The translations under genes were made by a program, and so were the position numbers. From an uncultured Planctomycetales bacterium (lineage in GTDB: Bacteria; Omnitrophota; Gorgyraeia; Gygaellales; Profunditerraquicolaceae): a stretch of 64,000 bases of DNA. Below are positions 1 through 64,000 of the stretch, piece by piece; the stretch's first letter is position 1; every line of letters begins with the position of its first letter. The stretch lies in assembly GCA_964456925.1 (NCBI GenBank), contig CAYWCX010000001.1, positions 10,800 to 74,799 of the forward strand. Direction: 5' to 3'. The notes below the pieces were generated by a model. The model saw only the letters and a list, made by a program, of their open reading frames with translations, was not told the origin of the DNA and searched no databases.

Positions 1-273
1 GCCGCGGGGTTCTTTTAACGCAGCGTATACTTTGCCGAAAACTTTAATGTATTTGTTTTTACCCCGAAGGTGAGAGGTTATGCGCACGCCTAATTTCTGA
101 AAAAGCCGTATAGTAGTAAGGCAATCCTGATTGGCGGGGAAATTTTTTATAACGGTAGAGCCGTCTGCTAAAGAAGCGATGATTACCGCACGGTGGGCAA
201 TGGATTTATCTCCGGGAAGGGTCAACCTGCTGCGGATACCCCGACGGGGAGGACAGACGAAAAATGTTTTCAT
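1..273 (-). CDS. aroA: 3-phosphoshikimate 1-carboxyvinyltransferase (EPSP synthase), N-terminal fragment; the gene runs off the window start
   Basis: Reverse complement of 1-273 translates MKTFFVCPPRRGIRSRLTLPGDKSIAHRAVIIASLADGSTVIKNFPANQDCLTTIRLFQKLGVRI with no stop. It carries the LPGDKSIxHRA signature of EPSP synthase. The ATG at 271-273 overlaps the upstream stop codon (ATGA). Confidence 0.75.
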   Translation of the reverse strand, partial: MKTFFVCPPRRGIRSRLTLPGDKSIAHRAVIIASLADGSTVIKNFPANQDCLTTIRLFQKLGVRITSHLRGKNKYIKVFGKVYAALKEPRG

Positions 274-1130
274 CTGGCACTTGGGGCAACCCTGTCGCCT
301 TCATTGACCTTGTTTTTCATCTGCGCAGAAAGGAATGTTCCTGCGGACATTGAATCGTGGATTCTTTCGATCCTGATTTCGCCAACCTTTTTTTTGTTGG
401 CGCGGTAAACCGTAAAGATGTCTCCGATCCTGACGCCGTCTCTGCTACCGAGGTTTATCACTGCGAAATTATACTCCCTGTTGACTACCAGGACCTTGCC
501 CTCAATGCCGGATACGCTTCTTATCGGGCTGGGTTCGTCTGGAGCCACTGCAGCATCTTCGCCTAAGGCCGCAGCGGGCTCCTCGGTCTCGCCCTCTACC
601 GTCACGGTGCCTAAATCTACGCCTTGCTCCTCCTGGGCTTGAGCCTGCTGCTGTATTTGTTCGGACTTGGCTTCTAATTCTTTAATCCTGTTCTCCAACT
701 CTGCCTTCCTGTTATTTAGTTCGGTCAGTTGAGATTGAATTCTTGCCGTCTCTTCCTGGGCCTGACGGTATTTTTCCTCAAGAGACACACGCAATTCCTT
801 CTGTTTATTTAACTCGGTCTGTAACTGGCTGGCGTTGCTGAGGGCCTGTTTTTTATCCGTGTTCTCCTGTTCTAACTGGCGCCTTAAGGCAGCAATCTCG
901 CTGCGGGCATCGTTTAATTTCTGCTCCAGGTCGGCAGCAGTCTTCTGTGACTCCTCCAGTTTCGCCTCGGTGACCATCTGTTTGCCCCGGACTTCCGCCA
1001 GTTCGGCCTGAAGGTTTAAGTTTTTGCCGCGTTCCTTCTGCAAGAGATAGTAAATCCCTCCTGCCAGAGCAAGCGCAAAAAATACCAGCACCACTAGTAT
1101 CAATACCGGCGATTTGGCGCGTTCGGACAT
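270..1130 (-). CDS. membrane-anchored coiled-coil protein of unknown function, with a C-terminal beta-like domain
   Basis: 286-aa ORF. It has an N-terminal hydrophobic helix (PVLILVVLVFFALALAGGIYYLL), about 180 aa of Q/E/K/L-rich heptad coiled coil, and a C-terminal domain of about 80 aa (GKVLVVNREYNFAVINLGSRDGVRIGDIFTVYR). It is translationally coupled to aroA. No family was recognised. Confidence 0.55.
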   Translation of the reverse strand: MSERAKSPVLILVVLVFFALALAGGIYYLLQKERGKNLNLQAELAEVRGKQMVTEAKLEESQKTAADLEQKLNDARSEIAALRRQLEQENTDKKQALSNASQLQTELNKQKELRVSLEEKYRQAQEETARIQSQLTELNNRKAELENRIKELEAKSEQIQQQAQAQEEQGVDLGTVTVEGETEEPAAALGEDAAVAPDEPSPIRSVSGIEGKVLVVNREYNFAVINLGSRDGVRIGDIFTVYRANKKKVGEIRIERIHDSMSAGTFLSAQMKNKVNEGDRVAPSAR

Positions 1131-1192
1131 TTTTCCCCCTTCAATCGGAATGCTTCTTTTGGTTTTTAATTATAGCATCGCGTTGATAAAAA

Positions 1193-2107
1193 TCAAGCGC
1201 TATTTTTTTTGATGAACTCCTGAAATTCCCGTGGCATCGCCGAAGAAAAATCTACAAACTTGCGGGTACGCGGATGAATAAAACCGAGGAAAGCAGCATG
1301 CAGCGCCAGGCGCTTAAAATCATCGTTCTTGCCGTATTTGGTGTCTCCTAAAATCGGATGCAGCGCAAATGCCAAGTGCACACGCAGTTGATGCGTCCTG
1401 CCGGTAAAAGGCTCCAACTCCAAGAGGCTGGCGTTTTTCAAGCGCTTGAGGGTGCGGTAATAAGTCTTGGCATAACGCGCCCCCGGATTAAAACTTACCG
1501 ACATATTCTTTCTTTTGGTGGGGTGCCTGCCGATGGGAAGTTCAATGACATTCTCATCAAACTCCATCGCGCCCTTTACCAGGGCGAGGTATTTACGCTT
1601 AATGGAATGTGCGGCAAACTGGCGCGCCAGCTCCAGGTGCGCGGCGTTATTCTTTGCTATTACCAAAAGCCCGGAGGTTTCCTTATCGAGACGGTGCACG
1701 ATACCGGGCCTGCCGCGATTAACGTCGGATAATTTTTTAAAACGGAAAAGGAGAGCGGCTGCCAGGGTATCCTTTTCCCTGCCCGCTCCGGGATGCACGA
1801 CCATGCCGCAGGGCTTATTTATTACCGCCAGGTCATCGTCTTCATAGATTACCTCGAGGGCGATATCCTGCGGCTTTAAGGCCTCATCCTTCTTATCGGC
1901 TACCCTCACCTTGAATTCGTCCTTGTCTTTTACCTTGTAGTGCGCCTTTTTAGCGATGTTATCACGGGTGACGCAGCCGTCCTGAATGAGCGACTGGATA
2001 AAATTGCGGGAAAATCCGGCATTGAGTTTTTTAAAGTAATCCGCCAGGAATACGTCCAGGCGCCTGCCCTGGTCTTCGGGATTAACTTTAACGCTATATT
2101 CCTGCAT
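1193..2107 (-). CDS. rluD: 23S rRNA pseudouridine synthase, RluA/RluD family
   Basis: S4-like N-terminus and the catalytic motif HRLDKETSGLLVIAKN, with upstream DDDLAVINKPCGMVVHPG. Confidence 0.9.
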   Translation of the reverse strand: MQEYSVKVNPEDQGRRLDVFLADYFKKLNAGFSRNFIQSLIQDGCVTRDNIAKKAHYKVKDKDEFKVRVADKKDEALKPQDIALEVIYEDDDLAVINKPCGMVVHPGAGREKDTLAAALLFRFKKLSDVNRGRPGIVHRLDKETSGLLVIAKNNAAHLELARQFAAHSIKRKYLALVKGAMEFDENVIELPIGRHPTKRKNMSVSFNPGARYAKTYYRTLKRLKNASLLELEPFTGRTHQLRVHLAFALHPILGDTKYGKNDDFKRLALHAAFLGFIHPRTRKFVDFSSAMPREFQEFIKKNSA

Positions 2108-2113
2108 CGCTGT

Positions 2114-2845
2114 TTATTTTTTTAACTTCGCTGTCAGGATAAGTCCGGTAACGGCAACGATAAAACCCGCGATGCTTAAAATATGAAAGATGGTCAAGCC
2201 AAAAATAAGCGGGAGGTTATCGGCCCTAAAAGATTCTATCAGAAATCTTTTGGCGCAATAAAAGAGAAGGTAGAAGAAAAAAATCTGGCCGTCGCGGTGC
2301 GGCCGTTCGCGCAGTAATCTTAAAACAATAAAAATAAGGAACAACAGCAACGAAGAATAAAGCTGGGTAGGAATAAGGGTGGCGTCGTGCGCCGGAAAAT
2401 AAATCCCGAACCGCGAAACCTTACCGAAACAGCAGCCGTTTAAGAAACAACCGAGTCTGCCGATTGCCTGCGCAAGGGCAAGATACGGAGCAATAAGGTC
2501 TGCTACCTTGCCGAGGGGGAGTCTTTTCTTTTTTAAATATAGCAAGCCGCTGGCTATCCCCAGGATTAAGCCTCCGAACCAGGAGAGCCCTCCCTGCTGC
2601 AGCATGATAATCTCAAGAGGGTTCTTGAGATAATAAAAGAGGTTATAACCGACGTAGAACAGGCGCGCGCCGATAATGCCCGCGATAAATACCAGAAAAC
2701 AAAGGTTGAAAATAACTTCAGGCCGGACGTTAATCCTGGGGGCCTGGCGGCTGGCTAAAAAAGACCCCAGCATAAAAGCGATTGCCAGCATCAGCCCGTA
2801 GGAATAAATATGGAAGATTCCTATTTTACAGATTACGGGATACAT
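2114..2845 (-). CDS. lgt: prolipoprotein diacylglyceryl transferase
   Basis: Polytopic membrane protein of 243 aa with an Lgt-like N-terminus (MYPVICKIGIFHIYSYGLMLAIAFMLG). Sits in the conserved ileS-lspA-lgt-rluD neighbourhood. Confidence 0.8.
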   Translation of the reverse strand: MYPVICKIGIFHIYSYGLMLAIAFMLGSFLASRQAPRINVRPEVIFNLCFLVFIAGIIGARLFYVGYNLFYYLKNPLEIIMLQQGGLSWFGGLILGIASGLLYLKKKRLPLGKVADLIAPYLALAQAIGRLGCFLNGCCFGKVSRFGIYFPAHDATLIPTQLYSSLLLFLIFIVLRLLRERPHRDGQIFFFYLLFYCAKRFLIESFRADNLPLIFGLTIFHILSIAGFIVAVTGLILTAKLKK

Positions 2846-2848
2846 AAC

Positions 2849-3286
2849 TTATGTCTTTTTCGGCTTTAAAATAGAGTAACCCAGAAGTACCGCTCCGACG
2901 GTAATGGCGCTGTCTGCAATATTGAATACCGGCCAGATGCGTAAATCCAGAAAATCAATTACATAGCCGAACACAATACGGTCAATGAGGTTACCCAGCG
3001 CGCCGGCCAGGACGAGGCCAAGCGCAACTGCGGGAAGAGAAATTTTTCTCCACCCTTGTTTTTTTAGATTAAGATAGATTAATATTACGGCCAGTATCGC
3101 GGTAAGGATAAAAAATAAAACCCCCCCCTTGAATAAGCCGAAGGCCGCCCCGCGGTTGTGCACGAGGCTCAACTGCAATACGCCCTTGATGACGGGTAAG
3201 CTCTGATGAGGGGAAAGGGATTTGCTGACCAGGAGTTTGGTGCCCTGGTCCAATAGGAGAATAGATAATACGATGATGAAGACCAT
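2849..3286 (-). CDS. lspA: lipoprotein signal peptidase II
   Basis: 145 aa with four TM segments. Carries the conserved NRGAAFG and FNIADSAI motifs. Confidence 0.9.
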   Translation of the reverse strand: MVFIIVLSILLLDQGTKLLVSKSLSPHQSLPVIKGVLQLSLVHNRGAAFGLFKGGVLFFILTAILAVILIYLNLKKQGWRKISLPAVALGLVLAGALGNLIDRIVFGYVIDFLDLRIWPVFNIADSAITVGAVLLGYSILKPKKT

Positions 3287-3303
3287 CGTAAAAATAGCCT
3301 AGG

Positions 3304-3687
3304 TTATTTCTTCTCTTTTTTTTCCTGGCATTTTACGCAAAGAGAGGCTTGGGGAAGGGCCTTAAGTCTGGTCTTGGAGATGGACGCCTTACATTGTTCA
3401 CAGATACCGTAGGTGCCGTCCTCTATTTTTTTCAGGGCGTCGTCTAAAACATAAAGCAACTCCCGTTCGTTGGAAGCCAGACCCAGGGAAAACTCCCGGT
3501 CGTAATTGTCGGTGGCGACATCCGCCATATGGTAGGCATAACCCGAAATGTCCCCCGAGGCCTCCTTCTGGGATTTCTTCAGGACATCCTCGGAGAGGCT
3601 TTTAATCTCATCAAGGATATCCTCTTTTTTCTTGAGGATAATCTTTTTGAATTCCGCCAGCTCTTTTTTGTTGAATTTCTTTTTCAA
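3304..3687 (-). CDS. DksA/TraR-family C4 zinc-finger regulator (comparable to B. subtilis YlyA)
   Basis: 127 aa with an N-terminal coiled coil and C-terminal CEQC...CVKC. Sits between ileS and lspA as in Firmicutes. Confidence 0.75.
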   Translation of the reverse strand: MKKKFNKKELAEFKKIILKKKEDILDEIKSLSEDVLKKSQKEASGDISGYAYHMADVATDNYDREFSLGLASNERELLYVLDDALKKIEDGTYGICEQCKASISKTRLKALPQASLCVKCQEKKEKK

Positions 3688-3688
3688 T

Positions 3689-6493
3689 TTATTTGCCTCC
3701 TATAGCTGTCAGACACTTTTCACAGATAAGAGGGTGCGCATTGTTAACCCCGACGGTGGTGGAATAATTCCAGCAGCGCACGCACTTGGCACCTTCGGCC
3801 TTGGCGACCTTAATCCTGATACCCTCTTGCGATACGTCATCTTTGCTCACCTCTACCTGCGAAACCTTAAAGATTTCACAGAGGTCGTCTTTAAGACTGT
3901 TTAAGAATGTATAACGTTCTGGGTTGTTTGTCAATAGATTTATTCCGGCATCAAAGGAACTCCCGATTAAACCGGTGGAGCGCTGCTCTTCCAGGGACTT
4001 CGCCACTTCGGGGATTAACTCTATGATTGGTTTTAATTCCGTATCGATATCCTCCTGCCGGTAAAGCGGGTTTGCCTTCGGCCAATCCAGGAGATGGACG
4101 CTGGTTATGTTACGGCCGTCCTTATCTTTAGGCATACACTGCCAGATTTCTTCAGCGGTAAATACCAGGACAGGAGCCATCATCCTTACTATCGCATTTA
4201 ATATTTCATAGATGCAGGTCTGGGCAGCGCGCCGCGGCAGGGAACCGGCGGCAGCGGTATATAACCTCCCCTTTACCATATCTAAATAATACATCGATAA
4301 CTCAATATTGCAAAAATCATATATCGCTTTATACACCTTGTAAAACTCGAAGGTATTGCTGCCGTCGCTGCCATAGGCACTCTCCACCGCCCCCAACACC
4401 TCCTGCAGTTTCCAGAGGATCCATTTGTCTATCTTTCTTAAGTCCTTATAACCTGCCTTATTGACTGCGGGGTCAAAATCATAAAGATTGCTCAGGATGA
4501 ACCTTGCGGTATTGCGGATTTTTCTATATGCCTCGGATAAACGGGCTAACATTTCTTTGGAGATGCGGATGTCCTCATTGTAATCGCTGGAGGCTACCCA
4601 GAGCCGCACGATATCCGCGCCGTACTCTTTAATGATTTCCTGCGGTGAGATAACATTACCGAGGGACTTGGACATCTTCCTTCCCTCGGCATCCACTACG
4701 TGGCCGTGGGTAAGGACGCTCTTAAAAGGCGGTCTGCCGTCAATACACATTGCCGGGATAAGCGAAGACTGGAACCATCCGCGGTGCTGATCCGAACCTT
4801 CGAGATAGAGGTCGGCAGGATAAGACAGTTCCTTCCTCTTCTTCAATACTGCCTGGCTGCTCACCCCGGAATCAAACCAGACATCCAGTATATCCGCGCC
4901 CTTGGTAAAACTTTTTCCCTTGCAATGCGGGCAGCTAAATCCCTTGGGCAAGAAATCTGTTACTTCGCGGGTAAACCAACAGTCTGAGCCTTCCTTAGCC
5001 GCTAATGCGGCAAAATTATCAATCACCGCCGGCTCCAGAAACTCTTCTTTACATCCGCTGCAGACCAGCGCCGGAATAGGAACGCCCCAGTAGCGCTGCC
5101 TTGATAAGCACCAGTCCGGCCTCAATTCCACCATCGCCGAGATTCTATCCCTGCCTACCGCCGGAATCCATTCAATATCGTTCTTGATGACATCAAGCAG
5201 CCGCTCGCGCAAGGTAACGCCGCTGTTTTTCTCGCGATAATCAATAGCCAAAAACCACTGGTTGGTAGCCCTGAAGATAATCGGGGTTTTGCAGCGCCAG
5301 CAGTGCGGATAGGAATGCCAGCATTTTTCGGCGAAAAGCAGGGCTTTAAGTTTCTGTAGTTTCTCGATGATAACTTCATTGGCGTCATAGACGTTCAGGT
5401 CCCTGAACTCTCCTGCCGAGGCATCGAAATTGCCTTTTGAATCCACCGGCATCACGACTTCAAGTTTATATTTTGATCCGGTAAGGTAATCTTCGGCGCC
5501 GTGGCCGGGAGCGGTATGGACCAGGCCGCTGCCCTCTTCTGAAGAAATATAATCAGCCAGCACTACCCTGCCCTGGCGCAGGCCAAAAGGGTGGTCATAG
5601 ATTAACCCCTCGAGTTCTTTTCCCTTGAACTGGCGGATAACCTCATATTTTTCTATCCCACTTTCGGCCAAAACCCCCCTCCTGACATTAGCAATCACAA
5701 GGTTGCCATGGGGTGTCTTAATAAAAGAATAGAGGAAATCCGGATGCACTGCTACCGCAACATTGGCAATCAGGGTCCAGGGAGTAGTAGTCCAGATTAC
5801 CAGGTAACTGTCTTCCGGAAAGTCCCTGTTTTGCCGCAGTTTAAACTTTACCAGGACAGACGGTGAAACATGCTCTTCGTATTCCACCTCCGCCTCGGCA
5901 AGCGCGGTCTCGCATTTATAGCACCAGTTTACCGGCTTTAAGCCGCGGTAGACGTAGCCCTTTTTCACCAACTCCGAAAAAGAGCGCACAATTGCCTCCT
6001 CGTAGTCGTGGCTCATCGTCAGGTAGGAGTTATCCCAATCCCCGAAGACGCCGAGGCGCTTGAATTCCTCCTTTTGAATCCCGACATATTTTAAGGCGTA
6101 TTGATAGGCCTTCTTACGGAACTCTACCTGTGTAATCTGGTATTTATCCATCTTTAGTTCTTTAAAAAGCTGGTGTTCCACCGGCAGGCCGTGGCAGTCC
6201 CATCCCGGCAGATACGGAGCGTCACAGCCCCGCATCGTCTTATATTTTACGATAATGTCCTTTAAGGTTTTATTCAGGGCGTGCCCGATATGGATGTTGC
6301 CGTTGGCATAAGGCGGGCCGTCATGCAGCACGTATTTCCTGCGGCCCCTGCCCTTTTGGCAAATCTTGCCGTATATGCCGGATTCCTCCCAGGACTCTAA
6401 GAACGCAACCTCGCGCCGGGGCAGGTCCGCTTTCATCGGAAATGCGGTGCGGGGAAGGTTCAGTGTATTTTTATAGTCGGCGTTACCTGACAT
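3689..6493 (-). CDS. ileS: isoleucyl-tRNA synthetase, type 1
   Basis: Contains the HIGH motif ([15 protein letters not shown]), KMSKS, and a C-terminal zinc-binding CVRCWN...CEKC. The track ORF is extended by 26 codons. The likely start is [22 protein letters not shown] at 6493, which overlaps the mtnP stop by 11 nt. Confidence 0.95.
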
Positions 6494-7343
6494 ATTTACC
6501 AATAATGATATCGAGGTCCTTCCTGACGCGCCGGGGGATATATTTTTTCTCGGTGACAATGGCGTGCTCAAGGGCCCGGCCGCAGTTACAGGTCCTCTCC
6601 TGCGGCAGGAGTTTAATGACCGTAGAAACTATTTTTTTGGAATTAGCGACGTTTGCCTTAAGGTTCTGGATTACCATATCAATGGTGACGCTGTCGTGGG
6701 AAGGATACCAGCAATCATAGTCGGTAACCGCAGCCAGCGTTACATAGCACATCTCGGCCTCGCGCGCTAATTTTGCCTCGGCAAAATTAGTCATCCCGAC
6801 AACATCCATACCCCAGTTGCGGTATAATTTTGATTCCGCGATAGTGGAAAAGGCCGGGCCTTCCATATTAATATAAGTACCTCCGTTATGCACCCGGCTG
6901 GTTACGTTTTTGGCGGCCCGGTATAAAAACCCCCGCAGTTCCTCGCATACCGGATGCGAGAATTCAATGTGCGCGACAATGCCTTCTTCAAAAAAGCTCA
7001 TGTCCCGGGCATAATTGGTGCGGTCGACAAACTGGTCCACTGCTACAAAATCAAGCGGCTTGATTTCTTCCTTAAGGCTGCCGCAGGCAGTAACGGAAAT
7101 GATGCGCTCCACCCCTAATTTTTTCATGGCATAGATATTGGCGCGGTAATTGATGTGGCTGGGCGGGATGCGATGCCCCACATCATGGCGCGGCACAAAC
7201 ACTACTTTCTTGCCCTCCAGTTCTCCGATAACGAATTTTCCCGAGGGTCGACCAAAGGGGGTCGCAAGACTCACCATATCCGCAACCTTCATCCCTTCGA
7301 TTTTGTATAAACCGCTTCCGCCGATAATACCGATACGACCCAT
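6483..7343 (-). CDS. mtnP: S-methyl-5'-thioadenosine phosphorylase (purine nucleoside phosphorylase family)
   Basis: [14 protein letters not shown]-terminus and PNP/MTAP-family length and motifs. Confidence 0.85.
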
Positions 7344-7347
7344 CTTT

Positions 7348-8178
7348 TTAATCCCTCCTCGCCAGTAACTCGGCGCGCTTCAGTGCTGCCCGGGCAGCGT
7401 CGCCCCAGGAATCAGACTGTCTTAATATCGCCATCGCCGCTTCAGTGGTGCCGCCCTTAGAGGTAACCTGACCGCGCAATTCCGCAGGTGAACTCTTGGT
7501 CTTTTTAAGGAGGCTTAAACTGGTATTGGCGGTATTAACCGCTAAAAACATCGCATCCTCGTGATTAAAGCCGACATTTTCGGCGGCCTGCGCCAGGCGC
7601 TTAATCATATCTCGCCGGGCGTGCTCCGGGATATTATTAGGGTCAAGGGAATTCTGCTCGAGGAAATAAAAGATGTACGCCGGCCCGCTTCCCGAAATAG
7701 CGGTAGCGGCATTCATCATCTTTTCATCTATCGTGCGGACAACACCCAAATAATAGAATAACTCCCGGGCTAACTCCAGGTCCTCGTCACTTGCAAAGCT
7801 ACCCTTGCATAAACAGGTTACAGACTCCGCAATCTTAACCCCGATATTCGGCATCGCCCGCACCACCCTTACCTTACCCAGCATCTTCTCCAGATGAGCA
7901 GTGCTGATGCCGGCAGCAATAGAAATGACTAATTTATCCTTGACGTAATTGCGGATGACTTTTAAAACCCCGTCAATGTCCTGCGGCTTTACCGCCAATA
8001 ACAATACCTCGGATTTCTCTGCCAGGCTGATAACATCACCGGCAACATTAATGCCTTTAACAGCGGCAGTGCGGTGTTTATCCTTATCAAAGACGGTAAT
8101 CTGATAATAAGATGCGAGCTGCCCTGCCATGGCTTGCCCCATATTCCCAAAACCGATAATCCCTAATCTTTCCTGCAT
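7348..8178 (-). CDS. proC: pyrroline-5-carboxylate reductase
   Basis: IGFGNMGQAMAGQL Rossmann motif and the GSGPAY motif. Confidence 0.9.
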   Translation of the reverse strand: MQERLGIIGFGNMGQAMAGQLASYYQITVFDKDKHRTAAVKGINVAGDVISLAEKSEVLLLAVKPQDIDGVLKVIRNYVKDKLVISIAAGISTAHLEKMLGKVRVVRAMPNIGVKIAESVTCLCKGSFASDEDLELARELFYYLGVVRTIDEKMMNAATAISGSGPAYIFYFLEQNSLDPNNIPEHARRDMIKRLAQAAENVGFNHEDAMFLAVNTANTSLSLLKKTKSSPAELRGQVTSKGGTTEAAMAILRQSDSWGDAARAALKRAELLARRD

Positions 8179-8868
8179 CTAAAACCCTCCGAATATTGCC
8201 CTGCCTAAACGGATGATGTCCGCGCCTTCTTCGATTGCTACCTCAAAATCATCGGTCATCCCCATCGAAAGCAGGGTTAAGCGGTTATTAACGGAAGGAT
8301 TAATTTTCTCCTTCAGTTCTCTTAACATCCTGAAATATGGCCGGGGTTGCTCGGCATATTCTCCAACAGGCGCAATAGTCATTAAACCTTTTATATTTAT
8401 ATTTTTTAGTTTGACAGCCTCCTCAACCATTGCCGCCAGCTCTTCCGGATTCAAGCCGGATTTGGTGGGTTCGGGGGAAGTCTTGACCTCAATCAAAATA
8501 TCCTGAACCTTATTTACCCTGGCAGCCTGTTTGTCAATTTCCGCGGCGAGGCGGATGCTGTCCACGGAATGAACCAAATCAAAAATCCTTACCGCCTCTT
8601 TTACTTTATTAGTCTGAAGATGGCCGACCATATGCCAGCGGATTCGCATATCGCCTGGCGCTAATCGCTTATCGTTATACTTTATAAGCGCTTCCTGCAC
8701 CCTGTTTTCGCCGATATCCGTTATGCCGGCCTGAATTGCTTCGTACACCTCCTGCGCTGTCCTGCCTTTACTTACTGCCACCATGGTAATTGTTGCGGGG
8801 TCGCGCTTTATCCTGGCACAGGCTGCGGTAATACGGCCTTTCAAAGAAGATAAATTATCCCTAATCAT
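8179..8868 (-). CDS. yggS: YggS/YlmE-family PLP-binding protein (PLP homeostasis)
   Basis: VAVSKGRTAQEV (PLP lysine) and HMVGHLQTNKVK motifs. The ylmE position downstream of the fts genes matches Firmicutes. Confidence 0.9.
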   Translation of the reverse strand: MIRDNLSSLKGRITAACARIKRDPATITMVAVSKGRTAQEVYEAIQAGITDIGENRVQEALIKYNDKRLAPGDMRIRWHMVGHLQTNKVKEAVRIFDLVHSVDSIRLAAEIDKQAARVNKVQDILIEVKTSPEPTKSGLNPEELAAMVEEAVKLKNINIKGLMTIAPVGEYAEQPRPYFRMLRELKEKINPSVNNRLTLLSMGMTDDFEVAIEEGADIIRLGRAIFGGF

Positions 8869-8884
8869 GGCTATAAACTAATAT

Positions 8885-8912
8885 ATTATACCTAATAAAA
8901 CGCAACGGTCAA
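8885..8912 (-). promoter_or_regulatory. sigma-70-like promoter for yggS-proC: TTGACC, 16-nt spacer, TATAAT
   Basis: Minus-strand reading is TTGACCgttgcgttttattaggTATAAT. The -10 lies about 17 nt upstream of the yggS ATG at 8868. Confidence 0.55.
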
Positions 8913-8926
8913 TACAATACCAATAC

Positions 8927-9225
8927 GGAGACGTTTTCCTCCCCAAAGCGGACAGTGTCTTGAGATAATCAGCGAAGGAAAGCTTTAGTTAAATTTTACG
9001 GTTTTTGCTGGAGCGCACATTAAGATTTTTATGGCAGGAGTGCACAAGGGATTACGAGCCGCTGGAATACGCTTGCCTTACGATAGCCTACTGATGGAAG
9101 CGGCGAGTAAACCGTAGTGCACGGCGTAAAAATCCAGTGCGCGAAGCAAAACCGCAAAATTTAGCTGGAATCTCTATTCGTTCATTATTTGAGACACTGT
9201 CCCGATTGACGAGGAAAACGTCTCT
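8927..9225. repeat. Palindromic repeat element copy C1: ~180-bp rod-forming core at 8988-9168, nested inside extra outer inverted repeats of about 48 bp (8927-8975 and 9181-9225)
   Basis: The core shares 85-90% identity with C2 (34530-34701) over GCTGGAGCGCACATTAGGATTTTTACGG...AAGGGATTACG...GTAAACCGTAGCGCACGGCGTAAAAATCCAGTGC. The 5' and 3' halves are reverse complements. Outer repeat: GGAGACGTTTTCCTC...GGACAGTGTCT on the left versus AGACACTGTCC...GAGGAAAACGTCTC on the right. Confidence 0.85.
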
Positions 9226-9232
9226 ATAAGTA

Positions 9233-10489
9233 CTAGAAGTATTCCTGGTATACTTCCCTGACTTTATGGAATGCCTTAACCAGGACATTACGGGGAGGCT
9301 GGGGAGCGTATAAGGTGTGCGCCTGTTCGCGGTGCAGGGACTGGCATATCAAGCCAAGACTGGTCAGGTAAGTGAGATAGCGCTGACCGGAAAGGGAATC
9401 GTAACGGTTGGCGAGACCGGCAATCTCGGGATTAAGGAGACGGCCGAGTTTTATCGAAATACCCAGATTGCTCTCCAGGGATTCCAGGAACCCCTCCAGC
9501 ATCACCGTCCTGCCGACGCAGATAAAATTGGCAACCCTCTGGGTAGGCACCATCTTATCCATTTTTTCCTTGATGGTCTGGCAGATACGTTTTGCTTCGC
9601 GGGTAGTAAGCTCTACTACCGCTTTTTCCTTGATCGGCTTGTAAATGTCGCGTTTCTTAACCAGGATTTCCTTATCCTCGGTTAACCGGTTATGCTCGCC
9701 CACAAAACCGTGCTGGCGTTTAATCTCCTCTGCCAGTTCAAACGGTATTTTGAGCTCGTCCGACAATCTCGCGGTTATGTCATCCCCGCCGATGGTAAGG
9801 ATTTCTACGTCGCAGAACCGGCCGTTTCGGAAAACGAGCATTTCGGTAATATCGCTGCCGATGTCACAGACTATCTCGACCTCTTCGGGGGGGGCGCTGC
9901 CGAATACCGCCGCGCTGGTAGCCAGGCCCGAGAAGAAAAAATCCCTGATTTCGTAACCGGCTTGATTGACGGCACGGGCAAAACTTTGTATACCCGCCAG
10001 TTTCGCAAAGATAAGGTAAAGGTCAACCTCGAGGCGGTGGCTGTAGAGCCCCGCCGGATTTATAATGTTGGTTTTGGAATCAATGGCGTAGCTGTAAGGA
10101 ACGCAATGGATAATCTCTTCTTCAAGGCTCGAACCGAGAATGCGCGCCTGTTCGTTAACCTTATAGATATCAGAGGGGGTGATGACCTTATTGCCGCGTT
10201 CGGCAAGCGGAATTATGGCGCGGCTGTGCCGGCTGGAAATATCCTGACCCGAGATGTTGACCGAAAGGTATTTTATATTTATGCCGCAGGCGGCTTTGAG
10301 GCTGGTCAGGACATTGCCGATAGCCCCTACCAGCTCAATCAGGTCAACCACCGTGCCCTTTTTAACCCCCCGGGACTCCGCGCTCTCCAGGAATATATCG
10401 CTTATGCGCCCCTTTTTAATCCGGGCAACCGCGGCGGCAATCTTGCTGGAGCCGATGTCCAGCGCACAGAGGTAATTACTGTTTAGCAT
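9233..10489 (-). CDS. ftsA: cell division protein FtsA
   Basis: LDIGSSKI actin-fold N-terminus and a C-terminal amphipathic helix (LVKAFHKVREVYQEYF). Follows ftsQ in the division cluster. Confidence 0.9.
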   Translation of the reverse strand: MLNSNYLCALDIGSSKIAAAVARIKKGRISDIFLESAESRGVKKGTVVDLIELVGAIGNVLTSLKAACGINIKYLSVNISGQDISSRHSRAIIPLAERGNKVITPSDIYKVNEQARILGSSLEEEIIHCVPYSYAIDSKTNIINPAGLYSHRLEVDLYLIFAKLAGIQSFARAVNQAGYEIRDFFFSGLATSAAVFGSAPPEEVEIVCDIGSDITEMLVFRNGRFCDVEILTIGGDDITARLSDELKIPFELAEEIKRQHGFVGEHNRLTEDKEILVKKRDIYKPIKEKAVVELTTREAKRICQTIKEKMDKMVPTQRVANFICVGRTVMLEGFLESLESNLGISIKLGRLLNPEIAGLANRYDSLSGQRYLTYLTSLGLICQSLHREQAHTLYAPQPPRNVLVKAFHKVREVYQEYF

Positions 10490-11222
10490 CTTCCTTGAAT
10501 TTTATTACGGGGTCCTTAAACCTTAAGTCAAAGTATTTAATCCTGCTCAGTTCGTTCCTGGTCTGCCGCATAAGATTCTCTAAAAGCTCAACCCGCTCCC
10601 TGATATTATCCTGGCCGATCCTTACCTCCAGGCCGTTATCGGTAACAAAAAAGGCATTAACGGGGTTGGCGACATTGACGACCTTAATATTAAGGTAAGG
10701 GGCGAGCGGCCTTTTCTTAACCTCCCTGACGATGCTGACCGCCAGGCCGAGTTCCTGCACGTTGTATTTTTTACCTATCTTGGGGCCGAAGATTTTAGTC
10801 TCCAGGCCCAGGATAACCGGCAGGGCATTTTCTTGAGGCTCCCCCTCGGCATCCAGAAGCACCAATTCTTCATCCACGCAGAAATAACGGTATAGCTTGA
10901 CGTACGCCTGGGGGGTGCGTTTGACAAAATCCACCAATAAACGGTTGGGCAGAATCCTGATGAGTCTTACCTTCTTATAGGCGGGGTGGAATTGCCAGAT
11001 GCGCCCGGATTCTTTTTTCAAATCAATATTAAAGATGCCCTGCCCCTTGAAATAGGAAAAGTTCTCCTTCTCCCCGCCGCCCCTTACCGCTATCTCTTTA
11101 ATCTTAAAATAATCCAGGTTCTTTAAACCCCGAAACAACGCGGCTACCGTCAGGTAAATTACAACCAGAAACACTAACGCCAGGATTAATTTAAAGGGTA
11201 TTCTAAGCCGCGGTTTTTTCAT
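10476..11222 (-). CDS. ftsQ: cell division protein FtsQ/DivIB
   Basis: N-terminal TM segment plus POTRA-like domain, at the expected position between ddl and ftsA. Confidence 0.8.
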   Translation of the reverse strand: MKKPRLRIPFKLILALVFLVVIYLTVAALFRGLKNLDYFKIKEIAVRGGGEKENFSYFKGQGIFNIDLKKESGRIWQFHPAYKKVRLIRILPNRLLVDFVKRTPQAYVKLYRYFCVDEELVLLDAEGEPQENALPVILGLETKIFGPKIGKKYNVQELGLAVSIVREVKKRPLAPYLNIKVVNVANPVNAFFVTDNGLEVRIGQDNIRERVELLENLMRQTRNELSRIKYFDLRFKDPVIKFKEDAKQ

Positions 11223-12186
11223 ATGCCAATTCCAGTAGTTTAATGCAAAGTTCGCCGAACCCTATGCCGCTGTTGCGGGCTGCCTTGGGTAAAAGACTGG
11301 TGGCGGTAAAGCCCGGGATGGTATTAACCTCCAGAACAAAAGGTATATTATCATTATTCAGGATGATGTCAACCCGGCAACAGCCAAAGCAGCCCAGGAG
11401 CCGGTGTGCCGCCAGGCCTGCCTCTTGAATCTTGAGGCCGACCTGCGGTTCCAGTTCGGCAGGGACAACATACTCTGTGATGCCGGACTGGTACTTGGCA
11501 TCATAGTCAAAGAACCTGTGTTTGGGCACAATCTCGATTACCGGAAGAGCCCTGTCATCCAAAATGCCCACCGTCATCTCTCTGCCCGGAATATACTGTT
11601 CAACCAGCGTCCTCTCGTCAAATGTAAAGGCCTTTTCCAGTGCCTGGCCCAACTCCTCGATTTTATCGATAATGGATAGACCTATGCTGGAGCCGTTGGT
11701 TGCGGGTTTAACTACGAGGGGCGGGGAAAAACGCTGCCCTAAACTCCACCCGGCAAGATAAGAAGATTTTTCTACTACTTCATAAGGCGGCACTGCCAGA
11801 CCCTTCTCTTCGAAAATCCGGCGCGAGGCGATTTTATCCATCGCCAGCCTGCTGGCAAGGACGCCTGAGCCGCTATAGGGCAGCCGTAACCGCTCAAGGA
11901 TTTCCTGGATCTGGCCGTCTTCTCCGAAACGGCCGTGCAGCGCCAGAAACACGCAGTCTAAATGCTGGGATTTCAAAAGCGCGATGTTCTGCTCGACATT
12001 GTCGCTCTGGATATCTATGGCTGTGACATTAAGCCCTAAATCCTTAAGCGCCTCATAGACTGCCATCCCGGATTTCAGGGAAATCTCCCTCTCGGTAGAC
12101 GGCCCTCCCATCAATACGCCGACCCTGCCGAATTTCTTTTTGCTCGCCAGGGCGCGCTTGTGTCCTTTTGCCTTTAATTCTTCCAT
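11203..12186 (-). CDS. ddl: D-alanine--D-alanine ligase
   Basis: MGGPSTEREISLKSG N-terminal motif and an ATP-grasp fold. Confidence 0.9.
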   Translation of the reverse strand: MEELKAKGHKRALASKKKFGRVGVLMGGPSTEREISLKSGMAVYEALKDLGLNVTAIDIQSDNVEQNIALLKSQHLDCVFLALHGRFGEDGQIQEILERLRLPYSGSGVLASRLAMDKIASRRIFEEKGLAVPPYEVVEKSSYLAGWSLGQRFSPPLVVKPATNGSSIGLSIIDKIEELGQALEKAFTFDERTLVEQYIPGREMTVGILDDRALPVIEIVPKHRFFDYDAKYQSGITEYVVPAELEPQVGLKIQEAGLAAHRLLGCFGCCRVDIILNNDNIPFVLEVNTIPGFTATSLLPKAARNSGIGFGELCIKLLELAYEKTAA

Positions 12187-13091
12187 ATCCTGATTTCAGG
12201 CTCTAATGCGATTTTAAATTTATTTTTTACCTTTTTTCTTAAGGCCTGCATTAAAACCAGGACATCGCGGCTGCTTGCGTCCCGGCGGTTGACGATAAAA
12301 TTGGCGTGCCTGCTAGAAACTTCGGCGCCGCCGATTTTTTTGCCTTTGAGCCCCGCCAATTCAATCAACCTTCCCGCAGAATCTCCGGCAGGATTGCGGA
12401 AGACGCAGCCGGCTGAAGGCAAGCTTAAGTCCTGGCTCTGCCTGCGGCGGCAGAGGCGCTCCTTGATAACGGCCTTAACCTTATCTTTATTCCTGCGCCT
12501 TAAATTAAAACGGGCGCTTAAGATTATATATTTGTCTAACCCCGATTTGCGGTAACTGAAATTTATCTTTCCGGAAACGAGGTTTTTAATATTGCCATTA
12601 TAGTCCATAACCCGTACCCTGTCTATTAAATCTGCGATGCTCTGTCCCTGGCGGGACTGGCCGGCATTCATAACCAGCGCTCCTCCCACCGTTCCGGGGA
12701 TACCCGCCAGGAATTCGTATCCTCCGAGATCCCTGCGCACCGCTGCGCTTATAAACCCGGCCAACTTTACCCCTGCGCCTGCTTCAACGGACCTGCCTTG
12801 GAAAATCAATTTTTTAAAATAAGGCGCGCTTAATCTGATAACCAGGGCATTTACGCCCTTATCGTCCACCAGAAGATTGCTCCCCGCGCCCAGGATTAAA
12901 ACCCGCACCTTTTCTCTCTTGGCTAAAGAGAGCAGTAACCGCAGGTCTTCTTCATCGGCAGGCTCGGCAAAATAGCGTGCCCTGCCTCCGATCTTAAAGG
13001 TGACACGGTCCTTGAGGGGCTCAAGCAACCTGAACTTGCCTTTTAATCCGCTCTGCCAGTTCATCGCAACTCTTGACGATATCGCCGGCAC
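12174..13091 (-). CDS. murB: UDP-N-acetylenolpyruvoylglucosamine reductase
   Basis: TFKIGGRARYFAEP FAD-binding motif. The true start is probably the internal MNWQSG near 13064; either start overlaps the murC 3' end. Confidence 0.85.
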   Translation of the reverse strand: MPAISSRVAMNWQSGLKGKFRLLEPLKDRVTFKIGGRARYFAEPADEEDLRLLLSLAKREKVRVLILGAGSNLLVDDKGVNALVIRLSAPYFKKLIFQGRSVEAGAGVKLAGFISAAVRRDLGGYEFLAGIPGTVGGALVMNAGQSRQGQSIADLIDRVRVMDYNGNIKNLVSGKINFSYRKSGLDKYIILSARFNLRRRNKDKVKAVIKERLCRRRQSQDLSLPSAGCVFRNPAGDSAGRLIELAGLKGKKIGGAEVSSRHANFIVNRRDASSRDVLVLMQALRKKVKNKFKIALEPEIRIWKN

Positions 13092-14397
13092 CCAGAATAA
13101 TCACGAGGTCACCGGGCTTAATGATATTTAAGATATGGCCGACAATCTCTTCTTTAGCCAAAAAATGCACTGCTTTATCCGGGCTAGATTGTTTTATCTT
13201 CGCGCCTAAGCCCTTTGCGTCTATCCCCGCAATAGGCTTTTCGCCTGCCGGATAAATATCGGTGAGGACCAGGTAATCCGCAGAGTCAAAACTCCCGGCG
13301 AATTTATCCCAAAGCAGTTTAGTGCGGGTGTAACGGTGCGGCTGGAATACCGCGATTATCCTGTCGGGTTTTAACTCCCGCACCGCGGCAAGCGTCGCCC
13401 GGATTTCCGTGGGATGATGCGCATAATCATCGATGAGCAGGTAATCGGGACTGCTGAATTTTACTTCCAGCCTCCTGCGGGAACCCTGGTAACCGCCGAG
13501 GGCCTTCTTGATTAGCCCCGGCTCCAGCCCTAATTCCAAACCCAGGCCTATCACTGCTAGGGAGTTGGAAATGTTATGCAGTCCGCCGAGGGCAAGTTCG
13601 AACCTTTCTACGAATTTACCCTGCTTAAAACAGTCGAATTGCGAACTCAAGGCACGGAGAGCGATGTTAGCGGGATAAATATCCGCGCCTTCTTCTAAGC
13701 CGAAGAAAATATGCCTGCCTTCATAGCCGGCCAGGAGACCTTTCAGCGCCGGGTCGTCGCTGCAAGCAAAGACGCAACCGCCTTTTTTAGTCTGGTAGAT
13801 GAATTTGCGGAAGGCCTCCGCCTCATTTTTGAAACTGCGGTAATAATCCAGGTGTTCGTAATCGATATTGGTAATAATAGAATAATCGGGATGGTAATAA
13901 AGGAATGAGCCGTCGGATTCATCGGCTTCGGCAACAAAGAATTTTCCCTCGCCTAAAGAGGCGTTGCTGTCAATGTTCCTGAATATCCCGCCTACCGCAA
14001 TGGTGGGTTTTAAACCCGCCTCCAGCAAGAGACAGGAAACCAGTGATGAGGTAGTGGTCTTGCCGTGGCTGCCGGTAACGGTAATCACGGTTTTGTCCCG
14101 CATCAGCTCTGCCAGGGCCTCTGCGCGCTTTTTAAGCGGGATATTGCTCTTCTTAGCCTCTCTTATTTCAGGATTATCCTCTTTAATCGCCGAGGAGTAA
14201 ACGACTACATCGGCGCCTTTAATATTGGCCGGGCTATGGCCGAAGAATATCTTCGCTCCCAAACGCTGGAGTTCTGCAGTAACCCTGCTTTCTTTAAGGT
14301 CTGAGCCGCTTACATTAAAACCCCGGCGCAGGAGCAGATTGGCAATCCCGCTCATCCCGATACCGCCGATGCCGATTAAATGATAATGTTTAGCCAT
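13021..14397 (-). CDS. murC: UDP-N-acetylmuramate--L-alanine ligase
   Basis: GIGGIGMSGIA and GSHGKTTT Mur-ligase motifs. Confidence 0.92.
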   Translation of the reverse strand: MAKHYHLIGIGGIGMSGIANLLLRRGFNVSGSDLKESRVTAELQRLGAKIFFGHSPANIKGADVVVYSSAIKEDNPEIREAKKSNIPLKKRAEALAELMRDKTVITVTGSHGKTTTSSLVSCLLLEAGLKPTIAVGGIFRNIDSNASLGEGKFFVAEADESDGSFLYYHPDYSIITNIDYEHLDYYRSFKNEAEAFRKFIYQTKKGGCVFACSDDPALKGLLAGYEGRHIFFGLEEGADIYPANIALRALSSQFDCFKQGKFVERFELALGGLHNISNSLAVIGLGLELGLEPGLIKKALGGYQGSRRRLEVKFSSPDYLLIDDYAHHPTEIRATLAAVRELKPDRIIAVFQPHRYTRTKLLWDKFAGSFDSADYLVLTDIYPAGEKPIAGIDAKGLGAKIKQSSPDKAVHFLAKEEIVGHILNIIKPGDLVIILGAGDIVKSCDELAERIKRQVQVA

Positions 14398-14404
14398 TAA
14401 AAAA

Positions 14405-15517
14405 TTAGATTAATTCCAGTATTGCCTCGCGAAGCCGCGCTGCAGCGCCGCAAGCGTTCAGTCCCTGATAGTTACGGCGCATCCTCTCCAGCTCGCTGCT
14501 ATTATTTAAAATCCCCCCTAAAATACTGCTGCCTTCTCCGCGCGCGAATGCCGCATCATCAATAATAAAGGCGCATCCCCTTTCGCTTAATACCCAGGCG
14601 TTTGCCGCCTGGTGACTGTAGGCATACGGATAAGGCACGAGGAGCGCCGGGATCTTAAATAACATCAACTCCGCAATGGTAGTCGCTCCTGCCCGGGATA
14701 TTATGAGATCCGCGGCACTGTAGGCATATTGCATGGCATTAGAAAAAGCATAGACCCTCGCCTCCACTGCGCTCTGCCGGTATTGCTCCCTGACGGCTCC
14801 ATAATCCTTATTCCCGCTTAGGTGTATCACCTGGATGCGATGCTTCCGCGCCAAGGAAGGGACTATCTTTAAAAATCCGCTGTTAAGACTATGGCTGCCC
14901 TGGCTGCCTCCGCTCACCAGAAGCGTAAACTTATCCTGGCTTAATGCGAAATAATCCCGTGCCTTTACCTTATCTACCGGTGCCATTTCCCTGCGCAGGG
15001 GGTTACCGGTAATAATTATTTTTTTTTCGTAACATTTAAGGTAATCGGCGGTGGCTCCAAAGGAAAGCGCAATGCGGTTGCTGAACAATGCAAGTAATCT
15101 GTTTGCCCTGCCGGGTATGACGTTCTGCTCGTGGATTAAGGTGTTCCTGCCGCCGGCGCGGGCGAGCAATATCAGGGGCACGGATGCCATACCTCCGAAA
15201 CCCACCACTACAGCAGGCCTGAATTTCAATAACGCCCAGAGTTCCTCGGCAACGCCCTTAAAAAATTTTAATATACTCATAATATTGCCTAAACCAAGAC
15301 TTAATTTAATGGGTGAAAAGGAAACATACCTTAGCGGGCATTCCAAATCTCCTATACGGTCCCTGATGCTGCCCTGCGGTAAAACCAAAAGGGTCTCAAT
15401 CTCCGGCGCACCGTCTTTGAGGCTGTCCAGGAGGCTGAGCGCCGGAAAGATGTGTCCGCCGCTGGAACCCGTCACCGCCAGTACCCTGTTTTTTCCCCGG
15501 CCGCACGATGGTCTCAT
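14405..15517 (-). CDS. murG: UDP-GlcNAc:undecaprenyl-PP-MurNAc-pentapeptide GlcNAc transferase
   Basis: VLAVTGSSGGHIFPA motif. The track ORF carries a 52-codon 5' extension. The likely start is MRPSCGRGKNRVLAV at 15517, which overlaps the ftsW stop by 4 nt. Confidence 0.88.
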   Translation of the reverse strand: MRPSCGRGKNRVLAVTGSSGGHIFPALSLLDSLKDGAPEIETLLVLPQGSIRDRIGDLECPLRYVSFSPIKLSLGLGNIMSILKFFKGVAEELWALLKFRPAVVVGFGGMASVPLILLARAGGRNTLIHEQNVIPGRANRLLALFSNRIALSFGATADYLKCYEKKIIITGNPLRREMAPVDKVKARDYFALSQDKFTLLVSGGSQGSHSLNSGFLKIVPSLARKHRIQVIHLSGNKDYGAVREQYRQSAVEARVYAFSNAMQYAYSAADLIISRAGATTIAELMLFKIPALLVPYPYAYSHQAANAWVLSERGCAFIIDDAAFARGEGSSILGGILNNSSELERMRRNYQGLNACGAAARLREAILELI

Positions 15518-16608
15518 GGGTATTCTCCGGTGCGGGCGATATTCATAAGTATCCCGACGCTGATGATATCGAAAATAAAGGATGAGCCGCCGTAACTTAT
15601 AAAAGGTAAAGGCAATCCTTTGGTAGGCAGTAAGCCGCAGGATACGCCGATATTGATGGTGGCCTTCAGGCAAATCATCAGGATGAGACCGAGGGCCAGG
15701 AAATATCCGAATTTATCCTGCGTGTTCTTGAGGATCTTCAGGCACTCCTGGATAAAAATAATAAAGAGCGTTATTACCGCAATCGTCCCAAGCAGCCCCA
15801 GTTCTTCCCCGATGATGGAAAAGATAAAATCGGTATGCGCCGCGGGCAGGTAAAAGAGCTTCTGTTTAGAATGCCCCAGCCCGGTGCCGAATATCCCGCC
15901 TGAGCCCAGGGAGATCTGGGACTGGATAATCTGAAAACCGCTACCCTTGGGGTCGGACCAGGGGTTTAAGAAAGCCAGGATGCGCATCCGGCGGTAAGGG
16001 ACACTGAAGATTAAAAAGTAGAGCGCCGGAAGGCTTAAGAGCACCAGCGAAAAAAGATAAACCATCCTCACCCCGGCAATAAAAAGCATTATTAAAACTA
16101 CGCTGCCGAGGGCGATTATCGTGCCGAGATCCGGCTGCAGCAGTATCAGCAACAATACCGCGCCCAAAACCATTATCGGCGGCAGGAATCCGCGCCAGAA
16201 ACTTCTGATGGCGCTGCCCCGGCGGGCGATAAAATCCGCGATGTACATAATGAGCGCGATATTTGCCAGTTCCGAAGGCTGGAAGCTCAGGAATTTAAAC
16301 CTGAACCAGCGCCTCGCGCCCGCCACCTCCCTTCCGATATGGGGAATAAGCACTAATACCAACAACAGCAGGGAAATCAAAAGCAGAGGCCGGCAATACC
16401 TGCGGAATCTGCGATAATCTACGCTCATGGAGAGGAATGCCAGCACTATGCCGATGAGGATAAAACTGACGTGCCGCTTCAGAAAGAAAAAACTATCCTT
16501 ATACCTCTCCCAGGCGTAGATACTTGAGGCGCTGTAGATCATCACAATGCCGATACAGACGAGCACCACGGTAACGGCAAAGAGACGGATGCGGATATTG
16601 CGTATCAT
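15514..16608 (-). CDS. ftsW: SEDS-family peptidoglycan polymerase FtsW
   Basis: Ten-TM SEDS protein sitting between murD and murG. Confidence 0.9.
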   Translation of the reverse strand: MIRNIRIRLFAVTVVLVCIGIVMIYSASSIYAWERYKDSFFFLKRHVSFILIGIVLAFLSMSVDYRRFRRYCRPLLLISLLLLVLVLIPHIGREVAGARRWFRFKFLSFQPSELANIALIMYIADFIARRGSAIRSFWRGFLPPIMVLGAVLLLILLQPDLGTIIALGSVVLIMLFIAGVRMVYLFSLVLLSLPALYFLIFSVPYRRMRILAFLNPWSDPKGSGFQIIQSQISLGSGGIFGTGLGHSKQKLFYLPAAHTDFIFSIIGEELGLLGTIAVITLFIIFIQECLKILKNTQDKFGYFLALGLILMICLKATINIGVSCGLLPTKGLPLPFISYGGSSFIFDIISVGILMNIARTGEYP

Positions 16609-16611
16609 CTT

Positions 16612-17889
16612 CTAATTATTTTTGGCAAGCCGGCGCACCGCGGCCTTAAAAAGCCTGCCCCTTTCTTCGTAATTGGCGAACATATCAAAACTTTTGCACA
16701 TCGGCGAAAAAAGCACGCATTCGCCGGGGCTGGCCCGCAAAAAGGCCAGACGAATCGCTTCTTTTAAGCTTGCGGCGCGCTGTAAGGGGATAATCCCCCT
16801 AAATGCCCGGCTGATCCTGGCGCTTGCCTCTCCGATTAGCACTGCCGCTTTTACTTTGCGGCGCACCAAATCCCGCAGCACGGCATAATCATTGCCCTTC
16901 TCCCTGCCCCCGGCAATCAGTATTGCGCGCGAGGCGATATTGTTCAAGGCCCAGGCCGTGGCATCGACAGTAGTAGATTTGGAATCATTGATAAACTCAA
17001 CGCCCCTGATGCGCGCCGCTTTTTCCATACGGTGCTCGATACCCCTGAATTTCTGGAAGACCCTGCGGATTTTATTTTGAGCGATACCCAACAGCGAACC
17101 CACTGCCATTACCGCAGCCTCGTTGGCATTGGCTTCCTTCGCGGCTGAAAAATAAACCACCCGCGACTTTGCCCGCCTCGCGGTCCTTCTTAAAGCCGCG
17201 TCATCCCGGTTGATAACCAGCGCGTCGCCTTTACCCTGCTTCATAAAGATGCACGCTTTTGCCGCCAGGTACTCTTTCATGTTACGATACCTGTCGAGGT
17301 GGTTGCGGCTGAAATTCAAAATCACCGCGACCTGCGGCTTAAAGCCCCGGATGTTTTCCAACTGAAAAGAGCTTACTTCTAAAGATACGTAATCCTGGGG
17401 CCTTAGTTTTTCCACTTCGCCGCAGAAAGGATTTCCGATATTGCCGCAGACGACTGCCTTTTTACCTGCTTCCTTTAAAATTAAGCCGATAAGGGTTGTA
17501 ACGGTAGTTTTGCCGTTAGAGCCGGTGACGGCAATAATCTTAGCCGGGCAAAGCAGCCAGCCAACCTCTATCTCGCTGATAACCGGTATGCCTGACTTCC
17601 TCGCCCATAATAAAGGTAAGGCATCAGGTGCAACTCCCGGAGAAACCACTACCAGGTCACCGCCCTTGATAAAGCCCGGGGAATGCCTGCCCAGTTCAAC
17701 CCGAATGTTTTTGGCTCTTAACTCTTTTGCCTTGACGCGCAAGGCCGGGGTATCCTGATTATCACTGACGCTGACGCAGGCCCCCAACTTGGCAAGCAGC
17801 CTGGCGCAACTTATCCCCGAACGTGCCAGGCCTACGATAGTGACTTTTTTATCCCTGAAATAATCCCTGTTTCGCATCGCAAGAATCAC
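16612..17889 (-). CDS. murD: UDP-N-acetylmuramoylalanine--D-glutamate ligase
   Basis: GSNGKTTVTT P-loop and the cluster position. Confidence 0.9.
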   Translation of the reverse strand: MILAMRNRDYFRDKKVTIVGLARSGISCARLLAKLGACVSVSDNQDTPALRVKAKELRAKNIRVELGRHSPGFIKGGDLVVVSPGVAPDALPLLWARKSGIPVISEIEVGWLLCPAKIIAVTGSNGKTTVTTLIGLILKEAGKKAVVCGNIGNPFCGEVEKLRPQDYVSLEVSSFQLENIRGFKPQVAVILNFSRNHLDRYRNMKEYLAAKACIFMKQGKGDALVINRDDAALRRTARRAKSRVVYFSAAKEANANEAAVMAVGSLLGIAQNKIRRVFQKFRGIEHRMEKAARIRGVEFINDSKSTTVDATAWALNNIASRAILIAGGREKGNDYAVLRDLVRRKVKAAVLIGEASARISRAFRGIIPLQRAASLKEAIRLAFLRASPGECVLFSPMCKSFDMFANYEERGRLFKAAVRRLAKNN

Positions 17890-17895
17890 GCCTGA

Positions 17896-18984
17896 TTATC
17901 TTATCTTGAGCGTAACTAAAGCAAGGAGCGCAAGAAGACTGGCAAGAATCCAGAAACGGGTAATGACCTTGGTCTCCGGCCAGCCCAGGAATTGAAAATG
18001 GTGGTGCAGCGGAGCAATCTTAAAGATACGCTTCCCGGTAAAACGGAATGACCCTATCTGTAGTATTACCGAAATCGCCTCCAGGACAAATATGCCTCCT
18101 ACAATCACCAGAAGCAGTTCCTTCTTGATTAACAAGGCTACCATGCCCAGCGCCCCTCCCAGGGCAAGCGAGCCGGTATCGCCCATAAAAATCGATGCCG
18201 GATAACAGTTAAACCAGAGGAACCCCAGTCCCGCGCCAAAGATACTGGCGCAGAACACGGTAAGCTCGCCGGCGCCGCGGATATAAGGTATAAGAAGGTA
18301 ATCGCTGAACTTGAAGTTTCCCGAGACGTAACTTAACACGGCGTAGGTCAACGCCACCATAATCACGCAACCGATGGCCAAGCCGTCCAGGCCGTCGGTA
18401 AGGTTGACGGCGTTCGAAGAACCGGTGATGACGATAATCACGAAAATAATATAGAATATCCCCAAATTCAGGGAGACATCCTTCAGGAAAGGCAGGTCCA
18501 GTTTGGTGCTGTTCTGGGGGTCAAAAAGAAGAAATATCCCCAAAATCAAACCCAGCACGATCTGGCTGCTGAATTTGGTGCTTGCAGTCAACCCTTTGGA
18601 GCACCTGCCGACGTGCTTCAGGTAATCGTCGGCAAAACCGGTGATGCCCAGCCACAGCGTGGTAAAAACCACCAGCATTATCTGGCGGTTGAAAATATCA
18701 GCCCAGAAAAGGGTCGATGAGATTATTGCCACCAGGATTAGAATTCCCCCCATAGTGGGGGTGTCCTGTTTCCTGCCGTGCAGCTCATAGAGCTGCTTGC
18801 TGTCCTCCTTCCTGATATTCTCCCCGATTTTTAATTTCTTAAGCGCCCTTATGATGAAGGGGCCGAGGACGAGACAGACCAGGAAACTCGTGAGGGCTGC
18901 CATCGCCGCGCGGAAGGTGATATAACGCAGGATATTGAAAAAAGAAATCAGATGATGGAGGGGATAAAATAGATAATACAACAT
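17896..18984 (-). CDS. mraY: phospho-N-acetylmuramoyl-pentapeptide transferase
   Basis: 362-aa polytopic membrane protein with MraY motifs, sitting between murF and murD. Confidence 0.9.
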   Translation of the reverse strand: MLYYLFYPLHHLISFFNILRYITFRAAMAALTSFLVCLVLGPFIIRALKKLKIGENIRKEDSKQLYELHGRKQDTPTMGGILILVAIISSTLFWADIFNRQIMLVVFTTLWLGITGFADDYLKHVGRCSKGLTASTKFSSQIVLGLILGIFLLFDPQNSTKLDLPFLKDVSLNLGIFYIIFVIIVITGSSNAVNLTDGLDGLAIGCVIMVALTYAVLSYVSGNFKFSDYLLIPYIRGAGELTVFCASIFGAGLGFLWFNCYPASIFMGDTGSLALGGALGMVALLIKKELLLVIVGGIFVLEAISVILQIGSFRFTGKRIFKIAPLHHHFQFLGWPETKVITRFWILASLLALLALVTLKIR

Positions 18985-19029
18985 AGCAAGATATTATAGC
19001 AGATAAAATACCAAAAATCCACAGACGCT

Positions 19030-20385
19030 TTAGAGAATCTCTTCCATCTTCATTGCGCGGGAACCTTTTATCAGCACGATATCGCGGCTTTGCGGGACGA
19101 CCCTTTCAAAAAGAACCTTAGCCGCTTCTTTAGTGTCTGCGCAAAGAAAGATATCCTTTGTCCGGCCGCTGCTCTGACGGGCTGCCTCTGCTGCCAGCCG
19201 GGAAAGGCGACCGACCGTAATGAAGACATCGCAAACAGCTGCGGCATCCCTGCCGGCCTGACGGTGGAAATCCTTACGGGATTTGCCGAGTTCAAGCATA
19301 TCGCCCATAATAAAAATCTTTCTTCCGGCGGCGGGAAAATCCGCCAGGGTGCGCAAGGCCTCTTTCAAGGAAAAGGGATTGGAATTATAACTGTCGTCAA
19401 AAAAACGCGCGGCGCCGCGCCTAACCAGCTTAAGCCTTCCCGGCGGGAAATCAAAACGCGCCAGCCTCGCGGCGATATCGCGATAGGTCATACCCAAAAT
19501 GCGCGCTACCGCAACGGTAATCAGACCATTATAGATGTTATGGCGTCCGAAAGTCGCTAAAAATAATTTTTCTTGGCGGTTCACCCTGAACTCCAAGCCC
19601 CCTGTGGCATACTTAATATTCGAGGCCTTGAAGTCACTATTAGCCCTACAAGCAAACCCTACCGTAAACGGACTTTTGCCCTTTGCAATGACTGAAGACC
19701 TCAGGAAATCGTCGTCTCTGTTAAGGATTGCCAGATACGGAGCAGAAAGCCTCTTGATAAGACTGTATTTCTCCCTGAATACGCCGCTTAAACTCTTGAA
19801 ATGTTCCAGATGTGAAAGCCCGATATTGGTAATAATCCCGATGTTGGGGCGATAGATATCGGCGAGATATTGGACTTCGCCGAAATGATTAGAGCCGATT
19901 TCCAGCACCGCGGCTTCGTGGCTGCGGTTTAAACCTAAAAGCGCCATCGGCAAGCCGATCTGGTTATTCCTGGTGCCTTCGTTCTTGAGCACGCGGTATT
20001 TGGCGGATAAAACCCAGGCGATCATATCCTTGGCAGTGGTCTTGCCGTTGCTGCCGGTAACCGCGATAAAAGGAAGGTCGAATCTCCTGCGGTGGTAAGC
20101 GGCAATATCGCCGAGCGCCTTTCGGGTATCGTTTACCTTGATTAAAACTGTTTTTTGGGATTTCGCCAGGCGGGGGAATCTGCGGGCGACAACACAACCT
20201 GCTCCCCTGCGGATTGCCGGAAGGATAAAATCGTGGCCGTCAAAATTGTCGCCTTTCAGGGCGATAAAAATCTCATTCTTTTTGACGCTACGGCTGTCAA
20301 GGGAGACGCCCTTAAGCGAAACGCCGCTATCCGCGCTAATTAATTTACCGCGGGTAGCCGCTAATATTTCCTTTACCTTAAACAT
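19030..20385 (-). CDS. murF: UDP-MurNAc-tripeptide--D-alanyl-D-alanine ligase
   Basis: TGSNGKTTAKD motif and the cluster position. Confidence 0.9.
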   Translation of the reverse strand: MFKVKEILAATRGKLISADSGVSLKGVSLDSRSVKKNEIFIALKGDNFDGHDFILPAIRRGAGCVVARRFPRLAKSQKTVLIKVNDTRKALGDIAAYHRRRFDLPFIAVTGSNGKTTAKDMIAWVLSAKYRVLKNEGTRNNQIGLPMALLGLNRSHEAAVLEIGSNHFGEVQYLADIYRPNIGIITNIGLSHLEHFKSLSGVFREKYSLIKRLSAPYLAILNRDDDFLRSSVIAKGKSPFTVGFACRANSDFKASNIKYATGGLEFRVNRQEKLFLATFGRHNIYNGLITVAVARILGMTYRDIAARLARFDFPPGRLKLVRRGAARFFDDSYNSNPFSLKEALRTLADFPAAGRKIFIMGDMLELGKSRKDFHRQAGRDAAAVCDVFITVGRLSRLAAEAARQSSGRTKDIFLCADTKEAAKVLFERVVPQSRDIVLIKGSRAMKMEEIL

Positions 20386-21827
20386 TCCCTCGTAACCTCG
20401 CGGTCGTCAAAATAGACGACGGAATTCTTAAATATCTGGTAGCTTTCATGGCCTTTGCCGGCGATGAGAACCGCATCTTTGGCTCGAGCCAAGGAAAGTG
20501 CTTTGGCAATAGCGCTCCTGCGGTCTAAAACCACCTCGTAATTATCCTTGCTTATCCCTCTCTTAATATCTTCGACTATCGCCCCGGGGTCTTCAGAGCG
20601 CGGATTATCGCTGGTAATAACGGCGTAATCTGCCAGCGCGGTAACCGTCTCCCCCATTTTAGGCCTTTTGGTCTTATCCCTTTCCCCGCCGCAGCCAAAA
20701 ACCACGATAATCCTTGCCGGGGTAATCTGACGCAAAGAGGTAATGACATTGCGCAGGGCGTCCTCGGTGTGGGCATAGTCCACAAAAATATTCAAATCTT
20801 TATTATTCTCGATTTTTTCAAGCCTTCCCGGCACCAGGCTGAATTTTGCCAACGCTTTTTCCATACCAGAGAGGTCTAAGCCTGCTGCTATACCCCAACT
20901 CAGCGCAGCCAGGGCATTATACACATTATGCCTGCCGATAAGAGGGATGCTGATATTAAGTTTGCGGCCTGCTGCATTCAGGGTAAATTCGCTGTGCGAA
21001 AGATAGAGTTTTATATCGGTAGCGGTAATGTCTGCGGCGTTATCTATGGCGTAGGTAACTACCCTGGCAGCGGTCAATCCCTTTAATCTCGCGGCGTAGC
21101 GGTCGTCATTATTTATCACTGCGAAGGCGTGAGGCTTAAGCTCCTGGAAGAGCCGGGATTTGGCCTGAAAATAATTCTCGAGATTCTGGTGATAATCCAA
21201 GTGGTCCTGGGTTAAATTCGTGAAAATAGCGGAATGAAAATCAACCCCTTCCACCCTCTCCTGGTCCAGGGCATGCGAAGAAACTTCGATTAACGCAAAA
21301 CTAATCCCTTCTTTTTGCATCATCGCCAGGATAGACTGTAATTCCAGGGGGCCGGGAGTGGTATTCCTGGATTCAATCACCTTTCCCCTGAAGCGGTAGT
21401 TGACGGTGCCGATGATGCCGGCGCTAAAACCGCACCCCTCCAAAAGCGACTCCAGTAAATAGGAGACGGTGGTCTTGCCGTTGGTGCCGGTAATGCCGAC
21501 GGTCTTAACCTGCCGGGAGGGATGGCCGTAGAATTCATTCGCCAGCCTTGCCAATGCCAGGCGGTCATCCGCCACGGTGATAAAGACAATGCCTGGCGCA
21601 GGTTTAATCTTCTCAGCGATATCGCGGCTGACGATTACCCTGGCGCCACGACGAATGGCCTCCTCGATAAAAATCCGGCCGTCCTGACGTACGCCCTTGA
21701 CCGCCACAAAAATGAAACCCTCCTGCACGGTCTTGGAATCGGAGCTGATGCCGCAGACGTCGAAATCTTCAACCCTGCCCTCGATGCGGCAATCTCCCAG
21801 TACCTTAATTAAATGCTTCAGCTTCAT
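20373..21827 (-). CDS. murE: UDP-MurNAc-L-Ala-D-Glu--meso-DAP ligase
   Basis: TGTNGKTT motif, plus the DNPR motif that indicates meso-diaminopimelate specificity. Confidence 0.9.
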   Translation of the reverse strand: MKLKHLIKVLGDCRIEGRVEDFDVCGISSDSKTVQEGFIFVAVKGVRQDGRIFIEEAIRRGARVIVSRDIAEKIKPAPGIVFITVADDRLALARLANEFYGHPSRQVKTVGITGTNGKTTVSYLLESLLEGCGFSAGIIGTVNYRFRGKVIESRNTTPGPLELQSILAMMQKEGISFALIEVSSHALDQERVEGVDFHSAIFTNLTQDHLDYHQNLENYFQAKSRLFQELKPHAFAVINNDDRYAARLKGLTAARVVTYAIDNAADITATDIKLYLSHSEFTLNAAGRKLNISIPLIGRHNVYNALAALSWGIAAGLDLSGMEKALAKFSLVPGRLEKIENNKDLNIFVDYAHTEDALRNVITSLRQITPARIIVVFGCGGERDKTKRPKMGETVTALADYAVITSDNPRSEDPGAIVEDIKRGISKDNYEVVLDRRSAIAKALSLARAKDAVLIAGKGHESYQIFKNSVVYFDDREVTRECLR

Positions 21828-23529
21828 TGAATACCGCCACCTCGGAGAGCGGCTCTTTGACTTTAAGATATCTTAAGACGTCGCCGGCGACGTTCTTGAA
21901 CACCGGCGCCGCTACCACCCCGCCGTAATAATAGGGCCGGGGTTCGTCCAGCACCACCGCAATCGCCAGAACCGGGTCCTCGGCAGGGGCAAACCCGATG
22001 AAAGAAGCGACAAATTTATTATGCGAATAGGTCCCGTTGGGCTCCACCTTCTGGGCGGTGCCGGTCTTGCCTGCCGCGCTGAAATCCTTCAGTCTGGCAA
22101 GCCTGCCGGTACCGTTCTCTACTGCCCCGATGAGTATCTTTTTCATCCTGGCAGAGTTCTCCAGAGAGATAACTTTGTTAATCATCCGGGGGGAGAACTT
22201 CTTCAGGACATTCCCCCCTTTATCGCGGATTTCCTTAACGATATAAGGCTGCATAAGCTGGCCGCCGTTGGCAATCACCGCGATGGCATTTACTAATTGT
22301 AAAGCAGTCACCCCTACTTCCTGGCCCATAGGTATGGCGGCGATGGAAATCTTGGACCAGAGGCGCGGCTCCCTTATTGTCCCCTTAATCTCTCCCGGCA
22401 GGTCTACTCCGCTCTTCTGGCCGAAACCGAATAAGCGCACATAATGATAGAGGAGATTCGCTCCCAGGCGCTGGGTAATCTTAGCCACGCCGATATTGCT
22501 GGATTGCTCGATAACTTCGCGGAAGGTGAGCAGGCCGTGGGGCCGGTGGTCGTGCAGGATATGCGTGGCGACCTTATAAGAACCGTTCTCGCAAAAAAAC
22601 TCATCCTCTTCGCTTGCCTTTTTCTCCTCCAGCGCTGCCGAAGCCGCTACAATCTTGAATACCGAACCCGGCTCAAAAAGGTCAGAGATACAACGGTTGC
22701 GCATCGCATCTTTCGCAGCTTCGGCGGAATAATTAAGGTCAAAGGTGGGGCGGTTGGCCATCGCCAGTATCGCTCCGGTATGCGGGTCAATCACCACGAT
22801 GCTGGCGCCTTTAGCGCGGCAGGAGCGAAAGGCCCGGTCTAATTCCCTTTCCGCAATATACTGGATTACTTCATCAATGGTAAGTACGAGGTCATAGCCG
22901 TCGCGGGGCAGGAGCATTTTGTCGGGGATGTCTAATTTTTTTTGCCGCGCGTCACGCAACACCAGCGCCCAGCCGCCTTTTCCCTTAAGATACCGGTCGT
23001 AGTAAAGCTCTAACCCGTCCAGCCCCTTATTGTCCAGGCCGGCGAACCCCAGGATGTGGCTGGCAAGATAACTATTGGGGTAGGAACGCTTGCTCTCTTT
23101 GATAAAATCAATGCCTTTAATGTTTAATTTTTTGACTGCCTCGCTCTGCTGCACAGTTACCTTCCTTGCCAGCCAGATAAAGGCCTTCTTACGGTAAAGA
23201 CGTTCCTTTAGATAATTATAATCCAGGTTTAAGGCCGGCGCAAGTTGCCGGATAACCGCCTCTTTATCCTTATCCCTGATTTCATTGGGACAGGCGTATA
23301 ACGAATCCGCGGCAATATTCAACGCTTGCGGCTTGAGGTTTGAGTCATAGATGGTTCCGCGGCGGGGCTCCAGTTCTATCAGGAGGCTGTGCTGCTTATG
23401 AGCTATCTCGGCAAGGTAAGCGGAACGGAAGAACTGGATATAAAGAAGGCGGGCGAGGGCTAAAACAAAAAAGAACAGGAAAAATAAAAAAACCGCTTCG
23501 GATTTGCGGCGATAATTACCGATATACAC
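21805..23529 (-). CDS. ftsI: penicillin-binding protein (class B transpeptidase, FtsI/PBP2B-like)
   Basis: SxxK (SVFK), SSN and KTGTA transpeptidase motifs, with an N-terminal TM segment. Confidence 0.9.
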   Translation of the reverse strand: MYIGNYRRKSEAVFLFFLFFFVLALARLLYIQFFRSAYLAEIAHKQHSLLIELEPRRGTIYDSNLKPQALNIAADSLYACPNEIRDKDKEAVIRQLAPALNLDYNYLKERLYRKKAFIWLARKVTVQQSEAVKKLNIKGIDFIKESKRSYPNSYLASHILGFAGLDNKGLDGLELYYDRYLKGKGGWALVLRDARQKKLDIPDKMLLPRDGYDLVLTIDEVIQYIAERELDRAFRSCRAKGASIVVIDPHTGAILAMANRPTFDLNYSAEAAKDAMRNRCISDLFEPGSVFKIVAASAALEEKKASEEDEFFCENGSYKVATHILHDHRPHGLLTFREVIEQSSNIGVAKITQRLGANLLYHYVRLFGFGQKSGVDLPGEIKGTIREPRLWSKISIAAIPMGQEVGVTALQLVNAIAVIANGGQLMQPYIVKEIRDKGGNVLKKFSPRMINKVISLENSARMKKILIGAVENGTGRLARLKDFSAAGKTGTAQKVEPNGTYSHNKFVASFIGFAPAEDPVLAIAVVLDEPRPYYYGGVVAAPVFKNVAGDVLRYLKVKEPLSEVAVFNEAEAFN

Positions 23530-23541
23530 AAGTATAAAATT

Positions 23542-23907
23542 TTAGGGGTTAGTGGTTTTTGCCTGAGCCTCTCGCTTAATGCCAAAGATACGGGACAGCA
23601 GGTCTTCCTCCGAAGGCAAAACGCCGTTTCTGGCTGCCTGCTGGTTATTCTCCACTTTTACCAGGCGGTAACCGTCGGGCATCTGAAAACCCATGCCGGC
23701 AGAGATTTTCTCGCCAAGCCGGCTTAAAGAAGCATTTTTTTCGATGCTGTATTTTAGGATGGCGTTTTTATCCTCTAAATCCTGGAATTCGTTCAATCTC
23801 TTCTGGCCGAGGTAACCGAAACGGAAAATCTCGCTCTGCTGATAGACATAGATGACGCAGAGGAACGTAACAATAACCGTGACGAATAAGAATTTGGAAA
23901 GCCTCAT
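23542..23907 (-). CDS. ftsL: cell division protein FtsL
   Basis: 121 aa with one TM segment plus coiled coil, sitting between rsmH and ftsI. Confidence 0.75.
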   Translation of the reverse strand: MRLSKFLFVTVIVTFLCVIYVYQQSEIFRFGYLGQKRLNEFQDLEDKNAILKYSIEKNASLSRLGEKISAGMGFQMPDGYRLVKVENNQQAARNGVLPSEEDLLSRIFGIKREAQAKTTNP

Positions 23908-23909
23908 AA

Positions 23910-24803
23910 TTATAACCCCTCTCCTACCCTCAGTTTGGCGCTGCGGCTGGGAGGATTATTTTCTATCTCCGTCTCTGACGGTACCAGCGGCTTGGGCGTA
24001 ATTATCCTTAAGATATGCTCGCTCTCGGCCTTGCGAAAAGCGAATTTTATGATGCGGTCTTCCAGCGAATGGAAGGAAATCACACATATCCTGGCATTCT
24101 TGTCCAGAAACGCAATTGCCTTCTCGATTGCGGAACTCAGGGCTTCCAGTTCGCGGTTTACCGCAATGCGCACCGCCTGGAAGGTGCGGGTAGCGGGATG
24201 GATGCGATAGGAGCGGTATCGCGGCGGTATTGCCCGTACCACGATATCGGATAATTCCGCGGTGGTGCTGATAGGATGGCTCTGTCTCTCTTTTACCAAG
24301 AGATGCGCGATGCGGTTATGCCACCTCTCCTGGCCGAAGTTCCAGAGCAGCGCGGAAATTTCCTCTTCGTTAAGGTTATTAACGAGGTCGTAGGCAGAAA
24401 TGTAACTGTCGGTATCCAGGCGCATATCCAGCGGCCCCTGGCTCTGAAAACTGAAACCGCGCTGGGCATCCTCCAATTGGAAAGAGGAAACCCCCAAATC
24501 AAATATGATGCCGTCAACTTTCTTAATATTGAGGCCGGACAATACCGTATCGAGGTTCATAAAGTTGGCGTGTACCAGTTCGTAGCTACCCTTAAAATCC
24601 GCCAGCCTTTCCCTGGCGATAGAAAGCGATTGGCGGTCGCGGTCAATGCCGATCAGCCTGCCGGTAGGGCGGATGCGCTTGATAATCTCCAGGCCGTGCC
24701 CGGCGGTGCCCAGCGTCGCGTCAACAATGGTTTTACCGGGGGCAAGGTTAAGGTACTCCAGGACCTCGTTAAGCATTACCGGAACGTGATATTTCTTAGT
24801 CAT
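23910..24803 (-). CDS. rsmH: 16S rRNA (cytosine1402-N4)-methyltransferase
   Basis: VDATLGTAGHGLEI SAM-binding motif. The likely start is the internal MTKKYHVPVML at 24803. Confidence 0.9.
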   Translation of the reverse strand: MTKKYHVPVMLNEVLEYLNLAPGKTIVDATLGTAGHGLEIIKRIRPTGRLIGIDRDRQSLSIARERLADFKGSYELVHANFMNLDTVLSGLNIKKVDGIIFDLGVSSFQLEDAQRGFSFQSQGPLDMRLDTDSYISAYDLVNNLNEEEISALLWNFGQERWHNRIAHLLVKERQSHPISTTAELSDIVVRAIPPRYRSYRIHPATRTFQAVRIAVNRELEALSSAIEKAIAFLDKNARICVISFHSLEDRIIKFAFRKAESEHILRIITPKPLVPSETEIENNPPSRSAKLRVGEGL

Positions 24804-24832
24804 GATGTCTAGACAGAGGCATTGCACCATCT

Positions 24833-25270
24833 TTATACGTCCATCAGTTTTTCGGCGATTTCCTCGAAAGATTGCCGGCAGTTGCCGTAAAATTTTTCCC
24901 AGTTCTCTTTGGCCCAGATCTCGATGCGGTTGGAAACGCCCACCAGCACTACGTCCCGTTTGATTCCGGCAAAATCCTTAAGGTACTGCGGCAGGAGAAT
25001 CCTCCCCTGTTTGTCAGAGACAACCTCCACCGCGCCGGAAAAATAAAGCCGGTTAAAGGTGCGCGCCTGCTGTTTGGTAAAAGGCATACCCTTGAATTTA
25101 TTCTCCTGGGAGCGCCACTCTTCTTCCGCAAACATAAAAAGGCAGTTATCCAATCCCCGGGTTACAAAGAATTTTTCAATAAAATTTGCCTTGCTGACTT
25201 CCCTGAATTTGGCGGGCAAGATAAGGCGGCCTTTACGGTCTATGTAGTGAACATATTCGCCGTAAAACAT
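24833..25270 (-). CDS. mraZ: division/cell-wall cluster transcriptional regulator MraZ
   Basis: MFYGEYVHYIDRKGRLILPAKFRE, with duplicated MraZ/SpoVT-AbrB domains. Confidence 0.92.
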   Translation of the reverse strand: MFYGEYVHYIDRKGRLILPAKFREVSKANFIEKFFVTRGLDNCLFMFAEEEWRSQENKFKGMPFTKQQARTFNRLYFSGAVEVVSDKQGRILLPQYLKDFAGIKRDVVLVGVSNRIEIWAKENWEKFYGNCRQSFEEIAEKLMDV

Positions 25271-25283
25271 AAATCTTTCCTTT

Positions 25284-25346
25284 CCACTTTACTCCACTTT
25301 AATCCACTTTGTAACCCAGTATAGATAAGATTTAAGATTTTGTCAA
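25284..25346 (-). promoter_or_regulatory. mraZ promoter (TTGACA, 17-nt spacer, TATACT) followed by three direct AAAGTGG MraZ-box repeats at 10-bp spacing
   Basis: Minus-strand reading is TTGACAaaatcttaaatcttatcTATACTgggttacAAAGTGGattAAAGTGGagtAAAGTGGaaaggaaagatttATG. Boxes lie at 25284-25290, 25294-25300 and 25304-25310, between the -10 and the RBS. Confidence 0.7.
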
Positions 25347-25406
25347 GACAAAAATTTTCTTAACTTGATGAAACACAAAGGGTAGTGTATAAAGGGGAGG
25401 GGTTTT

Positions 25407-26342
25407 CTAGATGTTGTGGTGGGTATGGGGGAGGAAAAATTTATCCCTCGCCTGCTGCAGGTCAATTTTCACCTGGCGGGCCAAATCCTCTTCGCTGGCG
25501 AATCTTTTTTCATTCCTGATCTTGCCCAGAAACCGTATCTCTACATCCCTGCCGTAGATATCCTTTTTAAAATTAAAGATGTGCACCTCGATATTCCTGG
25601 GCCTGCGACTTTTGATTCTTTTAGTGACGGTCGGGCGGCTGCCGATATAGCAGACGCCGTTAAATTTCCTTTTTCCGACGATGACGCTTGCGGCGTAGCT
25701 GCCTGCGGGCGGAAAGACTTCGTGGTGGGGATTGATATTGGCGGTAGGAAAGCCGAGCCTTCCGGCAAGGGAATCGCCTCTTACCACCGTTCCCAGCACG
25801 CTTACCTTCCTAGAGAGCAACCTTTCGGCGGCGTGCAGTTTACCCTTAGTGATGAGGCTGCGGATACGGCTGCTGCTGACAGCCCGATGATTGACGCGGA
25901 TAATATCAAATACCTTTAAGCAAAAGCGATAAAGCCGCGCCAGTCTTTTTAATAAGCGGTAATCGCCGCTTGCGCCCCTGCCGAACCTAAAATTTTTCCC
26001 TACATAAATATAGCGTGCCCGGATTTTCTCTGCCAGCACCTTCTTAACGAAATCCGGCGCTGTTATACGGGAAAAGGCCGGATTAAAACGGAGCACGACA
26101 GCGACATCAACCCCGAGGTCAGCGATTAATTTTAAACGGTGGTTTAAGGAATGGAGGCTTTCTTCTTTCTGGGGGTGCGGCCAGAAGGTCAACACCACGC
26201 TCCTGCCTTTTATCGCACGTGCCTTCCTAACCGCTGCCTGAAGGATACGGCGGTGGCCGCAATGCATGCCGTCAAAAACGCCCAGCGCCACCACCGCTTT
26301 AGGATAATTCCTGATATTGCTGATGCCGTAAACAACCTTCAT
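25407..26342 (-). CDS. ribF: bifunctional riboflavin kinase/FMN adenylyltransferase
   Basis: VVALGVFDGMHCGHRRIL nucleotidyltransferase motif, with a C-terminal riboflavin kinase domain. Confidence 0.9.
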   Translation of the reverse strand: MKVVYGISNIRNYPKAVVALGVFDGMHCGHRRILQAAVRKARAIKGRSVVLTFWPHPQKEESLHSLNHRLKLIADLGVDVAVVLRFNPAFSRITAPDFVKKVLAEKIRARYIYVGKNFRFGRGASGDYRLLKRLARLYRFCLKVFDIIRVNHRAVSSSRIRSLITKGKLHAAERLLSRKVSVLGTVVRGDSLAGRLGFPTANINPHHEVFPPAGSYAASVIVGKRKFNGVCYIGSRPTVTKRIKSRRPRNIEVHIFNFKKDIYGRDVEIRFLGKIRNEKRFASEEDLARQVKIDLQQARDKFFLPHTHHNI

Positions 26343-27307
26343 TTTGCCAGCGACTGCCTTACCTTCGCTAAAACCTTTTTTCTTACTCCAGCGATGCTGC
26401 CCTTTAAGGTGCAGCCGCTGGCAGTCTTATGGCCGCCGCCTCCGAAAAACGCGGCAATCTTATTTACGTCGACATTGCCCTGGGAACGGAAGTTTACCCG
26501 CACCTCATTTCTGGTGCCGAGGTTCTCTTTAAAAAGAAGCGCCACCTCAATACCTTTAACGATACGGGCAAAACTTAAAACCTGCTCGTTGATATCCAGC
26601 GAGGCGTTCCTCTTTACTAATTGCCGCGGTATCTCGCACCAGACAATCTTTCCCGAAGAATCGCGCTTCATGGAAGAAACTATCCGGCTTAAGAGTTTCA
26701 TATCCCTGAAGGTTATGTCTTCATAAACACGGCGGTAAATATCCACTATATCCAGGCCGTAAGCCACCATCTCTGCCGCCGCCTTATGGGTAGAGGCAGT
26801 GGTGTTGGAATAACGGAATGAGCCGGTATCGCTGAGTATCCCGACGTATAAAAGGGTGGCGATATCCTTGTTAAAGGGAACCTTAAGGCTCTTGTAAAGC
26901 AGGTATACCATCTCCGAGGTTGAAGAAAGGTGCGGCAATACCCAATTTACATCACCGAAGTACTGGTTACTGATATGGTGGTCAATGTTAAGTACGGTTT
27001 TACCTTCGAGGTTAAGTTCTGCGATTTGCCCCGCGCGCCCTAAATCCGAACAGTCCAGAAGCACCAGGCAGTCAAAGGGAACGAACCGCCCCTTATGGAA
27101 CCTTTTAATATTTTCCAACAGCGGCAGAAAACGGTAACTTGCCGGCACGCGGTCGCTATTCATAAGGATGGCGTTCTTGCCGAGGTATTTAAGCAGCATG
27201 AAAAACGCCACCTCGGCGCCGATGGCATCGCCTTCCAGGCTGGTATGGGCAGTAACCAAGAAGTTATCTTGCTTTTTTAATACTGCGCTTAGTTTTTTTA
27301 GGCTCAT
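26339..27307 (-). CDS. nrnA: DHH/DHHA1 phosphoesterase, NrnA-like
   Basis: DHH motif (LNIDHHISN) and DHHA1 motif GGGGHKTASG. Confidence 0.85.
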   Translation of the reverse strand: MSLKKLSAVLKKQDNFLVTAHTSLEGDAIGAEVAFFMLLKYLGKNAILMNSDRVPASYRFLPLLENIKRFHKGRFVPFDCLVLLDCSDLGRAGQIAELNLEGKTVLNIDHHISNQYFGDVNWVLPHLSSTSEMVYLLYKSLKVPFNKDIATLLYVGILSDTGSFRYSNTTASTHKAAAEMVAYGLDIVDIYRRVYEDITFRDMKLLSRIVSSMKRDSSGKIVWCEIPRQLVKRNASLDINEQVLSFARIVKGIEVALLFKENLGTRNEVRVNFRSQGNVDVNKIAAFFGGGGHKTASGCTLKGSIAGVRKKVLAKVRQSLAK

Positions 27308-27644
27308 CTAATTTCTTTATCTGGCCCAGCATCTCTTCGATCCTGATGCTGTATTCGCTGGAATGGTCCTCTTTAAAAATAATCTCGGGCGTGAACCTAA
27401 GCCTGATGCGCTGACCGATCAGCCTGCGGATAAAACCCAGGGCAGAATCCAGGGCCTCCCCAGTGCGGGAGTACTCCTGCCCCTCGCCCAGGACGCTGTA
27501 AAAAACCCGGGCATAGCGCAGGTCCGGGGTCAGTTCGACCCGGGTAATAGTTACAAACCCCAGGCGCGGGTCGTTTAATTCGTCATGTACGATGTTGCTG
27601 ATTTCTTTCTTGAGGGTCTGGGCTACCTTGTCGATCCTCGACAT
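27264..27644 (-). CDS. rbfA: ribosome-binding factor A
   Basis: MSRIDKVAQTLKKEISNIVHDELNDPRLGFVTITRVELTPDLRYARVFYSVLG. Confidence 0.92.
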   Translation of the reverse strand: MSRIDKVAQTLKKEISNIVHDELNDPRLGFVTITRVELTPDLRYARVFYSVLGEGQEYSRTGEALDSALGFIRRLIGQRIRLRFTPEIIFKEDHSSEYSIRIEEMLGQIKKLDEPKKTKRSIKKAR

Positions 27645-27646
27645 CC

Positions 27647-27928
27647 TTAAATCATCTCCATTTCGTAATTAAGCAGTTCCGCAGAGCGAAAGCCCTCTAC
27701 AAAATTCACTACTGCCGAGAGCGTGCTGTTGACGCCGGCGGAAGTTTTCTCCGCGCCCACTACTGCCAGGGTTGCGCGCTGCCATTTATCCTCCCCGTCT
27801 ATCTGGGTGACGGCGACATTAAAGGAATTGCGCAGTCTGGCGCTAAGGCTTCGCAGCACCATTCTCCTGTCCTTAAGGGAATTGCTTGCAGGTATAAACA
27901 GGAATAATTTTAAAATCCCGATTGTCAC
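27647..27928 (-). CDS. DUF503-family protein (YlxP-like), the usual neighbour of rbfA
   Basis: 93 aa with IGILKLFLFIPASNSLKDRRMVLRSLSARLRNSFNVAVTQIDGEDKWQRATLAVVGA, matching the DUF503 pattern. Confidence 0.7.
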   Translation of the reverse strand: MTIGILKLFLFIPASNSLKDRRMVLRSLSARLRNSFNVAVTQIDGEDKWQRATLAVVGAEKTSAGVNSTLSAVVNFVEGFRSAELLNYEMEMI

Positions 27929-27933
27929 CGCGA

Positions 27934-29202
27934 TTAAAGCCCGGCTAATCTGCGCACCAGGGCAATCTCCTCTTCTCTGCTTTTGACTGAACCGTTAAGC
28001 CGGGCGTCTAAAATCTTGCGGAAAATCTTCTGGTAACGCGGCCCCGGCTTCAGGCCTAAGCTTTTAAGGTCATCTCCCGAAATCCGGATGCGCATCCCGT
28101 TGTAGGTAGTAAAGAACACCTCGATATACCGCAGCAGCTTTTTATTACGGTATTTTACCCGCAGCATTATAATGACCTCATAACTTAAAGGCTCCAGCAA
28201 ATGATAAACCCGGCTGGGCCTGATATTAAGCATGCTTAATTGGCGCGCTACCGGCTTAATGTTTTTAGCAGTAAGGAGCCTCTTGGTTTCTCCCCGCGAA
28301 AGGGCAAATTTCTTAGCAATTTTTTTAACCGCCGGCGCATCCAGGGATTCCAGCATCGCCATAAAATAAATCAGCCAGCTGTCCAGGCGCCTGCGCCGCG
28401 GGTAGGTCCTCTTAAACCAGTAAACCTCTCTCTTAACCGCCCTCAAAAGGAGCTGGCTTTTCCGGGAAAGCCTTAAGCCCGTTGCGATAAACTCTAACCC
28501 GATTAGTTTCTGAATTGCCATCAGCGCCTTAAGCGGTTCGGCTTCTTTCAAAATCAGGATTAATTCATCGCGCACCCGATGCGGATGCACTTTATCCAAC
28601 GCCTTCAGCCGCGAGGCCTCTTTAAGCAAGCGCAGGGTATGGGGTTCGTTCTTAAAGTTGTAGCGTTTCTGAAAACGGATAGCCCGAAGCATCCGGGTAG
28701 GGTCATCGATAAAACTCAAGTCGTGCAGGATGCGGATATTTTTCTTGCGGATATCTCTTCTGCCGCCAAAGGGATCCAGGAGTTTGCCGAAATTATCCTT
28801 ATTGATGCCGATTGCCATGGCATTAATGGTAAAGTCGCGGCGTGCCAAATCATCCATCATGTTGCCCGGCTCCACTACCGGCAAAGACGCCGGCGCAGGA
28901 TAGGATTCCCGGCGCGCGGTGGAGATATCTATTTTTAGATATGGACTAATCACTACCGTGGCAGTGCCGAAGCGGCGGTGCCTTACCAGCCTGGCGCCTA
29001 ATTTTACCGCCAGGACCTCGGCAAATTCAATGCCGTTACCCTCCACTACAATATCCGAATCCAGGTTACTCGCGCCCATGATGAGGTCGCGCACAAAACC
29101 TCCTACGAGATAGGCGGGCATCCGATAAGCATCGGCAATGCCGCCGGCCATACTTATCAAACCCTTGAGTTCCGGCGGTATCTTCCTGAAATATTCTTTC
29201 AT
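27934..29202 (-). CDS. cca: CCA-adding enzyme/poly(A) polymerase-family tRNA nucleotidyltransferase
   Basis: GGFVRDLIMG with DSDIVVEG, and RRDFTINAMA (class II nucleotidyltransferase head). Confidence 0.85.
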   Translation of the reverse strand: MKEYFRKIPPELKGLISMAGGIADAYRMPAYLVGGFVRDLIMGASNLDSDIVVEGNGIEFAEVLAVKLGARLVRHRRFGTATVVISPYLKIDISTARRESYPAPASLPVVEPGNMMDDLARRDFTINAMAIGINKDNFGKLLDPFGGRRDIRKKNIRILHDLSFIDDPTRMLRAIRFQKRYNFKNEPHTLRLLKEASRLKALDKVHPHRVRDELILILKEAEPLKALMAIQKLIGLEFIATGLRLSRKSQLLLRAVKREVYWFKRTYPRRRRLDSWLIYFMAMLESLDAPAVKKIAKKFALSRGETKRLLTAKNIKPVARQLSMLNIRPSRVYHLLEPLSYEVIIMLRVKYRNKKLLRYIEVFFTTYNGMRIRISGDDLKSLGLKPGPRYQKIFRKILDARLNGSVKSREEEIALVRRLAGL

Positions 29203-29246
29203 TTCCCTCTCCCTACATACTAAATACTAACTACTACCTACTGCAA

Positions 29247-30134
29247 CTATGGACGCGGGTGAAACATCTTGTGTATGGTCTTAAGCCTGTCCTTATTAAT
29301 ATGCGTATAAATCTGCGTCGTAGAGATATTGCTGTGGCCGAGCATCTCCTGCACCGAACGCAGGTCTGCCCCCCGTTCTAACAAATGCGTGGCAAAAGAA
29401 TGCCTCAGGATGTGCGGCCGGATGGGCTTTTTAATTCCCGCCTGGCGGGCATACCTCTTGATGATCTTCCAGAGGGACTGCCGGGAGATTCTTTTACCGA
29501 AACGGCTTAAAAAAAGGTATTCGCTGGTCTTGCCTTTTAATAATTTAGGCCGTGATACCTCCAGATACCTCTGCACGCTCCTGATTGCCTTTTTACCCAA
29601 AGGTATAACCCGCTCCTTATTCCCTTTTCCTATGCAACGCAAAAAACCCACATCGACATTCACGTTGTCGGTTTTTAAATTCACTGCCTCGGATACGCGC
29701 ATGCCGGTAGCATAGAGTGCCTCGAGTACCGCCTTATCCCTTACGCCCAGCTGCTGCCGTATGTCCGGCTGCTCCAAGAGTTTGGTTACCTCATTTATTG
29801 ATAAGGCATCCGGAATCTTCTTCCAGAGTTTCGGGGAATCAATCAGGCTGCTGGGGTCGGTTTTAAGTATCTTCTCCCTTACGAGGAACCGGTAAAAGGC
29901 CTTGATTGCCGCCAGCCTCCGCGCCACGGAATTGGCAGCCAGGCCCTTATCCTTCTGGGAAAGCATAAAATTAGTAATATCGTTTCGGGTGGTGCGTGAT
30001 AAGGTATCAATGCCTTTTGACTCCAGGTAATTCATATAATAATTCAAGTCTTCCTGATAGGAAGTAATGGTATTGCGGGATAACCCCCGCTCCACCGACA
30101 AATAATTTAAGAAGGCCTCGATTAGTTCGCGCAT
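29247..30134 (-). CDS. xerD: tyrosine site-specific recombinase XerD/XerC
   Basis: N-terminal SAM-like domain and C-terminal R..HxxR..Y catalytic residues (RHSFATHLLERGADLRSVQEMLGHSNISTTQIYTHI). Confidence 0.9.
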   Translation of the reverse strand: MRELIEAFLNYLSVERGLSRNTITSYQEDLNYYMNYLESKGIDTLSRTTRNDITNFMLSQKDKGLAANSVARRLAAIKAFYRFLVREKILKTDPSSLIDSPKLWKKIPDALSINEVTKLLEQPDIRQQLGVRDKAVLEALYATGMRVSEAVNLKTDNVNVDVGFLRCIGKGNKERVIPLGKKAIRSVQRYLEVSRPKLLKGKTSEYLFLSRFGKRISRQSLWKIIKRYARQAGIKKPIRPHILRHSFATHLLERGADLRSVQEMLGHSNISTTQIYTHINKDRLKTIHKMFHPRP

Positions 30135-30135
30135 A

Positions 30136-30755
30136 TCAGTTTAAAAAAGGATTACTTTCCCGTTCCTCCCCGATGGTAGAAGAAGGCCCGTGTCCGGGAT
30201 AAACCACGGTATCATCGGGCAGTTTGAATAATTTCTCCTTGATGGACTTGATAATGGCATTTTCGCTTGCGCCGGGAAAATCCACCCTGCCTACCCCCTG
30301 ATAAAATAAGGTATCCCCGCTAAAAAGAATTTTATTTTCCGGCTGCCTCAAAAGCAGGCATATCCCGCCGGCGGTGTGACCCGGGGTAGCGATTACCTCT
30401 AAGCGTATGCCTCCTAATGCGATGATGTCGCCGTCCCTGACGGTTTTAATCATAACCTTTCCCACGGCATAGGACTGAAAGAGCAACTCCGAAAGATTAA
30501 GGCGGGTATCTTTCAACAGCGCCTCATCATCGGGATGAATGTAAACAGGGACGCCGAACTTGTCGTCGCAGCCGATATGGTCAAAGTGGCCGTGGGTATT
30601 AATAACGATGCCGGGGGTGAGTTTATGTCTAGCCAGGACCTGACGGATTTTCTTCTCGTCTGCTCCGGGGTCGATGATAACGGCCGGGCTTGCGGCAGCC
30701 TCTGCCAGGACATAACAATTCACCGCAAAAGGGCCTACGGTGAGCGTCTCCAGTA

Positions 30756-30768
<13 letters not shown>
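30136..30768 (-). CDS. MBL-fold metallo-hydrolase (glyoxalase II-like)
   Basis: HGHFDHIG metal-binding motif. Confidence 0.85.
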
Positions 30769-34004
<3,236 letters not shown>

Positions 34005-34005
<1 letters not shown>

Positions 34006-34277
34006 CAGAAGGCAATCGTGAAATCTTTAAATTCTCCGCTGGCCGGCTGCCACTCAATCTCGGTATCCTGAATATAGCGGGAAAAATACTGTGTGATTTT
34101 GTCTAAGAATTTTTTCAGGGTCTCTTCGGGCGCTTCGGCGAGAATCTCTACCCTGGAGTCGCCAAGGTTCTTTATCCACCCCGAAACGCCGAATTCCTCG
34201 GCAATACTTCTGGCGGTGAAACGAAACCCCACCCCCTGTACTCTGCCGCTATAATATGCATGCACCTGCTTTTTCAT
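34005..34277 (-). CDS. acyP: acylphosphatase
   Basis: YSGRVQGVGFRF and GWIKNLGDSRVE acylphosphatase signatures. The track ORF starts at a GTG at 34331 and adds an 18-codon extension that overlaps repeat C3. The internal ATG at 34277 (MKKQVHAYYSG) is preferred. Confidence 0.8.
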
Positions 34278-34302
34278 AGAACGCTTTAACGGGCCCTCAC
34301 TT

Positions 34303-34489
34303 GGTCTAATTTTAGGTTTTGCTTCCGGCACGGAAAATTTTTGCCGTCTGCTTCGGTTTACGGCTCGCTCCCGTAAAGACTATCGCCGACACGACATACT
34401 CCCGCTCGCCGTAATCCCTCGCAGACCCAAGCAAAAATAAGATGTCAAAAATTTTCTAATGTGCCTCCAGCAAAATCCTAAAATTTACC
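34303..34489 (-). repeat. Palindromic repeat element copy C3, in inverted orientation relative to C1 and C2
   Basis: Minus-strand reading is GGTAAATTTTAGGATTTTGCTGGAGGCACATTAGAAAATTTTTGAC...GAGGGATTACGGCGAG...CCGTAAACCGAAGCAGACGGCAAAAATTTTCCGTGCCGGAAGCAAAACCTAAAATTAGACC. It has the same architecture and conserved blocks as C1/C2, but its helices are rewritten in a compensatory way. Confidence 0.8.
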
Positions 34490-34529
34490 ACGCTAAGTTA
34501 CCCGTTAATCCTATAGCTGATTACGCTCT

Positions 34530-34701
34530 ATAATTTATGCGTTTCGCTGGAGCGCACATTAGGATTTTTACGGTAGGAGTGCGCAAGGGATTACGCCGAA
34601 CGAAAGGTGGCGAGCCCGCGTTAGCATACTGCCCGAAAGAGAGGCGTAAACCGTAGCGCACGGCGTAAAAATCCAGTGCACGGAAGCGAAAGCATAAATT
34701 A
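34530..34701 (+). repeat. Palindromic repeat element copy C2; its end lies about 4 nt from the tRNA-Pro 3' end
   Basis: ATAATTTATGCGTTTCGCTGGAGCGCACATTAGGATTTTTACGGTAGGAGTGCGCAAGGGATTACG...GTAAACCGTAGCGCACGGCGTAAAAATCCAGTGCACGGAAGCGAAAGCATAAATTAAAA. Its 5' and 3' halves are reverse complements. Confidence 0.85.
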
Positions 34702-34704
34702 AAA

Positions 34705-34782
34705 TGGTCGGGGCGGACAGACTTGAACTGTCGACCTCTTGGTCCCGAACCAAGCGCTCTAGCCAAACTGAGCCACGCCCCG
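34705..34782 (-). tRNA. tRNA-Pro (anticodon CGG)
   Basis: Minus-strand sequence CGGGGCGTGGCTCAGTTTGGCTAGAGCGCTTGGTTCGGGACCAAGAGGTCGACAGTTCAAGTCTGTCCGCCCCGACCA folds as a cloverleaf. Acceptor arms are CGGGGCG/CGCCCCG, the D arm is GCTC/GAGC, and the anticodon stem is CTTGG/CCAAG with loop TTCGGGA. The T arm is GACAG/CTGTC with TTCAAGT, and the CCA end is encoded. Confidence 0.92.
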
Positions 34783-34852
34783 TTACAAAAATAATTGTTT
34801 AAATTAGTATAACAAAAATAAGGCGGGTGCGCAATCTTTAAGTTATGTTAAC

Positions 34853-35434
34853 TTAAGAAACCGCGGCGGCTTTTTTGGCGAGGATATCGAATTCGACATT
34901 AACCAAGGCAGAAGGCTCCTTGAAACCCAATGTCGTGTTTTTTAAGGTGTGCGGTATAATATAAACGCTAAAAGTTGCGGACTTCTTTTCGGTAATAGTC
35001 AAGCTGATGCCGTCTAGCGCAATCGAGCCCTTTGGCAGAACAGAAGCGATAAACTTCGGCGGCACCGCAATCTCAAAACAGAGATTACTGTTCTCGTAAC
35101 CCTTACGGCGTATCACTCCGAGACAATCCACATGCCCTAATACAAAATGCCCCGAGATTCTATCGCCGACCTTAAGCGGCCGTTCCAAATTTACCATCTC
35201 GCCTATTTTTAGCTTTCCGAGGTTGGTAAGTTTCAGGGTTTCGGGCATGACCTCAAAGCTCAAGGTATCCGCGGTTTTCTTTATTACCGTAAGGCAGGCG
35301 CCGTTAACTGCAATGCTGTCGCCTGTCCGGCTATCTTCCAAGACCTTGTCAGCCTTAATCTCCAGCAGCGTCACCCTTGCGGCAGGAGATATTCTTTCTA
35401 CTTTGCCTAACTCTTCGATAATGCCGCTAAACAT
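34853..35434 (-). CDS. ribE: riboflavin synthase alpha subunit
   Basis: MFSGIIEELGKV N-terminus with duplicated lumazine-binding repeats. Confidence 0.9.
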   Translation of the reverse strand: MFSGIIEELGKVERISPAARVTLLEIKADKVLEDSRTGDSIAVNGACLTVIKKTADTLSFEVMPETLKLTNLGKLKIGEMVNLERPLKVGDRISGHFVLGHVDCLGVIRRKGYENSNLCFEIAVPPKFIASVLPKGSIALDGISLTITEKKSATFSVYIIPHTLKNTTLGFKEPSALVNVEFDILAKKAAAVS

Positions 35435-36527
35435 ATCCCTCTACTAAAAAATCCTCTCCGATGCGTTTTAATTTAACGTCGCGAAGCCTGAATGCCTTAT
35501 CGATACGGCCGATCCCGCGGCCCATTACGGCTCCGATGGCATCCCTGCCTCCGATAATCTTGGGGCTGATAAAAAATAAAACCTTATCCACCAGGCCTTC
35601 GTCAAATAGAGAGCCGATTAACGTCCCTCCGCCCTCTACTAGCATATTGGTTATCTCCAGCCGGGCGAGTTTTTTCATCATATCCTTGAGGTTTATCTGG
35701 CCCTCTTTTTCTTTCACCTCGAGTATCCTGGCCTTGCGGCCCAGAATCTCCCTGTTCTCGGTTTCCTGGCCGGATTTTACCGCTAAGGTTACTATTATAA
35801 CCGAACTGCTGCGGGAAAAAATTTCGGCGTCTTGCGGGGTACTTAACTGACTGTCTACGACGATTTTTACCGGCTGCATTTTGGAAAACCAGGCGTTTAG
35901 TTTGGGGTTATCGCGTAAAACGGTATTTACGCCTACGGCTACCGCATCGTAATCTGAACGGATGCGGTGGGCATAGCTCCTGGCCTTATCCGAGGTTATC
36001 CATTTGGAATCGCCGCTGCGGGCGGCAATCCTGCCGTCAAGGGACTCTGCGACCTTGACCGTGACAAAGGGCATCTTCCTGGTAATATATTTTATAAAAA
36101 CTTCGTTGACCTTTCTAATCTCATCTTCCAGCAGCCCCAGATGAACTTTAATATTATGCTGCCGCAGGATCTCAACCCCCTTGCCGTTATTCAGCGGATT
36201 GGGGTCAATCATCCCCACAAAAACCTCTTTGATGCCGCTTTTAAGAATCCTGTCCACGCAGGGCGGGGTCTTGCCAAAATGCGTGCAGGGCTCCAGGGTA
36301 ACGTAAAGGGTTGCGCCGCGGGCCCTCTCCCCCGCTTCATCCAAAGCCGCGATTTCGGCATGGGGCAGGCCGGCTTTTTCGTGGTAACCCTTGGCAATAA
36401 CGCGGGAGTTTTTTACTATTACTGCGCCGACGAGGGGGTTGGGGCTGGTCCTGCCTTTTGCCTTAAGGGCAAGCCTCAAGGCCATCTTCATATGTTTTTC
36501 GTGAATATCCATAACCCTATTTGGCAT
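35427..36527 (-). CDS. ribD: bifunctional diaminohydroxyphosphoribosylaminopyrimidine deaminase / 5-amino-6-(5-phosphoribosylamino)uracil reductase
   Basis: CMP/dCMP deaminase zinc motif (HAEIAAL ... PCTHFGKTPPC) plus a C-terminal reductase domain. Confidence 0.9.
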   Translation of the reverse strand: MPNRVMDIHEKHMKMALRLALKAKGRTSPNPLVGAVIVKNSRVIAKGYHEKAGLPHAEIAALDEAGERARGATLYVTLEPCTHFGKTPPCVDRILKSGIKEVFVGMIDPNPLNNGKGVEILRQHNIKVHLGLLEDEIRKVNEVFIKYITRKMPFVTVKVAESLDGRIAARSGDSKWITSDKARSYAHRIRSDYDAVAVGVNTVLRDNPKLNAWFSKMQPVKIVVDSQLSTPQDAEIFSRSSSVIIVTLAVKSGQETENREILGRKARILEVKEKEGQINLKDMMKKLARLEITNMLVEGGGTLIGSLFDEGLVDKVLFFISPKIIGGRDAIGAVMGRGIGRIDKAFRLRDVKLKRIGEDFLVEGYV

Positions 36528-37347
36528 TGTTTAACCTCTTGGTCTCTTTCAACTTCTCTACCAATACATAAGGTATCTTTATCGAACCTATCTGCGCTTC
36601 CGGCTTGGCGCTGCCGTGGCAGTCCGAACCTCCGGTAACCAATAGATTGTGCTCCCGGGCAAACCTCAGGTAAAAATTAAGCAGGGATTGGTTATGCTCG
36701 GGGTAATACGCCTCCAGCCCCTGCAGTCCCCAGTCTATACATTGCAGTATCAATTCATCGCGGGTGACGGTGTAAGGATGCGCCAGCACCGCAATACCGC
36801 CGTACTCCCTGATCAGGGCGATTGCCTGTTGAGGCGAATAGCGGAAACCGCAAACATAGGCGGGAGATTTATCGCCGATGTACCTCTGGAATGCCTCCTG
36901 GGTCGAGCCGACAATCCCCTTGCTTACCATTGCCCGCGCAATATGCAGCCTTCCGACCGTCCCCTGCCCGGCAAGCGCGAATACGTCCTCGGCATCCAAT
37001 TGGACATCGGCGTCGCGCAACTTGCCGAGAATCTTATGTACTCTTTCAATGCGGTTAACCTTTAAGGAAGTAAGTTTTTCCCGCAGGGCTTTATTCTGGT
37101 ATTCGAGGAGATAACCCAGGATATGGATTTCGCTGCCTTCGTATTCCGCGGTCAATTCAATCCCGGGGATGACTTCGAGGTCCGTACCTTTTGCCGCCTC
37201 TAAGACAGGCCCGATACCTTCGACGGTATCGTGGTCCGCCACCGCAATCGCGGCGAGCTCAGTTTTAAGGGCTTCCCTTACGAGTTCTTCGGGGGTATAG
37301 GTACCGTCGGAAAAATAGGTGTGCAGGTGCAAATCAGCGGTCTTCAT
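36517..37347 (-). CDS. PHP-domain (polymerase/histidinol phosphatase-like) metal-dependent phosphoesterase
   Basis: DLHLHTYFSDG N-terminal PHP motif. Confidence 0.8.
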   Translation of the reverse strand: MKTADLHLHTYFSDGTYTPEELVREALKTELAAIAVADHDTVEGIGPVLEAAKGTDLEVIPGIELTAEYEGSEIHILGYLLEYQNKALREKLTSLKVNRIERVHKILGKLRDADVQLDAEDVFALAGQGTVGRLHIARAMVSKGIVGSTQEAFQRYIGDKSPAYVCGFRYSPQQAIALIREYGGIAVLAHPYTVTRDELILQCIDWGLQGLEAYYPEHNQSLLNFYLRFAREHNLLVTGGSDCHGSAKPEAQIGSIKIPYVLVEKLKETKRLNNAK

Positions 37348-37760
37348 ACCTTCTTATCTGTCTTGACCTTGTCCAAGATGCCATTAACGAACTTGGCGGC
37401 TTCGATACCGGAGTATTTCTTCGCCAGCTCAATGGCTTCATTAATGGAAACCTTGGGCGGGATATCGCTACGGAAGAGAAGTTCGTAACTGGCCAAACGC
37501 AGGATATTCCTGTCCACCACCGCCATACGGTTAACCTGCCAGTTGCTGGCATATTGTGCGATTTTCTCGTCGATATCCTTAATATTGGCGACAGCGCCCT
37601 TAACGAGGTCGGCGGTAAAAGCCTTGACGTCATCAGCTACCGCTTTCTCCTGGGTCTGCCAGAGGTTGCTTAAGACGGCCTCGCAATCCTTACCCTCGGT
37701 GATATCCATCTGGTAAAGAAGTTGCAGCGCGAATTCGCGCGCCTGGGTACGTTTACGCAT
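37344..37760 (-). CDS. nusB: transcription antitermination factor NusB
   Basis: MRKRTQAREFALQLLYQMD; 138 aa. Confidence 0.9.
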   Translation of the reverse strand: MRKRTQAREFALQLLYQMDITEGKDCEAVLSNLWQTQEKAVADDVKAFTADLVKGAVANIKDIDEKIAQYASNWQVNRMAVVDRNILRLASYELLFRSDIPPKVSINEAIELAKKYSGIEAAKFVNGILDKVKTDKKV

Positions 37761-38228
37761 TTATTTGACCTTCTCGATAAGGTTAGCCATCTCAATGGCA
37801 TTCAGGGCGGCATCGCGGCCCTTATTGCCGTCTTTGGTTCCGGCGCGCTCAATAGCCTGTTCAATGGTATCGGCGGTAATCACCCCGAAGATGACCGGTA
37901 ATCCGCTCTCCTGCGAAACCCGCGCTACTCCTTTTGATACCTCGGAGGCGATATATTCGAAATGCGGGGTTGCTCCGCGTATCACCGTGCCCAGACATAT
38001 CAGGGCGTCATAGGATTTGGACTTTGCAAGTTTTGCCACTACGGTCGGAATCTCAAATGCGCCGGGGACCCAGGTAACCGAAAGCCCGCCCTCCTCTGCG
38101 CCGTGGCGGATGAGGGTATCAATGCAGCCGTCGACCAGTTCCTTGGTAATAAAATCGTTAAAGCGGGATGCCACAATCGCAAACCTCTTACCCTTGGCAA
38201 TCAGATTGCCTTCAATTACTTTTACCAT
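37761..38228 (-). CDS. ribH: 6,7-dimethyl-8-ribityllumazine synthase
   Basis: 155 aa matching the lumazine synthase family ([13 protein letters not shown] ... GAFEIP). Confidence 0.9.
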
Positions 38229-38261
38229 ACCTTCCTCCTTTTTATCTGGGGATAACCGTCC

Positions 38262-39470
38262 CTAAATATTTAAATCGTGGCCGAGTTTTTCCTTTTTGGT
38301 CTTGAGATACTGATAGTTGGCCTTATTCGGCTCCACCTCCAAAGGAACGCGCTCCACGACCTTTAGATTATAACCTTCCAACCCTACAATCTTGCGCGGA
38401 TTATTGGTAAGAAGACGGATATTTTTTAATCCCAGGTCTGCCAGGATCTGGGCACCGATGCCGTAATCCCGCAGGTCCGGCTGATATCCCAGGGCTTCGT
38501 TCGCCTGCACCGTATCCAGTCCGTTATCCTGCAGGTTATAGGCGCGGATTTTATCAATCAATCCGATTCCGCGGCCCTCCTGGCTCATATAGAGGATTAC
38601 CCCTTTTTTCTCTTTCCCGATAATCTGCATTGCCTTCTTTAATTGCCTGCCGCAGTCGCAACGCAAAGAACCAAAAACGTCTCCGGTAAGGCACTCCGAA
38701 TGCACCCGCACCAGGACCGCCTCTTCACCCCAGTTCCCCATCGTAAGCGCCGCGTGTATCTCATTCTTGATGAGGTCGCGGTAGAGGATAAACCGGTAGT
38801 TACCGAACTCCGTAGGCAGGGTAGTTTCTGAAATTCTTTCAACAAGCCTTTCAGAGCGCCGGCGGTATTCGATGAGGTCGGCGATAGAACAAATCTTAAG
38901 CTGATGCCTTTGGGAAAATTCCAGAAGCTGGGGTAAGCGCGACATCGTACCGTCATCGTTCATAATCTCGCAGATTACCCCTGCCGGATACAGCCCGACC
39001 AGTTTCATCAGGTCTATGGTGGCTTCGGTATGCCCGGCGCGCACCAGTACCCCGCCCTTGCGGGCCTTGAGCGGAAAAATATGGCCCGGCCGCACCAAAT
39101 CTTCGGGCTTGGTATCGGGGTTAATCAGGACCTCGATGGTGCGGGCGCGGTCCTGGGCAGAAATACCGGTGGTAATCCCACGTGCGGCATCCACTGAAAT
39201 CATCCAGGCAGTAGAAAAAGGGTCTTTTTTATGCGAGGGTTCGCTGCCGTTTAACATCGGCTGCAGCGCCAGTAACCTCAACCTCCCTTCCTCCATAGGC
39301 ATACAGATAAGCCCGCGGCCAAACTTCGCCATGAAGTTAATATCCTGCGGCCGTATGAATGAAGAAGCCATTACCAGGTCGCCTTCATTTTCGCGGTCCT
39401 CGTCATCAACCACAATGACCATTTTGCCTTTTTTTAAATCTTCCAAAATTTGCGGAATCGTATTGAACAT
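38262..39470 (-). CDS. ribBA: bifunctional 3,4-dihydroxy-2-butanone-4-phosphate synthase / GTP cyclohydrolase II
   Basis: N-terminal DHBP synthase (VVDDEDRENEGDL) and a C-terminal GTP cyclohydrolase II with a Cys zinc site (CDCGRQL). Confidence 0.92.
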   Translation of the reverse strand: MFNTIPQILEDLKKGKMVIVVDDEDRENEGDLVMASSFIRPQDINFMAKFGRGLICMPMEEGRLRLLALQPMLNGSEPSHKKDPFSTAWMISVDAARGITTGISAQDRARTIEVLINPDTKPEDLVRPGHIFPLKARKGGVLVRAGHTEATIDLMKLVGLYPAGVICEIMNDDGTMSRLPQLLEFSQRHQLKICSIADLIEYRRRSERLVERISETTLPTEFGNYRFILYRDLIKNEIHAALTMGNWGEEAVLVRVHSECLTGDVFGSLRCDCGRQLKKAMQIIGKEKKGVILYMSQEGRGIGLIDKIRAYNLQDNGLDTVQANEALGYQPDLRDYGIGAQILADLGLKNIRLLTNNPRKIVGLEGYNLKVVERVPLEVEPNKANYQYLKTKKEKLGHDLNI

Positions 39471-39485
39471 AAGAATTACCCTCTC

Positions 39486-39668
39486 AACAAAAAACCCGAA
39501 GAGACAATCTTCGGGTAAATAAACACTGCGCCTTTAATCTCCTCCCCTCTGGACTTTACCATCGGCTCTGGAATTTCGCCAGATCTACCCCTGCTGTTTT
39601 CAAGCAGCGGGGGCTCGCGGGCTTAACCGCCGGTCAGGAATTCCACCTTGCCCCGAAGATTAACGTAA
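39486..39668 (-). promoter_or_regulatory. FMN riboswitch (RFN element) with intrinsic-terminator expression platform, in the ribBA leader
   Basis: Minus-strand RNA AAUCUUCGGGGCAAGGUGGAAUUCCUGACCGGCGGUUAAGCCCGCGAGC...GGCGAAAUUCCAGAGCCGAUGGUAAAGUCCAGAGGGGAGGAGAUU matches the FMN aptamer consensus (UCUUCGGGGCAGGGUGAAAUUCCCGACCGGCGGUAGUAAAGC ... GCCGACAGUGAAAGUCUGGAUGGGAGAAGGAU). Downstream lies the hairpin CCCGAAGAUUGUCUCUUCGGG followed by UUUUUUG, about 16 nt before the ribBA start. Confidence 0.9.
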
Positions 39669-39669
39669 A

Positions 39670-39728
39670 GTTATTTTAACAGAAAATCCCTTCTTGTCAA
39701 TAACTTTAAAATCTCTTATAATAAACCT
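39670..39728. promoter_or_regulatory. Back-to-back divergent promoters sharing a palindromic -35: the plus strand drives leaderless cinA-C (TTGTCA, 17 nt, TATAAT); the minus strand drives the rib leader (TTGACA, 16 nt, TAAAAT)
   Basis: Plus strand reads TTGTCA at 39694-39699 and TATAAT at 39717-39722, with the ATG at 39729 only 6 nt after the -10. The minus strand reads TTGACAagaagggattttctgtTAAAAT, ending just upstream of the riboswitch. Confidence 0.6.
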
Positions 39729-40196
39729 ATGCAAAACCCCACCCGGCAAATCCACAGGTTGTTATCGGAAAAAAGAAAAACCCTGGCTATTGCCGAATCC
39801 TGTACCGGCGGCCTCGTCTCTCACCTTATCACCCGGAACCCCGGCAGTTCAAGATATTTCCTCTGCGGCGTGGTTGCCTACAGCAATCGCGCAAAGGAGC
39901 TCTTTCTGAAGATGCCGCACCGCCTCATTGCTAAGAAAGGTGCGGTCTCGGGGGAGGTAGCGCTTGGGATGGCGGTGAATATCCGTAAACTCATTAAAGC
40001 TGACTTCGGCATCGCTATTACCGGTATTGCCGGGCCCACCGGCGCCACCCCCCATAAACCAACAGGCACGGTATTTATTGCCCTCTCAAGCAAAAAACAA
40101 AACCTCTGCCGTAAATTTATCTTCCGGGGCAGCCGCAGCGAGGTCAAAAAAAGAGCTGCCTTGAAATCCTTAGAACTCCTTAAGGGCATCGTTTGA
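39729..40196 (+). CDS. CinA C-terminal domain protein (nicotinamide-nucleotide amidohydrolase PncC-like)
   Basis: LAIAESCTGGLVSHLIT motif; 155 aa. Confidence 0.85.
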   Translation: MQNPTRQIHRLLSEKRKTLAIAESCTGGLVSHLITRNPGSSRYFLCGVVAYSNRAKELFLKMPHRLIAKKGAVSGEVALGMAVNIRKLIKADFGIAITGIAGPTGATPHKPTGTVFIALSSKKQNLCRKFIFRGSRSEVKKRAALKSLELLKGIV

Positions 40197-40771
40197 GCAT
40201 GCGCGCCTTCATTGCCATAGAACTTCCGAAAGAAATCAGTGATTATTTAAGCCGCCTGCAGGACAAACTCAAAACCACGGGAGCGGACGTAAAATGGGTC
40301 GAGCCCGACAACATCCATCTCACCCTGAAATTCCTCGGTGAAATTACCGAGGCGCAATCAAAAGAAATTATTAAAATTATGGAAGATACCTGCGGTATTA
40401 ATCCTGCTTTTGATATCGCCTTGGGGGGCTTGGGGGCATTCCCCAGGATAACCTCTCCCCGCGTAATCTGGGTGGGGATCGATGCGGGGCGTGATGAGGC
40501 CGGCAAAATAGCGCAGGAACTGGAAGATAAAATCTCGGGCCTAGGGATAGCGAAAGAAAAAAAAGAATTCTCGGCGCACCTGACTATCGCAAGGACGCGG
40601 TCGGCGTTCAATATAACCGCCCTTATTCAGGATTTGAAAAATCTGGCAGGGATAATGCCGGAGCAAAATTTGCGGTTTAAGGCCTCGCGAATCTCGCTGA
40701 TTAAAAGTACCCTCACCCCCAAAGGCCCGCTCTACGAGACCTTAAGGGAAATCAGCCTTAAAACTGCCTGA
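40193..40771 (+). CDS. thpR: RNA 2',3'-cyclic phosphodiesterase (2H family, ThpR/LigT)
   Basis: Two H-x-T-x motifs (HLTLKFLGE and HLTIART). Overlaps the cinA-C stop by 4 nt. Confidence 0.85.
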   Translation: MSMRAFIAIELPKEISDYLSRLQDKLKTTGADVKWVEPDNIHLTLKFLGEITEAQSKEIIKIMEDTCGINPAFDIALGGLGAFPRITSPRVIWVGIDAGRDEAGKIAQELEDKISGLGIAKEKKEFSAHLTIARTRSAFNITALIQDLKNLAGIMPEQNLRFKASRISLIKSTLTPKGPLYETLREISLKTA

Positions 40772-41220
40772 AGTATAATATTGGCGTATAATCCGGCGAC
40801 AATATCGTCGAGCATGATGCCGGCGCTCCCCGATAAATGCTGCAGCCTGTTGCAAGGGTAGGGCTTGGCGATGTCAAAAATCCTGAATAACACCAGGCCC
40901 GAAAGCGCTATCCTTATATTATAAGGTAAGAACAACAACGCCGTAAGCATCCCGGCCACTTCGTCTATCACGATGCGGCGGGAATCTTTCCGGTCAAAGG
41001 CCCGCTCCGCCCTCCCCGAAACCGCAAATCCCGCAAACAGCATGAAAGCGGTAATCAGAACATACCAGGCGCTGCGATTACCCACGAGAAGAAATATCAA
41101 AAGCCCCGCAATGCTGGCAGCGGTGCCCGGCATCAACGGAAGGTAACCTAACCCGAAAAAGGTAGCGATAATTTTAATCAGGGGGGCGGGCCTCTCCATA
41201 TCAGGACTAGAATTTAGCAA
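40732..41220 (-). CDS. pgpA: phosphatidylglycerophosphatase A
   Basis: FFGLGYLPLMPGTAASIAG motif. The start may instead be the internal MERPAPLIKII near 41199. Convergent 40-nt overlap with the thpR 3' end. Confidence 0.8.
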   Translation of the reverse strand: MLNSSPDMERPAPLIKIIATFFGLGYLPLMPGTAASIAGLLIFLLVGNRSAWYVLITAFMLFAGFAVSGRAERAFDRKDSRRIVIDEVAGMLTALLFLPYNIRIALSGLVLFRIFDIAKPYPCNRLQHLSGSAGIMLDDIVAGLYANIILQAVLRLISLKVS

Positions 41221-41785
41221 TGACCCTGCGGTTTTCCCAGAGATACGAAAGCCCGGAATAAAGGGTGAGTATTACGGTAAGGAGCATCAGGATATAAATA
41301 CTTTCGCTGAATAACCTCTCCCAGGAGGGGTTCCAGGTGAAGAATGCCAGCATCACTTCTTTGAGCACGATAAACAAAAGGATAAAGAAAATCACCGCCA
41401 TCTGGGAAAATGTTTTATGTTTACCGGCCTTGCCGGCGGACAACACCTTGCCTTTATTGAGCGCAAAGAGCCGAAGCGAGGTAATCAGGATCTCCCGCGC
41501 GATAATAATCACGAACATCCAGGCATCGATGAGCTGCATCTGCACGAATGCCGCAAATGCCGCCAGGACCAGGATCTTGTCCGCAATGGGGTCCATGAAC
41601 CTGCCGAAATCCGTAACCATGTTCCTCCTTTGCGCAATCCTGCCGTCAAAAAAATCCGAAAGCGCGGCAAAGATAAAAATCAACAGGCTCAGCGCCTTTG
41701 CCCAGGGTCCGCGGCAAAAAAGAAAAAACATAAAGACAAAGGTCAGGACAATCCTCAATAACGTAAGCCGGTTAGCGATATTCAT
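41207..41785 (-). CDS. pgsA: CDP-diacylglycerol--glycerol-3-phosphate 3-phosphatidyltransferase
   Basis: CDP-alcohol phosphatidyltransferase motif DFFDGRIAR...DPIADK. The track ORF is extended by 56 codons. The likely start is MNIANRLTLLRIV at 41785, directly after the rimO stop. Confidence 0.85.
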   Translation of the reverse strand: MNIANRLTLLRIVLTFVFMFFLFCRGPWAKALSLLIFIFAALSDFFDGRIAQRRNMVTDFGRFMDPIADKILVLAAFAAFVQMQLIDAWMFVIIIAREILITSLRLFALNKGKVLSAGKAGKHKTFSQMAVIFFILLFIVLKEVMLAFFTWNPSWERLFSESIYILMLLTVILTLYSGLSYLWENRRVIAKF

Positions 41786-41786
41786 C

Positions 41787-43046
41787 TTAAGCAACCTCCC
41801 CCGCCAGATCGTATTCCAAGGTATCGTTAATCTCGACCCGCACAAAATCCCCGGGCCGCAATTCTCTTTCGGAGCGCACATAAACCAACCCGTCAACTTC
41901 CGGCGCGTCATACCGGCTGCGCCCCAGGTAAATATTGCCCGCGTCTTTTTCATCGATTAAAACTTCGATACTCCTGCCTAAAAATTTCTTATTTAATTCG
42001 GCGGAAATCTCCTGCTGCGCAGTCATGACGGCATTGAAACGCTCTTCCTTGACCCGCGGCGGAAGCTGTTTTTCAAAATTATAGGCGGCTGTCCCCTCCT
42101 CGCGCGAATAGATAAAAGCGCCCAGCTTTTCAAACCTTGCCTCTTTGATAAAATCCAGCAGTTCCCGGAATTCCTTTTCTGTTTCTGAAGGGAAGCCCAC
42201 GATAAGCGAGGTACGCAAGGCGGCCTGCGGTATGGTTTTGCGGATTTTAGCCAACAGCCGCAGGATATCTTTACTGGCCGTGCCGCGCCGCATGAGTTTG
42301 AGGATGCGGTCGCTGATATGCTGGACGGGTACATCCAGATATTTACACACCTTCTCCTCGTTTTTCATTATTACCAGCAGGTCGTCGCTTATCCGGCTGG
42401 GATAAAGGTAAAGCAGCCTTATCCAGCCGATATTGCTGCTCTTGCGGATAATCTTTTTAAGGATGGCACTTAATTGCGGCCTGCCGCAGAGGTCGCTGCC
42501 GTAACCGCTTAAGTCCTGGCCGATAATATTAAGCTCCGCAATGCCTTCGCGGTTCAACAACTCTACTTTATTAAGTATGTCCCGGGGTTTGAGGCTATTG
42601 AATCTCCCTTTTATCCTCGGGACAACGCAATAGCTGCAATTATTGATGCACCCTTCGCATATTTTTAAATAAGCGTAATGGCCCGGCGTTATCGGGAAAC
42701 GCTCCAGGGTATGGTTGAGGGACGGGGCGCCGATAAAGGCATCTACCTCGGGAAACTCACCGACTAATTTTTCTTTATAACGCTGCGGCAGGCACCCCGC
42801 AACAATAATCTTTTTTAAGCGGCCCCGCTTTTTTAAATCAACCAGCCCAAGGATTGCATCGATGGATTCCTTCTTGGCGTCATCGATAAAGGCACAGGTA
42901 TTCACGATGCCGATATCCGCCTTATCGATATCCGCAATACGATGTCCCTTGCGCAAGAGCCTGCCCAACATCCCTTCCGCGTCTACCAGATTACGCGGAC
43001 AGCCGAGGCTGATAATCCCGACTTTATCCCTGGGGGTTAATCTCAT
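41787..43046 (-). CDS. rimO: ribosomal protein S12 methylthiotransferase (radical-SAM MTTase)
   Basis: KVGIISLGCPRNLVDAE UPF0004 domain, radical-SAM CEGCINNCSYCVV, and a C-terminal TRAM domain. Confidence 0.88.
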   Translation of the reverse strand: MRLTPRDKVGIISLGCPRNLVDAEGMLGRLLRKGHRIADIDKADIGIVNTCAFIDDAKKESIDAILGLVDLKKRGRLKKIIVAGCLPQRYKEKLVGEFPEVDAFIGAPSLNHTLERFPITPGHYAYLKICEGCINNCSYCVVPRIKGRFNSLKPRDILNKVELLNREGIAELNIIGQDLSGYGSDLCGRPQLSAILKKIIRKSSNIGWIRLLYLYPSRISDDLLVIMKNEEKVCKYLDVPVQHISDRILKLMRRGTASKDILRLLAKIRKTIPQAALRTSLIVGFPSETEKEFRELLDFIKEARFEKLGAFIYSREEGTAAYNFEKQLPPRVKEERFNAVMTAQQEISAELNKKFLGRSIEVLIDEKDAGNIYLGRSRYDAPEVDGLVYVRSERELRPGDFVRVEINDTLEYDLAGEVA

Positions 43047-43861
43047 CGCGGCACAACCAGGCTATCCTTGGTAATAACGATATTCTTGAGGGACTGCCCT
43101 TTTGCGCCGAGGCTGGAGATGTGCCTGCTGTTAATCTGCAGGTCCACTACGCCGGCATTGCTCAGGGAAAGTTCAATCTTCTCTTTTGCCGGCCAACTCT
43201 CGGACCTTCCCTTCTTCAATCTACCCTTGAACATCACCCTGCCGTCGGCCTTCACTTCGATAAAGCAATTATCCCGGGCATAGACGGTTAACCTTACGCC
43301 GCTGGCGGTAGTTGCGGGAAGGGCGATCTGGCGCTGTTTGGGGTTTACCGCAGGCAGGTCAGCCTTCTTCTTTGCGGTCGTGGCGGCGGGTTGGCCTTTA
43401 TTTTGCGAAACTGCGACAGCGGTTACCGTGGGCCGGGGCCGGTGTAAAAACATACTAATCTTGACTGCCACGGCCTTACCTATATTAAATAGGATGATGA
43501 GCGCCGCAATCGTAATGATAGTCCCTGCGAATACCTTAACCTTTAAATGCGGCTTCAACGACAGCATGTTCAGCGAGACATCCTTAAGCAGGGACTGGTC
43601 CTTATCTCTTTGTTTTACGTTAACCGCGACCGGCACCCGCGGGTCTTTATAATCGGTAATATATTTAGCAGGGTCTTCCCCTAAAAATTTGCAGTAGTTT
43701 TTTAAAAAACCCCGGATATATATCGGGCTGATATTGATAAGGGTATCTTCCTCGATGGCCTTGAGAATACTGAGGTGGATATGGGTCTGTTTTTGCACGT
43801 CTTGCAGGGTTAACCCTTTTCCCAGGCGTACTTTTTTAAGCCTCGCGCCAATAGATTCCAT
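43043..43861 (-). CDS. rodZ: RodZ-like cytoskeleton protein (XRE-type HTH, TM segment, C-terminal DUF4115-like domain)
   Basis: IGARLKKVRLGKGLTLQDVQKQTHIHLSILKAIEED HTH followed by a TM segment. The likely start is the internal MESIGARL. Confidence 0.7.
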   Translation of the reverse strand: MESIGARLKKVRLGKGLTLQDVQKQTHIHLSILKAIEEDTLINISPIYIRGFLKNYCKFLGEDPAKYITDYKDPRVPVAVNVKQRDKDQSLLKDVSLNMLSLKPHLKVKVFAGTIITIAALIILFNIGKAVAVKISMFLHRPRPTVTAVAVSQNKGQPAATTAKKKADLPAVNPKQRQIALPATTASGVRLTVYARDNCFIEVKADGRVMFKGRLKKGRSESWPAKEKIELSLSNAGVVDLQINSRHISSLGAKGQSLKNIVITKDSLVVPR

Positions 43862-43877
43862 ATTTTTAACCTGCCCT

Positions 43878-46049
43878 CTATTCTTCCGGGATAACCTCTT
43901 TTTCCAGCCAGGCCTCGCGGTCAACCAGAATCTTGCGCGGCTTGCTGCCTTCGAACGGGCCGATCATCCCTTCCTGCTCCATTGTATCGATGATGCGCGC
44001 GGCACGGGTATAACCCAACCTTAAACGCCGCTGTAAGATGGAAACCGAGGCCTGGTTGCTTTCCATGACAACCCGCACCGCCTCATCGTAGAGTTCGTCT
44101 TTTTCCTGGGCGCCTGCGCCGAGGCCAATCTTATGCTGCCCTTCAAGAATATCTTCATCGTAGAACGGCTCGGCCTGGGCCTTGATAAAATCTACCAGCC
44201 GTTCAATCTCCTTGTCGGTGATAAGGCACCCCTGGGCGCGGATTAACTTGGATTCTCCCGGCCGCAAAAACAGCATATCCCCCTTACCCAGTAATTTATC
44301 CGCGCCGTTCATATCCAGGACGGTGCGCGAATCGACCTTGGAAGCGACCTTAAACGAGATGCGCGCCGGGAAATTCGCCTTAATCACTCCGGTAACCACG
44401 TCCACCGAAGGCCGCTGGGTAGCCAGAATCAGATGGATGCCGACGGCGCGTGAAAGCTGCGCGAGCCTGGTAATGGCACTCTCGATCTGATCCCGCGATA
44501 CCATCATCAAATCCGCCAACTCATCGATAATGATGACGATGTAGGGAATCTTTTCCTGTTTCTCGTTGTAGGAATCGATGTTGCGGGCGCTGACCTTGGC
44601 GAAGAGGCGGTAACGTTCTTCCATTTCGTTCAGGACCCAGTTGAGGGCCACCGCTGCCTTCTTGGCATCGGTGATTACCGGACATAACAAATGCGCAAGG
44701 CCGTTAAAGGGCGCCAGTTCCACCATCTTGGGGTCAATCATTAAAAATTTCAGTTCCTGCGGGGTATTCTTAAAGAGCATGGAAAAAATCAGGGAGTTAA
44801 CACAAACGGTCTTACCCGAACCGGTGGTGCCGGCAATCAGAAGATGCGGCATATCCGAAAGGTCCGCGACTACCGGAGAACCGGAGATATCCTTCCCTAA
44901 GGAAAGGGCAAGCTTGGACTTACACTCCTGAAACTCAGGTGAAGATAGGACCTCCCTCAAATATACAAAACTGCTCTGGGTATTGGGGACCTCGACGCCG
45001 ACCCTCCCCTTTCCGGGGATAGGCGCGACAATGCGCACCGACTGCGCCTTCATCGCCAGGGCAATATCGTCGCTCAACGCCACGATGCGGTTTAACTTTA
45101 CTCCCGGCGCAGGTTCCAGTTCATAGCGGGTAATAATCGGCCCGCGTTCGATAGCGGTAACCTTGGCAGAGATGCCGAAATCCTCCAGTGTTTCCTCCAG
45201 GATTCTGGCATTCCCCTCCAGATCCTCTTTAATCTGCCTGGCTTCCAATGGCGGAGGAGAATCCAGAAGATCCAGGGAAGGAAGATGATAATCTCCGACC
45301 TTAACCTCACGCGGCTTAGCCTGAGGCACAATAGACTCCTGCTGTTTCAACTTAATCTGAATTTTGGGTTTGAGAGTCGTCGGTGGGGTACTAACGGCAC
45401 TAATAACCCTGGGTTCGGAAACCAGGGATTCCCGGGAGGGTTCGGTCTTCTCGGATAATACGGATTTAAAGGCCGGAAATTTTCCCTTCTTTTTGAATCT
45501 GAAGACCGGACGGGTAAAGATTCTGGTCCTCTCCATTACCCGCGAGATAAGCATCGAGATTAAAGTCTCGGTAAGCAAGGCAAAGGATAATATCGCCAGG
45601 GTAATAAAAACAATATAACCGCCCAGGCGTCCGAGGTAAGCCGTAGCCAGCCGGGAAAGGCTAAAGCCCAGAAACCCCGCAAGGTAAAAAGCGCTGGTTT
45701 CGTTACGTACGAAGACCATCCCCGCCAATGACCCCAGAGAGATAAGTAAGACCAGTCCTCCTAAAATACGCGGTAAGCGCAGGTCCGCTTCCTGCTGCCG
45801 GAATAAGTTTATCCCCGGCAGTAAAATCAATATAGGTAAAATAAAGCTGCTGATGCGGCCGATGAGAAAAACCAGCACTCCCGAGAGGTATGCGCCGAAA
45901 ATACCGAGAGGATTTAAGGGCGGGGTATTGGGATGCGACGCGTAGAAAGGAAGGTCAAGGCGTTCCGGCCGCAGAAGCGCGGCAAGGACCATCAAACCCG
46001 CGGCAACAAGTATAACGCCTTTGATTTCGTTTAATCTCTTTTCTCTCAC
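43878..46049 (-). CDS. ftsK: DNA translocase FtsK/SpoIIIE
   Basis: N-terminal multi-TM region, proline-rich linker, and an ATPase with the Walker A motif GTTGSGKTV; 723 aa. Confidence 0.92.
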   Translation of the reverse strand: MREKRLNEIKGVILVAAGLMVLAALLRPERLDLPFYASHPNTPPLNPLGIFGAYLSGVLVFLIGRISSFILPILILLPGINLFRQQEADLRLPRILGGLVLLISLGSLAGMVFVRNETSAFYLAGFLGFSLSRLATAYLGRLGGYIVFITLAILSFALLTETLISMLISRVMERTRIFTRPVFRFKKKGKFPAFKSVLSEKTEPSRESLVSEPRVISAVSTPPTTLKPKIQIKLKQQESIVPQAKPREVKVGDYHLPSLDLLDSPPPLEARQIKEDLEGNARILEETLEDFGISAKVTAIERGPIITRYELEPAPGVKLNRIVALSDDIALAMKAQSVRIVAPIPGKGRVGVEVPNTQSSFVYLREVLSSPEFQECKSKLALSLGKDISGSPVVADLSDMPHLLIAGTTGSGKTVCVNSLIFSMLFKNTPQELKFLMIDPKMVELAPFNGLAHLLCPVITDAKKAAVALNWVLNEMEERYRLFAKVSARNIDSYNEKQEKIPYIVIIIDELADLMMVSRDQIESAITRLAQLSRAVGIHLILATQRPSVDVVTGVIKANFPARISFKVASKVDSRTVLDMNGADKLLGKGDMLFLRPGESKLIRAQGCLITDKEIERLVDFIKAQAEPFYDEDILEGQHKIGLGAGAQEKDELYDEAVRVVMESNQASVSILQRRLRLGYTRAARIIDTMEQEGMIGPFEGSKPRKILVDREAWLEKEVIPEE

Positions 46050-48121
46050 TTCTCACTATTTTTTTCTTCTGCCTGCTTCTTGCTGAGGTTAATCCTGCCC
46101 AGCTCATCTATGCCGATAACCTTAACCTTAATCTCGTCTCCGATCTTGACTTCGTCTTCCGCTTTCTTGACAAAATGGTTGGCCAGTTCCGAAACGTGCA
46201 CCAAGCCTTCCTTGCGCGGCGCGATTTCGCAGAATACCCCGAAGGCCATGATGCGTTTTACCTTGGCCAGATAAATACGGCCCACCTCAACGTCTTCAAC
46301 GATAGTCTTGATCATCTTAATCGCCTGCGCCGAAGCGCTGGGTTCGGTAGAGCCCACCAGGACCGTGCCGTCATCCTTGATATCAACGCTAGCTCCGGTA
46401 GCGGCAATGATGGCTTTAATGGTCTTGCCGCCCGGGCCGATGAGTTCCCCGATTTTTTCGGGATTAATCTTGAGCACCTCGATGCGCGGGGCATAAGACG
46501 ATAATTCCTCGCGCGGCTTCGCAAGCGCGGCGTTAATCTTGTCCAGGATAAATTGCCTGCCTTCCCTGCCCTGGCTAAAGCATTTTTCTAAAAGGTCGGT
46601 ACCGATACCGTCAATCTTCAAATCCAGCTGCACTGCGGTAAGGCCGGCCTTGGTCCCGGCAACCTTAAAATCCATATCCCCGAAATGGTCTTCCACGCCG
46701 GTAATGTCGCTTAAGATTATCGCCTTATCGCCCTCTTTTATCAAACCGAGGGCAATACCGGCTACCGCATCCTTGATGGGAACGCCGGCGTCCATAAGGG
46801 CAAGGGTGGCGGAGCAGACCGTGGCCATGCTCGAAGAACCGTTGGATTCCAGTATCTCGGAAACTACCCGGATGGTGTAAGGGAATTTTTCCTTGGAAGG
46901 CATTACTGCCATAAGCGCTTTTTCCGCAAGCGCGCCGTGCCCGATTTCACGGCGCCCCGGACCGCGCACCGGAGCAGTCTCTCCGACGCTAAAAGGCGGA
47001 AAACTGTAATGGAGCATAAAGGTCTTGTATTTTTCTCCCTCCAGGGCTTCGATGAGCTGTTCGTCTTCGCCCGTACCGAGGGTAGTAACCGCCAGGCTCT
47101 GGGTCTGGCCGCGGGTAAAAAGACTGGAGCCGTGGGTGCGCGGCAGCACCGCGACCTCGCAGGTAATCGGACGGATATCCTTAAAGCCCCTCTTGTCAAC
47201 GCGGGTATTTTCCGTCAATACCTTCCTGCGCAACTCCTCCTTCTCTATCTCTACCAAGGCCGCCCTGACATCAAGCGCCTCAAAACCCTCCTCGGTAAGC
47301 TGGGCTTCAAGCTCTTTAGCCAGGGCATCCACTGCCTCTTCGCGCTCTTCTTTTTGACTCAAATCGTAAATCGCCTTTAACTTTCCCTGCGATAACTGGG
47401 CAACCTTCTTTTTCAATGCGGGGTCGATAAGTTTATAATCAACCGCGGCCTTGGGTTTGCCGTATTGGCGGATAAAATCTTCCTGTATGCTGATGAGGGC
47501 TTTAAGTTTTTCGCAACCGAATTTCACCGCCTCGATAAATATATCCTCGGTTACCTCTTTGAGTTTGGATTCCAGCATCACCACACCGTTTTTATTGGCT
47601 ACCACCACGATATCGAGGTCGGAATTCTCAAGCTGGGCATAGGTGGGATTAATGATAAACTCAAGCCCTGCCCTGCCGATGCGGCAGCTGGCTAACGGCC
47701 CGTTAAAGGGTATGTCCGAAATACCCAGCGCCACGGAGGCGCCGTTTACCGCCAGGACATCCGGGTCGTTTTCTCCGTCGCTGGAAACAACAATCGCCAT
47801 CACCTGGACCTCGTTGAATAAGCCTTCCGGAAATAGCGGCCGGATAGGCCGGTCGATAAGGCGGGCGGTGAGAATCTCGCTTTCCGAAGGCCGGCCTTCG
47901 CGCTTAAAAAATCCGCCGGGGATCCTTCCGGCGGCATAGGTCTTTTCCTGATATTCCACGGTTAACGGGAAAAAATCCTGGCCCTCGCGCGGCTCCTTGG
48001 ACATGCAGGCGGTAACCAGCACTACCGTGCCGCCGTAACTGACCACCACCGAACCGTTTGCCTGACGGGCAACCTTGCCGGTTTCCAAAATTAATTCCCT
48101 TTCACCAAACTTAATCTGCAT
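46046..48121 (-). CDS. pnp: polyribonucleotide nucleotidyltransferase (PNPase)
   Basis: Two RNase PH domains plus KH and S1 domains; 691 aa. Sits downstream of rpsO as in most bacteria. Confidence 0.95.
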   Translation of the reverse strand: MQIKFGERELILETGKVARQANGSVVVSYGGTVVLVTACMSKEPREGQDFFPLTVEYQEKTYAAGRIPGGFFKREGRPSESEILTARLIDRPIRPLFPEGLFNEVQVMAIVVSSDGENDPDVLAVNGASVALGISDIPFNGPLASCRIGRAGLEFIINPTYAQLENSDLDIVVVANKNGVVMLESKLKEVTEDIFIEAVKFGCEKLKALISIQEDFIRQYGKPKAAVDYKLIDPALKKKVAQLSQGKLKAIYDLSQKEEREEAVDALAKELEAQLTEEGFEALDVRAALVEIEKEELRRKVLTENTRVDKRGFKDIRPITCEVAVLPRTHGSSLFTRGQTQSLAVTTLGTGEDEQLIEALEGEKYKTFMLHYSFPPFSVGETAPVRGPGRREIGHGALAEKALMAVMPSKEKFPYTIRVVSEILESNGSSSMATVCSATLALMDAGVPIKDAVAGIALGLIKEGDKAIILSDITGVEDHFGDMDFKVAGTKAGLTAVQLDLKIDGIGTDLLEKCFSQGREGRQFILDKINAALAKPREELSSYAPRIEVLKINPEKIGELIGPGGKTIKAIIAATGASVDIKDDGTVLVGSTEPSASAQAIKMIKTIVEDVEVGRIYLAKVKRIMAFGVFCEIAPRKEGLVHVSELANHFVKKAEDEVKIGDEIKVKVIGIDELGRINLSKKQAEEKNSEK

Positions 48122-48172
48122 TATACCCCCTTATTATTGTTATGATTTTATAAGGATAAAAGCGGAAAGCCC

Positions 48173-48442
48173 TTACTTCCTCAGACTCAGCTTCTCCAAG
48201 ACCTCTTCATACTTCTTGATGTCTTTATTCTTGAGATAATCTAAAAGCCTGCGCCTTCTTCCTACCAGTATCAAGAGACCGCGGCGGGAATGGAAATCCT
48301 TCTTGTGGGTTTTGAAATGCTCGCCAAGGTTATTGATTCTGCTCGTGAGCAACGCCACCTGCACCTCCGGCGAACCGGTGTCCCGGGTATGGAGTTTAAA
48401 ATCATCGATAAGGTGTTTCTTTTCTTCCTTAACCAACGTCAA
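48173..48442 (-). CDS. rpsO: 30S ribosomal protein S15
   Basis: 89 aa ([40 protein letters not shown]). Apparent TTG start with a GGAGG RBS 9 nt upstream. Confidence 0.9.
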
Positions 48443-48470
48443 CTTTATTCACCTCCTTCATTTTTTTAAT

Positions 48471-48499
48471 TATTATACGCTACTTTATATCGCAAGTCA
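48471..48499 (-). promoter_or_regulatory. rpsO promoter: TTGACT, 17-nt spacer, TATAAT
   Basis: Minus-strand reading is TTGACTtgcgatataaagtagcgTATAATaattaaaaaaatgaaGGAGGtgaataaagTTG. Confidence 0.55.
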
Positions 48500-48528
48500 A
48501 TAATTTCATTATAAATTATTTAGGCAGC

Positions 48529-51450
48529 TTACCTTATGATTGCCGAAGGGCAGATCTGGTTGTAGGCACAGTACCTGCAGGCGAGATACTCGGGTTTAGC
48601 CTCAAAAATACGGCTGCGGATACCCGCGGAAACCTGGCGTATCTTATCTTTGACCTTCTCAAGGTCGCTCTCGTCTTTCGTGTCGCTTCCGATAAGCCCG
48701 GATTCCAGGAAATAAAGCTGCACCAATTTGGGAAGCTCTCCGAAAATACTCTTATACGCCAAGGCGTAAACGCCCAGCTGCAGGCTATCCCGGGTGCGCT
48801 TATCCGCCTCCTGCTGTTTATTGAGTTCGGAGGTCTTAAAATCCATAATGACGACGCCGTCTTCCTCTTTATCGATACGGTCAAAACGGCCGCGGATTTT
48901 ATTGTTATCGAGCATGAAGGAAAATTCTTTTTCGATATATAGCGGCCGGGAATCGCGTTTTTCTTCGGCGCTGTAAAAACGTACCAGCGCATCCTGGCCG
49001 ATGCGAAAACGCTCCTCTTGGTGCTGCTCGCTGATGAAGCCCCGGGGGTCAAAATTTTTCCGGAACAACTCCAGAAGCTGAGCAAGCTCCATCTTTTCAC
49101 CCGCCATCTTAAATTGAAAATACTCGGTTACTGCCTCATGCATTGCGCGTCCGTAGATAACGGTGTGGTGTTCCATAATCGGCACGCGCAGAATATGCAC
49201 GTATTTATATTTCAGGGGACAGGTAAGATAATCGTCTAACTGATAAAAACTCAAAAACAAAAGCTCCTCCTGCGGTATGGCACGCTGCTTCGGTTTAAGA
49301 GAATCCTTGCGCGGCGCAAAACGCTTGATTGCCTCAAGGGCGCTGCTTTTAGGATGTCCTTTGTCTGCGACGCCTTCTCCGATCGCCTCTGCCACAAACT
49401 GGCTGACCCGGCGCAGGCGCGTCCCGCCGTAATCCGAGGCCGAAGTCAGGTAGAGTTCTTCTTTGGCGCGCGTCATTCCTACGTAAAAAAGACGGCGCTC
49501 CTCCTGAATATGATAATCCCCCTGCGGCAGGATCTCTTTGATAAGGGGGTCGGGTATCTCGATGGGTTGCCGGCGGTGCGAAACCGGGAATTTGCCGTTC
49601 ACGAGGCTGACCATAAACACCGCTTTAAACTCCAGCCCTTTGGCCTTGTGGATGGTAAGGACATTTACGACGTCCGCTTCCGGGTCGCTCTCCGCGGTCT
49701 CGGGGTCATCCCCCGCTTCAATAAGGAGGTCGAGGTAACCCACAAAATTAATTACGCGGTCTTCCTTCGCCACCAATTCAAAATCCCGCACGATATTAAA
49801 GAACTTGGCGAGGTTCTGGATCTTGCTTTCTTTCTCAAGATTAATATCGCGGGTGAGTTTTTTAAGGTAACCGCTGTCGGTCAGGAAACCGTACAATAAC
49901 CTCCCGGTTGTTTCCTCCCGCGAGATCTTCAGGAATTTATCGAGGTCGACTAAGATACCCAGAATCTTCTTGCGCGAAGACTCCTTTACCCTGGTTAATT
50001 CCGGGGTATCCGCCAATTCCTCAAAAACCTCATAGAGGGATTTATTGCTGCGTTTGGCATAATGCATGCACAGACCGAGATCCGCGAGGTCGAGGGAATA
50101 TATTTCGCTGGTGGCAAGATAATATAAGCTCAATGAATCCGAATGGTTCGCCACCGCGCGCAGAAAATTAATGCATAATTTTACCTCTTCGCGCGAATAC
50201 AAACCCTGATTGCCGCTGAACTGCCACGGGATATTCTCCATATTCAGGGCCTGCAGGTATGCCCTGGCATCGGAGTTGGAACGCACCAGGATTGCAAAAT
50301 CCTTATAATTGAATTTCCTGCTTTTTACTTTATCGCGGATGCTTTGGGCTACCCAGTCCGCTTCCGCGGAATTCGTCTCAAAATGCAGGTGGCGGGGAGG
50401 AACGGGTTTGGCCTTATTAACGGCAACGAGCTTCTTATCGATACCGGCCTTTACCTCAAAGCGCTCGGGGTTATTGTTCTGGATTAAACGGTAGGCGCTG
50501 TCTAAGATGACCTGGGTGGAGCGGTAATTCTTAATCAGGCTTATCTTTTTACTGCGCGGAAAACTCTCGGTAAAATTCAGCACGTTGCTGTAAGCAGCAC
50601 CGCGCCAGCGGTAAATACACTGGTCGTCGTCCGCCACGACCGCAATGTTGCCCGCCCCGCCTGCCAGTAACTTTACCAGTTGAAACTGCGAAAAATTGGT
50701 ATCCTGGAATTCGTCTACCAGGATATACTTAAACTGCTGCTGGTATCTTTTTAAAATCAGGGGGTGTTCCCTCAAGAGCCCAAGCGCCAGGTAAAACTGG
50801 TTCCCGAAATCTACTACCCCGTATTTGGCAAGCAGCTCCTGATATTTGGCATAGGCCGAAGCCACCTCCATCTGCTGGTGCGCCTCTTCCTGAAGCGCAA
50901 AATCCTGCGGGCTCTGGCTGGCCCGGCAGACAAGTTCCCGGCTGTAATTAAGATATTCTCCCGGGGCAATATCTTCGTCTTTGGCGCGGCTGAAAGCCGA
51001 AATCAGGGCTTCGATAAAACGGGTAGGTTCGGATAGCGGCCGGTAATAAGAAAGGTTAAATTCAAAAAGGTGCTCACGGCAGAATACCGCGGCTTCGGGA
51101 CGGGTAAGGACCTTGAAGTCCGGGCTCAACCCCGCCACAATGGCATTTTCGCGCAGGAGCCTGTCCCCGAAGGCGTGGAAGGTGGAGATCCAGATATCGG
51201 TGTAACCGTAAGGCACCAGGATATCCACGCGCTCCAGCATATCCAGCGCCGCCTTATCGGTAAAGGTAAGCGCCAGTATCTCGTTGGTGCGGGCTAACCC
51301 TTCGGATAAGAGCCAGGCAATCCTCTTGGTAATAACCGTGGTCTTTCCGGTGCCTGCGCCGGCAATGATAAGCAAAGGCCCCTCGCGGTGGCAAACCGCC
51401 TCCCGTTGCTCCTGATTCAAATCCTTAATTATATCTTCAGCCATAATCAA
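48529..51450 (-). CDS. UvrD/PcrA-like superfamily-1 helicase fused to a C-terminal Cas4/AddB-like PD-(D/E)xK nuclease with a 4Cys Fe-S motif
   Basis: N-terminus LNQEQREAVCHREGPLLIIAGAGTGKTTVITKRIAWLL (Q-motif plus Walker A). C-terminus has GRFDRID ... MDFKTSE ... LQLGVYALAY nuclease motifs, with CPLKY upstream and CRYCAYNQIC (CX2CX5C) at the end. Confidence 0.85.
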   Translation of the reverse strand: MIMAEDIIKDLNQEQREAVCHREGPLLIIAGAGTGKTTVITKRIAWLLSEGLARTNEILALTFTDKAALDMLERVDILVPYGYTDIWISTFHAFGDRLLRENAIVAGLSPDFKVLTRPEAAVFCREHLFEFNLSYYRPLSEPTRFIEALISAFSRAKDEDIAPGEYLNYSRELVCRASQSPQDFALQEEAHQQMEVASAYAKYQELLAKYGVVDFGNQFYLALGLLREHPLILKRYQQQFKYILVDEFQDTNFSQFQLVKLLAGGAGNIAVVADDDQCIYRWRGAAYSNVLNFTESFPRSKKISLIKNYRSTQVILDSAYRLIQNNNPERFEVKAGIDKKLVAVNKAKPVPPRHLHFETNSAEADWVAQSIRDKVKSRKFNYKDFAILVRSNSDARAYLQALNMENIPWQFSGNQGLYSREEVKLCINFLRAVANHSDSLSLYYLATSEIYSLDLADLGLCMHYAKRSNKSLYEVFEELADTPELTRVKESSRKKILGILVDLDKFLKISREETTGRLLYGFLTDSGYLKKLTRDINLEKESKIQNLAKFFNIVRDFELVAKEDRVINFVGYLDLLIEAGDDPETAESDPEADVVNVLTIHKAKGLEFKAVFMVSLVNGKFPVSHRRQPIEIPDPLIKEILPQGDYHIQEERRLFYVGMTRAKEELYLTSASDYGGTRLRRVSQFVAEAIGEGVADKGHPKSSALEAIKRFAPRKDSLKPKQRAIPQEELLFLSFYQLDDYLTCPLKYKYVHILRVPIMEHHTVIYGRAMHEAVTEYFQFKMAGEKMELAQLLELFRKNFDPRGFISEQHQEERFRIGQDALVRFYSAEEKRDSRPLYIEKEFSFMLDNNKIRGRFDRIDKEEDGVVIMDFKTSELNKQQEADKRTRDSLQLGVYALAYKSIFGELPKLVQLYFLESGLIGSDTKDESDLEKVKDKIRQVSAGIRSRIFEAKPEYLACRYCAYNQICPSAIIR

Positions 51451-51480
51451 CTTTAGGGAAGGTTCTCAACTCAAAACTAA

Positions 51481-51499
51481 GGTGTCCCCCGAGGGGGCA
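51481..51499. other. GC-rich hairpin (GTGTCCCCC-GA-GGGGGCAC) in the divergent helicase/rpmB intergenic region
   Basis: 8-bp stem with one G-U pair; lies upstream of both flanking genes. Confidence 0.35.
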
Positions 51500-51535
51500 C
51501 TTTATAGCGGAGTTCAGAACCGTCCCTATTTTATC

Positions 51536-51563
51536 TTGACAATAGGGTATTTTCAAGTATACT
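51536..51563 (+). promoter_or_regulatory. rpmB promoter: TTGACA, 16-nt spacer, TATACT
   Basis: TTGACAatagggtattttcaagTATACT at 51536-51563. RBS GAGGTG sits 7 nt before the ATG at 51604. Confidence 0.6.
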
Positions 51564-51603
51564 CTAATCCCTGTAGCTTTTACTTAAATCGAGGTGAATA
51601 AAG

Positions 51604-51831
51604 ATGCTTAAAATTTGTGCGATCTGCGGCAAAAATCCCCTCTTAGGCAAGAACGTGGTCCGTAAAGGCCTTGCTAAAAGCAAAGGCGGCACCGGACAAA
51701 AGATTGTGCGCGCCACAAAGCGTCTCTTCCTGCCTAACCTGCAAAAGATGCGGTTATTGCTCGACAATAAACCCCGCCGGGTATATGTCTGCGCTAAATG
51801 CATCAAAAAGGGCGGGCTGGTCAAGGCCTGA
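51604..51831 (+). CDS. rpmB: 50S ribosomal protein L28
   Basis: 75 aa with CAICGKNPLLGKNVVRKGLAKSKGG ... KRLFLPNLQKMRL, matching the L28 KRRFLPNL motif. Confidence 0.8.
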   Translation: MLKICAICGKNPLLGKNVVRKGLAKSKGGTGQKIVRATKRLFLPNLQKMRLLLDNKPRRVYVCAKCIKKGGLVKA

Positions 51832-51847
51832 TTTCTTAAAATACCTT

Positions 51848-53539
51848 CTATTTAAAAAAGATGTCCTCGACCTCTAAGATAAAAGAACTTTCTCCCTGCC
51901 AATTATCCATCCGCGGGCTGTAAACCAAATCGAAACTTGCGGCATTTAAAAGGTTGGGGCAAAGGCTTGCCATGCCGAACCCTATTGCCTGATAGGTAAT
52001 ACTGCCGTCGGTTACCCAGAACTTCAGGGTATCCTTACCCAGCGCCTGCGGCGTGTTCTTAAGGGTGAGGTGGGGGGTATAAAATAACGGCTCGGCATTG
52101 CCGGTGCCGAACGGCTCCAGTATCGCCAGTTCCTCGGTCAGTTTTTCGCTAAGGTCCGAAAAACCCAGCTCCATATCAATCTCAATGCTGGGCAGCAGGT
52201 CTTCCAATAACAATTTTTCTTTGGCCAGGCGGTTAATGCTGTGCTTGAACTGCGCGATATTGTCTTTGGCAATCAACAACCCCACCGCGTGGCTGTGGCC
52301 TCCGAAGGAATCCAGGAATTCCCGGCAACCCAGCAGGGCATCAAAGAGGTGAAAGTTTTTGATGGAGCGGCCCGAGCCTTTACAGAGGTCTTCGTCTAAT
52401 GATATCAGGATAGTCGGGCGGTAAAACCTGTCTGCCAGCTTGGAAGCGACTATGCCCAATACGCCCTGATGCCAATCCTCCTTGGCAATCACGATAACCT
52501 TGTGCTCCTTAAAATTAATCTCTTTATCGATAATCGCCTCGGCCTCCTCTAGTATACTGTTCTCTACCTTCTGCCGCTGGCGATTATGGTTTTCTATCAA
52601 CGCCGCAAGTTCATCCGCCCTATCCTTGTTGCCGCTCAAAAGCAGTTCCAGCGCGATATCTGCGGTAGCCATCCTGCCGCTGGCATTCAACCGCGGCGCG
52701 AGGATATAACTGACAAAGGTAGGAGTGATATTTTTGCCCTTGATGCCGCTGGATTCCATAAGCGCCTCGAGGCCCATGTTTCTGGTGTGGGTAAGATTTT
52801 TAAGCCCCTCCCTTACGATAATGCGGTTCTCTCCTGTCAGAGGCACCACGTCCGCAATTGTTCCCAGCGCAACCAGGTCAAGATAGTCTTCTAAATCGTC
52901 CGCGGCAAGGGCCTGGCAGAACTTATAGGCTACTCCCACGCCGGCCAGGTCCCGGTATTTATAGTTGGAGTTTTTTACTTTGGGATTAAGGATCGCCGAG
53001 GCAGAGGGCAGTTGCTCTAAAGTTATCTGTTCATGATGGTCGGTAAGGATAACCTCGATATTATGTTTCCTTAAATCTTCTATCTCCCTGCGGCTGTTAA
53101 TACCGCAGTCTACCGTAATCAGGAGTTTAACCTGCCGTTCTTTTGCCAAACGCAGGATATTCTTGGTTAAGCCGTAACCTTCCTTGATGCGGTGAGGTAT
53201 ATAATGCAGGGCATCTATGCCCAAGCGCTTGAGTGTATTTTTCAGTATTGCCACGGCAGTAATGCCGTCAACATCATAATCCCCGAAGACCATCACCTTT
53301 TCTTTAGCGGCAGCCGCTTTCTTGACGAGCTCCACTGCCCGGCGCATATCCGTGAATGAATAAGGGTCTAAAAAGCCGCTTGCGTCGGCATCAAGGAACT
53401 TCCGGGCCTCTTCGGGATTCGTAATCCCGCGGTTAATCAAAAGCTGGGCAAATATCCGGGAGATGCCTAATCTGCTGCTTAATAAATTCTGAAGGGGCGC
53501 ATCAGGCGTGGCGATCTTGAGTATTTTATGCGCGGGCAT
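51848..53539 (-). CDS. recJ: single-stranded-DNA-specific exonuclease RecJ
   Basis: DHH motif (GDYDVDGITAVAIL ... TDHH) and DHHA1 domains; 563 aa. Confidence 0.9.
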   Translation of the reverse strand: MPAHKILKIATPDAPLQNLLSSRLGISRIFAQLLINRGITNPEEARKFLDADASGFLDPYSFTDMRRAVELVKKAAAAKEKVMVFGDYDVDGITAVAILKNTLKRLGIDALHYIPHRIKEGYGLTKNILRLAKERQVKLLITVDCGINSRREIEDLRKHNIEVILTDHHEQITLEQLPSASAILNPKVKNSNYKYRDLAGVGVAYKFCQALAADDLEDYLDLVALGTIADVVPLTGENRIIVREGLKNLTHTRNMGLEALMESSGIKGKNITPTFVSYILAPRLNASGRMATADIALELLLSGNKDRADELAALIENHNRQRQKVENSILEEAEAIIDKEINFKEHKVIVIAKEDWHQGVLGIVASKLADRFYRPTILISLDEDLCKGSGRSIKNFHLFDALLGCREFLDSFGGHSHAVGLLIAKDNIAQFKHSINRLAKEKLLLEDLLPSIEIDMELGFSDLSEKLTEELAILEPFGTGNAEPLFYTPHLTLKNTPQALGKDTLKFWVTDGSITYQAIGFGMASLCPNLLNAASFDLVYSPRMDNWQGESSFILEVEDIFFK

Positions 53540-53540
53540 G

Positions 53541-55190
53541 TTACATCTTCCTGGGGCTTGAGATGCCCAGTAAATCCAGGCCGCAGGAGATTACGATACG
53601 GCAAGCCTCGATAAGTGCGAGTCTTGCCTGGGTAAGCTGCTGGTCTTGTCCCAAGACACGGTGACGGTCATAGAACTTATGGAAGGTTTCCGCCAGCTCC
53701 TGCAGATAGACGGTGAGCATATAAGGGTCGGTGGTCTTCAGGCATACCTCCAGGATATAGAATAACTCCCAGAGTTTCTTGATTAAGGCAATTTCCTCGG
53801 GTTCTTCCAATAAAACCGGATTTAATTCTCGGGTTTTAAGTCTAAGCGGGCTGTTGCCGAGGATACTCGAGATGCGGGCATGGGCATACTGGACGTAATA
53901 AACCGGGTTCTCGCTGGTCTTCTTCTTGGCAACCTCGAGGTCGAAATCCAGGTGACTGTCGGTACGGCGCATCATAAAGAAAAAACGCGCGGCATCGCAA
54001 CCCACATCGTCAAGAACTTCCCGCAGCGTAATATACTGGCCGCGGCGGGTGGACATCTGAATCTGCTGTCCTGCCCGAAAGATAGTAGCCAGTTGCACGA
54101 TAATAAGAGACAGCGAATCCGCGTCCTTGCCGAGCGCCTGCACGGCGGCCTTAATCCTGCTGATGTAACCGTGGTGGTCAGGACCCCAGAGGTTAATCAA
54201 CCAGGTAAATCCGCGGCGGTACTTCTCGCGGTGATATGCGATATCCGGAGCAAGGTAGGTATAAGAGCCGTCGCTTTTAACCACCACCCTGTCCTTATCG
54301 TCGCCGAAGCGGGTGGATTTAAACCAGACCGCGCCGTCCTGGCGATAGAGTAAATCCTTCTGTTCTAAAAAACGCAGCGCCTTTTCGATCTTTCCGCTCT
54401 TACGCAATGCCTTCTGGCTGTACCAGCAATCAAACTCTACCCTGAAATCGCGCAACTCCCTTTTGATAATCTTAAGGATGTAATCTGCGGCGTAGGTGCC
54501 AAAATCGCCTACCCTGCATTTTTTAGCTTTAACGTTCCTGGCAATGTCTGAAATGTAATCGCCATGATAGTGGTCTTCGGGAAATTCAATTCTCTTTCCC
54601 TCTAATTCTTTAAGTCTTAATTCAACGGAATGCCCGAGAATGTTAATCTGGTTGCCTTCGTCATTAAGGTAATATTCCTTTTTAACCTTAAAACCCGCAA
54701 AATCCAGAACCTTTGCCAGGGCATCGCCTACTGCCGCCTGGCGCGCATGAGCAACGGATAACGGCCCGGTGGGATTGGCGCTCACGAACTCCAACAACAC
54801 CTTCCTGCCTCTTCCGGCATTGAACCTCAGGGTTTTTTTTCCTTTTCTGACGATATCGGCGAGGTAATCATAGAAATATTTCTCCTGCAGGTAAAAATTA
54901 ATAAAACCGCCTGCTGCCTTTACTTCTTTAACGTAAGGCTCAAGGCCGCATTTTTTGAGGCGGGCTTTAATGTTATCCGCGAGTTCCCCTGCTATTTGCG
55001 CCGGCGGGCTTTTAAGCTGGGCCGCAAGCCGAAGGGCGATGTTGCTGGCGAGGTCGCCGAAACGGTTGTCTTTCGGAAGCTCCAGATATAACCCTTCTTT
55101 TAACTTGTCGAAGACGCCCCGCTGCGGAGAGAGTTCTTCCAGCGCGTCTTTGATTACGGCTATTAATAAAGCGTTGATGTCAGTTTTCAT
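53541..55190 (-). CDS. argS: arginyl-tRNA synthetase
   Basis: 549 aa with class I HIGH-like SANPTGPLSVAHAR and a C-terminal DALR anticodon-binding domain. Confidence 0.9.
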   Translation of the reverse strand: MKTDINALLIAVIKDALEELSPQRGVFDKLKEGLYLELPKDNRFGDLASNIALRLAAQLKSPPAQIAGELADNIKARLKKCGLEPYVKEVKAAGGFINFYLQEKYFYDYLADIVRKGKKTLRFNAGRGRKVLLEFVSANPTGPLSVAHARQAAVGDALAKVLDFAGFKVKKEYYLNDEGNQINILGHSVELRLKELEGKRIEFPEDHYHGDYISDIARNVKAKKCRVGDFGTYAADYILKIIKRELRDFRVEFDCWYSQKALRKSGKIEKALRFLEQKDLLYRQDGAVWFKSTRFGDDKDRVVVKSDGSYTYLAPDIAYHREKYRRGFTWLINLWGPDHHGYISRIKAAVQALGKDADSLSLIIVQLATIFRAGQQIQMSTRRGQYITLREVLDDVGCDAARFFFMMRRTDSHLDFDLEVAKKKTSENPVYYVQYAHARISSILGNSPLRLKTRELNPVLLEEPEEIALIKKLWELFYILEVCLKTTDPYMLTVYLQELAETFHKFYDRHRVLGQDQQLTQARLALIEACRIVISCGLDLLGISSPRKM

Positions 55191-55237
55191 GTCTAGCGGT
55201 TGGAGTGATGTGCGGAATTTACGGAGTCAACGTCAAA

Positions 55238-55558
55238 TCAGAGCGCGCTTCTGGGGATCCTTACCCTTTTGGCATCGGACCAGAGGCGCTCCAGGCAATA
55301 AAATTCCCTTAGGGGCTTATAGAATATATGCGCGATGACGCTGGAATAATCCAGCACCACCCATCCGGATTCGTCGTTAGGTGAGACTTTGGAAAACGGT
55401 TTGATGCGCTCCTTCAACATCTCTTCCTCGATTGAACGTGCTACTGCATTTACCTGCCGAAGCGAGGTGGCGCTGGCGATCACAAAATAATCGCAGAAAC
55501 CCGCAATGCTGCGCATGTCCAGCACCGTTACCTTCTGAGCCTTCATTCCCCTCGCCAC
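55238..55558 (-). CDS. rsfS: ribosomal silencing factor RsfS (Iojap-like)
   Basis: DYFVIASATSLRQVNAVARSIEEEM motif; GTG start. Confidence 0.85.
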   Translation of the reverse strand: MARGMKAQKVTVLDMRSIAGFCDYFVIASATSLRQVNAVARSIEEEMLKERIKPFSKVSPNDESGWVVLDYSSVIAHIFYKPLREFYCLERLWSDAKRVRIPRSAL

Positions 55559-55639
55559 TGTTGCGATACGTAAGGCTATTTTTTTAGTATCTATCGCTCT
55601 CTCCCCCTTAAACTGCTTTTGGTACCCCGTTATTTAATA

Positions 55640-55680
55640 ATGCCGGAGGCTGAACTTGGTATCAGTCCCTCCTCCGGCAT
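55640..55680 (-). terminator. GC-rich 10-bp hairpin (AUGCCGGAGG ... CCUCCGGCAU) downstream of the small zinc-ribbon gene; possible terminator lacking a clean U-tract
   Basis: Perfect 10-bp stem with an inner CUGA/UCAG extension, followed by UAUUAAAUAA on the minus-strand RNA. Confidence 0.35.
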
Positions 55681-55729
55681 ACCTTTAAACTTTATTATAT
55701 TAACAATCCGTCTTTAGACAAACGGCTGG

Positions 55730-55879
55730 TTATTTCGTTCCCAGAATCTTATACATTCCCGTGCCGCAATCAGGACATTTGCCCTTCACCGCAAGGCGGC
55801 CGTTCTTCATCGTAACCTTCTGTTCGTCTTTCATCTCCTTTTTGCCTTTGCACTTGACGCAATATCCTTTTTCTGCCAT
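55730..55879 (-). CDS. unannotated 49-aa zinc-ribbon protein (MAEKGYCVKCKGKKEMKDEQKVTMKNGRLAVKGKCPDCGTGMYKILGTK); resembles widespread ~50-aa CxxC...CxxCG proteins, possibly DUF5679-like
   Basis: Found by manual translation; it falls below the 60-aa cutoff of the ORF track. AAGGAGG RBS lies 5 nt upstream of the ATG. Has its own promoter (TTGACA, 17 nt, TAAGAT) and two CxxC pairs. Confidence 0.7.
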   Translation of the reverse strand: MAEKGYCVKCKGKKEMKDEQKVTMKNGRLAVKGKCPDCGTGMYKILGTK

Positions 55880-55906
55880 TGCTTCCTCCTTTTTGCAATT
55901 TTTTCT

Positions 55907-55935
55907 ATCTTATCACAGCTTCTATGCCGTGTCAA
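55907..55935 (-). promoter_or_regulatory. promoter for the small zinc-ribbon gene: TTGACA, 17-nt spacer, TAAGAT
   Basis: Minus-strand reading is TTGACAcggcatagaagctgtgaTAAGATagaaaaaattgcaaaAAGGAGGaagcaATG. Confidence 0.5.
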
Positions 55936-55985
55936 TGTCGCTTAAGTTATTATAGAGTGATATTATACAATAAAAAAACAGCGGG

Positions 55986-57011
55986 TCAATGCTTATTTGT
56001 CAGGTTATTGGTTTGCTCCTCATCAATCTCGCCGACAATCTCTTCAAGAAGGTCCTCGAGGGTAACCAGCCCCAGGGTTTTATTGTTGGCGTCTACCACG
56101 ATAGCAATCTGGATTTTACTGGCCTGGAATTTACGCAAAAGTTCGTTTACGCGCGTGGAAGTCGCTACGCTATACGCCGGATGCAATAAATCCTGCAGAA
56201 GGAACAGCCCTTTGTCGCGCAATACGTAAAGGAGGTCGCGGGCATAGATGATCCCGATAATATTATCCACGGATTCGGAGTACACCGGCAGCCTCGCATG
56301 GCCTTCTTCCACGAAGGTATTCAGGAGTGTCTCCGGGGTACTATTGATGTTAACGGCGACGATTTTTTCTTTCGGCACCATTGCTTCGCTCACCCTGGTA
56401 TCGCCAAACTCAAAAATGCGGTGGAGCATCTTTCTTTCCTCGTCGCTTAAAACCCCTTCTTCCTTGCCGACCTCGATCATCGTACGCAATTCCTCCTCGG
56501 TAATAAGCGGAGACCTCTTGGAGGGGCCGAGGCCGAAGATCTTTAATATTAAATTGCTGGTAAGGGTAAATATGAGGATTATCGGATGAAAAATCCTGAT
56601 AAATAATTCCATTAACGGCGCGGTAAAGAGTGCTACCTTCTCGGTATGCTTGGCGGCTAAAATCTTGGGGGTTATTTCGCACATAATCAGCACAAAAAAA
56701 CTGGAGGCGAACGTCGCTATTATTACCCCGAGGCGATAACCGAATATCTGCACCATAATACCGGTAACGATGGCAGAAATCGCGATATTCACGAAATCGT
56801 TCCCGATTAAAATAGCGGCGATAAATTTATCCAACCGGGTAAGAAGCCGCTGGATAACCTTGGCGCGCTTTACCCCCTTCGCAATCATATGCCGTAATTT
56901 TATCTTGCTTAAACCTATGACCGCGGTCTCGGAAGCGGAAAAGAAAAAGGAAAACACCGCTAAAATAAGTATAAAGAATACCATTAATGGAGAAAATGCC
57001 GTCATAAACAC
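55986..57011 (-). CDS. HlyC/CorC-family transporter (CNNM/DUF21 TM domain, CBS pair, CorC_HlyC domain)
   Basis: Four-TM N-terminus, CBS-pair region, and a C-terminal transporter-associated domain; 341 aa. Confidence 0.8.
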   Translation of the reverse strand: MFMTAFSPLMVFFILILAVFSFFFSASETAVIGLSKIKLRHMIAKGVKRAKVIQRLLTRLDKFIAAILIGNDFVNIAISAIVTGIMVQIFGYRLGVIIATFASSFFVLIMCEITPKILAAKHTEKVALFTAPLMELFIRIFHPIILIFTLTSNLILKIFGLGPSKRSPLITEEELRTMIEVGKEEGVLSDEERKMLHRIFEFGDTRVSEAMVPKEKIVAVNINSTPETLLNTFVEEGHARLPVYSESVDNIIGIIYARDLLYVLRDKGLFLLQDLLHPAYSVATSTRVNELLRKFQASKIQIAIVVDANNKTLGLVTLEDLLEEIVGEIDEEQTNNLTNKH

Positions 57012-58267
57012 AACTCCTTGATTATCCTGTTTTCTGCACGGCGAAGCGGGCCGATTAAGGCGATGTTTAAATTGGCTTCGCGGAATATCCGGCGGCCGGC
57101 CTCGCGCACATCCTCCCGCCTGACCCTGGCCACCTCCCTGACAACCTCCTCAAGAGAATAAGTCCTGTTCAGGGCAGCGGTGGATTCTCCGATCCAGAGC
57201 ATATGTTCCAGGGTATCTTCGAGGCTAAGCATAAGCTGCCCTAAATAAAATTCCTTGGCGCGCCTGAACTCGTCGGCGCCCACGAGGTTCTGTTTGACGC
57301 GCACCAATTCCTTTAATATTACCGCTACGGCATCGCCCGTCCTGCGGTTATCGATTCCGGCGTGCACCAGGAAGGTGCCGGTATCCTGAAAACGTTTTAC
57401 ATGCGTCCCGATTTCGTAGGCCAGCCCTCTTTTTTCCCGCACCTCATTAAAAAGCCGGCTGGACATATTCGCGCCTAAAATTATATGCAGGATACCCAGG
57501 GCGTGCCGCAAGGGGTGGTCGCGCTTGAAACCGTGAAACCCTATAGCCAGGTGCGTCTGCTCGGTATCCCTGGCAACTATCTTAAGCTGCGGTTCAACCT
57601 GTTCCTCTCTGGCCGCTACAAACACATTCCTGGTTTTACCGTCCAGCCCGCCAAAAATCCTCTCTGCTTTTTTTCTAAAATCGCGGTAAATGAATTTACC
57701 GCAGACGCTGATTACCATGTTTAAAGGGGTATAACAGTACTGGCGGTAGAGGAGGAGGTCTTTACGGTTTATCCTTCCCACCGACGCCGGTGTCCCGGTG
57801 ATGCTCATACCGAGCGGCTGGCCGGGCCAGAGCAGCTCATCTAGCAGTTCATAGACATAACTCTGCGGCTGGTCGCGGTACATCTTAATCTCTTCAAGGA
57901 TGACGGTGCGCTCCTTATCAATCTCTTCCTGCAAGAGCAGGGGATGCATTACCATATCGGATAATATATCCAGGGCGAGGTTGAGGTAGCGTGCCGGTAT
58001 CTTTACCAGATAACAGGTCAGCTCCTCGCTGGTAAAGCCGTTTAAGGAGCCGCCCGCGCCTTCGAGGGATTCCTTGATTTTACGGCAGGAGTATTTATTG
58101 CTGCCTTTAAAAAGGAGGTGTTCCAGGTAGTGGCTGATACCCTTGAATTTATGGGATTCATACCTGCCGCCGACATTAATCCAGATCCCCAGGGCAGCAG
58201 ACTGCATATCCTGCATCGGGTATGCTACGATACGCACCCCATTCTTCAATGTTGACTTTTGGTACAT
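57002..58267 (-). CDS. M16-family (pitrilysin-like) zinc peptidase
   Basis: Inverted zinc motif HxxEH (HYLEHLLFKG) with a downstream E; 421 aa. Confidence 0.85.
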   Translation of the reverse strand: MYQKSTLKNGVRIVAYPMQDMQSAALGIWINVGGRYESHKFKGISHYLEHLLFKGSNKYSCRKIKESLEGAGGSLNGFTSEELTCYLVKIPARYLNLALDILSDMVMHPLLLQEEIDKERTVILEEIKMYRDQPQSYVYELLDELLWPGQPLGMSITGTPASVGRINRKDLLLYRQYCYTPLNMVISVCGKFIYRDFRKKAERIFGGLDGKTRNVFVAAREEQVEPQLKIVARDTEQTHLAIGFHGFKRDHPLRHALGILHIILGANMSSRLFNEVREKRGLAYEIGTHVKRFQDTGTFLVHAGIDNRRTGDAVAVILKELVRVKQNLVGADEFRRAKEFYLGQLMLSLEDTLEHMLWIGESTAALNRTYSLEEVVREVARVRREDVREAGRRIFREANLNIALIGPLRRAENRIIKELCL

Positions 58268-58269
58268 CT

Positions 58270-59055
58270 TTAACCTTTTAGGGCTGAAATAAAACTTAGC
58301 GTTCTTTTTACGAGGTCGGGCCTGCCGATATCCTGCCTAATCTTTTTTACAATGGCGCTGCCTACGATTACGCCGTCGGCAACCCGGGAAAGCTCTTTTA
58401 CCTGCTGGTGCGTCGAAACCCCGAACCCTACGCAGACAGGCTTGGAGGTATATTTTTTTATCTCGCGGATATGCTCCGCTAACCCTACGGGGAGCCTCTT
58501 GCGCGCCCCGGTGACTCCGGTCAAGGAAACATAATAGATAAAACCGCGGGAGGTGCGCGCGATGTATTTTATGCGGCGGGCGCTGGTGGTGGGAGAAATA
58601 AAACATATTACGTCTAAGCGGTATTTACGGGCTAACCTTAGCAAGGATTTCCCCTCCTCGGGAGGAAGATCCGGAATAATCACTCCGTCCACCCCGGCGA
58701 GAGAAGCGTTTTTCATAAATCTTTCTTCTCCGAAACAGAAGATGGGGTTATAGTAAGTCATCAGGCATATCGGTATGCCGGTATAGCGGCGGATATCTTT
58801 GACGGATTTCAGAATCCGACTAAGATTTACGCTCTTTTTCAGCGCAAACTGCGATGACTCCTGTATCACCGGCCCGTCTGCCATGGGGTCGGAAAAGGGC
58901 ACGCCTAATTCGACGAGGTCAACCCCTGCGACAGCAAACCCCTTTGCCAGCTTTTCGGTAATGGCCAGACTCGGATAACCGGCAGTAATAAAAGCGATAA
59001 AAGCCTTTTGTTTTTTCTTTTTCAAATCCCTGAATTTGGCTTCAATCCTGTTCAT
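58270..59055 (-). CDS. trpA: tryptophan synthase alpha chain
   Basis: TIM-barrel TrpA ([10 protein letters not shown] ... [17 protein letters not shown]). Confidence 0.92.
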
Positions 59056-60236
59056 AGTTTTAACCTCTTGGCAACGACATAGGTATCCTTGTCCCCCCGT
59101 CCGGAAAGACAGACAATAATAATAGAGTTCTTCTTTATCCTGCGCCGCAGGCTGGTAAGATAAAACACGGCGTGCGCCGGCTCCAGGGCAGGAATGATGC
59201 CCTCGGTTTGCGATAATATCTTAAATCCTTCCAGGGCGCATTTATCGTCAACCGCAACATACTGCGCGCGGCCGATTTTTTTATAGTAGGCGTGCTCCGG
59301 CCCTACCCCGGGATAATCCAGGCCTGCGGCAATGGAGTGTGCGGTCTTAACCTGGCCGTCGCGGTCTTCCAGAAGGTCGGATTTGGAGCCGTGTAATACT
59401 CCCGGCTTGCCGGCTACCAGCGTAGCGGAATGTTTGCCCGAAGAAAGGCCCAATCCCGCTGCCTCCACGCCGATGAATTTGACGCTCGGCTCCGCAAAAA
59501 ACGGATGGAATAATCCCATGGCATTGCTGCCTCCGCCCACGCAAGCCACCAGATAATCAGGCAATCTTTTTTCCTTGCTTAAAATTTGCCTCTTTGCTTC
59601 GCGGCCGATTACCGCCTGAAAATCCCGCACCATCATCGGATAGGGATGCGGGCCGGCAACGCTGCCGATAATATAATGGGTGTTACGCACGTTAGTAACC
59701 CAGTCCCGCAGCGCCTCGGTCATCGCATCCTTTAAGGTGCGCGAGCCGCTTTTAACCGGAACCACGCGGGCACCCAGCAGTTTCATACGGAAGACATTCA
59801 ATTCCTGCCTGCGGATATCCTCTTCGCCCATATAGACTGCGCATTCCAGGCCGAAGAGCGCTGCTACCGTGGCTGTAGCAACTCCGTGCTGGCCAGCACC
59901 GGTCTCGGCGATAATACGCTTCTTGCCCATGCGCCGCGCGAGAATTATCTGGCCCAGGGTATTGTTAATCTTGTGCGCGCCGGTATGTAAAAGGTCCTCC
60001 CTTTTAAGGTAAACCTTTGAAATGCCTAAATAGCGGCTTAAGTTGCGCGCGAGGTATAAAGGGGTAGGCCGGCCCGCATACTCCTTTAAATAATAAGCGA
60101 GCTCCTGGGCGAACTTTTTGTCTCTTTTAGCCCTTGAGTATTCATGCTCCAATTCGTCCAGGGCATAAATGAGGGTTTCGGGGACGAACCTGCCGCCGAA
60201 ACTGTTAAAATGACCTTTTTTATCCGGTAACATCAC
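59052..60236 (-). CDS. trpB: tryptophan synthase beta chain
   Basis: PLP-lysine motif HTGAHKINN and GGGSNAMG. Confidence 0.95.
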
Positions 60237-60859
60237 AAGCTCCTTTTAGATTTCACTCTTCTTACGAACCTGACAATCTTATAATAATCTTTTTTACCCG
60301 GCTTAGACTCCAGGGAACCGGAGACATCCACCCAATCGGGATGCACCATTCTGATTGCCCTCAGGACATTATTATAATTCAAGCCCCCGGATAAAAATAG
60401 CGGTTTTCTTATCGCGCCTAACCCCCGCAGCAGCTTCCAGTTAAAACGCCTGCCTGTCCCTCCGGGCCGGGATTTCACATAAGTGTCAAAAAGGTAAGCG
60501 AAGGTGTGGTATTTTAAAACCTCCGCTAAATCTATCCTGTCCTTGATGCGAAAAGATTTAATAATGCGGTAGCGCTTGAATTTTTCGCAAAATGCGGGGG
60601 TTTCCCGCCCATGAAATTGCAGTATAGCAAGCCTGCAGGATTTGGCAATATCTTTTATTTTTTCGGCAGGCATATCCACAAAAACTCCGACCTTGGCTAC
60701 TCTTTTAGGCAGGAGTTTTATGATCTGCCTCGCTTTTTGGGGCGCGATATAACGCGGGCTCTTTTTATAAAAAACAAAGCCCAGCGCATCGCAGCCGGCA
60801 ATCACCGCGGCCAGGGCATCTTCAAGATTAGTGATACCGCAAACCTTGACTTTTACCAT
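60233..60859 (-). CDS. trpF: phosphoribosylanthranilate isomerase
   Basis: [17 protein letters not shown]-terminus; 208 aa. Confidence 0.9.
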
Positions 60860-61644
60860 CCCATGATTTCTTCAACCTTGCGCCGGATATCCTGGCTGCT
60901 CATGAAGGCCTCGCCTATCAGCACCGCGCTCACCCCCAGGATTTTTAAAAACAGGATATCCTGATAGCTCTTTAACCCGCTCTCCACTACCACTATCTTA
61001 TCCTTGGGGGTTAAGGTAAAAAGGCGTTGGGTAGTATTAAAATCCACCTCTAAAGTATGCAGGTTGCGGTTATTGATGCCGATAAGGTCGATATTTTTAA
61101 GTTTGAGTATCTTTTTTAATTCCTTTTCTTCGTGCACCTCGACTAAAACCGCCAGGCCAAGGCCCTTGGCAATCTCGGCCATTTCGGAAATGCTGTCCTG
61201 AGTAAGGAGCGCGGCGATTAAAAGCACGGCGTCAGCGCCGAAAAAACGCGACTCATACACCTGATAAGGCTCAAGGATGAAATCCTTCCTTAAAACAGGC
61301 AGGCTGGTGATACCCTTGGCGTCATTAAGGTAAGAGATCTTCCCCTGAAAATAATCCTCTTCGGTTAATACCGAGAGCGCCTGTGCTCCGGCCTCCTGGT
61401 AGGTGCGGGCAATATCCTGCACGTTAAAATTCTCGCGGATTACCCCTGCGGAAGGCGATGCCTTTTTAATTTCCGCGATGAGAGAAATCTGGCGCGGCTT
61501 ATGAATCGCCTCAATAAAAGGCCGCGCAGGCCCCAGCGCCTGCATCCGGGATTTCAATTCCTCCTCAGGCAACTGCTGTTTGGCGAAAACCAACCTCTCA
61601 TTCTTCTTAGCCGCTATCTCTTTAAGAAAATCCTCTTTTTTCAT
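60853..61644 (-). CDS. trpC: indole-3-glycerol phosphate synthase
   Basis: IAEIKKASPSAGVI motif; 263 aa. Confidence 0.92.
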   Translation of the reverse strand: MKKEDFLKEIAAKKNERLVFAKQQLPEEELKSRMQALGPARPFIEAIHKPRQISLIAEIKKASPSAGVIRENFNVQDIARTYQEAGAQALSVLTEEDYFQGKISYLNDAKGITSLPVLRKDFILEPYQVYESRFFGADAVLLIAALLTQDSISEMAEIAKGLGLAVLVEVHEEKELKKILKLKNIDLIGINNRNLHTLEVDFNTTQRLFTLTPKDKIVVVESGLKSYQDILFLKILGVSAVLIGEAFMSSQDIRRKVEEIMGW

Positions 61645-62651
61645 TGCTGCGAATACTCCTTTAATAATTTCAATTTTTCCAGCGCCTTTACGGAATCAAG
61701 AGACTCTTGCGCCAGTTTTATGCCTTCTTTAATGGAAGGGGCTTTATCGGCAGCATAGATGGCGCAGCCTGAGTTCAATAATACGATGTCGCGCGCCGGC
61801 CCCTTCTTGCCGTTCAGGACATCCATTACTATAGCGGCGCTATGCCTGGCATCGGCTGCCAGAAGGTCGCGGATATCCGCTCTCTTAAAACCAAATTCTT
61901 CCGGCGTAATTTCAAAATCGCGAAACTCCGCGGACTTAGCTTCCGAAACAAAGGTCTTATCCGTTGTAGTAACCTCATCCAGCCCGTCATTACCGTGCAC
62001 TACCAGGACGTGCCGCGTCCCTAAATTAGAGAGCACCCGGGCCAGCACCTTGGTCCACTCTGCGCTGTAAACGCCGATGAGCTGGTTGGTGGCGCGGGCA
62101 GGGTTAATAAGCGGCCCCAGGATATTAAACATCGTCTTGCGGGCAATCTGTTTTCTCGCCGGCATCACGTGCTTCATCGCCGGATGTAAATTAGGCGCGA
62201 ACAAAAACGCAATCCCGATCTCCTCAAGGCATTTCTTAATCCGGGCCTTGTCCATATTGATATTTACCCCGAGCGCCTCCAGGATATCGGCGCTTCCGGA
62301 TTTGCTGGAGACCGAACGGTTGCCGTGCTTGGCTACGGTGACACCCGCGCCGCTGGCTACCAGGGCAGTGACGGTAGAAATGTTGAACGTCCCCTTGCGG
62401 TCGCCCCCCGTACCGCAGGTGTCCAGGATATTCGGCTTATCCACGATAATCGGGTCAACGTATTTAAGCATTGCATTAACTGCCGCGGTAAGCTCCTCGA
62501 CTGTCTCTCCCTTATCGTTAAGCGAGGAGAGGAATGCAATGATATCGGCGGTATCCGTCACGCCGGTCAATATCTCCTCCATCACCCGCTGCATCTGCAG
62601 AGGGCTCAAGTCTTTTTTCTCTGCTAAAAGTTTTATTGCGTCGCGTATCAT
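61641..62651 (-). CDS. trpD: anthranilate phosphoribosyltransferase
   Basis: GTGGD motif (CGTGGDRKGTFNISTV) and KHGNR. The likely start is the internal MIRDAIKLL at 62651, abutting the trpG stop. Confidence 0.9.
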   Translation of the reverse strand: MIRDAIKLLAEKKDLSPLQMQRVMEEILTGVTDTADIIAFLSSLNDKGETVEELTAAVNAMLKYVDPIIVDKPNILDTCGTGGDRKGTFNISTVTALVASGAGVTVAKHGNRSVSSKSGSADILEALGVNINMDKARIKKCLEEIGIAFLFAPNLHPAMKHVMPARKQIARKTMFNILGPLINPARATNQLIGVYSAEWTKVLARVLSNLGTRHVLVVHGNDGLDEVTTTDKTFVSEAKSAEFRDFEITPEEFGFKRADIRDLLAADARHSAAIVMDVLNGKKGPARDIVLLNSGCAIYAADKAPSIKEGIKLAQESLDSVKALEKLKLLKEYSQQ

Positions 62652-63214
62652 AACTTTAAAAAATTGCTTAGTATATCCATACCGGCGTGCGTTAAGATGG
62701 ACTCCGGATGAAACTGCACTCCCCAAATCGGGTAGCGCCGGTGTTTTACCGCCATAATCTCGCGTTCGCCCTTCGTCCAGGCAATAACCTCAAGGCATTC
62801 GGGGAGGGTCTTCTCTTCTATTACCAGGGAATGATAGCGCGTGGCCAGGAACGGATTCTCGATATTACGGAAGATTGTTTTTGCGTTGTGATAAATACGC
62901 GAGGTCTTACCGTGCATCAGGCGTTTTGCCGAAATGATGCGGCCGCCGAAGACATAACCGATACACTGGTGCCCCAGGCATACGCCCAGGATCGGAATCT
63001 TCCCCTGGAATTCCTGAATCAGCGCGCAAGAAATACCCGCATCCTCAGGCCTGCCCGGTCCGGGAGAAATGACGATTTTCTGCGGCGCCAGGCTCCTGAT
63101 CTTACTCAGGGTAATTTTATCGTTACGAAAAACCTCCACCTTCGCCCCTAACACCATAAGATACTGCACCAGGTTATAGGTAAAGGAATCGTAATTATCA
63201 ATCATGAGTATCAT
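62648..63214 (-). CDS. trpG: anthranilate synthase component II / PabA-type glutamine amidotransferase
   Basis: Class I GATase catalytic triad context (GVCLGHQ ... HPE); 188 aa. Confidence 0.9.
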   Translation of the reverse strand: MILMIDNYDSFTYNLVQYLMVLGAKVEVFRNDKITLSKIRSLAPQKIVISPGPGRPEDAGISCALIQEFQGKIPILGVCLGHQCIGYVFGGRIISAKRLMHGKTSRIYHNAKTIFRNIENPFLATRYHSLVIEEKTLPECLEVIAWTKGEREIMAVKHRRYPIWGVQFHPESILTHAGMDILSNFLKL

Positions 63215-63234
63215 CTTTTCCTATCCTTTAGTTA

Positions 63235-63343
63235 GTAATTTTCGTAATTGGTAATTCGTAATTAGTAACTCGTAATTTTTTATTTTTAAAATTACTATTT
63301 ACGGATTACGATTTACAGATTACGGCTTTTGATTATCAATTAC
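63235..63343. repeat. Palindrome built from tandem heptamers: six GTAAYT repeats at 7-bp spacing, an AT-rich centre, then seven RATTAC/ATTTAC repeats at 7-bp spacing; between the murA stop and the trpG start
   Basis: GTAATT/GTAACT begin at 63235, 63244, 63251, 63258, 63265 and 63272. The centre is ttttatttttaa. AATTAC, ATTTAC, GATTAC and GATTAT begin at 63290, 63297, 63304, 63311, 63318, 63331 and 63338. Confidence 0.8.
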
Positions 63344-63356
63344 TAGTTTACCGCCT

Positions 63357-64000
63357 TTACTCCTTTTCCCGGCGCACCCGCGCTCCGAGGGCGCTCATCT
63401 TCTTTTCGATATCTTCGTAACCGCGGTCGAGGTGATAGATTCTGGAGATGGTGGTTTTACCTTTCGCTACCAGCCCCGCCAATAAAAGCGATGCCGAAGC
63501 CCGGAGGTCCGAAGCCATGACCGGCGCGCCCGAGAGGCGCTTTACCCCCTCCACAATGGCGTGCGGACCTTCGCGCTGAATCCGCGCGCCCATACGGTTA
63601 AGTTCCGCCACATGCATGAACCTGTCCGGATAAATCTTTTCGGTAATCACGCTGATGCCGGGGGTAACGCTCATCAGGCTCATAATCTGCGCCTGCATAT
63701 CGGTAGGAAAACCCGGGTAAGGCAGGGTAGTGACATTAATTGCCTTTAATCTTCTCTTCGCACGCACCCGCAGTGCACCGTCGGTCCGGGTAATGACCGC
63801 GCCGCTCTCTTCTAATTTATCGATAATCGCGCCTAAGTGCTGGAGTGAGGCGTTCTTAATCCTGATGTCGCCGCCGGTGATAAGCGACGCCGCCATAAAG
63901 GTTGCGGCTTCAATCCTGTCCGGGATAATGGTGTGTTCCGCGCCCCTTAAATGTTTTACACCTTCAATCCTGATAACCGGCGTGCCCTGGCCAATAACCC
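63357..64000 (-). CDS. murA: UDP-N-acetylglucosamine 1-carboxyvinyltransferase, C-terminal part; the gene runs off the window end
   Basis: The frame stays open upstream of the track ORF's first M: GQGTPVIRIEGVKHLRGAEHTIIPDRIEAATFMAASLITGGDIRIKN, a MurA C-terminal region. Confidence 0.85.
   Translation of the reverse strand, partial: VIGQGTPVIRIEGVKHLRGAEHTIIPDRIEAATFMAASLITGGDIRIKNASLQHLGAIIDKLEESGAVITRTDGALRVRAKRRLKAINVTTLPYPGFPTDMQAQIMSLMSVTPGISVITEKIYPDRFMHVAELNRMGARIQREGPHAIVEGVKRLSGAPVMASDLRASASLLLAGLVAKGKTTISRIYHLDRGYEDIEKKMSALGARVRREKE

Follow-up and report, generated by a model that had tools for sequence, protein, structure and literature searches.

An ftsZ-free ftsA-yggS junction at the end of an Omnitrophota dcw cluster and its dispersed hairpin repeat

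In Firmicute-type synteny ftsA is followed by ftsZ and further downstream by ylmD, ylmE (yggS), sepF, ylmG, ylmH, divIVA and ileS. The locus described here, located in a 64-kb stretch of DNA from a member of the Omnitrophota (the window), shares with this type the full order from mraZ to ftsA as well as yggS and ileS downstream in the same direction. It differs by the lack of ftsZ, sepF and divIVA, by proC and a PNP_UDP_1 phosphorylase gene between yggS and ileS and by a promoter-like site of its own in front of yggS. The second system for comparison is found in Planctomycetota and Chlamydiota. Like these, our locus belongs to the PVC superphylum, keeps ftsI, ftsW, ftsQ, ftsK and the mur genes and misses ftsZ. 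Planctomycetota and Chlamydiota have lost ftsA as well and mostly ftsB (PMC12283558; PMC8178401), whereas ftsA is retained here, where it closes a cluster that is compact and otherwise complete; throughout the phylum it is well conserved.

The genes mraZ-rsmH-ftsL-ftsI-murE-murF-mraY-murD-ftsW-murG-murC-murB-ddl-ftsQ-ftsA form an unbroken, collinear cluster on the minus strand (9233-25270), and Pfam searches on every ORF assigned each of them, confirming the complete order first read from the sequence. It begins with mraZ (24833-25270), rsmH (23910-24830), ftsL (23542-23907) and ftsI (21805-23529) and ends with ftsQ (10476-11222) and ftsA (9233-10489; PF14450 and PF02491). A terminal ftsZ directly past ftsA is absent; instead 364 non-coding bp (8869-9232, ftsA stop codon to yggS start codon) are followed by yggS (ylmE; 8179-8868, PF01168), coding for a PLP-binding protein, and by the Pfam-assigned genes proC (7348-8178), PNP_UDP_1 phosphorylase (6483-7343) and ileS (3689-6571), all on the minus strand. 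The proC-PNP-ileS block (3689-8178) is kept beyond ftsA-yggS in most of the 62 related species that have yggS at this place. Between the palindrome of the gap and the yggS start lies the promoter-like site TTGACC-16 nt-TATAAT (8885-8912, minus strand) with 11 of 12 consensus positions, and 50 of the 62 species have a TTGAYH-N15-19-TAWAAT-like site no more than 90 nt ahead of yggS. Adding 10 kb on each side of the window brought in mreBCD-mrdA-rodA, murA, rho and prfA among other genes.

The spacer contains no credible ORF. It folds as one long hairpin on either strand (MFE -135 to -138 kcal/mol; comparison with dinucleotide shuffles gives z = -8.9 to -9.0, and 0 of 100 shuffles are as good on either strand), in agreement with the non-coding palindromic gap ahead of yggS-proC that had been noted initially. 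An inverted-repeat search resolved a composite imperfect palindrome of ~297 nt (8928-9224; fold z about -9) with outer arms and a nested core repeat. The outer arm directly past the ftsA stop codon is a 33-nt motif (9192-9224) which is 85% complementary to its inverted partner at 8928-8960, and a second inverted-repeat pair has its arms at 8965-9005 and 9148-9188. The core repeat copy, C1, is a strand-asymmetric hairpin of ~175 nt (8990-9163, minus strand; 164.3 bits with covariance model R1). Its modelled strand is that of ftsA and yggS, and R1 gives no plus-strand match. The 33-mer recurs with 97% identity in metagenome contig L098, past rodA and ahead of a core repeat. The hairpin is a core copy of a dispersed repeat with an inverted 33-nt motif on each side and further arm sequence, and the gap is an ordinary inter-operon spacer consisting of the ftsA stop codon, the inserted composite hairpin and the yggS promoter.

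Misjoins are classically caused by long palindromes and dispersed repeats, and an ftsZ gene could have been dropped by collapse or by a jump of the assembly across the palindromic repeat. Yet five contigs from as many samples or assemblies, independent of each other, have the same junction. Three of these assemblies are 100% identical over the 364 bp, and a fourth, whose contig stops within the gap, is 100% identical over 326 bp (ENA ERZ27245470, ENA ERZ27245614, JGI 3300025136, JGI 3300025145), and the fifth contig (JGI 3300022556) has a core copy at the corresponding place. Moreover, the ftsA-yggS adjacency is found in 62 other species, many of them without the repeat. Misassembly, which had been named as a caveat, is hence excluded for practical purposes and its probability is negligible.

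A GGGTG[ST]G-type motif is not present in any of the six frames of the window, and tblastn with E. coli and B. subtilis FtsZ, both used as approximate queries, yielded no match at E ≤ 1 in the window, so that the absence of a tubulin signature from this stretch stands. As a control, the two queries match each other with 52% identity (E 2e-95). Within the gap the same queries gave nothing meaningful at E ≤ 100, and no ftsZ remnant or pseudogene was seen there. No tubulin-family gene was found in ~84 kb of the host genome (the window plus L211 and L213, including the 20 kb of flanks). With the approximate queries, FtsZ was not found in 1.39 Mb around ftsA of 80 species either, nor in ~0.69 Mb of scattered contigs that bear the repeat and for the most part show Omnitrophota synteny. 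The related Omnitrophota DNA examined amounts to about 2 Mb altogether, all of it without FtsZ.

The junction was compared among 80 other GTDB Omnitrophota species found by an FtsA profile; most of these loci are titled Omnitrophota or Omnitrophica and about a dozen are filed under different MAG labels, e.g. uncultured Planctomycetales. An FtsZ match within ±10 kb of ftsA was found in 0 of the 80 GTDB species and in 0 of 10 other loci. yggS follows downstream of ftsA in 62 of 80 species, in 57 of them within 700 bp. In 29 of the 62 the gap measures 7-90 bp, is almost free of predicted structure and lacks the repeat. The closest relative found (L005, FtsA 77% identical) has a repeat-free gap of 51 bp by called genes or 57 bp by tblastn boundaries, which is essentially the promoter alone. 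Pfam gene lists give the order ftsA-yggS-proC-PNP-ileS in relatives with 77%, 72% and 60% FtsA identity. Occasional insertions at the junction (a MORN-repeat protein, a kinase fusion, an HD/GAF protein) are unrelated to tubulin. ftsZ has therefore been absent from the ftsA-yggS junction since before the divergence of the sampled species, and FtsA without adjacent FtsZ is the rule in Omnitrophota within this sample. The sequence-only reading had called this arrangement unusual, which is true for bacteria in general but not for Omnitrophota. The dcw cluster of this phylum ends at ftsA, normally with a separately promoted yggS-proC-PNP-ileS unit directly next to it.

The repeat lies exactly at the ftsZ site of Firmicute-like synteny, and the downstream order from yggS to ileS recalls that synteny. 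It had consequently been taken for the footprint of a rearrangement, i.e. of a recombination or excision that took ftsZ from between ftsA and yggS. This interpretation is unsupported because the relatives likewise lack ftsZ at the junction (80 of 80 species) and many also lack the repeat, including the 29 species with gaps ≤ 90 bp and the closest relative with its gap of about 55 bp. This is the very condition that had been named at the outset as weakening it. In addition, the family is dispersed at unrelated sites (beside a tRNA, past rodA, between trpF and trpB) and the gap holds no remnant of ftsZ. We consider a footprint highly improbable. A likely history, in our view, is that of an ancestrally ftsZ-free junction, with ftsZ most probably lost and the hairpin being a later and unrelated insertion of a dispersed repeat. 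The hairpin would have come in once the lineage had separated from its closest relatives, unconnected with the disappearance of ftsZ.

Published surveys extend the view beyond the junction. Omnitrophica are grouped with Planctomycetes and Chlamydiae as FtsZ-less in the legend to Fig. 5 of PMC8178401, and the supplementary table of that study gives FtsZ as NA in four of five Omnitrophica genomes, three of these four having FtsA. The fifth, OLB16, which is also the sole FtsZ-positive Omnitrophica genome in PMC5147048, is now listed under Candidatus Hinthialibacterota in the NCBI taxonomy. All four surveyed genomes still classified as Omnitrophota are thus without FtsZ while three of the four keep FtsA, and the move of OLB16 to another phylum removes an ambiguity from the older surveys. 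Hence the FtsZ-less dcw cluster of Omnitrophica is already on record at survey level and not new as a discovery. Added here are the synteny evidence from 80 species for an ancestral ftsA-yggS junction, the finding that OLB16, the one 'Omnitrophica' genome with a published FtsZ, now belongs to a different phylum, and the recognition of FtsA as retained and strongly conserved in Omnitrophota.

ftsZ might also have been relocated elsewhere in the chromosome, giving a normal FtsA-tethered FtsZ ring with nothing but the synteny being unusual. The sole well-established role of FtsA is the tethering of FtsZ, and FtsA is strongly conserved here. A 2025 study describes the dcw genes as 'highly conserved' in Omnitrophota, places the phylum with the FtsZ-containing ones and names no ftsZ loss (PMC12283558); Omnitrophota rows are not contained in its supplements. 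The surveyed Omnitrophica genomes are incomplete MAGs or single-cell genomes in which absence may reflect incomplete data, as PMC5147048 itself points out, and our own sampling beyond the ftsA region amounts to about 0.7 Mb of scattered contigs. Against relocation speak the four of four FtsZ-less genomes, the scoring of the phylum in PMC8178401 and the negative searches in the window, its 20 kb of flanks, the ftsA neighbourhoods and the repeat-bearing contigs, so that we regard it as distinctly unlikely. FtsZ and FtsA are unmentioned in Seymour et al. 2023 (PMC10066038), and literature searches for FtsZ in Velamenicoccus or for FtsZ with FtsA in OP3 returned nothing useful. Judging from the phylum surveys, which cover few and incomplete genomes, and from the reclassification of OLB16, ftsZ is most probably missing from the whole genome. 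Of the two options offered at first, ftsZ having moved or having been lost, loss is therefore the better supported one, though as a lineage-wide trait and not as an event at this locus. ftsZ has gone from the junction long ago, because no ftsZ is found near ftsA in 80 species and the surveys score the phylum as FtsZ-less.

The ftsA product is 418 aa long and has an SHS2 (1C) insert; its C-terminal tail is helix-like (...VLVKAFHKVREVYQEYF). The nearest solved structures are FtsA 7q6f and 7q6d; the T. maritima FtsA-FtsZ complex is not among the solved-structure sequence matches to this FtsA. Identity is 52-77% to the 80 GTDB Omnitrophota species and closer metagenome relatives, about 100 columns are invariant in an alignment of 14 sequences and the best named homologues are from Candidatus Omnitrophota. 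The loss of FtsA that accompanies the loss of FtsZ in Planctomycetota and Chlamydiota is hence not seen, FtsA being conserved in 80 species. Its retention sets the Omnitrophota apart from those phyla and makes them a natural test case for FtsA without FtsZ.

FtsA, FtsQ, FtsL, FtsI, FtsW, FtsK, RodZ, MreBCD, PBP2/RodA and the full Mur pathway are all kept, and division therefore presumably proceeds without an FtsZ ring. Septal peptidoglycan synthesis would presumably be organised without such a ring as well, with membrane-bound FtsA as a plausible organiser. A broader reading, in which the phylum divides by an FtsA-organised, FtsZ-free route and the hairpin is a strand-specific functional RNA or ssDNA element, is tentative and stands somewhat below an even chance. 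If true, membrane-anchored FtsA together with FtsQ/L, FtsW/I, FtsK and possibly MreB-RodZ would organise septal peptidoglycan synthesis alone, and the PVC superphylum would hold a third, distinct FtsZ-independent solution.

Covariance model R1 detects five copies of the repeat at three loci in ~85 kb of the host genome. Copy C2 (34529-34703, minus strand; 169.8 bits) is 76% identical to C1 and begins 2 nt past the 3' end of tRNA-Pro(CGG) (34705-34782, minus strand; ARAGORN and Rfam). Copy C3 (34305-34488, plus strand; 163.2 bits) is convergent with C2, and both pair with each other when folded together. Other metagenome contigs contain more than 130 copies (83 + 46 forward-strand matches, 50-181 bits), retrieved by a motif pattern with at least 120 matches which itself imposes part of the conservation. 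Forward strands score 100-180 bits with R1 compared to about 30 bits for reverse strands. In an alignment fitted to R1, compensatory changes occur in 34 of 46 pairs, and 92% of cells pair versus 35-49% with the partners slid. G-U exceeds A-C in these pairs by 224 to 73. A CUAAUG bulge and GCCGU..GCUACGGUUUAC / CGUAAAUCCUUGC are conserved as unpaired motifs across hosts whose housekeeping proteins are just 55-80% identical. Judged by these alignments, the fold appears to be under strand-specific selection.

The termini of the repeat (TAAWTTTT.../...AAAAWTTA) pair and covary, and the flanks are AT-rich. A clear target-site duplication was not found in the 40-nt flanks of 123 copies; no unambiguous duplication is visible because the flanks are AT-rich and TA itself is palindromic. 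The repeat often occurs in convergent pairs. The genes between convergent copies (L100, L187, L190) are mutually unrelated, the L100 ORF being without Pfam match and those of L187 and L190 being inspected by eye, and no transposase partner emerged in the ~2 Mb examined. Rfam 15 gave no match at E ≤ 10 over 8800-9300 and none for the hairpin at gathering thresholds over the whole window. Over 34200-34860 the tRNA is the sole significant match, next to three chance-level ones (E about 6-7, far below gathering scores). A 6S-RNA-like reading of the hairpin was dropped because of the missing Rfam match and the multi-copy nature of the element. The literature search revealed no paper on palindromic repeats in Omnitrophota, and the family is apparently undescribed. 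As a widespread, covariation-supported family that is absent from Rfam and populates Omnitrophota intergenic regions, it could serve as a phylum marker. Gene callers, assemblers and ncRNA screens will be misled by it.

Three known classes of repeats are comparable. ERIC elements are long imperfect palindromes of ~127 nt, non-coding, intergenic or intercistronic, probably transcribed and found in both orientations; many species of a clade keep them while copy number and presence at orthologous sites vary greatly. Our repeat shares the palindromy, the lack of coding capacity, the intergenic or intercistronic and probably transcribed position, both orientations, the conservation in many species and the variable copy number and presence, but it is longer (about 175 versus about 127 nt), unrelated in sequence, hosted by another phylum and distinguished by conserved internal loops and a bulge, a marked strand asymmetry and frequent convergent pairs. 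Because host phylum and length differ, the likeness is one of analogy only. Bacterial MITEs such as the Correia elements of Neisseria are dispersed and non-coding with inverted-repeat termini, can nest and may affect adjoining transcripts. The present repeat resembles them in its many dispersed non-coding copies, in the TA-rich inverted termini TAAWTTT...AAAWTTA, in the nesting of one repeat in another, in a place beside genes where transcripts could be affected and in presence/absence polymorphism at orthologous sites. It deviates in that no demonstrable target-site duplication, parent IS or transposase was found and in that the whole length pairs, not the termini only. REP/BIME sequences are extragenic palindromes of 20-40 nt that bear the tag GTAG or CGTC and are mobilised by RAYT transposases. 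Here the common features are the extragenic position past stop codons, the strand-specific hairpin and the frequent inverted pairs, whereas our unit is four to eight times longer and a RAYT gene was not seen in the sequence examined. Taken together the repeat seems to behave as an ERIC/MITE-type non-coding mobile repeat which is gene-free, intergenic or intercistronic, found in both orientations and variable between species. We call it mobile from its distribution only, because neither a transposase partner nor a clear target-site duplication was found.

The hairpin might instead be a functional structured RNA or ssDNA signal and not selfish DNA, e.g. a small RNA released by processing, a 3'-UTR element bound by protein or a terminator or insulator between the dcw operon and the yggS promoter. 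Strong covariation, the conserved unpaired motifs, the strand asymmetry with its 3 to 1 preference for G-U over A-C and a weak terminator-like end are in line with this. So is the orientation of copies lying between co-directional genes, which favours sense by 2:1 (33 versus 16), although one third of the copies are antisense to both neighbours. The ftsA-yggS gap is repeatedly occupied, with related copies in at least three other lineages (L007/L012, L008/L020 and L155), making four in total, yet half of the species have no structure at all at this junction. Moreover, some genomes have no copy and others several per 10 kb, and there is no matching Rfam family. On balance we judge a functional element to be rather unlikely. 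It is, by analogy, compatible with mobility, ERIC and Correia elements being both mobile and RNA-active.

Copies also lie inside other operons (murD/ftsW and trpF/trpB), and at both the ftsA-yggS and the trpF-trpB junction some species have a copy where others have none. The recurrence in the ftsA-yggS gap could reflect site preference or local function and not random insertion. If the dcw mRNA includes the hairpin at its 3' end, its most likely role would be that of a stabilising or terminator-like structure. A weak terminator-like site is located at the 3' base of the composite hairpin, where a 6-bp stem is followed by UAUUGGUAUU (tail given as TATTGGTATT), and textbook terminators occur at the equivalent place in several relatives (L081, L042, L065).

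The gene order mraZ, rsmH, ftsL, ftsI, murE, murF, mraY, murD, ftsW, murG, murC, murB, ddl, ftsQ, ftsA was confirmed using Pfam. It runs on the minus strand from mraZ (24833-25270) to ftsQ (10476-11222) and ftsA (9233-10489), and is followed by a 364-bp gap that lacks any credible ORF (8869-9232) and by yggS (8179-8868, minus strand). Every gene around the ftsA-yggS junction lies on this strand. Past yggS the window shows proC, a PNP_UDP_1 phosphorylase gene and ileS. Hence the cluster described by the sequence-only reading, complete from mraZ to ftsA and continued by a non-coding 364 bp and yggS-proC, is borne out by Pfam and the ORF lists. The longest ileS ORF, starting with TTG at 6571, shares 89 nt (6483-6571) with the 3' end of the PNP_UDP_1 gene. 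As gene calls in relatives begin further downstream (937 aa in L213, a contig of the same genome reaching beyond window position 1), the real start is probably internal.

The absence of ftsZ between ftsA and yggS, read from the sequence before, holds as well. No tubulin signature was found in any frame of the window. The FtsZ sequences of E. coli and B. subtilis had no match anywhere in the window, and the gap contains no remnant of the gene; with 52% identity between them (E 2e-95), these two queries are usable probes. Misassembly, which had been raised as a concern, does not account for the junction. It is present in contigs of four independent assemblies, three being 100% identical over 364 bp and the fourth over its 326 bp, and a fifth contig carries the same repeat copy in the same place. 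An assembly artefact is thus ruled out.

Hundreds of close homologues of the window FtsA exist, the named ones belonging to 'Candidatus Omnitrophota bacterium'. An FtsA profile from 14 sequences yielded 80 species-representative genome loci with 52-72% identity to the window FtsA, titled mostly Omnitrophota or Omnitrophica and in about a dozen cases with other MAG labels. No FtsZ match was found within ±10 kb of ftsA in any of 90 loci (these 80 GTDB species and 10 metagenome loci). A missing ftsZ beside ftsA was correctly observed, but within this lineage a cluster terminated by ftsA without ftsZ is ordinary.

yggS is located downstream of ftsA in 62 of the 80 species, and 8 of the remaining 18 are uninformative with < 500 bp of sequence past ftsA. 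In most of the 62 it is followed by proC-PNP-ileS. The distance to ftsA is ≤ 700 bp in 57 of them; 29 gaps are ≤ 90 bp and almost unstructured, 28 span 91-700 bp and 5 exceed 700 bp. The closest relative found (L005; L numbers denote related genome loci or metagenome contigs), with an FtsA 77% identical, has a gap of 51-57 bp, essentially the promoter alone (TAA-AGGCCCATTATTG-TTGACC-N17-TATAAT...ATG). In 50 of the 62 species a sigma-70-like site, TTGAYH-N15-19-TAWAAT, lies a short distance ahead of yggS; in the window it reads TTGACC-16-TATAAT (8912-8885, minus strand). The ancestral junction thus consists of the ftsA stop, a short spacer and the yggS promoter. The idea that the repeat is a footprint of rearrangement is therefore not supported; relatives without ftsZ and with short gaps at the junction are exactly the outcome named beforehand as weakening it.

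Longer gaps show assorted long hairpins, textbook bidirectional terminators and, in a few species, an unrelated gene (L057 11356-16509, L016 6664-7440, L079 11291-12718, L064 5265-6164, L058 11573-12055). These inserts encode a 1717-aa Ser/Thr-kinase/AAA/GAF/histidine-kinase fusion, a MORN-repeat protein, an HD/GAF protein and unknowns of 299 aa and 160 aa; no tubulin-like gene is among them. The junction seems to be a hot spot of insertion. Elsewhere in the cluster, several Omnitrophota have a Peptidase_MA_2 gene between murG and murC (L008 5259-6047, L009 1285-2061, L010 1269-2048), missing from the window and the closer relative L005. In L009 (MAG GCA_043823435.1) murB is split into two ORFs (FAD_binding_4 and MurB_C, 3391-3822 and 3861-4295), probably by a frameshift or sequencing error.

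Whether ftsZ was lost or moved was evaluated with published surveys and further DNA. Pende et al. (PMC8178401) group Omnitrophica with Planctomycetes and Chlamydiae as FtsZ-less. In their supplementary table FtsZ is NA for Ca. Omnitrophus magneticus, GWA2_41_15, RIFOXYB12_FULL_50_7 and WOR_2 SM23_29, with FtsA accessions for three of these four; only 'Omnitrophica bacterium OLB16' has both proteins, with adjacent accession numbers. In the survey by Rivas-Marin et al. 2016 (PMC5147048), too, OLB16 alone had FtsZ, and the authors did not decide whether it is truly missing from the others. In current NCBI taxonomy OLB16 (taxid 1617433) is Candidatus Hinthialibacteria bacterium OLB16 of the phylum Candidatus Hinthialibacterota, not Omnitrophota, which removes the sole exception in both surveys. 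No FtsZ turned up in the window or the 20 kb flanking it, in 1.39 Mb surrounding ftsA or in another 0.69 Mb of contigs mostly syntenic with Omnitrophota, which is consistent with loss and no proof of it. Counting against loss, a 2025 paper (PMC12283558) calls Omnitrophota dcw genes 'highly conserved' without singling out ftsZ. Based on the literature and this partial sampling we consider loss from the genome quite likely and a relocated ftsZ elsewhere in it rather unlikely. Of the earlier alternative 'moved or lost', loss is thus probably right; rather than a local event it would be an old trait of the whole phylum, and one that has been published before. The synteny evidence from 80 species and the resolved OLB16 exception are modest additions.

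The genome retains FtsQ, FtsL, FtsI, FtsW and FtsK for division, RodZ, MreBCD, PBP2 and RodA for elongation, and the whole Mur pathway. murA and mreB-mreC-mreD-mrdA-rodA are situated just beyond window position 1, the latter about 2.5-8 kb past it (L213 10613-15780) and close downstream of the dcw/ileS block; rodZ-ftsK lies at 43043-46049. Elongasome and late divisome genes are hence all present in an apparently FtsZ-less genome. In Planctomycetota and Chlamydiota FtsA is lost too, whereas here it is kept, with its SHS2/1C insert and an amphipathic-looking C-terminal tail. Judging from gene content, FtsA-led division without a Z-ring is plausible: membrane-bound FtsA polymers would recruit and activate the FtsQLB-FtsWI synthase, possibly assisted by MreB-RodZ as in Chlamydia. 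The remaining window content is ordinary housekeeping (ligA, xerC/D, riboflavin operon, rodZ, ftsK, pnp, addA-like helicase, recJ, argS, trp operon). An FMN riboswitch (39533-39664, minus strand; Rfam RF00050, 111.5 bits) precedes ribBA (38262-39470), with ribH, ribD and ribE further downstream.

The ftsA-yggS gap contains nested inverted repeats and folds into one long hairpin on either strand (MFE about -136 kcal/mol, z about -9). The inner 174 nt of the palindrome (core C1, 8990-9163) are 76% identical to C2 (34529-34703), which begins 2 nt past the 3' end of tRNA-Pro(CGG), and related to C3 (34305-34488), convergent with C2. Related copies occur in other Omnitrophota MAGs, namely in the ftsA-yggS gap of L007/L012, the yggS-proC spacer of L059 and in L089. 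A consensus hairpin derived from six copies has 46 pairs, 25 of which show compensatory changes. In the ftsA-yggS gap of L008/L020 the covariance model built from these six copies detects a further copy, which is shortened. A pattern of the conserved loops, GCCGTNNGCTWCGGTTTAC-N45-75-CGTAAWHCCYYG, has at least 120 matches in JGI metagenomes; among the matches listed, 83 + 46 forward-strand copies score 50-181 bits versus only about 30 bits on the reverse strand. In a 94-row alignment, fitted to the model and with part of its sequence conservation imposed by the retrieval pattern itself, 92% of cells pair versus 35-49% with partners slid, and double changes affect 34 of 46 pairs, values reached by 0 of 500 shuffles. 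G-U pairs exceed A-C mismatches (224 versus 73), so the selected fold is that of one strand.

Core copies are intergenic, or intercistronic inside operons: between murD and ftsW (L206 8337-8531, sense) and, in two related genomes, between trpF and trpB (L204 8763-8935 and L189 4543-4714, both antisense). At the trpF-trpB junction of the window (around 60233-60236) the genes overlap and no copy is found. Of the copies flanked by co-directional genes, 33 are in sense orientation and 16 in antisense. Several contigs carry 2-3 copies per 10 kb, often as convergent pairs with a plus copy followed by a minus copy 40-140 nt apart, as for C3 and C2, downstream of rodA in the genome of the window (L213 15833-16008 and 16090-16261), in L098 (2274-2449 and 2531-2702) and in L091 (697-880 and 1017-1202). 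The genes between pairs bear no relation to each other; the single one scanned (L100) has no Pfam match. Inspection for target-site duplications gave no clear case.

Further out, the window palindrome consists of another repeat: the ftsA stop codon is followed by a 33-nt motif whose inverted partner lies on the opposite side, and the same 33-mer adjoins a core copy past rodA in L098. The 297-nt palindrome (8928-9224) thus combines at least two repeat families in a nested cluster, which was inserted past the end of the dcw operon and ahead of the yggS promoter. It most resembles ERIC elements and bacterial MITEs, yet belongs to none of the families tested. The core has no Rfam match and no description was found in the literature; an apparently unannotated, covariation-supported repeat family is a further modest addition. 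A second, unrelated long-hairpin family (TTAGCGGGTGGCTTGGCTTGATTTCGAG...) occupies the ftsA-yggS gap in other Omnitrophota (L011 11257-11475, L025 11254-11726, L061 11257-11734). It often adjoins the core in metagenome contigs (flanks of the L113, L140, L146, L147, L155 and L091 copies), and GCTAAAAGCTCCATTCGCTCGAAAACCG is among further motifs that recur in the flanks. Several families of palindromic repeats seem to be abundant between Omnitrophota genes.

Follow-up and report, generated by a model that had tools for sequence, protein, structure and literature searches.

Undescribed hairpin-forming mobile repeats in genomes of Candidatus Omnitrophota

Three imperfect palindromes of about 180 nt are found in the non-coding DNA of the window, i.e. 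the whole 64,000-nt stretch that was analysed, as the sequence-only reading had reported. C1 is at positions 8985–9168 (+ strand; profile core 9005–9146, nhmmer 85.5 bits), C2 at 34531–34701 (+ strand; profile core 34545–34685) and C3 at 34302–34490 (− strand; profile core 34322–34474). All three are type-A rods, and C3 has a 19-nt insertion on its 5′ side only. A profile search of the window showed no rods beyond these three in 64 kb.

C1, C2 and C3 each fold as a single long rod with a minimum free energy of −73 to −76 kcal/mol, compared with −48 kcal/mol in dinucleotide shuffles. The fold z values are −6.2 to −7.8 (C1, −6.5), and 0 of 200 shuffles fold equally well. At C3, the functional strand (minus in the window) folds at −74.8 kcal/mol and its complement at −60.8 kcal/mol. 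The layout consists of a closing stem, a GGA/GAA loop, a GCGCAC/GTGCGC helix, an ATTA bulge, an A/T-rich helix, and the AAGGGATTACG and GTAAACCG blocks, in keeping with the earlier description; in C1, GGGATTACG is at 9048–9056 and GTAAACCG at 9107–9114. Column identity in an alignment of the three copies is 77%. Reading of this three-way alignment also bears out the compensatory changes first noticed, namely TTTTGCT/AGCAAAA versus TTTCGCT/AGCGAAA in the closing stem, GTGCAC/GTGCAC versus GTGCGC/GCGCAC in the inner helix, and the rewriting of both arms of the A/T helix in C3.

C1 lies between the ftsA stop codon (9233) and the yggS promoter. It is the central part of an extended palindrome of ~300 nt (8928–9226, + strand), whose outer arms, at 8928–8984 and 9169–9226, are an inverted repeat with 85% complementarity and lengthen the rod to this size (DNA fold −72.8 kcal/mol, z = −9.6). 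The outer-arm sequences are confined to contigs of the same genome (L080–L083). Immediately outside the palindrome is the yggS host promoter (TTGACC-N16-TATAAT, 8885–8912, − strand), which has 11 of 12 consensus matches. In the closest relative (L077; FtsA 77%) the ftsA–yggS spacer is 51 bp long and carries neither a rod nor the outer arms, compared with 364 bp in the presence of C1, and the same promoter and gene order are retained. The promoter is also kept in a third species (L079), where the site has a decayed rod; it marks the insertion boundary. Another genome (L112) has an intact rod at this site, in the opposite orientation.

C2 ends 3 nt from the CCA end of a tRNA-Pro(CGG) gene (34705–34782, − strand; ARAGORN; Rfam tRNA, 64.3 bits), which is outside the element. 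A relative (L087) has a rod at the equivalent position, in the same orientation and with the outer stem in common, and this differs from C2 by nine double compensations and two wobble changes. The same tRNA precedes the rod in L087, and accessory islands in L088 and L089. C3 faces C2 head-to-head, and 25 nt lie between its end and the downstream acylphosphatase ATG (34277). Its counterpart in L087 is an apparent decayed remnant, seen by eye only and not detected by the profile search. C3 and C2 form a (−)(+) dimer, with their 5′ ends pointing inward to an unrelated 40-nt spacer (34491–34530). Such dimers recur in other genomes: rod pairs less than 2 kb apart comprise nine distinct (−)(+), two (+)(−) and one same-orientation pair. 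Five of the nine (−)(+) pairs, with 5′ ends inward, each enclose one unrelated ORFan.

A scan with exact motifs yielded 75 further copies in 42 species-level genomes, all of them labelled Omnitrophota or “Planctomycetales” MAGs (Omnitrophota-type MAGs or SAGs), and metagenomes add more than 115 further copies. A profile search gives 219 copies at 172 distinct loci. Sampled rods number up to eight per MAG. The Rfam 15 covariance models do not match the rods even at E ≤ 10; the only Rfam matches in the window are an FMN riboswitch and tRNA, neither at a rod. Blastn (word size 11) of the rods against 5,426 complete E. coli genomes showed no match, and there was none among plasmid and phage records. 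Full-text literature searches found no repeat or mobile-element family for Omnitrophota, and a 2023 survey of 421 Omnitrophota genomes does not mention repeats or transposases. C1–C3 are real copies of a small, non-coding mobile repeat that forms hairpins; the family, hitherto undescribed, is present in many Candidatus Omnitrophota genomes.

The unit is ~170–195 bp and displays conserved purine-rich, non-Watson-Crick loops on one strand. These are GGA/GAA, the ATTA bulge, G.G, AAG/GNA, A.A mismatches, tandem GA/GA and, often, a C-GTAA-G apex. Length variants arise from 0–25 nt inserted only on the 5′ side; no bases opposite the insertion are unpaired. The termini are AATTTTAYGG / CCRTAAAATT, which are semi-conserved, or CCGGCAGG / CCTGCCGG. 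Conservation is best in the interior of the rod and not at its termini, and the core is conserved across many species. The apices are lineage-specific; their sequence is wholly replaced with complementarity retained.

The covariation noticed in three copies is real and family-wide. Paired cells amount to 96.4%, compared with 83.8% after shuffling (0 of 500 shuffles reach the observed value), and 29%–48% in slid controls. Double changes are present in 18 of 30 stem pairs. Wobble cells are rare, 18 of 1668, against 219 double changes, and G-U (17) and A-C (14) are about equal. To take covarying stems alone as proof of selection on an RNA would be too strong, since G-U intermediates are almost absent and about as frequent as A-C. 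A DNA hairpin, or templated correction from one arm to the other, accounts for this pairing at least as well as an RNA does. It was also stated that the strand could not be decided, which is incorrect because the loops are purine-rich on one strand (60%–100% at loop positions, 51% in stems) and this strand folds better than its complement. With RNA parameters the ‘+’ strand is the more stable one in 154 of 164 copies, and with DNA parameters in all 164.

Within a single genome or contig, copies with 95%–99% identity occupy unrelated loci, e.g. L119/L151 (98.8%), L046/L063, L020/L070 and L037/L066. They have sharp ends, which define a unit of 171–197 bp. Some copies have a one-sided tail beyond the hairpin. 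No direct repeats flank the 12 recently duplicated pairs or the copies with a clear outer stem, and recent copies have no evident target motif in common in their left flanks. The unit carries no gene, and its copying to new intergenic sites leaves sharp ends and no target-site duplication. Around a putative gatCAB (assigned by gene sizes) a rod is found at differing positions in three species, and several contigs terminate within a rod. Rods within one genome are more alike than their positional counterparts in other species; judged from these comparisons, this can be read as turnover or concerted evolution. The neighbours are unrelated housekeeping genes with no recurring protein family, some rods flank single accessory open reading frames, and no transposase was found among the adjoining genes. 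A tblastn search of 1.4 Mb around the 219 copies with IS608 TnpA, ISDra2 TnpA and E. coli RAYT (approximate query sequences) gave nothing below E = 0.2, and the failure to find a mobilising enzyme in this search counts against the mobile-DNA reading. Covariation, mobile copies and the absence of a target-site duplication support the suggestion that this is a hairpin-forming mobile or REP-like element.

Classical MITEs (Correia/NEMIS, YPAL, RUP, bcr1, Nezha) have terminal inverted repeats bound by a DDE transposase and produce target-site duplications (TA and others). Like the rods, they are 100–200 bp, non-autonomous and intergenic, form RNA/DNA hairpins and break assemblies. A plain MITE, the outcome set against the original interpretation, does not agree with flanks that lack a target-site duplication, an interior that is better conserved than the termini, and strong covariation throughout the family.

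ERIC (IRU) sequences are 127-bp imperfect palindromes of Enterobacteria, with length variants that arise from insertions at fixed internal sites. They share with the rods an intergenic location, presence in many species, both orientations and internal insertion variants, and for neither has a mobilising enzyme been established. However, the rods are longer, have more elaborate conserved internal loops, make recent transposition directly visible, and show no sequence similarity to ERIC. Membership in the ERIC/REP/BIME group is rejected by the lack of a match in the E. coli genomes searched.

Integron attC sites are also imperfect palindromes with conserved structure and extrahelical bases, recognised as a folded single strand. 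They have RYYYAAC/GTTRRRY boxes at their ends and form same-orientation arrays by an intI gene. The rods have a strongly conserved sequence core instead, lack such ends, and form inverted close pairs and no same-orientation arrays beside intI.

IS200/IS605 transposition leaves no target-site duplication. These elements and the derived PATEs resemble the rods in this respect and in having a strand-specific imperfect hairpin with non-canonical pairs as recognition features. PMC5027513 describes the transposition of IS200/IS605 elements in single-stranded form via hairpins, by ‘peel and paste’. These elements and PATEs carry a pair of short subterminal hairpins on the same strand, their insertion point is 3′ of a fixed tetra- or pentanucleotide, and their orientation is biased, in contrast to the single long rod, which has no evident target motif in recent copies. 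Rod orientation shows no bias relative to the gene strand, a proxy for replication direction. IS200/IS605-type single-strand transposition predicts a replication-linked orientation bias, and its absence by this proxy counts against a mechanism of that type for the rods.

REPINs form single-stranded DNA hairpins with compensatory changes, have an excised form with a 5′ tail, and are mobilised by RAYT transposases (Bertels and Rainey, 2011; PMC3116915). They and the rods alike are extragenic, non-coding, multi-copy elements with a long predicted single-stranded DNA hairpin, compensatory changes, no gene of their own and no target-site duplication, and both survive within a lineage as populations of copies that diverge. 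The one-sided tail of some rods is comparable to the 5′ tail of the excised REPIN. Unlike REPINs, which occur in Proteobacteria, the rods are in Omnitrophota, are about twice as long, and have arms of ~65–80 nt instead of two short inverted REP palindromes (~20–40 nt) with a spacer. REPIN systems have a single-copy RAYT flanked by repeats; no RAYT/Y1 gene was found near the 219 rod copies with the approximate queries. By eye, in a 56-sequence alignment, a possible hairpin within one arm (GCGCAC...GTGCGC) can be seen in C2 but not, for example, in C3 and L014, and covariation supports only the long rod. The T in CCGNAG is variable, so that GTAG/CTAC is not conserved. The two-short-unit architecture of REPINs is lacking in an element that otherwise has their extragenic, multi-copy, compensated hairpin without target-site duplication.

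No target-site duplication is present and no transposase was found nearby, which together with the invariant non-Watson-Crick loops points to an enzyme that acts in trans and recognises a long hairpin in single-stranded form. The rods are considered, with moderate confidence, to be non-autonomous mobile DNA of Candidatus Omnitrophota whose hairpin is mobilised in trans as a single strand, with REPIN/ERIC-like behaviour. An enzyme encoded elsewhere in the genome would recognise the single-stranded hairpin and its asymmetric loops and mobilise the rod in a manner resembling HUH/Y1 ‘peel-and-paste’ elements and REPINs, the intermediate being judged more likely single-stranded DNA than RNA. Stems would covary because the hairpin is the mobilisation substrate, and correction of one arm on the template of the other, together with exchange between copies, may keep them paired without G-U intermediates. 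A rod situated in an operon would be co-transcribed in either orientation and give a long RNA hairpin. Any influence of this hairpin on mRNA processing or stability would probably be incidental and would not explain why the family is conserved.

It is unlikely that the rods are instead a structured non-coding RNA family, i.e. RNA genes or modules such as a protein’s RNA partner (like HEARO/omega-RNA), in which covariation reflects RNA folding and the RNA gene is mobile. Strong covariation, a core conserved in many species and the greater stability of ‘+’ strand RNA over its complement (mean 8.8 kcal/mol) are consistent with such a family, as are the strand-specific purine-rich loops and frequent C-GTAA-G apices. 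Symmetric purine-rich loops, tandem GA pairs and GNRA-like apices are features typically seen in structured RNA, and they count against mobile DNA. Against an RNA family are the lack of an Rfam match and of a recurring neighbour protein gene, the decay of copies at some loci, and G-U pairs in only 1% of cells. No dedicated promoter was found at a fixed position, and promoter-like sites upstream of the rods are not enriched (25 of 138, controls 14–35 of 138). Among 102 copies between co-directional host genes, 43 are sense and 59 antisense to the operon (p = 0.14), and the two groups have equal conservation scores (p = 0.82). The proposal of 6S-like rod-shaped sRNA paralogues is not supported by these data. 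Like the rods, 6S RNA is ~180 nt and rod-shaped overall; however, it is encoded by one or two promoter-driven genes, in contrast to many copies per genome in random orientation, and the rods lack its central bubble open on both strands, their only large loop being the one-sided insertion.

Similarly doubtful is a domesticated cis-acting element, a DNA or RNA hairpin kept at particular gene ends for host benefit, with possible roles in operon punctuation, as an mRNA 3′-end stabiliser or RNase III site, as a transcription or replication insulator, or as a recombination hot spot. The same intergenic sites, often 20–50 nt past a stop codon, carry rods in species whose flanking proteins are only 60%–70% identical, an observation that runs counter to the mobile-DNA explanation. 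This recurrence requires that the sites are hot spots for insertion or that selection has retained the rods for long, and some host-level function is possible. The core is also conserved far beyond expectation for neutral intergenic DNA, and ERIC and Correia elements are precedents. On the other hand, C1 is wholly absent from the closest relative with promoter and gene order unchanged, the copy in L079 has decayed, orientation at a given site differs between species, and rods at corresponding positions resemble each other less than do the copies of one genome. Neither orientation shows a 3′ U-tract, thus the rods are not intrinsic terminators.

There is also a small chance that the rods serve for recognition by a hairpin-specific mobilisation or recombination system of Omnitrophota, which would move the 180-bp unit and also assemble or move single accessory genes lying between two rods with inward 5′ ends, or that they are a structured RNA cofactor from a mobile gene, shared across the group. 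A double-stranded inverted repeat with no hairpin, whose arms are terminal repeats bound by one protein and co-evolve with its specificity so as to mimic covariation, is very improbable: the arms do change jointly with almost no wobble intermediates and the AATTTTAYGG / CCRTAAAATT termini are semi-conserved, but complementarity spans the whole element including the fully replaced apices, the differences between arms (ATTA versus A, GA/GA, A.A, G.G) are invariant and not random, the strands differ strongly in stability, and a target-site duplication is missing.

The bacteria of the uncultured phylum Omnitrophota are mostly ultra-small and may depend on hosts. As a marker the rods are specific to the phylum, and they interrupt assemblies and give rise to spurious open reading frame calls. 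Their more than 170 deeply diverged loci are a natural data set of hairpin covariation without G-U intermediates, and thus a warning that covariation alone is no proof of a functional RNA. Should an enzyme that mobilises the rods as hairpin DNA be found, either the REPIN/RAYT and IS200/IS605 model would apply to a further phylum or a new enzyme would come to light. The head-to-head rod pairs around ORFans may be a route of accessory-gene acquisition in small Omnitrophota genomes.

The sequence-only reading had placed three palindromic elements in the window, and such sequences are indeed found there: C1 at 8985–9168 (plus strand), C2 at 34531–34701 (plus strand) and C3 at 34302–34490 (minus strand), each folding as a single long rod. 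Their MFE is −73 to −76 kcal/mol, compared with about −48 kcal/mol after dinucleotide shuffling (z = −6.2 to −7.8); none of 200 shuffled sequences is as stable. A three-way alignment displays 77% column identity, and the compensatory differences quoted among the copies are correct. Repeat, motif and profile searches show no further copy in the window (nhmmer gives three copies). One inverted match, 9140–9163 with 59580–59603, is inside a coding gene and was discarded as chance.

The minus strand carries almost every gene of the window. C1 lies between ftsA (9233–10489) and a YggS-type gene (8179–8868), the latter with a near-consensus sigma-70 promoter (TTGACC-N16-TATAAT, 8885–8912, minus strand). 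C2 starts 3 nt past the CCA end of tRNA-Pro(CGG), and 25 nt separate the end of C3 from the acylphosphatase gene downstream of it. A comparison of rod strands with neighboring gene directions shows C1 and C2 to be antisense to local transcription and C3 to be sense. The named homologues of the window's FtsA (about 57%–60% identity) and riboflavin synthase (67%–75% identity) are labelled Candidatus Omnitrophica or Omnitrophota; thus the window is, judging by these labels, Omnitrophota DNA. An FMN riboswitch (111.5 bits) is present at 39533–39664 on the minus strand, upstream of a 402 aa gene (38262–39470), which synteny with the related contig L087 indicates to be the DHBP synthase/GTP cyclohydrolase II of the rib operon.

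Three outer-stem subtypes were distinguished. The window copies have type A, AATTTTAYGG-TTTTGCT / AGCAAAA-CCRTAAAATT; type B is TTTTGC-NGA-GGGNTTTGT and type C is CCGGCAGGCTGGGGYC. Inside the outer stem there is a 3×3 purine loop (GGA / GAA) followed by the helix GCGCAC/GTGCGC, an ATTA bulge on the 5′ side that faces a single A, and an A/T-rich helix containing a conserved G.G. An insertion of 0–25 nt follows, on the 5′ side only. Further inward are the helix GTGCGC/GCGCAC, the loop AAG / GNA, an invariant GGGAUUACG / CGUAAACC helix with an A.A mismatch, and the inner block GGC-GA-GC / GC-GA-GCC, i.e. tandem G.A. The apex (about 40–55 nt) is lineage-specific; its pairing is usually kept and C-GTAA-G is often present.

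Other structural assignments were considered and rejected. Folding of each arm as its own hairpin fails in copies such as C3 and L014 (alignment read by eye), and by inspection the GGA/GAA loop does not fit the kink-turn or loop-E consensus. A likeness of GAGCCGTA to group II intron domain V is superficial, given its location on the wrong arm and the lack of any Rfam intron match.

Arms at 8928–8984 and 9169–9226 extend C1 to a rod of about 300 nt. This 57-nt inverted duplication is confined to this genome, and the empty site of a relative lacks it. Palindromes of >300 nt also surround several other copies (L002, L046 and type C); gapped hairpin extension over-extended many copies, so that lengths >250 nt are partly unreliable, and C1, L002, L046 and type C were checked further. 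Another conserved module, CACCGTGCCCGCTCGAATCGGCGAGGCTTTTCTCAAAACCTGCCAGGGCTGGC, consisting of three small hairpins, often comes after a type-C rod and is itself succeeded by the motif GTTACCTATCATTGAAAGTATTACA (flanks of L034, L035, L040, L074, L007, L029 and L020 in the alignment). Elsewhere (L063, L070) it stands by itself or lies in inverted orientation on the 5′ side. Type-C rod and module together are a BIME-like mosaic of repeats.

Rods also give rise to spurious 60–80 aa open reading frames, e.g. at 34521–34766, 34568–34753 and 9088–9288 (minus) in the window and at 2413–2640 in L079, a contig of a related species. The public record behind L079 annotates one of these as a "gene" (75 aa, no Pfam). 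Open reading frame calls over rods are annotation artefacts.

A scan for the exact pattern GGGATTACG-N38-62-GTAAACCGNAGNNNACGG in one genome per GTDB species yielded 75 loci in 42 genomes, with a maximum of eight loci per MAG and several loci at contig ends. The positive genomes are labelled Candidatus Omnitrophota/Omnitrophica, save one "MAG: bacterium" and a few third-party "uncultured Planctomycetales" assemblies. The same pattern gives more than 115 loci in JGI metagenomes, as a lower bound, and a core-profile search of 1.4 Mb of fetched sequence gave 219 copies at 172 distinct loci.

Sequences similar to the rods were not found in E. coli genomes, PLSDB plasmids or GenBank phages. No Rfam 15 family, 6S RNA included, matches the rods at the gathering threshold over the whole window or at E ≤ 10 on both rod regions. 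A search of the literature, including a 2023 Omnitrophota genome survey, found no mention of a comparable repeat. The rod family is real and widespread in Omnitrophota and, as far as could be found, undescribed.

A viral origin was rejected. Three IMG/VR contigs match the 23-nt search motif only by chance, inside a 147 aa open reading frame (phrog_15125; L084 72–515, L085 5114–5557, L086 6512–6955) and without the surrounding palindrome. This open reading frame, unrelated to the rods, occupies the place of a small terminase, with the large terminase downstream and a ParB-methyltransferase fusion on its other side.

Covariation was analyzed in 56 non-redundant copies at 30 pairs, with 500 column shuffles and slid partners as controls. 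Paired cells amount to 96.4% vs. 83.8% in the shuffles, a value reached by 0 of 500, and pairing falls to 29%–48% when partners are slid by 1–3 columns. Changes on both sides are seen in 18 of the 30 pairs, with 219 double-change cells vs. 71 ± 9.5 expected. Because covariation exceeds both controls, the rod structure is real and maintained. Wobble intermediates are present in 18 cells only, and G-U (17) is about as frequent as A-C (14). A functional RNA would rarely show such a pattern, whereas a DNA hairpin would be expected to, as would a quasipalindrome undergoing arm-to-arm templated correction, a described mechanism (PMC7202029).

The sequence-only reading considered the strand undecidable, but two properties assign it. 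Unpaired positions are 60%–100% purine on one strand, and with RNA parameters this strand has the better fold of the two in 154 of 164 copies (mean difference −8.8 kcal/mol); with DNA parameters it does so in all 164 (−6.7 kcal/mol). In C1 and C2 the functional strand is plus in the window, in C3 minus. The conserved entity is the single-stranded form of one defined strand. The selection on structure first proposed from the covarying stems is upheld as to maintenance of the structure; the wobble scarcity and the strand asymmetry qualify that inference.

Numerous pairs of copies share 95%–99% identity over exactly 171–197 nt although they occupy unrelated loci, frequently of one genome or contig, and similarity is lost sharply beyond either end. 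L119/L151 (98.8% over 173 nt), L046/L063, L020/L070, L064/L069 and L037/L066 are such pairs. No direct repeats or common target motif were found in the flanks of near-identical copies; some units have a short one-sided tail.

The ftsA-yggS site shows both presence and absence of the element. In the closest relative found (L077; FtsA 77% identical) the gap is 51 bp with no element, vs. 364 bp in the window, and the yggS promoter (TTGACC-N16/17-TATAAT) is kept on the far side of the site in both. A third species (L079; FtsA 72%) has a copy in the orientation of C1 whose core motifs and fold are gone (27 bits, z = +0.7), and a fourth has an intact rod in the opposite orientation. These data show the rod to be a small non-coding hairpin unit that enters new intergenic sites by copying, leaves no target-site duplication and, at single loci, decays or disappears. 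The suggestion of a REP-like mobile hairpin is supported by the near-identical copies, their sharp ends and the empty site.

The same region displays two further features. The yggS promoter is also found at 11273–11301 in L077 and at 2673–2701 in L079; since a near-consensus promoter is conserved in three species (70%–77% FtsA identity), housekeeping promoters of Omnitrophota look canonical. In all three, yggS and proC come immediately after a dcw cluster (mur genes, ftsW, ddl, ftsQ, ftsA), with no ftsZ after ftsA at that locus (window 8179–10489; L077 10001–11992; L079 1129–3422).

Downstream of tRNA-Pro, L087 has one rod with a C2-like outer stem and a C1-like apex; it differs from C2 by nine double compensations and two wobble changes. 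At the position of C3, L087 has an apparent decayed remnant by eye, which the profile search did not detect. The rod position at a three-gene block, presumed from gene sizes to be gatCAB, differs among three species. Copies of one genome are more alike than are positional counterparts from different species, so turnover, inter-copy exchange, or both drive the evolution of the family.

Clustering of flanking open reading frames gave no recurrent protein family, transposase or other, beside the rods; the neighbors are unrelated housekeeping and signalling genes (ABC ATPase, GGDEF/HD-GYP, AIR synthase-like, TPR, enolase, FtsA, YggS, acylphosphatase). Relative to co-directional flanking genes, 43 rods are sense and 59 antisense (p = 0.14), and profile scores are the same in both orientations (p = 0.82). 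Promoter-like sites are not enriched upstream of the family loci, and no dedicated one was found in the window. The outer stem has T-runs 5′ and A-runs 3′ in both orientations and hence no 3′ U-tract. Together these results argue against an independent RNA gene, the 6S-like RNA first offered as a reading, a terminator, and an orientation-dependent mRNA element as the driver of conservation. A mobile structured RNA is given a low probability.

The rod works like REPINs, ERIC and MITE-type repeats, yet fails to show what defines each specific family. It has no REP doublet, and three approximate Y1 transposase/RAYT queries gave no tblastn match in 1.4 Mb. Unlike classical MITEs, rods show no target-site duplication, and they have no sequence similarity to ERIC. 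The R boxes and same-orientation arrays of attC are lacking, as are the central bubble, Rfam match and promoter of 6S RNA. With respect to PATE, the unit is a single rod with no target motif.

A mobile hairpin is, taken as a whole, the probable explanation. The rod would be mobilized in trans, the responsible enzyme recognizing the folded single strand together with its invariant non-Watson-Crick loops. An ssDNA intermediate is favored over RNA because wobble pairs are scarce and conservation is independent of host transcription direction. REPINs with RAYTs (PMC3116915) offer a precedent, as do IS200/IS605 elements (PMC5027513, PMC3201880). Speaking against the IS200/IS605 model, no orientation bias relative to gene strand, no fixed target motif and, in the 1.4 Mb searched, no Y1 gene were seen. 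The specific HUH/ssDNA step is proposed tentatively, at somewhat below even chances.

A selfish element leaves one main fact not fully explained: species with flanking proteins no more than 60%–70% identical have rods at the same intergenic sites, which requires hot spots or long retention. A domesticated cis element is unlikely. A considerably more novel mechanism is similarly improbable, and pure co-evolution of double-stranded TIRs is very improbable.

Targeting of tRNAs was rejected, since only about four copies adjoin them. In two other Omnitrophota the stretch from tRNA-Pro(CGG) to acylphosphatase/ligA holds accessory islands (L088 2409–6711; L089 5885–9318) with AbiEii, MNT/HepT toxin-antitoxin pairs and an HSDR_N protein. 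This makes the 3′ flank of the tRNA a general integration hot spot and may account for the two rods at that place in the window.

Rods less than 2 kb apart have their 5′ ends facing each other in 9 of 12 distinct pairs, vs. 25% by chance. The nine (−)(+) pairs are C3/C2 (34302–34701), L059 1746–2093, L091 715–1186, L074 5256–5642, L019 1977–2797, L051 1699–3009, L096 5575–7099, L134 4526–5800 and L200 806–1837. Consistent with this arrangement, the median non-coding space at 172 loci, measured from the profile core, is 107–145 nt on the 5′ side and 45–61 nt on the 3′ side, whichever way the neighboring genes point. Two (+)(−) pairs enclose housekeeping genes (an ABC ATPase; ScpA and RuvB). Five (−)(+) pairs enclose exactly one ORFan each, with no Pfam domain and mutually unrelated. 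In L051 a rod-ORF332-rod block separates the DHH gene from ribF; in the window these two genes directly overlap (26339–26342). On this small sample of 12 distinct pairs, rods may bound or attract accessory-gene insertions.

Follow-up and report, generated by a model that had tools for sequence, protein, structure and literature searches.

Probable nesting of two intergenic repeat elements in a 299-bp palindrome between ftsA and yggS of an Omnitrophota genome

The REP, BIME and REPIN repeats of proteobacteria are short, non-coding and intergenic; they lie near gene ends, alone, in inverted pairs or in small arrays, and a pair can form a hairpin. MITEs such as the Correia (CREE) elements of Neisseria and Nezha of cyanobacteria are small elements with terminal inverted repeats, which occur as dispersed copies and size variants and as insertions nested in other repeats. 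The ERIC (IRU) sequences of enterobacteria are imperfect intergenic palindromes of about 127 nt that are found in either orientation, are conserved across distant species and vary in length through insertion at one fixed internal site. REP- and ERIC-type elements have been reported to act as 3'-end barriers or insulators.

The 64-kb stretch of DNA analysed here (the window) carries a 299-bp palindrome between ftsA and yggS. We consider it highly probable that this palindrome consists of two independent intergenic repeat elements, with a member of one family, K, nested inside a member of another, O. O resembles REP/REPIN or MITE elements and K resembles the ERIC type, and neither has all the features that define these classes. 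Neither family had a match in Rfam 15 or anything relevant in the literature searched, and O and K appear to be two previously undescribed intergenic repeat families of Omnitrophota.

Like REP-type repeats, O is short and non-coding, and its units occur singly, in inverted pairs or clustered, always in intergenic DNA close to the ends of genes. In about 14 of 22 copies the distance to a stop codon is 0-17 nt, some copies overlapping the stop itself (loci L009, L012 and L017), and paired arms can form hairpins. O differs from REP-type repeats in its phylum, in having no conserved GTAG, in the weak folding of its single arms (-1.5 to -8.1 kcal/mol, z = +0.9 to -3.6) and in its direct subterminal repeats, which are more like transposase-binding sites. 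With MITEs such as Correia elements and Nezha, O shares its small non-coding size (99 nt), terminal inverted repeats, many dispersed copies, size variants and insertions nested in other repeats. However, no consistent direct repeat that could be a target-site duplication was seen by eye in the sequences flanking 10 complete O copies, and no autonomous IS with O-type ends was found, the genes beside solo arms and pairs being housekeeping genes. K is likewise an imperfect intergenic palindrome in either orientation, conserved across distant species and with length variants at one fixed internal site, but its likeness to ERIC is one of organisation only: K is 170-190 nt long, belongs to another phylum, and has strongly conserved asymmetric internal loops and a clear strand polarity.

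The features of the window are as follows.

8179-8868, minus strand: yggS, encoding a PLP-binding protein of the Ala_racemase_N fold and lying downstream of the composite
8885-8912, minus strand: yggS promoter-like site, TTGACC at 8912-8907, then 16 nt, then TATAAT to 8885
8927-8976: O-family arm 1, GGAGACGTTTTCC followed by TCCCC, AAAGCGGACAGTGTCT and the inner segment TGAGATAATCAGCGAA
8977-9176, plus strand: K-family copy C1, 200 bp, with a profile match at 8993-9160 and the ends GGAAAGCTTTAGT and ATCTCTA placed by K homology
9177-9225: O-family arm 2, reading on the minus strand AGAGACGTTTTCC, TCGTC, AATCGGGACAGTGTCT and the inner segment CAAATAATGAACGAA
9233-10489, minus strand: ftsA, with its stop codon at 9233-9235, 7 nt from the O arm end at 9225
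34297-34499, minus strand: K copy C3, without O arms
34515-34705, plus strand: K copy C2, without O arms, head-to-head with C3 and adjoining a tRNA at 34708-34782 on the minus strand

The original prediction placed C1 inside a second, outer inverted repeat, and complementary arms do flank the 200-bp core. Their limits needed a small revision: the left arm is 50 nt long and ends at 8976 rather than 8975, and the right arm is 49 nt long and starts at 9177 rather than 9181. The right arm lies 7 nt from the ftsA stop, and the yggS promoter-like site begins 14 nt from the arm end at 8927. A repeat search of the window returned the outer arms at 8928-8960/9192-9224 (33 nt, 85% complementary) and a second, inner inverted pair at 8965-9005/9148-9188 (41 nt, 71% complementary). 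The 11-mer GGACAGTGTCT, noticed earlier as a block common to both arms, occurs exactly twice in 64 kb, once in each outer arm and on opposite strands. C2 and C3 were correctly described as lacking outer repeats; neither is flanked by an inverted repeat or has an O-type motif in its vicinity. Only two ORFs, of 42 aa and 66 aa, overlap the 299-nt composite, which lies where ftsA and yggS close a ddl-ftsQ-ftsA cell-wall/division cluster.

Sequence comparison indicates that the outer arms are the two halves of O, a short non-coding palindromic intergenic repeat that is dispersed in Omnitrophota genomes. The O terminus is AGAGACGTTTTCC, accompanied by one or more subterminal repeats CAA(T/A)(C/G)(G/C)GGA(A/C)AGTGTCT. 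JGI metagenomes were scanned with a pattern that tolerated the differences between the window and the related locus L008, yielding 20 further loci, so that the outer repeat is clearly not confined to this site; confinement to it would have pointed to a local artefact. At these loci similarity reaches past the bases specified in the pattern, and many have partner arms. They include nine complete palindromes of 81-194 bp without K (L011, L012, L013, L016, L017, L019 twice, L022 and L023) and 11 solo arms, some of them followed by one to three more direct copies of the subterminal repeat. One arm of the L019 copy at 1215-1295 is identical to window arm 1 over 33 nt from GAGAC, a stretch that takes in the otherwise variable loop segment, and window arm 2 matches the solo arm of L009 at 33 of 34 positions. 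The tetranucleotide signatures of L023, L017, L009 and L019 are close to that of the window (r = 0.93 for L009), and thus these loci probably belong to the same or a near genome. The best named protein hits of a 39%-GC contig bearing O place it, too, in Omnitrophota.

The neighbours of O are ordinary housekeeping genes, and the copies occupy short intergenic gaps. The occurrence of K-free copies at many such loci therefore identifies O as a second repeat family, independent of K. Its orientation relative to the upstream gene is unbiased (5 same, 6 opposite), and a scan of viral contigs gave no O match. Two other views of the arms were considered. Solo arms as ends of larger transposons were rejected because ordinary genes surround the short intergenic gaps, and each arm as a REP-like hairpin with conserved G-T wobbles was dropped because folding is weak and about equal on both strands.

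The core, by the same kind of comparison, can be assigned to K, a repeat family separate from O. Both blastn and nhmmer confirmed three K copies in the window, namely C1 (around 8990-9160, plus strand), C2 and C3. A pattern built from motifs common to these copies was run on species-representative genomes and matched 15 loci in about 12 mostly Omnitrophota MAGs, one of which holds three copies; 11 loci are in eight MAGs named Candidatus Omnitrophota or Omnitrophica and 4 in three labelled uncultured Planctomycetales. In addition, scanning of viral contigs gave a single K match (L044, 463-556), on an 80.5-kb contig classed as viral in IMG/VR. Rfam 15 returned nothing over C1, C2 or C3, either at the gathering score across the whole window or at E <= 10 in both K regions.

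An alignment of 22 K copies contains the near-invariant motifs GCACATTAG, CAAGGGATTACGGCGAG and GAGCCGTAAACCGNAGC, between which the helices change in a compensatory manner. Conserved internal loops and a conserved tandem G.A/A.G step (GGCGAGC/GCGAGCC) are further features of the family. In the 20-sequence subset used for structure statistics (A3), 94.6% of cells are paired and compensatory changes occur in 14 of 27 pairs; the covariation score is 0.336, whereas shuffles give 0.131, with none of 500 reaching the observed score, and controls with slid partners stay at 0.13 or below. An extra hairpin of 13-21 nt is present at one fixed internal site in 9 of the 20 aligned copies. The profile of 22 sequences gives E values of about 1e-20 to 1e-42 on one strand and none better than 0.05 on the other, and the consensus strand is the better-folding one in 19 of the 22 copies. 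The flanking genes run against this strand in 14 of 21 cases, not a decisive number. No gene family, such as a transposase, reverse transcriptase or nuclease, recurs beside K in at least three loci, and association with a tRNA is seen for C2 of the window and for no other copy. The covariation, the polarity and the lack of a recurrent gene neighbour together mark K as a structured, dispersed, non-coding element of its own. Its conservation exceeds what ordinary MITE decay would be expected to spare: between species with FtsA proteins of only about 60% identity, the loops, the covariation of the helices and the polarity are all maintained.

Several K copies show arrangements of their own. Head-to-head pairs occur twice, as C3/C2 in the window (15 nt apart) and at L009, where copies at 2274-2452 (minus) and 2532-2708 (plus) are separated by about 80 nt. 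At about 5740-5760 of L016, a 20-nt fragment of the K 5' end (GGTTTTTGCTGGAGC) abuts a full K copy, which suggests a truncated or interrupted earlier copy.

The ends of K in C1 were defined by homology: the minus-strand end TAGAGATTCCAGC is as in L009, and the plus-strand end GGAAAGCTTTAGT is as in the second K of L009 and in L043. With K removed, the joined arms form a 99-nt palindrome (-28.4 kcal/mol as DNA, z = -8.1) that is complementary up to the junction (…CAGCGAA|TTCGTTC…). Because the arms are complementary right to the junction, K sits at the dyad of an O element (GCGAA|TTCG). No direct repeat that could represent a target-site duplication is present at the K/O junction. Flanking inverted repeats are absent from 20 of the 22 K copies, and only C1 and L039 have complementary flanks. 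In L039, from another Omnitrophota MAG, K lies inside a 35-nt inverted repeat (537-571/778-812, 80% complementary) that is unrelated to O, and hence the placement of K inside palindromes is recurrent and not a property of O.

The relatives of this locus were found by FtsA protein search followed by contig look-up, and are L008 (79% identity), L005 (77%) and L007 (72%); an FtsA search of genome contigs gave no close relative. As the original prediction had advised, the orthologous spacers were compared, and they differ in content. L005 has an empty spacer of 51 bp between ftsA and yggS. L008 has 157 bp with an O element of ~97 bp, which starts with AGAGACAGTTTTC...AATCGGGAAAG, ends with GGAAAGCGCCTCTC and contains no K. 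The spacer of L007, 317 bp long, contains a K copy, and outer arms cannot be recognised in it. All four loci (window, L005, L007 and L008) keep the yggS promoter-like TTGACC/TATAAT, and its presence in the empty spacer of L005 indicates that the promoter predates the insertion. The O element of L008 is no nearer to that of the window than other family members are, and thus the orthology of these two copies is unproven. Moreover, L008 FtsA is nearest to that of the empty L005 (81.8% identity), which implies that L005 has lost O or that O came to this spacer on two occasions. K of L007 is 59% identical to C1, compared with 79% for K of L009 (88% in the apical domain); since C1 is closer to the L009 copy, the K copies of L007 and the window probably reached the ftsA-yggS spacer independently.

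Taken together, with O and K each found without the other, K placed at the dyad and the orthologous spacer variable among relatives, the nesting of K in O would be explained if K had inserted, at this locus or a different one, into an O element that was already present. Insertion of the core into a pre-existing inverted repeat was one of three readings originally offered, and it fits best: the O family exists elsewhere without the core, a core-free O occupies the ftsA-yggS spacer of a relative, and K is nearly always found without O. Nested insertion of one small repeat in another is ordinary, and the outer repeat needs no special mechanism. As judged from the distribution of their copies, both O and K have probably been mobile; no transposase or autonomous partner element for either was found at the loci examined.

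A composite element with terminal inverted repeats had also been suggested, and here the support is partial. The whole unit would itself be mobile, with the O arms as its terminal inverted repeats and K as cargo, and would have arrived at ftsA-yggS in one piece; we regard this as possible but doubtful. Its best evidence is L009, a locus downstream of a rodA/ftsW-family gene, where the same O-arm/K junction recurs. Homology between L009 and the window begins at the first base of the O arm, crosses the junction, where the two differ by an 8-nt indel, and continues to the end of K(a), with a mean column identity of about 81%. After the second K of L009, a stretch agrees at 20 of 27 positions with the inner portion of the opposite O arm in the window, a weak remnant matched by 21 of 1000 shuffles; the close tetranucleotide signature of L009 also counts in favour of this view. 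However, this second arm lacks its terminal part, K stands between arms at none of the other 19 O loci, O arms are present at none of the other 19 K copies, and L008 carries a K-free O in the very same spacer. The occurrence of O::K(a) at two loci means either that it was copied as a unit or that a K subfamily inserts repeatedly at the O dyad, and such repeated site-specific insertion could also give the common junction. With K entering O as the founding event, later copying may have involved the whole O::K composite, as the L009 alignment suggests.

A bolder extension would make K a phylum-wide, strand-specific element that homes to the tips of palindromes, with O::K still mobile and one enzyme perhaps moving both families. 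In that case K might be either an undescribed non-coding RNA or an element moving through a single-stranded intermediate, and its targets would be the O dyad (window and L009) and the unrelated inverted repeat of L039. We hold this to be rather improbable. The outer ends of O and K do have a motif in common, (T)AGAGA (O, AGAGACGTTTTCC; K, TAGAGAT...), which lies on the minus strand at 9170-9176 and 9219-9225 of the window and at 2219-2226, 2263-2269 and 2529-2536 of L009. It could be a common recognition or cleavage site, although the motif is very short.

The third reading, one super-hairpin of ~300 nt, is physically possible. Nucleotides 8927-9225 fold into one hairpin of -135.5 kcal/mol on the plus strand and -126.8 kcal/mol on the minus strand (z = -10.1 and -10.3, with none of 200 shuffles folding as well), but nothing marks this hairpin as a selected unit. 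That the 299 nt are one selected functional RNA, a K-type structure with a lengthened closing stem serving as terminator, insulator or stabiliser, is in our view unlikely. The great stability on both strands, the 85% complementarity of the arms and the position of the unit, from 7 nt past the ftsA stop to 14 nt before the yggS -35 element, speak for such an RNA. However, the family to which the arms belong also occurs in the absence of K, the K consensus strand of C1 is antisense to ftsA and yggS, and L005 has an empty 51-bp spacer with the same promoter. In addition, the hairpin is not followed by a U-tract: on the mRNA strand it runs into GUAUUGGUAUUG, and the search for an intrinsic terminator gave one weak 6-bp site only, at the level expected from shuffles.

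A present-day role of the nested pair is conceivable. The mRNA of the dcw cluster (minus strand) would carry the composite as a hairpin of great stability, beginning 7 nt past the ftsA stop and lying upstream of an intact yggS promoter. Analogy with REP- and ERIC-type elements makes a role there as 3'-end barrier or insulator plausible; a tolerated selfish insertion is equally compatible with the data.

Misassembly can create palindromes, but a local duplication or assembly artefact has a negligible chance of explaining the outer repeat, since the arms match a family in 20 other contigs and four independent assemblies, made from different samples, agree exactly (500 bp around the composite at 100% identity in three, and all 394 bp available in the fourth).

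The value added by these results is descriptive, in that they define two intergenic repeat families in the poorly studied and mostly uncultured Omnitrophota, and the conservation of K across the phylum is the most interesting by-product. They also bear on annotation, as O- and K-type elements yield spurious ORF calls. At 2413-2640 of L007 (minus strand), the source annotation calls a 75-aa gene that has no Pfam hit and lies wholly inside the K copy, most likely a false call.

Two further observations concern the surroundings of the composite. In the division cluster (8179-12186), yggS comes directly after ddl-ftsQ-ftsA, and ftsA lacks a following ftsZ, in the window and in L005, L007 and L008 alike, and the tubulin signature GGGTG[ST]G had no match in any frame of the 64-kb window. 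The window also contains an FMN riboswitch (Rfam RF00050, 111.5 bits) at 39533-39664 on the minus strand.

Follow-up and report, generated by a model that had tools for sequence, protein, structure and literature searches.

The 64-kb window, by which we mean the whole stretch of DNA analysed, carries on its minus strand a co-directional array that reads ribD, ribE, tRNA-Pro(CGG), 472 nt of non-coding DNA, acyP, a metallophosphoesterase gene and ligA, as assigned with Pfam, ARAGORN and Rfam. The riboflavin synthase alpha chain gene ribE lies at 34853-35434 (minus strand; Pfam Lum_binding, 1.4e-46), the tRNA-Pro(CGG) gene with its encoded CCA at 34705-34782 (minus strand; ARAGORN; Rfam tRNA, 64.3 bits; synteny kept in ~30 relatives), and acyP, which encodes a 75-aa acylphosphatase, at 34005-34232 (minus strand; Pfam PF00708; start conserved in relatives). 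The non-coding segment holds two full-length copies of a hairpin-forming element, C3 at 34304-34492 on the minus strand (cmsearch 154 bits, E 7e-39; RNA minimum free energy (MFE) -72.4 kcal/mol, z -6.9) and C2 at 34525-34703 on the plus strand (cmsearch 131 bits; MFE -73.2 kcal/mol, z -6.1). The sense strand of C3 thus runs parallel to the operon and that of C2 antisense to it. A third copy, C1, lies at 8986-9164 on the plus strand (cmsearch 119 bits; MFE -75.6 kcal/mol, z -6.9), in the ftsA-yggS spacer and antisense to both genes, where it occupies the ftsA 3′ region upstream of a terminator-like hairpin and a yggS promoter-like site. A repeat search, nhmmer and the covariance model described below all found exactly these three copies in the window; they are intact and differ from one another by 23-35% in sequence, and their resemblance is far beyond chance, with 0 matches expected from motif searches.

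C2 and C3 stand 5′-to-5′, their 5′ ends separated by a spacer at 34493-34524 (no strand) that measures 32 nt by model ends and ~40 nt by last base pairs. The original prediction had described an inverted pair across a 40-bp spacer, with C2 ending about 4 nt from the tRNA-Pro CCA and with the order ribE, tRNA-Pro, C2 in antisense, C3 in sense and acyP. Reading of the sequence, nhmmer and the covariance model agree on the inverted pair, the gene and tRNA assignments bear out the order, and the last paired base of C2 does lie 4 nt from the CCA (the model end, 1 nt). The acyP ATG at 34232 is 71 nt downstream of C3, and since this is the true start, the open reading frame that extends to 34331 is an artefact and C3 does not overlap acyP. 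Spurious reading frames in the window include that over-long, 108-aa acyP frame (34005-34331) and another at 34521-34766.

We scanned metagenomes with RibE and recovered 80 loci, ~30 of which, at 56-74% RibE identity, keep the order ribD-ribE-tRNA-Pro(CGG)-acyP-ligA. In 12 syntenic relatives (L084, L086, L087, L090, L092, L095, L097, L102, L104, L113, L123 and L128), only 4-36 nt separate the end of tRNA-Pro from the acyP ATG, as in CCA-TATT-ATG (L095) or CCA-ATATC-ATG (L113), against 472 nt in the window. This difference identifies C2 and C3 as insertions, and they are almost certainly inserted copies of a hairpin-repeat family. The spacer between C3 and C2 is likewise missing from the empty-site relatives. 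Other lineages carry a copy elsewhere in the same locus, either ~11 nt (L132) or ~230 nt (L111) after ribE. In the closest relative (L079, 74% RibE identity), the tRNA-Pro/acyP spacer also holds a C2-like copy; it is oriented like C2 and 65% identical to it, with a similar outer stem, five A/U-stem positions changed on both sides, and a partly conserved flank that includes part of the C3-C2 spacer. Its sequence points to an old insertion that may have been kept intact or refreshed by conversion. The original prediction had raised mobility, with empty sites in relatives as its test; alongside the 12 empty sites, the different positions within one locus and the further copies in the window and in 39 other assemblies speak for it.

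Those assemblies came from a census that screened a single genome of each species for the core pattern GGGATTACG-N35-65-GTAAACCGNAGNNNACGGC, which matched 74 loci in 39 assemblies (chance expectation ~0.03, our own estimate and not computed by a tool). Nearly all are labelled Candidatus Omnitrophota, often with several loci per metagenome-assembled genome (MAG). A few bear other labels (Planctomycetales, Pseudomonadota or an unnamed bacterium), which may reflect automated classification or binning. A covariance model built from the 74 copies and run on the core-pattern loci recovered at least 81 copies in sense at 89-163 bits, against no more than 27 bits on the reverse strand, so the element is directional despite its hairpin form. 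Subfamilies coexist within one genome. Unbiased sequence yielded few degenerate copies (6 intact against ~1 marginal match). Nine copies run off the end of the sequence examined, in several cases at a true contig end, as is common for repeats, which tend to interrupt assembly.

The family has no counterpart in the resources that we searched. At gathering thresholds, Rfam 15 returned only an FMN riboswitch and tRNA across the whole window. In 11 related loci, tRNAs were the sole Rfam matches. When the element regions were searched up to E = 10, nothing overlapped C1 or C2, and the sole overlap with C3, snoR4 at 19 bits (gathering score 60, E = 5.6), was taken as noise. Phage, plasmid and IMG/VR viral collections held no match to the element, and a full-text literature search on repeats, MITEs and RNA motifs of Omnitrophota or Omnitrophica found no description of it. 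The family of C1-C3 is thus a previously undescribed interspersed repeat of Candidatus Omnitrophota. These are uncultivated, ultra-small bacteria with compact genomes, and to our knowledge no non-coding repertoire has been described for them beyond Rfam matches.

Each element spans ~150-200 nt (~180), and a single strand of it folds into one long irregular hairpin of ~60 pairs; for C1, C2 and C3 the MFE lies between -72 and -76 kcal/mol, and the z-score relative to shuffles between -6 and -7. The outer stem varies in sequence between copies while its pairing is always kept. Above it come a GCGCAC/GTGCGC-type stem, an asymmetric loop with AUUAG opposite CA, and an A/U-rich stem. An optional T-rich bulge of 15-24 nt, found in about half of the copies (present in C3, absent from C1 and C2), follows the A/U-rich stem and precedes a second 6-bp stem; in the C3 subfamily it is ~16 nt long, comes after GACA and is accompanied by a GTCTGC/GCAGAC inner stem. 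The conserved core consists of AAG-GGGAUUACGGCGA on one strand and GAGCCGUAAACC-GNA on the other, and comprises a 3x3 loop of AAG opposite GNA, a helix GGAUUACGGC/GCCGUAAACC with an A.A mismatch, and tandem G.A pairs. In C2, its 5′ strand GGGATTACG (34587-34595, plus strand) holds the AAG internal loop followed by the helix with the A.A mismatch, and its 3′ strand GTAAACCGTAGCGCACGGC lies at 34646-34664 (plus strand). The apex is variable. Overall, conservation peaks in the centre with its asymmetric internal loops and is lowest at the ends. The search pattern itself accounts for some of the invariance of the core, but secondary copies that only the profile detected include a compensated core variant, GGCUUUACAG/CUGUAAACC.

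The hairpin structure is under selection. Compensatory double changes occur in 19 of 29 consensus pairs, one of which is CG in 32 copies and GC in 29, and another UA in 27, AU in 22 and GC in 15. Standard pairs fill 94.9% of cells, compared with 79.1% in shuffles (0 of 500 reach the observed value) and 30-46% when partners are slid, and the covariation score is 0.401, compared with 0.135 in 500 shuffles and no more than 0.12 with slid partners, with the caveat that the copies are related and so not independent. In 72 of 74 copies, the fold of the sense strand is more stable than that of its complement (mean -84.9 against -75.9 kcal/mol; Wilcoxon p = 2e-13, again over related, non-independent copies), an advantage of the sense strand that stems from its purine-rich loops and G.A pairs. 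One specific strand is therefore favoured, as RNA or as single-stranded DNA. An excess of G-U over A-C mismatches (39 against 17 over all pairs) was rejected as proof of an RNA strand, because without the poorly aligned outer helix the counts are 22 against 14, which is weak and not decisive.

In genomic context, every copy is intergenic. The two neighbouring genes are co-directional for 48 of 58 copies, of which 28 are oriented against the flanking genes and 20 with them. Inspection by eye places most copies a few tens of nucleotides past the stop codon of the gene upstream, with a longer distance to the following start. The genes that flank the element at the five loci scanned have ordinary, non-mobile functions (UvrA, ABC transporter, TPR protein, CBM_11), and the seven neighbouring proteins scanned had ordinary domains or no significant match, with no transposase family among them; the one transposase encountered, of the IS256 type beside the L111 copy, is a separate insertion. 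Neither a recurrent target-site duplication nor a sharp common terminus was recognised in the flanks of ~80 copies or in an alignment of 12 paralogues with 110-nt flanks, and the terminal stem differs between subfamilies. In some MAGs, copies are embedded among other short repeats, which blurs their ends. No split or ORF-containing copy that might reveal a parent insertion sequence (IS) appeared in ~0.9 Mb of loci. Closely abutting pairs (<50 nt apart) are always 5′-to-5′, in the window and at L062 and L077, and the pair at L023 is likewise arranged at 476 nt; with three of three further pairs matching the window, at a chance of ~1/64, this bias is suggestive only. L023 also contains a truncated copy that abuts an intact one.

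Several known repeat systems resemble the element in part. ERIC or IRU repeats of Enterobacteriaceae and Vibrionaceae, reportedly treated by Hulton in 1991, De Gregorio in 2005 and Wilson and Sharp in 2006, are similarly imperfect palindromes of >100 nt that are strictly intergenic, occur in either orientation in transcribed regions, are best conserved at the centre, form a cross-genus family with no known transposase, and appear as an RNA hairpin on the host transcript. The Omnitrophota element has no sequence similarity to ERIC, belongs to another phylum, is longer (~180 against 127 nt), and differs in its clearly asymmetric conserved loops and in a strand discrimination by the model of >60 bits. 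With REP and REPIN sequences and their RAYT (TnpA-REP) proteins, said to be the subject of Nunvar 2010, Bertels and Rainey 2011 and Ton-Hoang 2012, it shares intergenic hairpin repeats, compensatory changes, lack of a target-site duplication, inverted doublets and long persistence. Yet a REP unit measures 20-40 nt and carries a conserved 5′ GTAG, and the REPIN doublet is conserved at its ends, whereas the Omnitrophota unit, one hairpin of 150-200 nt, is conserved at its centre and so does not qualify as a REP unit; no RAYT (Y1 HUH) was present among the seven neighbouring proteins scanned, within genome pieces of 8 kb.

Correia or NEMIS repeats of Neisseria and bcr1 of the Bacillus cereus group are co-transcribed with their neighbours, and their hairpins can be processed by RNase III. 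These repeats, for which Correia 1988, De Gregorio 2002, Okstad 2004 and Kristoffersen 2011 are reportedly the sources, are also non-coding intergenic insertions (100-160 nt) with subfamilies and presence or absence between related strains. They differ in having defined terminal inverted repeats and duplications (TA, TTTAT); in the Omnitrophota element no duplication was found, and variability is highest in the terminal stem. IS-derived classical MITEs resemble it in being short non-coding sequences with multiple copies, complementary ends and polymorphic insertion, but here there is no duplication, no matching parent IS was found in ~0.9 Mb of loci, the complementarity covaries over the full length, and the conserved part is internal. 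What the element has in common with the ERIC, Correia and bcr1 kind is that it is multi-copy, non-coding, intergenic, in either orientation, hairpin-forming, and present or absent between relatives.

We therefore read the family, as the most probable interpretation, as a non-autonomous structured intergenic repeat of the ERIC/REPIN/Correia/bcr1 kind. Such an element would spread by insertion into short intergenic spacers, usually just past a stop codon and in either orientation. A putative trans-acting factor may recognise the folded sense strand, as single-stranded DNA or RNA, through its asymmetric conserved loops. Once inserted, a copy would ride on the transcript of the flanking operon and could form a ~60-bp hairpin in either orientation, which is probably an RNA-processing, stability or insulating structure. 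Such a role on the transcript would account for the persistence of old, diverged but intact copies in a genome as compact as this one. Besides the failure to find a target-site duplication, defined termini, a parent element or a cognate enzyme, two features weigh against this reading: variable ends around a conserved centre are the reverse of a MITE defined by terminal inverted repeats and more typical of a functional RNA, and the intact diverged copies together with the rarity of degenerate ones argue for selection on each copy rather than pure selfishness.

As a repeat, the family explains the unusually long spacers and the contig breaks in Omnitrophota MAGs, and annotation with its covariance model prevents spurious ORFs from being mis-annotated. 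Copies can also serve as markers for strain-level insertion polymorphism, and the GGGAUUACGG / CCGUAAACC core as bait for the protein that moves or uses the element.

The same two features lend some weight to a somewhat unlikely alternative, in which the copies are multi-copy, phylum-specific structured ncRNA genes, transcribed independently from the sense strand, whose loops bind a protein or ligand and whose insertions and losses amount to gene turnover. A conserved core with strong helix covariation and a variable periphery is the usual signature of a functional RNA, and the strand discrimination by the model (89-163 against at most 27 bits), the better sense fold in 72 of 74 copies with its tandem G.A pairs and purine-rich loops, and the survival of old, diverged yet intact copies in a compact genome, where other spacers are often <50 nt, all fit such genes. 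Against them stand the lack of any promoter-like or terminator-like signal conserved at the element ends and the abundance of the family: three copies in 64 kb extrapolate to tens or more per genome, which is unusual for a trans-acting RNA gene. Truncations at contig ends, coexisting subfamilies, the truncated-intact pair and insertion just past stop codons are also repeat-like. On balance, we consider a mobile-repeat mechanism the likelier of the two.

A broader and more doubtful proposal is that the element is a phylum-specific functional single-stranded nucleic acid, either RNA or single-stranded DNA during mobilisation, whose conserved asymmetric core docks a putative dedicated protein. 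It might then be a new mobilisation system that depends on the hairpin and has neither terminal inverted repeats nor duplications, or else a multi-copy RNA module that was domesticated for regulation or insulation. If so, the recurrent 5′-to-5′ doublet (window, L062, L077) could be the functional unit.

Several narrower roles and likenesses were tried and set aside. A role of the T-rich bulge as a guide to flanking DNA, in the manner of a bridge RNA, finds no support (longest matches 6.34 nt, against 6.40 nt in a permuted control), and a small ORF or type I toxin is contradicted by the alignment, where the presence or absence of the bulge breaks the reading frame. Likenesses to hairpin-ribozyme loop B (AUUAC / AAAC), a sigma-54 -24/-12 box in the bulge, a CsrA GGA site, 6S RNA and retron msr/msd each fail on spacing, key residues, copy number or absent Rfam signal.

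It appears improbable that C2 and C3 are host regulatory hairpins rather than mobile DNA, placed there to terminate or process transcripts of tRNA-Pro and the rib operon. Two long, stable hairpins do stand right after the tRNA and before the next gene, copies elsewhere usually lie a few tens of nucleotides past the upstream stop, and C1 lies in the ftsA 3′ region. Nevertheless, a terminator scan of 34150-34950 detected none on the minus strand where C2 or C3 ends, and neither hairpin is followed by a T-run on that strand, the one that carries the tRNA, which leaves little room for the terminator for the tRNA suggested in the original prediction. Moreover, the 12 empty-site relatives run the same operon without a hairpin, and the 28:20 split in orientation together with phylum-wide homology indicates spread by copying rather than local evolution. 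The TATAAT that the original prediction placed at 34527-34532, at the start of C2 on the plus strand, is present but at 34529-34534, within the outer stem of C2; a sigma-70 promoter scan of 34150-34950 returned zero promoter-like sites, and the hexamer, which lacks a -35 partner, is the C2 variant of the outer-stem TAAATT seen in C1 and C3.

Finally, we examined whether the tRNA 3′ end is itself the target, as the original prediction had proposed and as the position of C2, 1-4 nt from the CCA, might suggest by likeness to tyrosine-recombinase islands and other tRNA-targeting integrative elements. Among ~85 copies, however, ARAGORN placed only C2 (and identical copies in L001-L003) against a tRNA 3′ end; the copies at L012 and L033 are on the 5′ side of tRNAs, and C1 and 81 others sit between protein genes. 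A direct repeat of the tRNA 3′ end was absent within 900 nt downstream in the window (16-nt probe, up to 2 mismatches), with only the 5-mer GACCA shared between the tRNA end and the sequence just after C3. No integrase occurs among the genes around C2 and C3 (ribD, ribE, acyP, metallophosphoesterase, ligA) or beside the other copies checked; the only gene with a Phage_integrase domain, ~4 kb from C3 among ordinary genes, was taken to be a putative XerC/D-like gene. Because the ancestral spacer between tRNA-Pro and acyP was only 4-36 nt, any insertion there must abut the tRNA, and the position of C2 looks incidental. It is thus extremely improbable that C2 and C3 are a mobile element, or remnants of one, that integrates site-specifically at the tRNA-Pro 3′ end. 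The same tRNA end is nonetheless used by something else: in 5 of 40 tRNA-Pro loci in relatives, a different small insert is followed by an att-like repeat of the tRNA 3′ end. In this clade, the tRNA-Pro/acyP junction thus receives insertions recurrently, from at least two small elements that are unrelated to each other.

Close pairs of the Omnitrophota hairpin repeat lie 5′-to-5′ without exception, a minus copy followed by a plus copy, as seen for C3 and C2 in the window (34304-34703) and at two other loci, L062 (1726-2112) and L077 (5239-5659). In all three pairs, the two members differ from one another in subfamily-level features. This orientation may reflect an insertion preference, a composite unit, or the instability of near-identical inverted copies. 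At a further locus, L023, an intact copy is adjoined at its 5′ end by a truncated one, represented by its 5′ part (2148-2185; GGTTTGTTCCGGAGCGCACATAAAGAATTTTTT on the minus strand); the fragment is possibly an older copy broken by a later insertion. Elsewhere, at L111, an IS256/Mutator-family transposase gene (2248-3444; PF00872, E = 2e-92) was found ~200 nt downstream of the hairpin-repeat copy that comes after ribE, with tRNA-Pro/acyP synteny lost at this locus.

Directly 3′ of tRNA-Pro(CGG), relatives carry another small insert that is unrelated to the hairpin repeat. It follows the tRNA at L079 (4845-4975), L081 (5079-5260), L109 (4844-5100), L117 (1422-1620), L120 (4798-5350), L122 (1642-1790) and L131 (1435-1580), as well as at L115 and L129, and shares a recurring motif, GAGCAGATGA-hairpin-TCATAGGCCG-GNRA-GGCCGTCTGCGAnnTAATCC or, alternatively, TTAAATGAGC...GAATTTAATCC. 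At L081, L120, L122 and L129, the final 16 nt of the tRNA recur after the insert as an exact direct repeat, and L115 has this repeat with two mismatches; L109 bears the tRNA-Pro 3′ end of an allele from another lineage. These tRNA-end repeats form the att-like mark of site-specific integration, but the insert measures just 100-300 nt and is without an integrase. It yields no family match in Rfam and is not present in the window.

Further short conserved sequences, including CGAGCGAATGGAGGTTTTAGCC, GCGGGTGGCTTGGGTGTTTTCGAGC and GGGCACCGTGCCCGCTCGAATCGGCGAGGCTTTTCTCAAAACCTGCCAGGGCTGGCAA, adjoin hairpin repeats in various MAGs. They recur in the 5′ flanks of copies at L048, L069 and L078, beside copies at L021, L030, L036, L070 and L132, and beside those of a third group of loci, L011, L033, L037, L038 and L043. 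Several repeat families seem to be clustered together in Omnitrophota spacers.

A greedy ORF map of the window (1-64000) placed 58 of 65 ORFs on the minus strand, with spacers that were mostly <50 nt or overlapping; long spacers are few, and they include the ones occupied by C1 (364 nt) and C2/C3 (472 nt). An apparent 427-nt gap (55559-55985) is no repeat and contains a small zinc-ribbon-like ORF of about 49 aa (55735-55880, minus strand; MAEKGYCVKCKGKKEM...CPDCGTGMYKILGTK). Around C2/C3, two spurious minus-strand ORFs (34521-34766 and 34568-34753) cross the tRNA as well as C2, and acyP acquires a spurious extension at its N-terminus (34233-34331, minus strand) that reaches into C3; all of these could lead to wrong gene calls.

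An FMN riboswitch (39533-39664, minus strand; 111.5 bits) lies upstream of a 402-aa ORF (38262-39470). Because the protein at the equivalent position in L002 carries DHBP_synthase and GTP_cyclohydro2 domains (ribBA), the riboswitch heads the rib operon, which is an ordinary arrangement.
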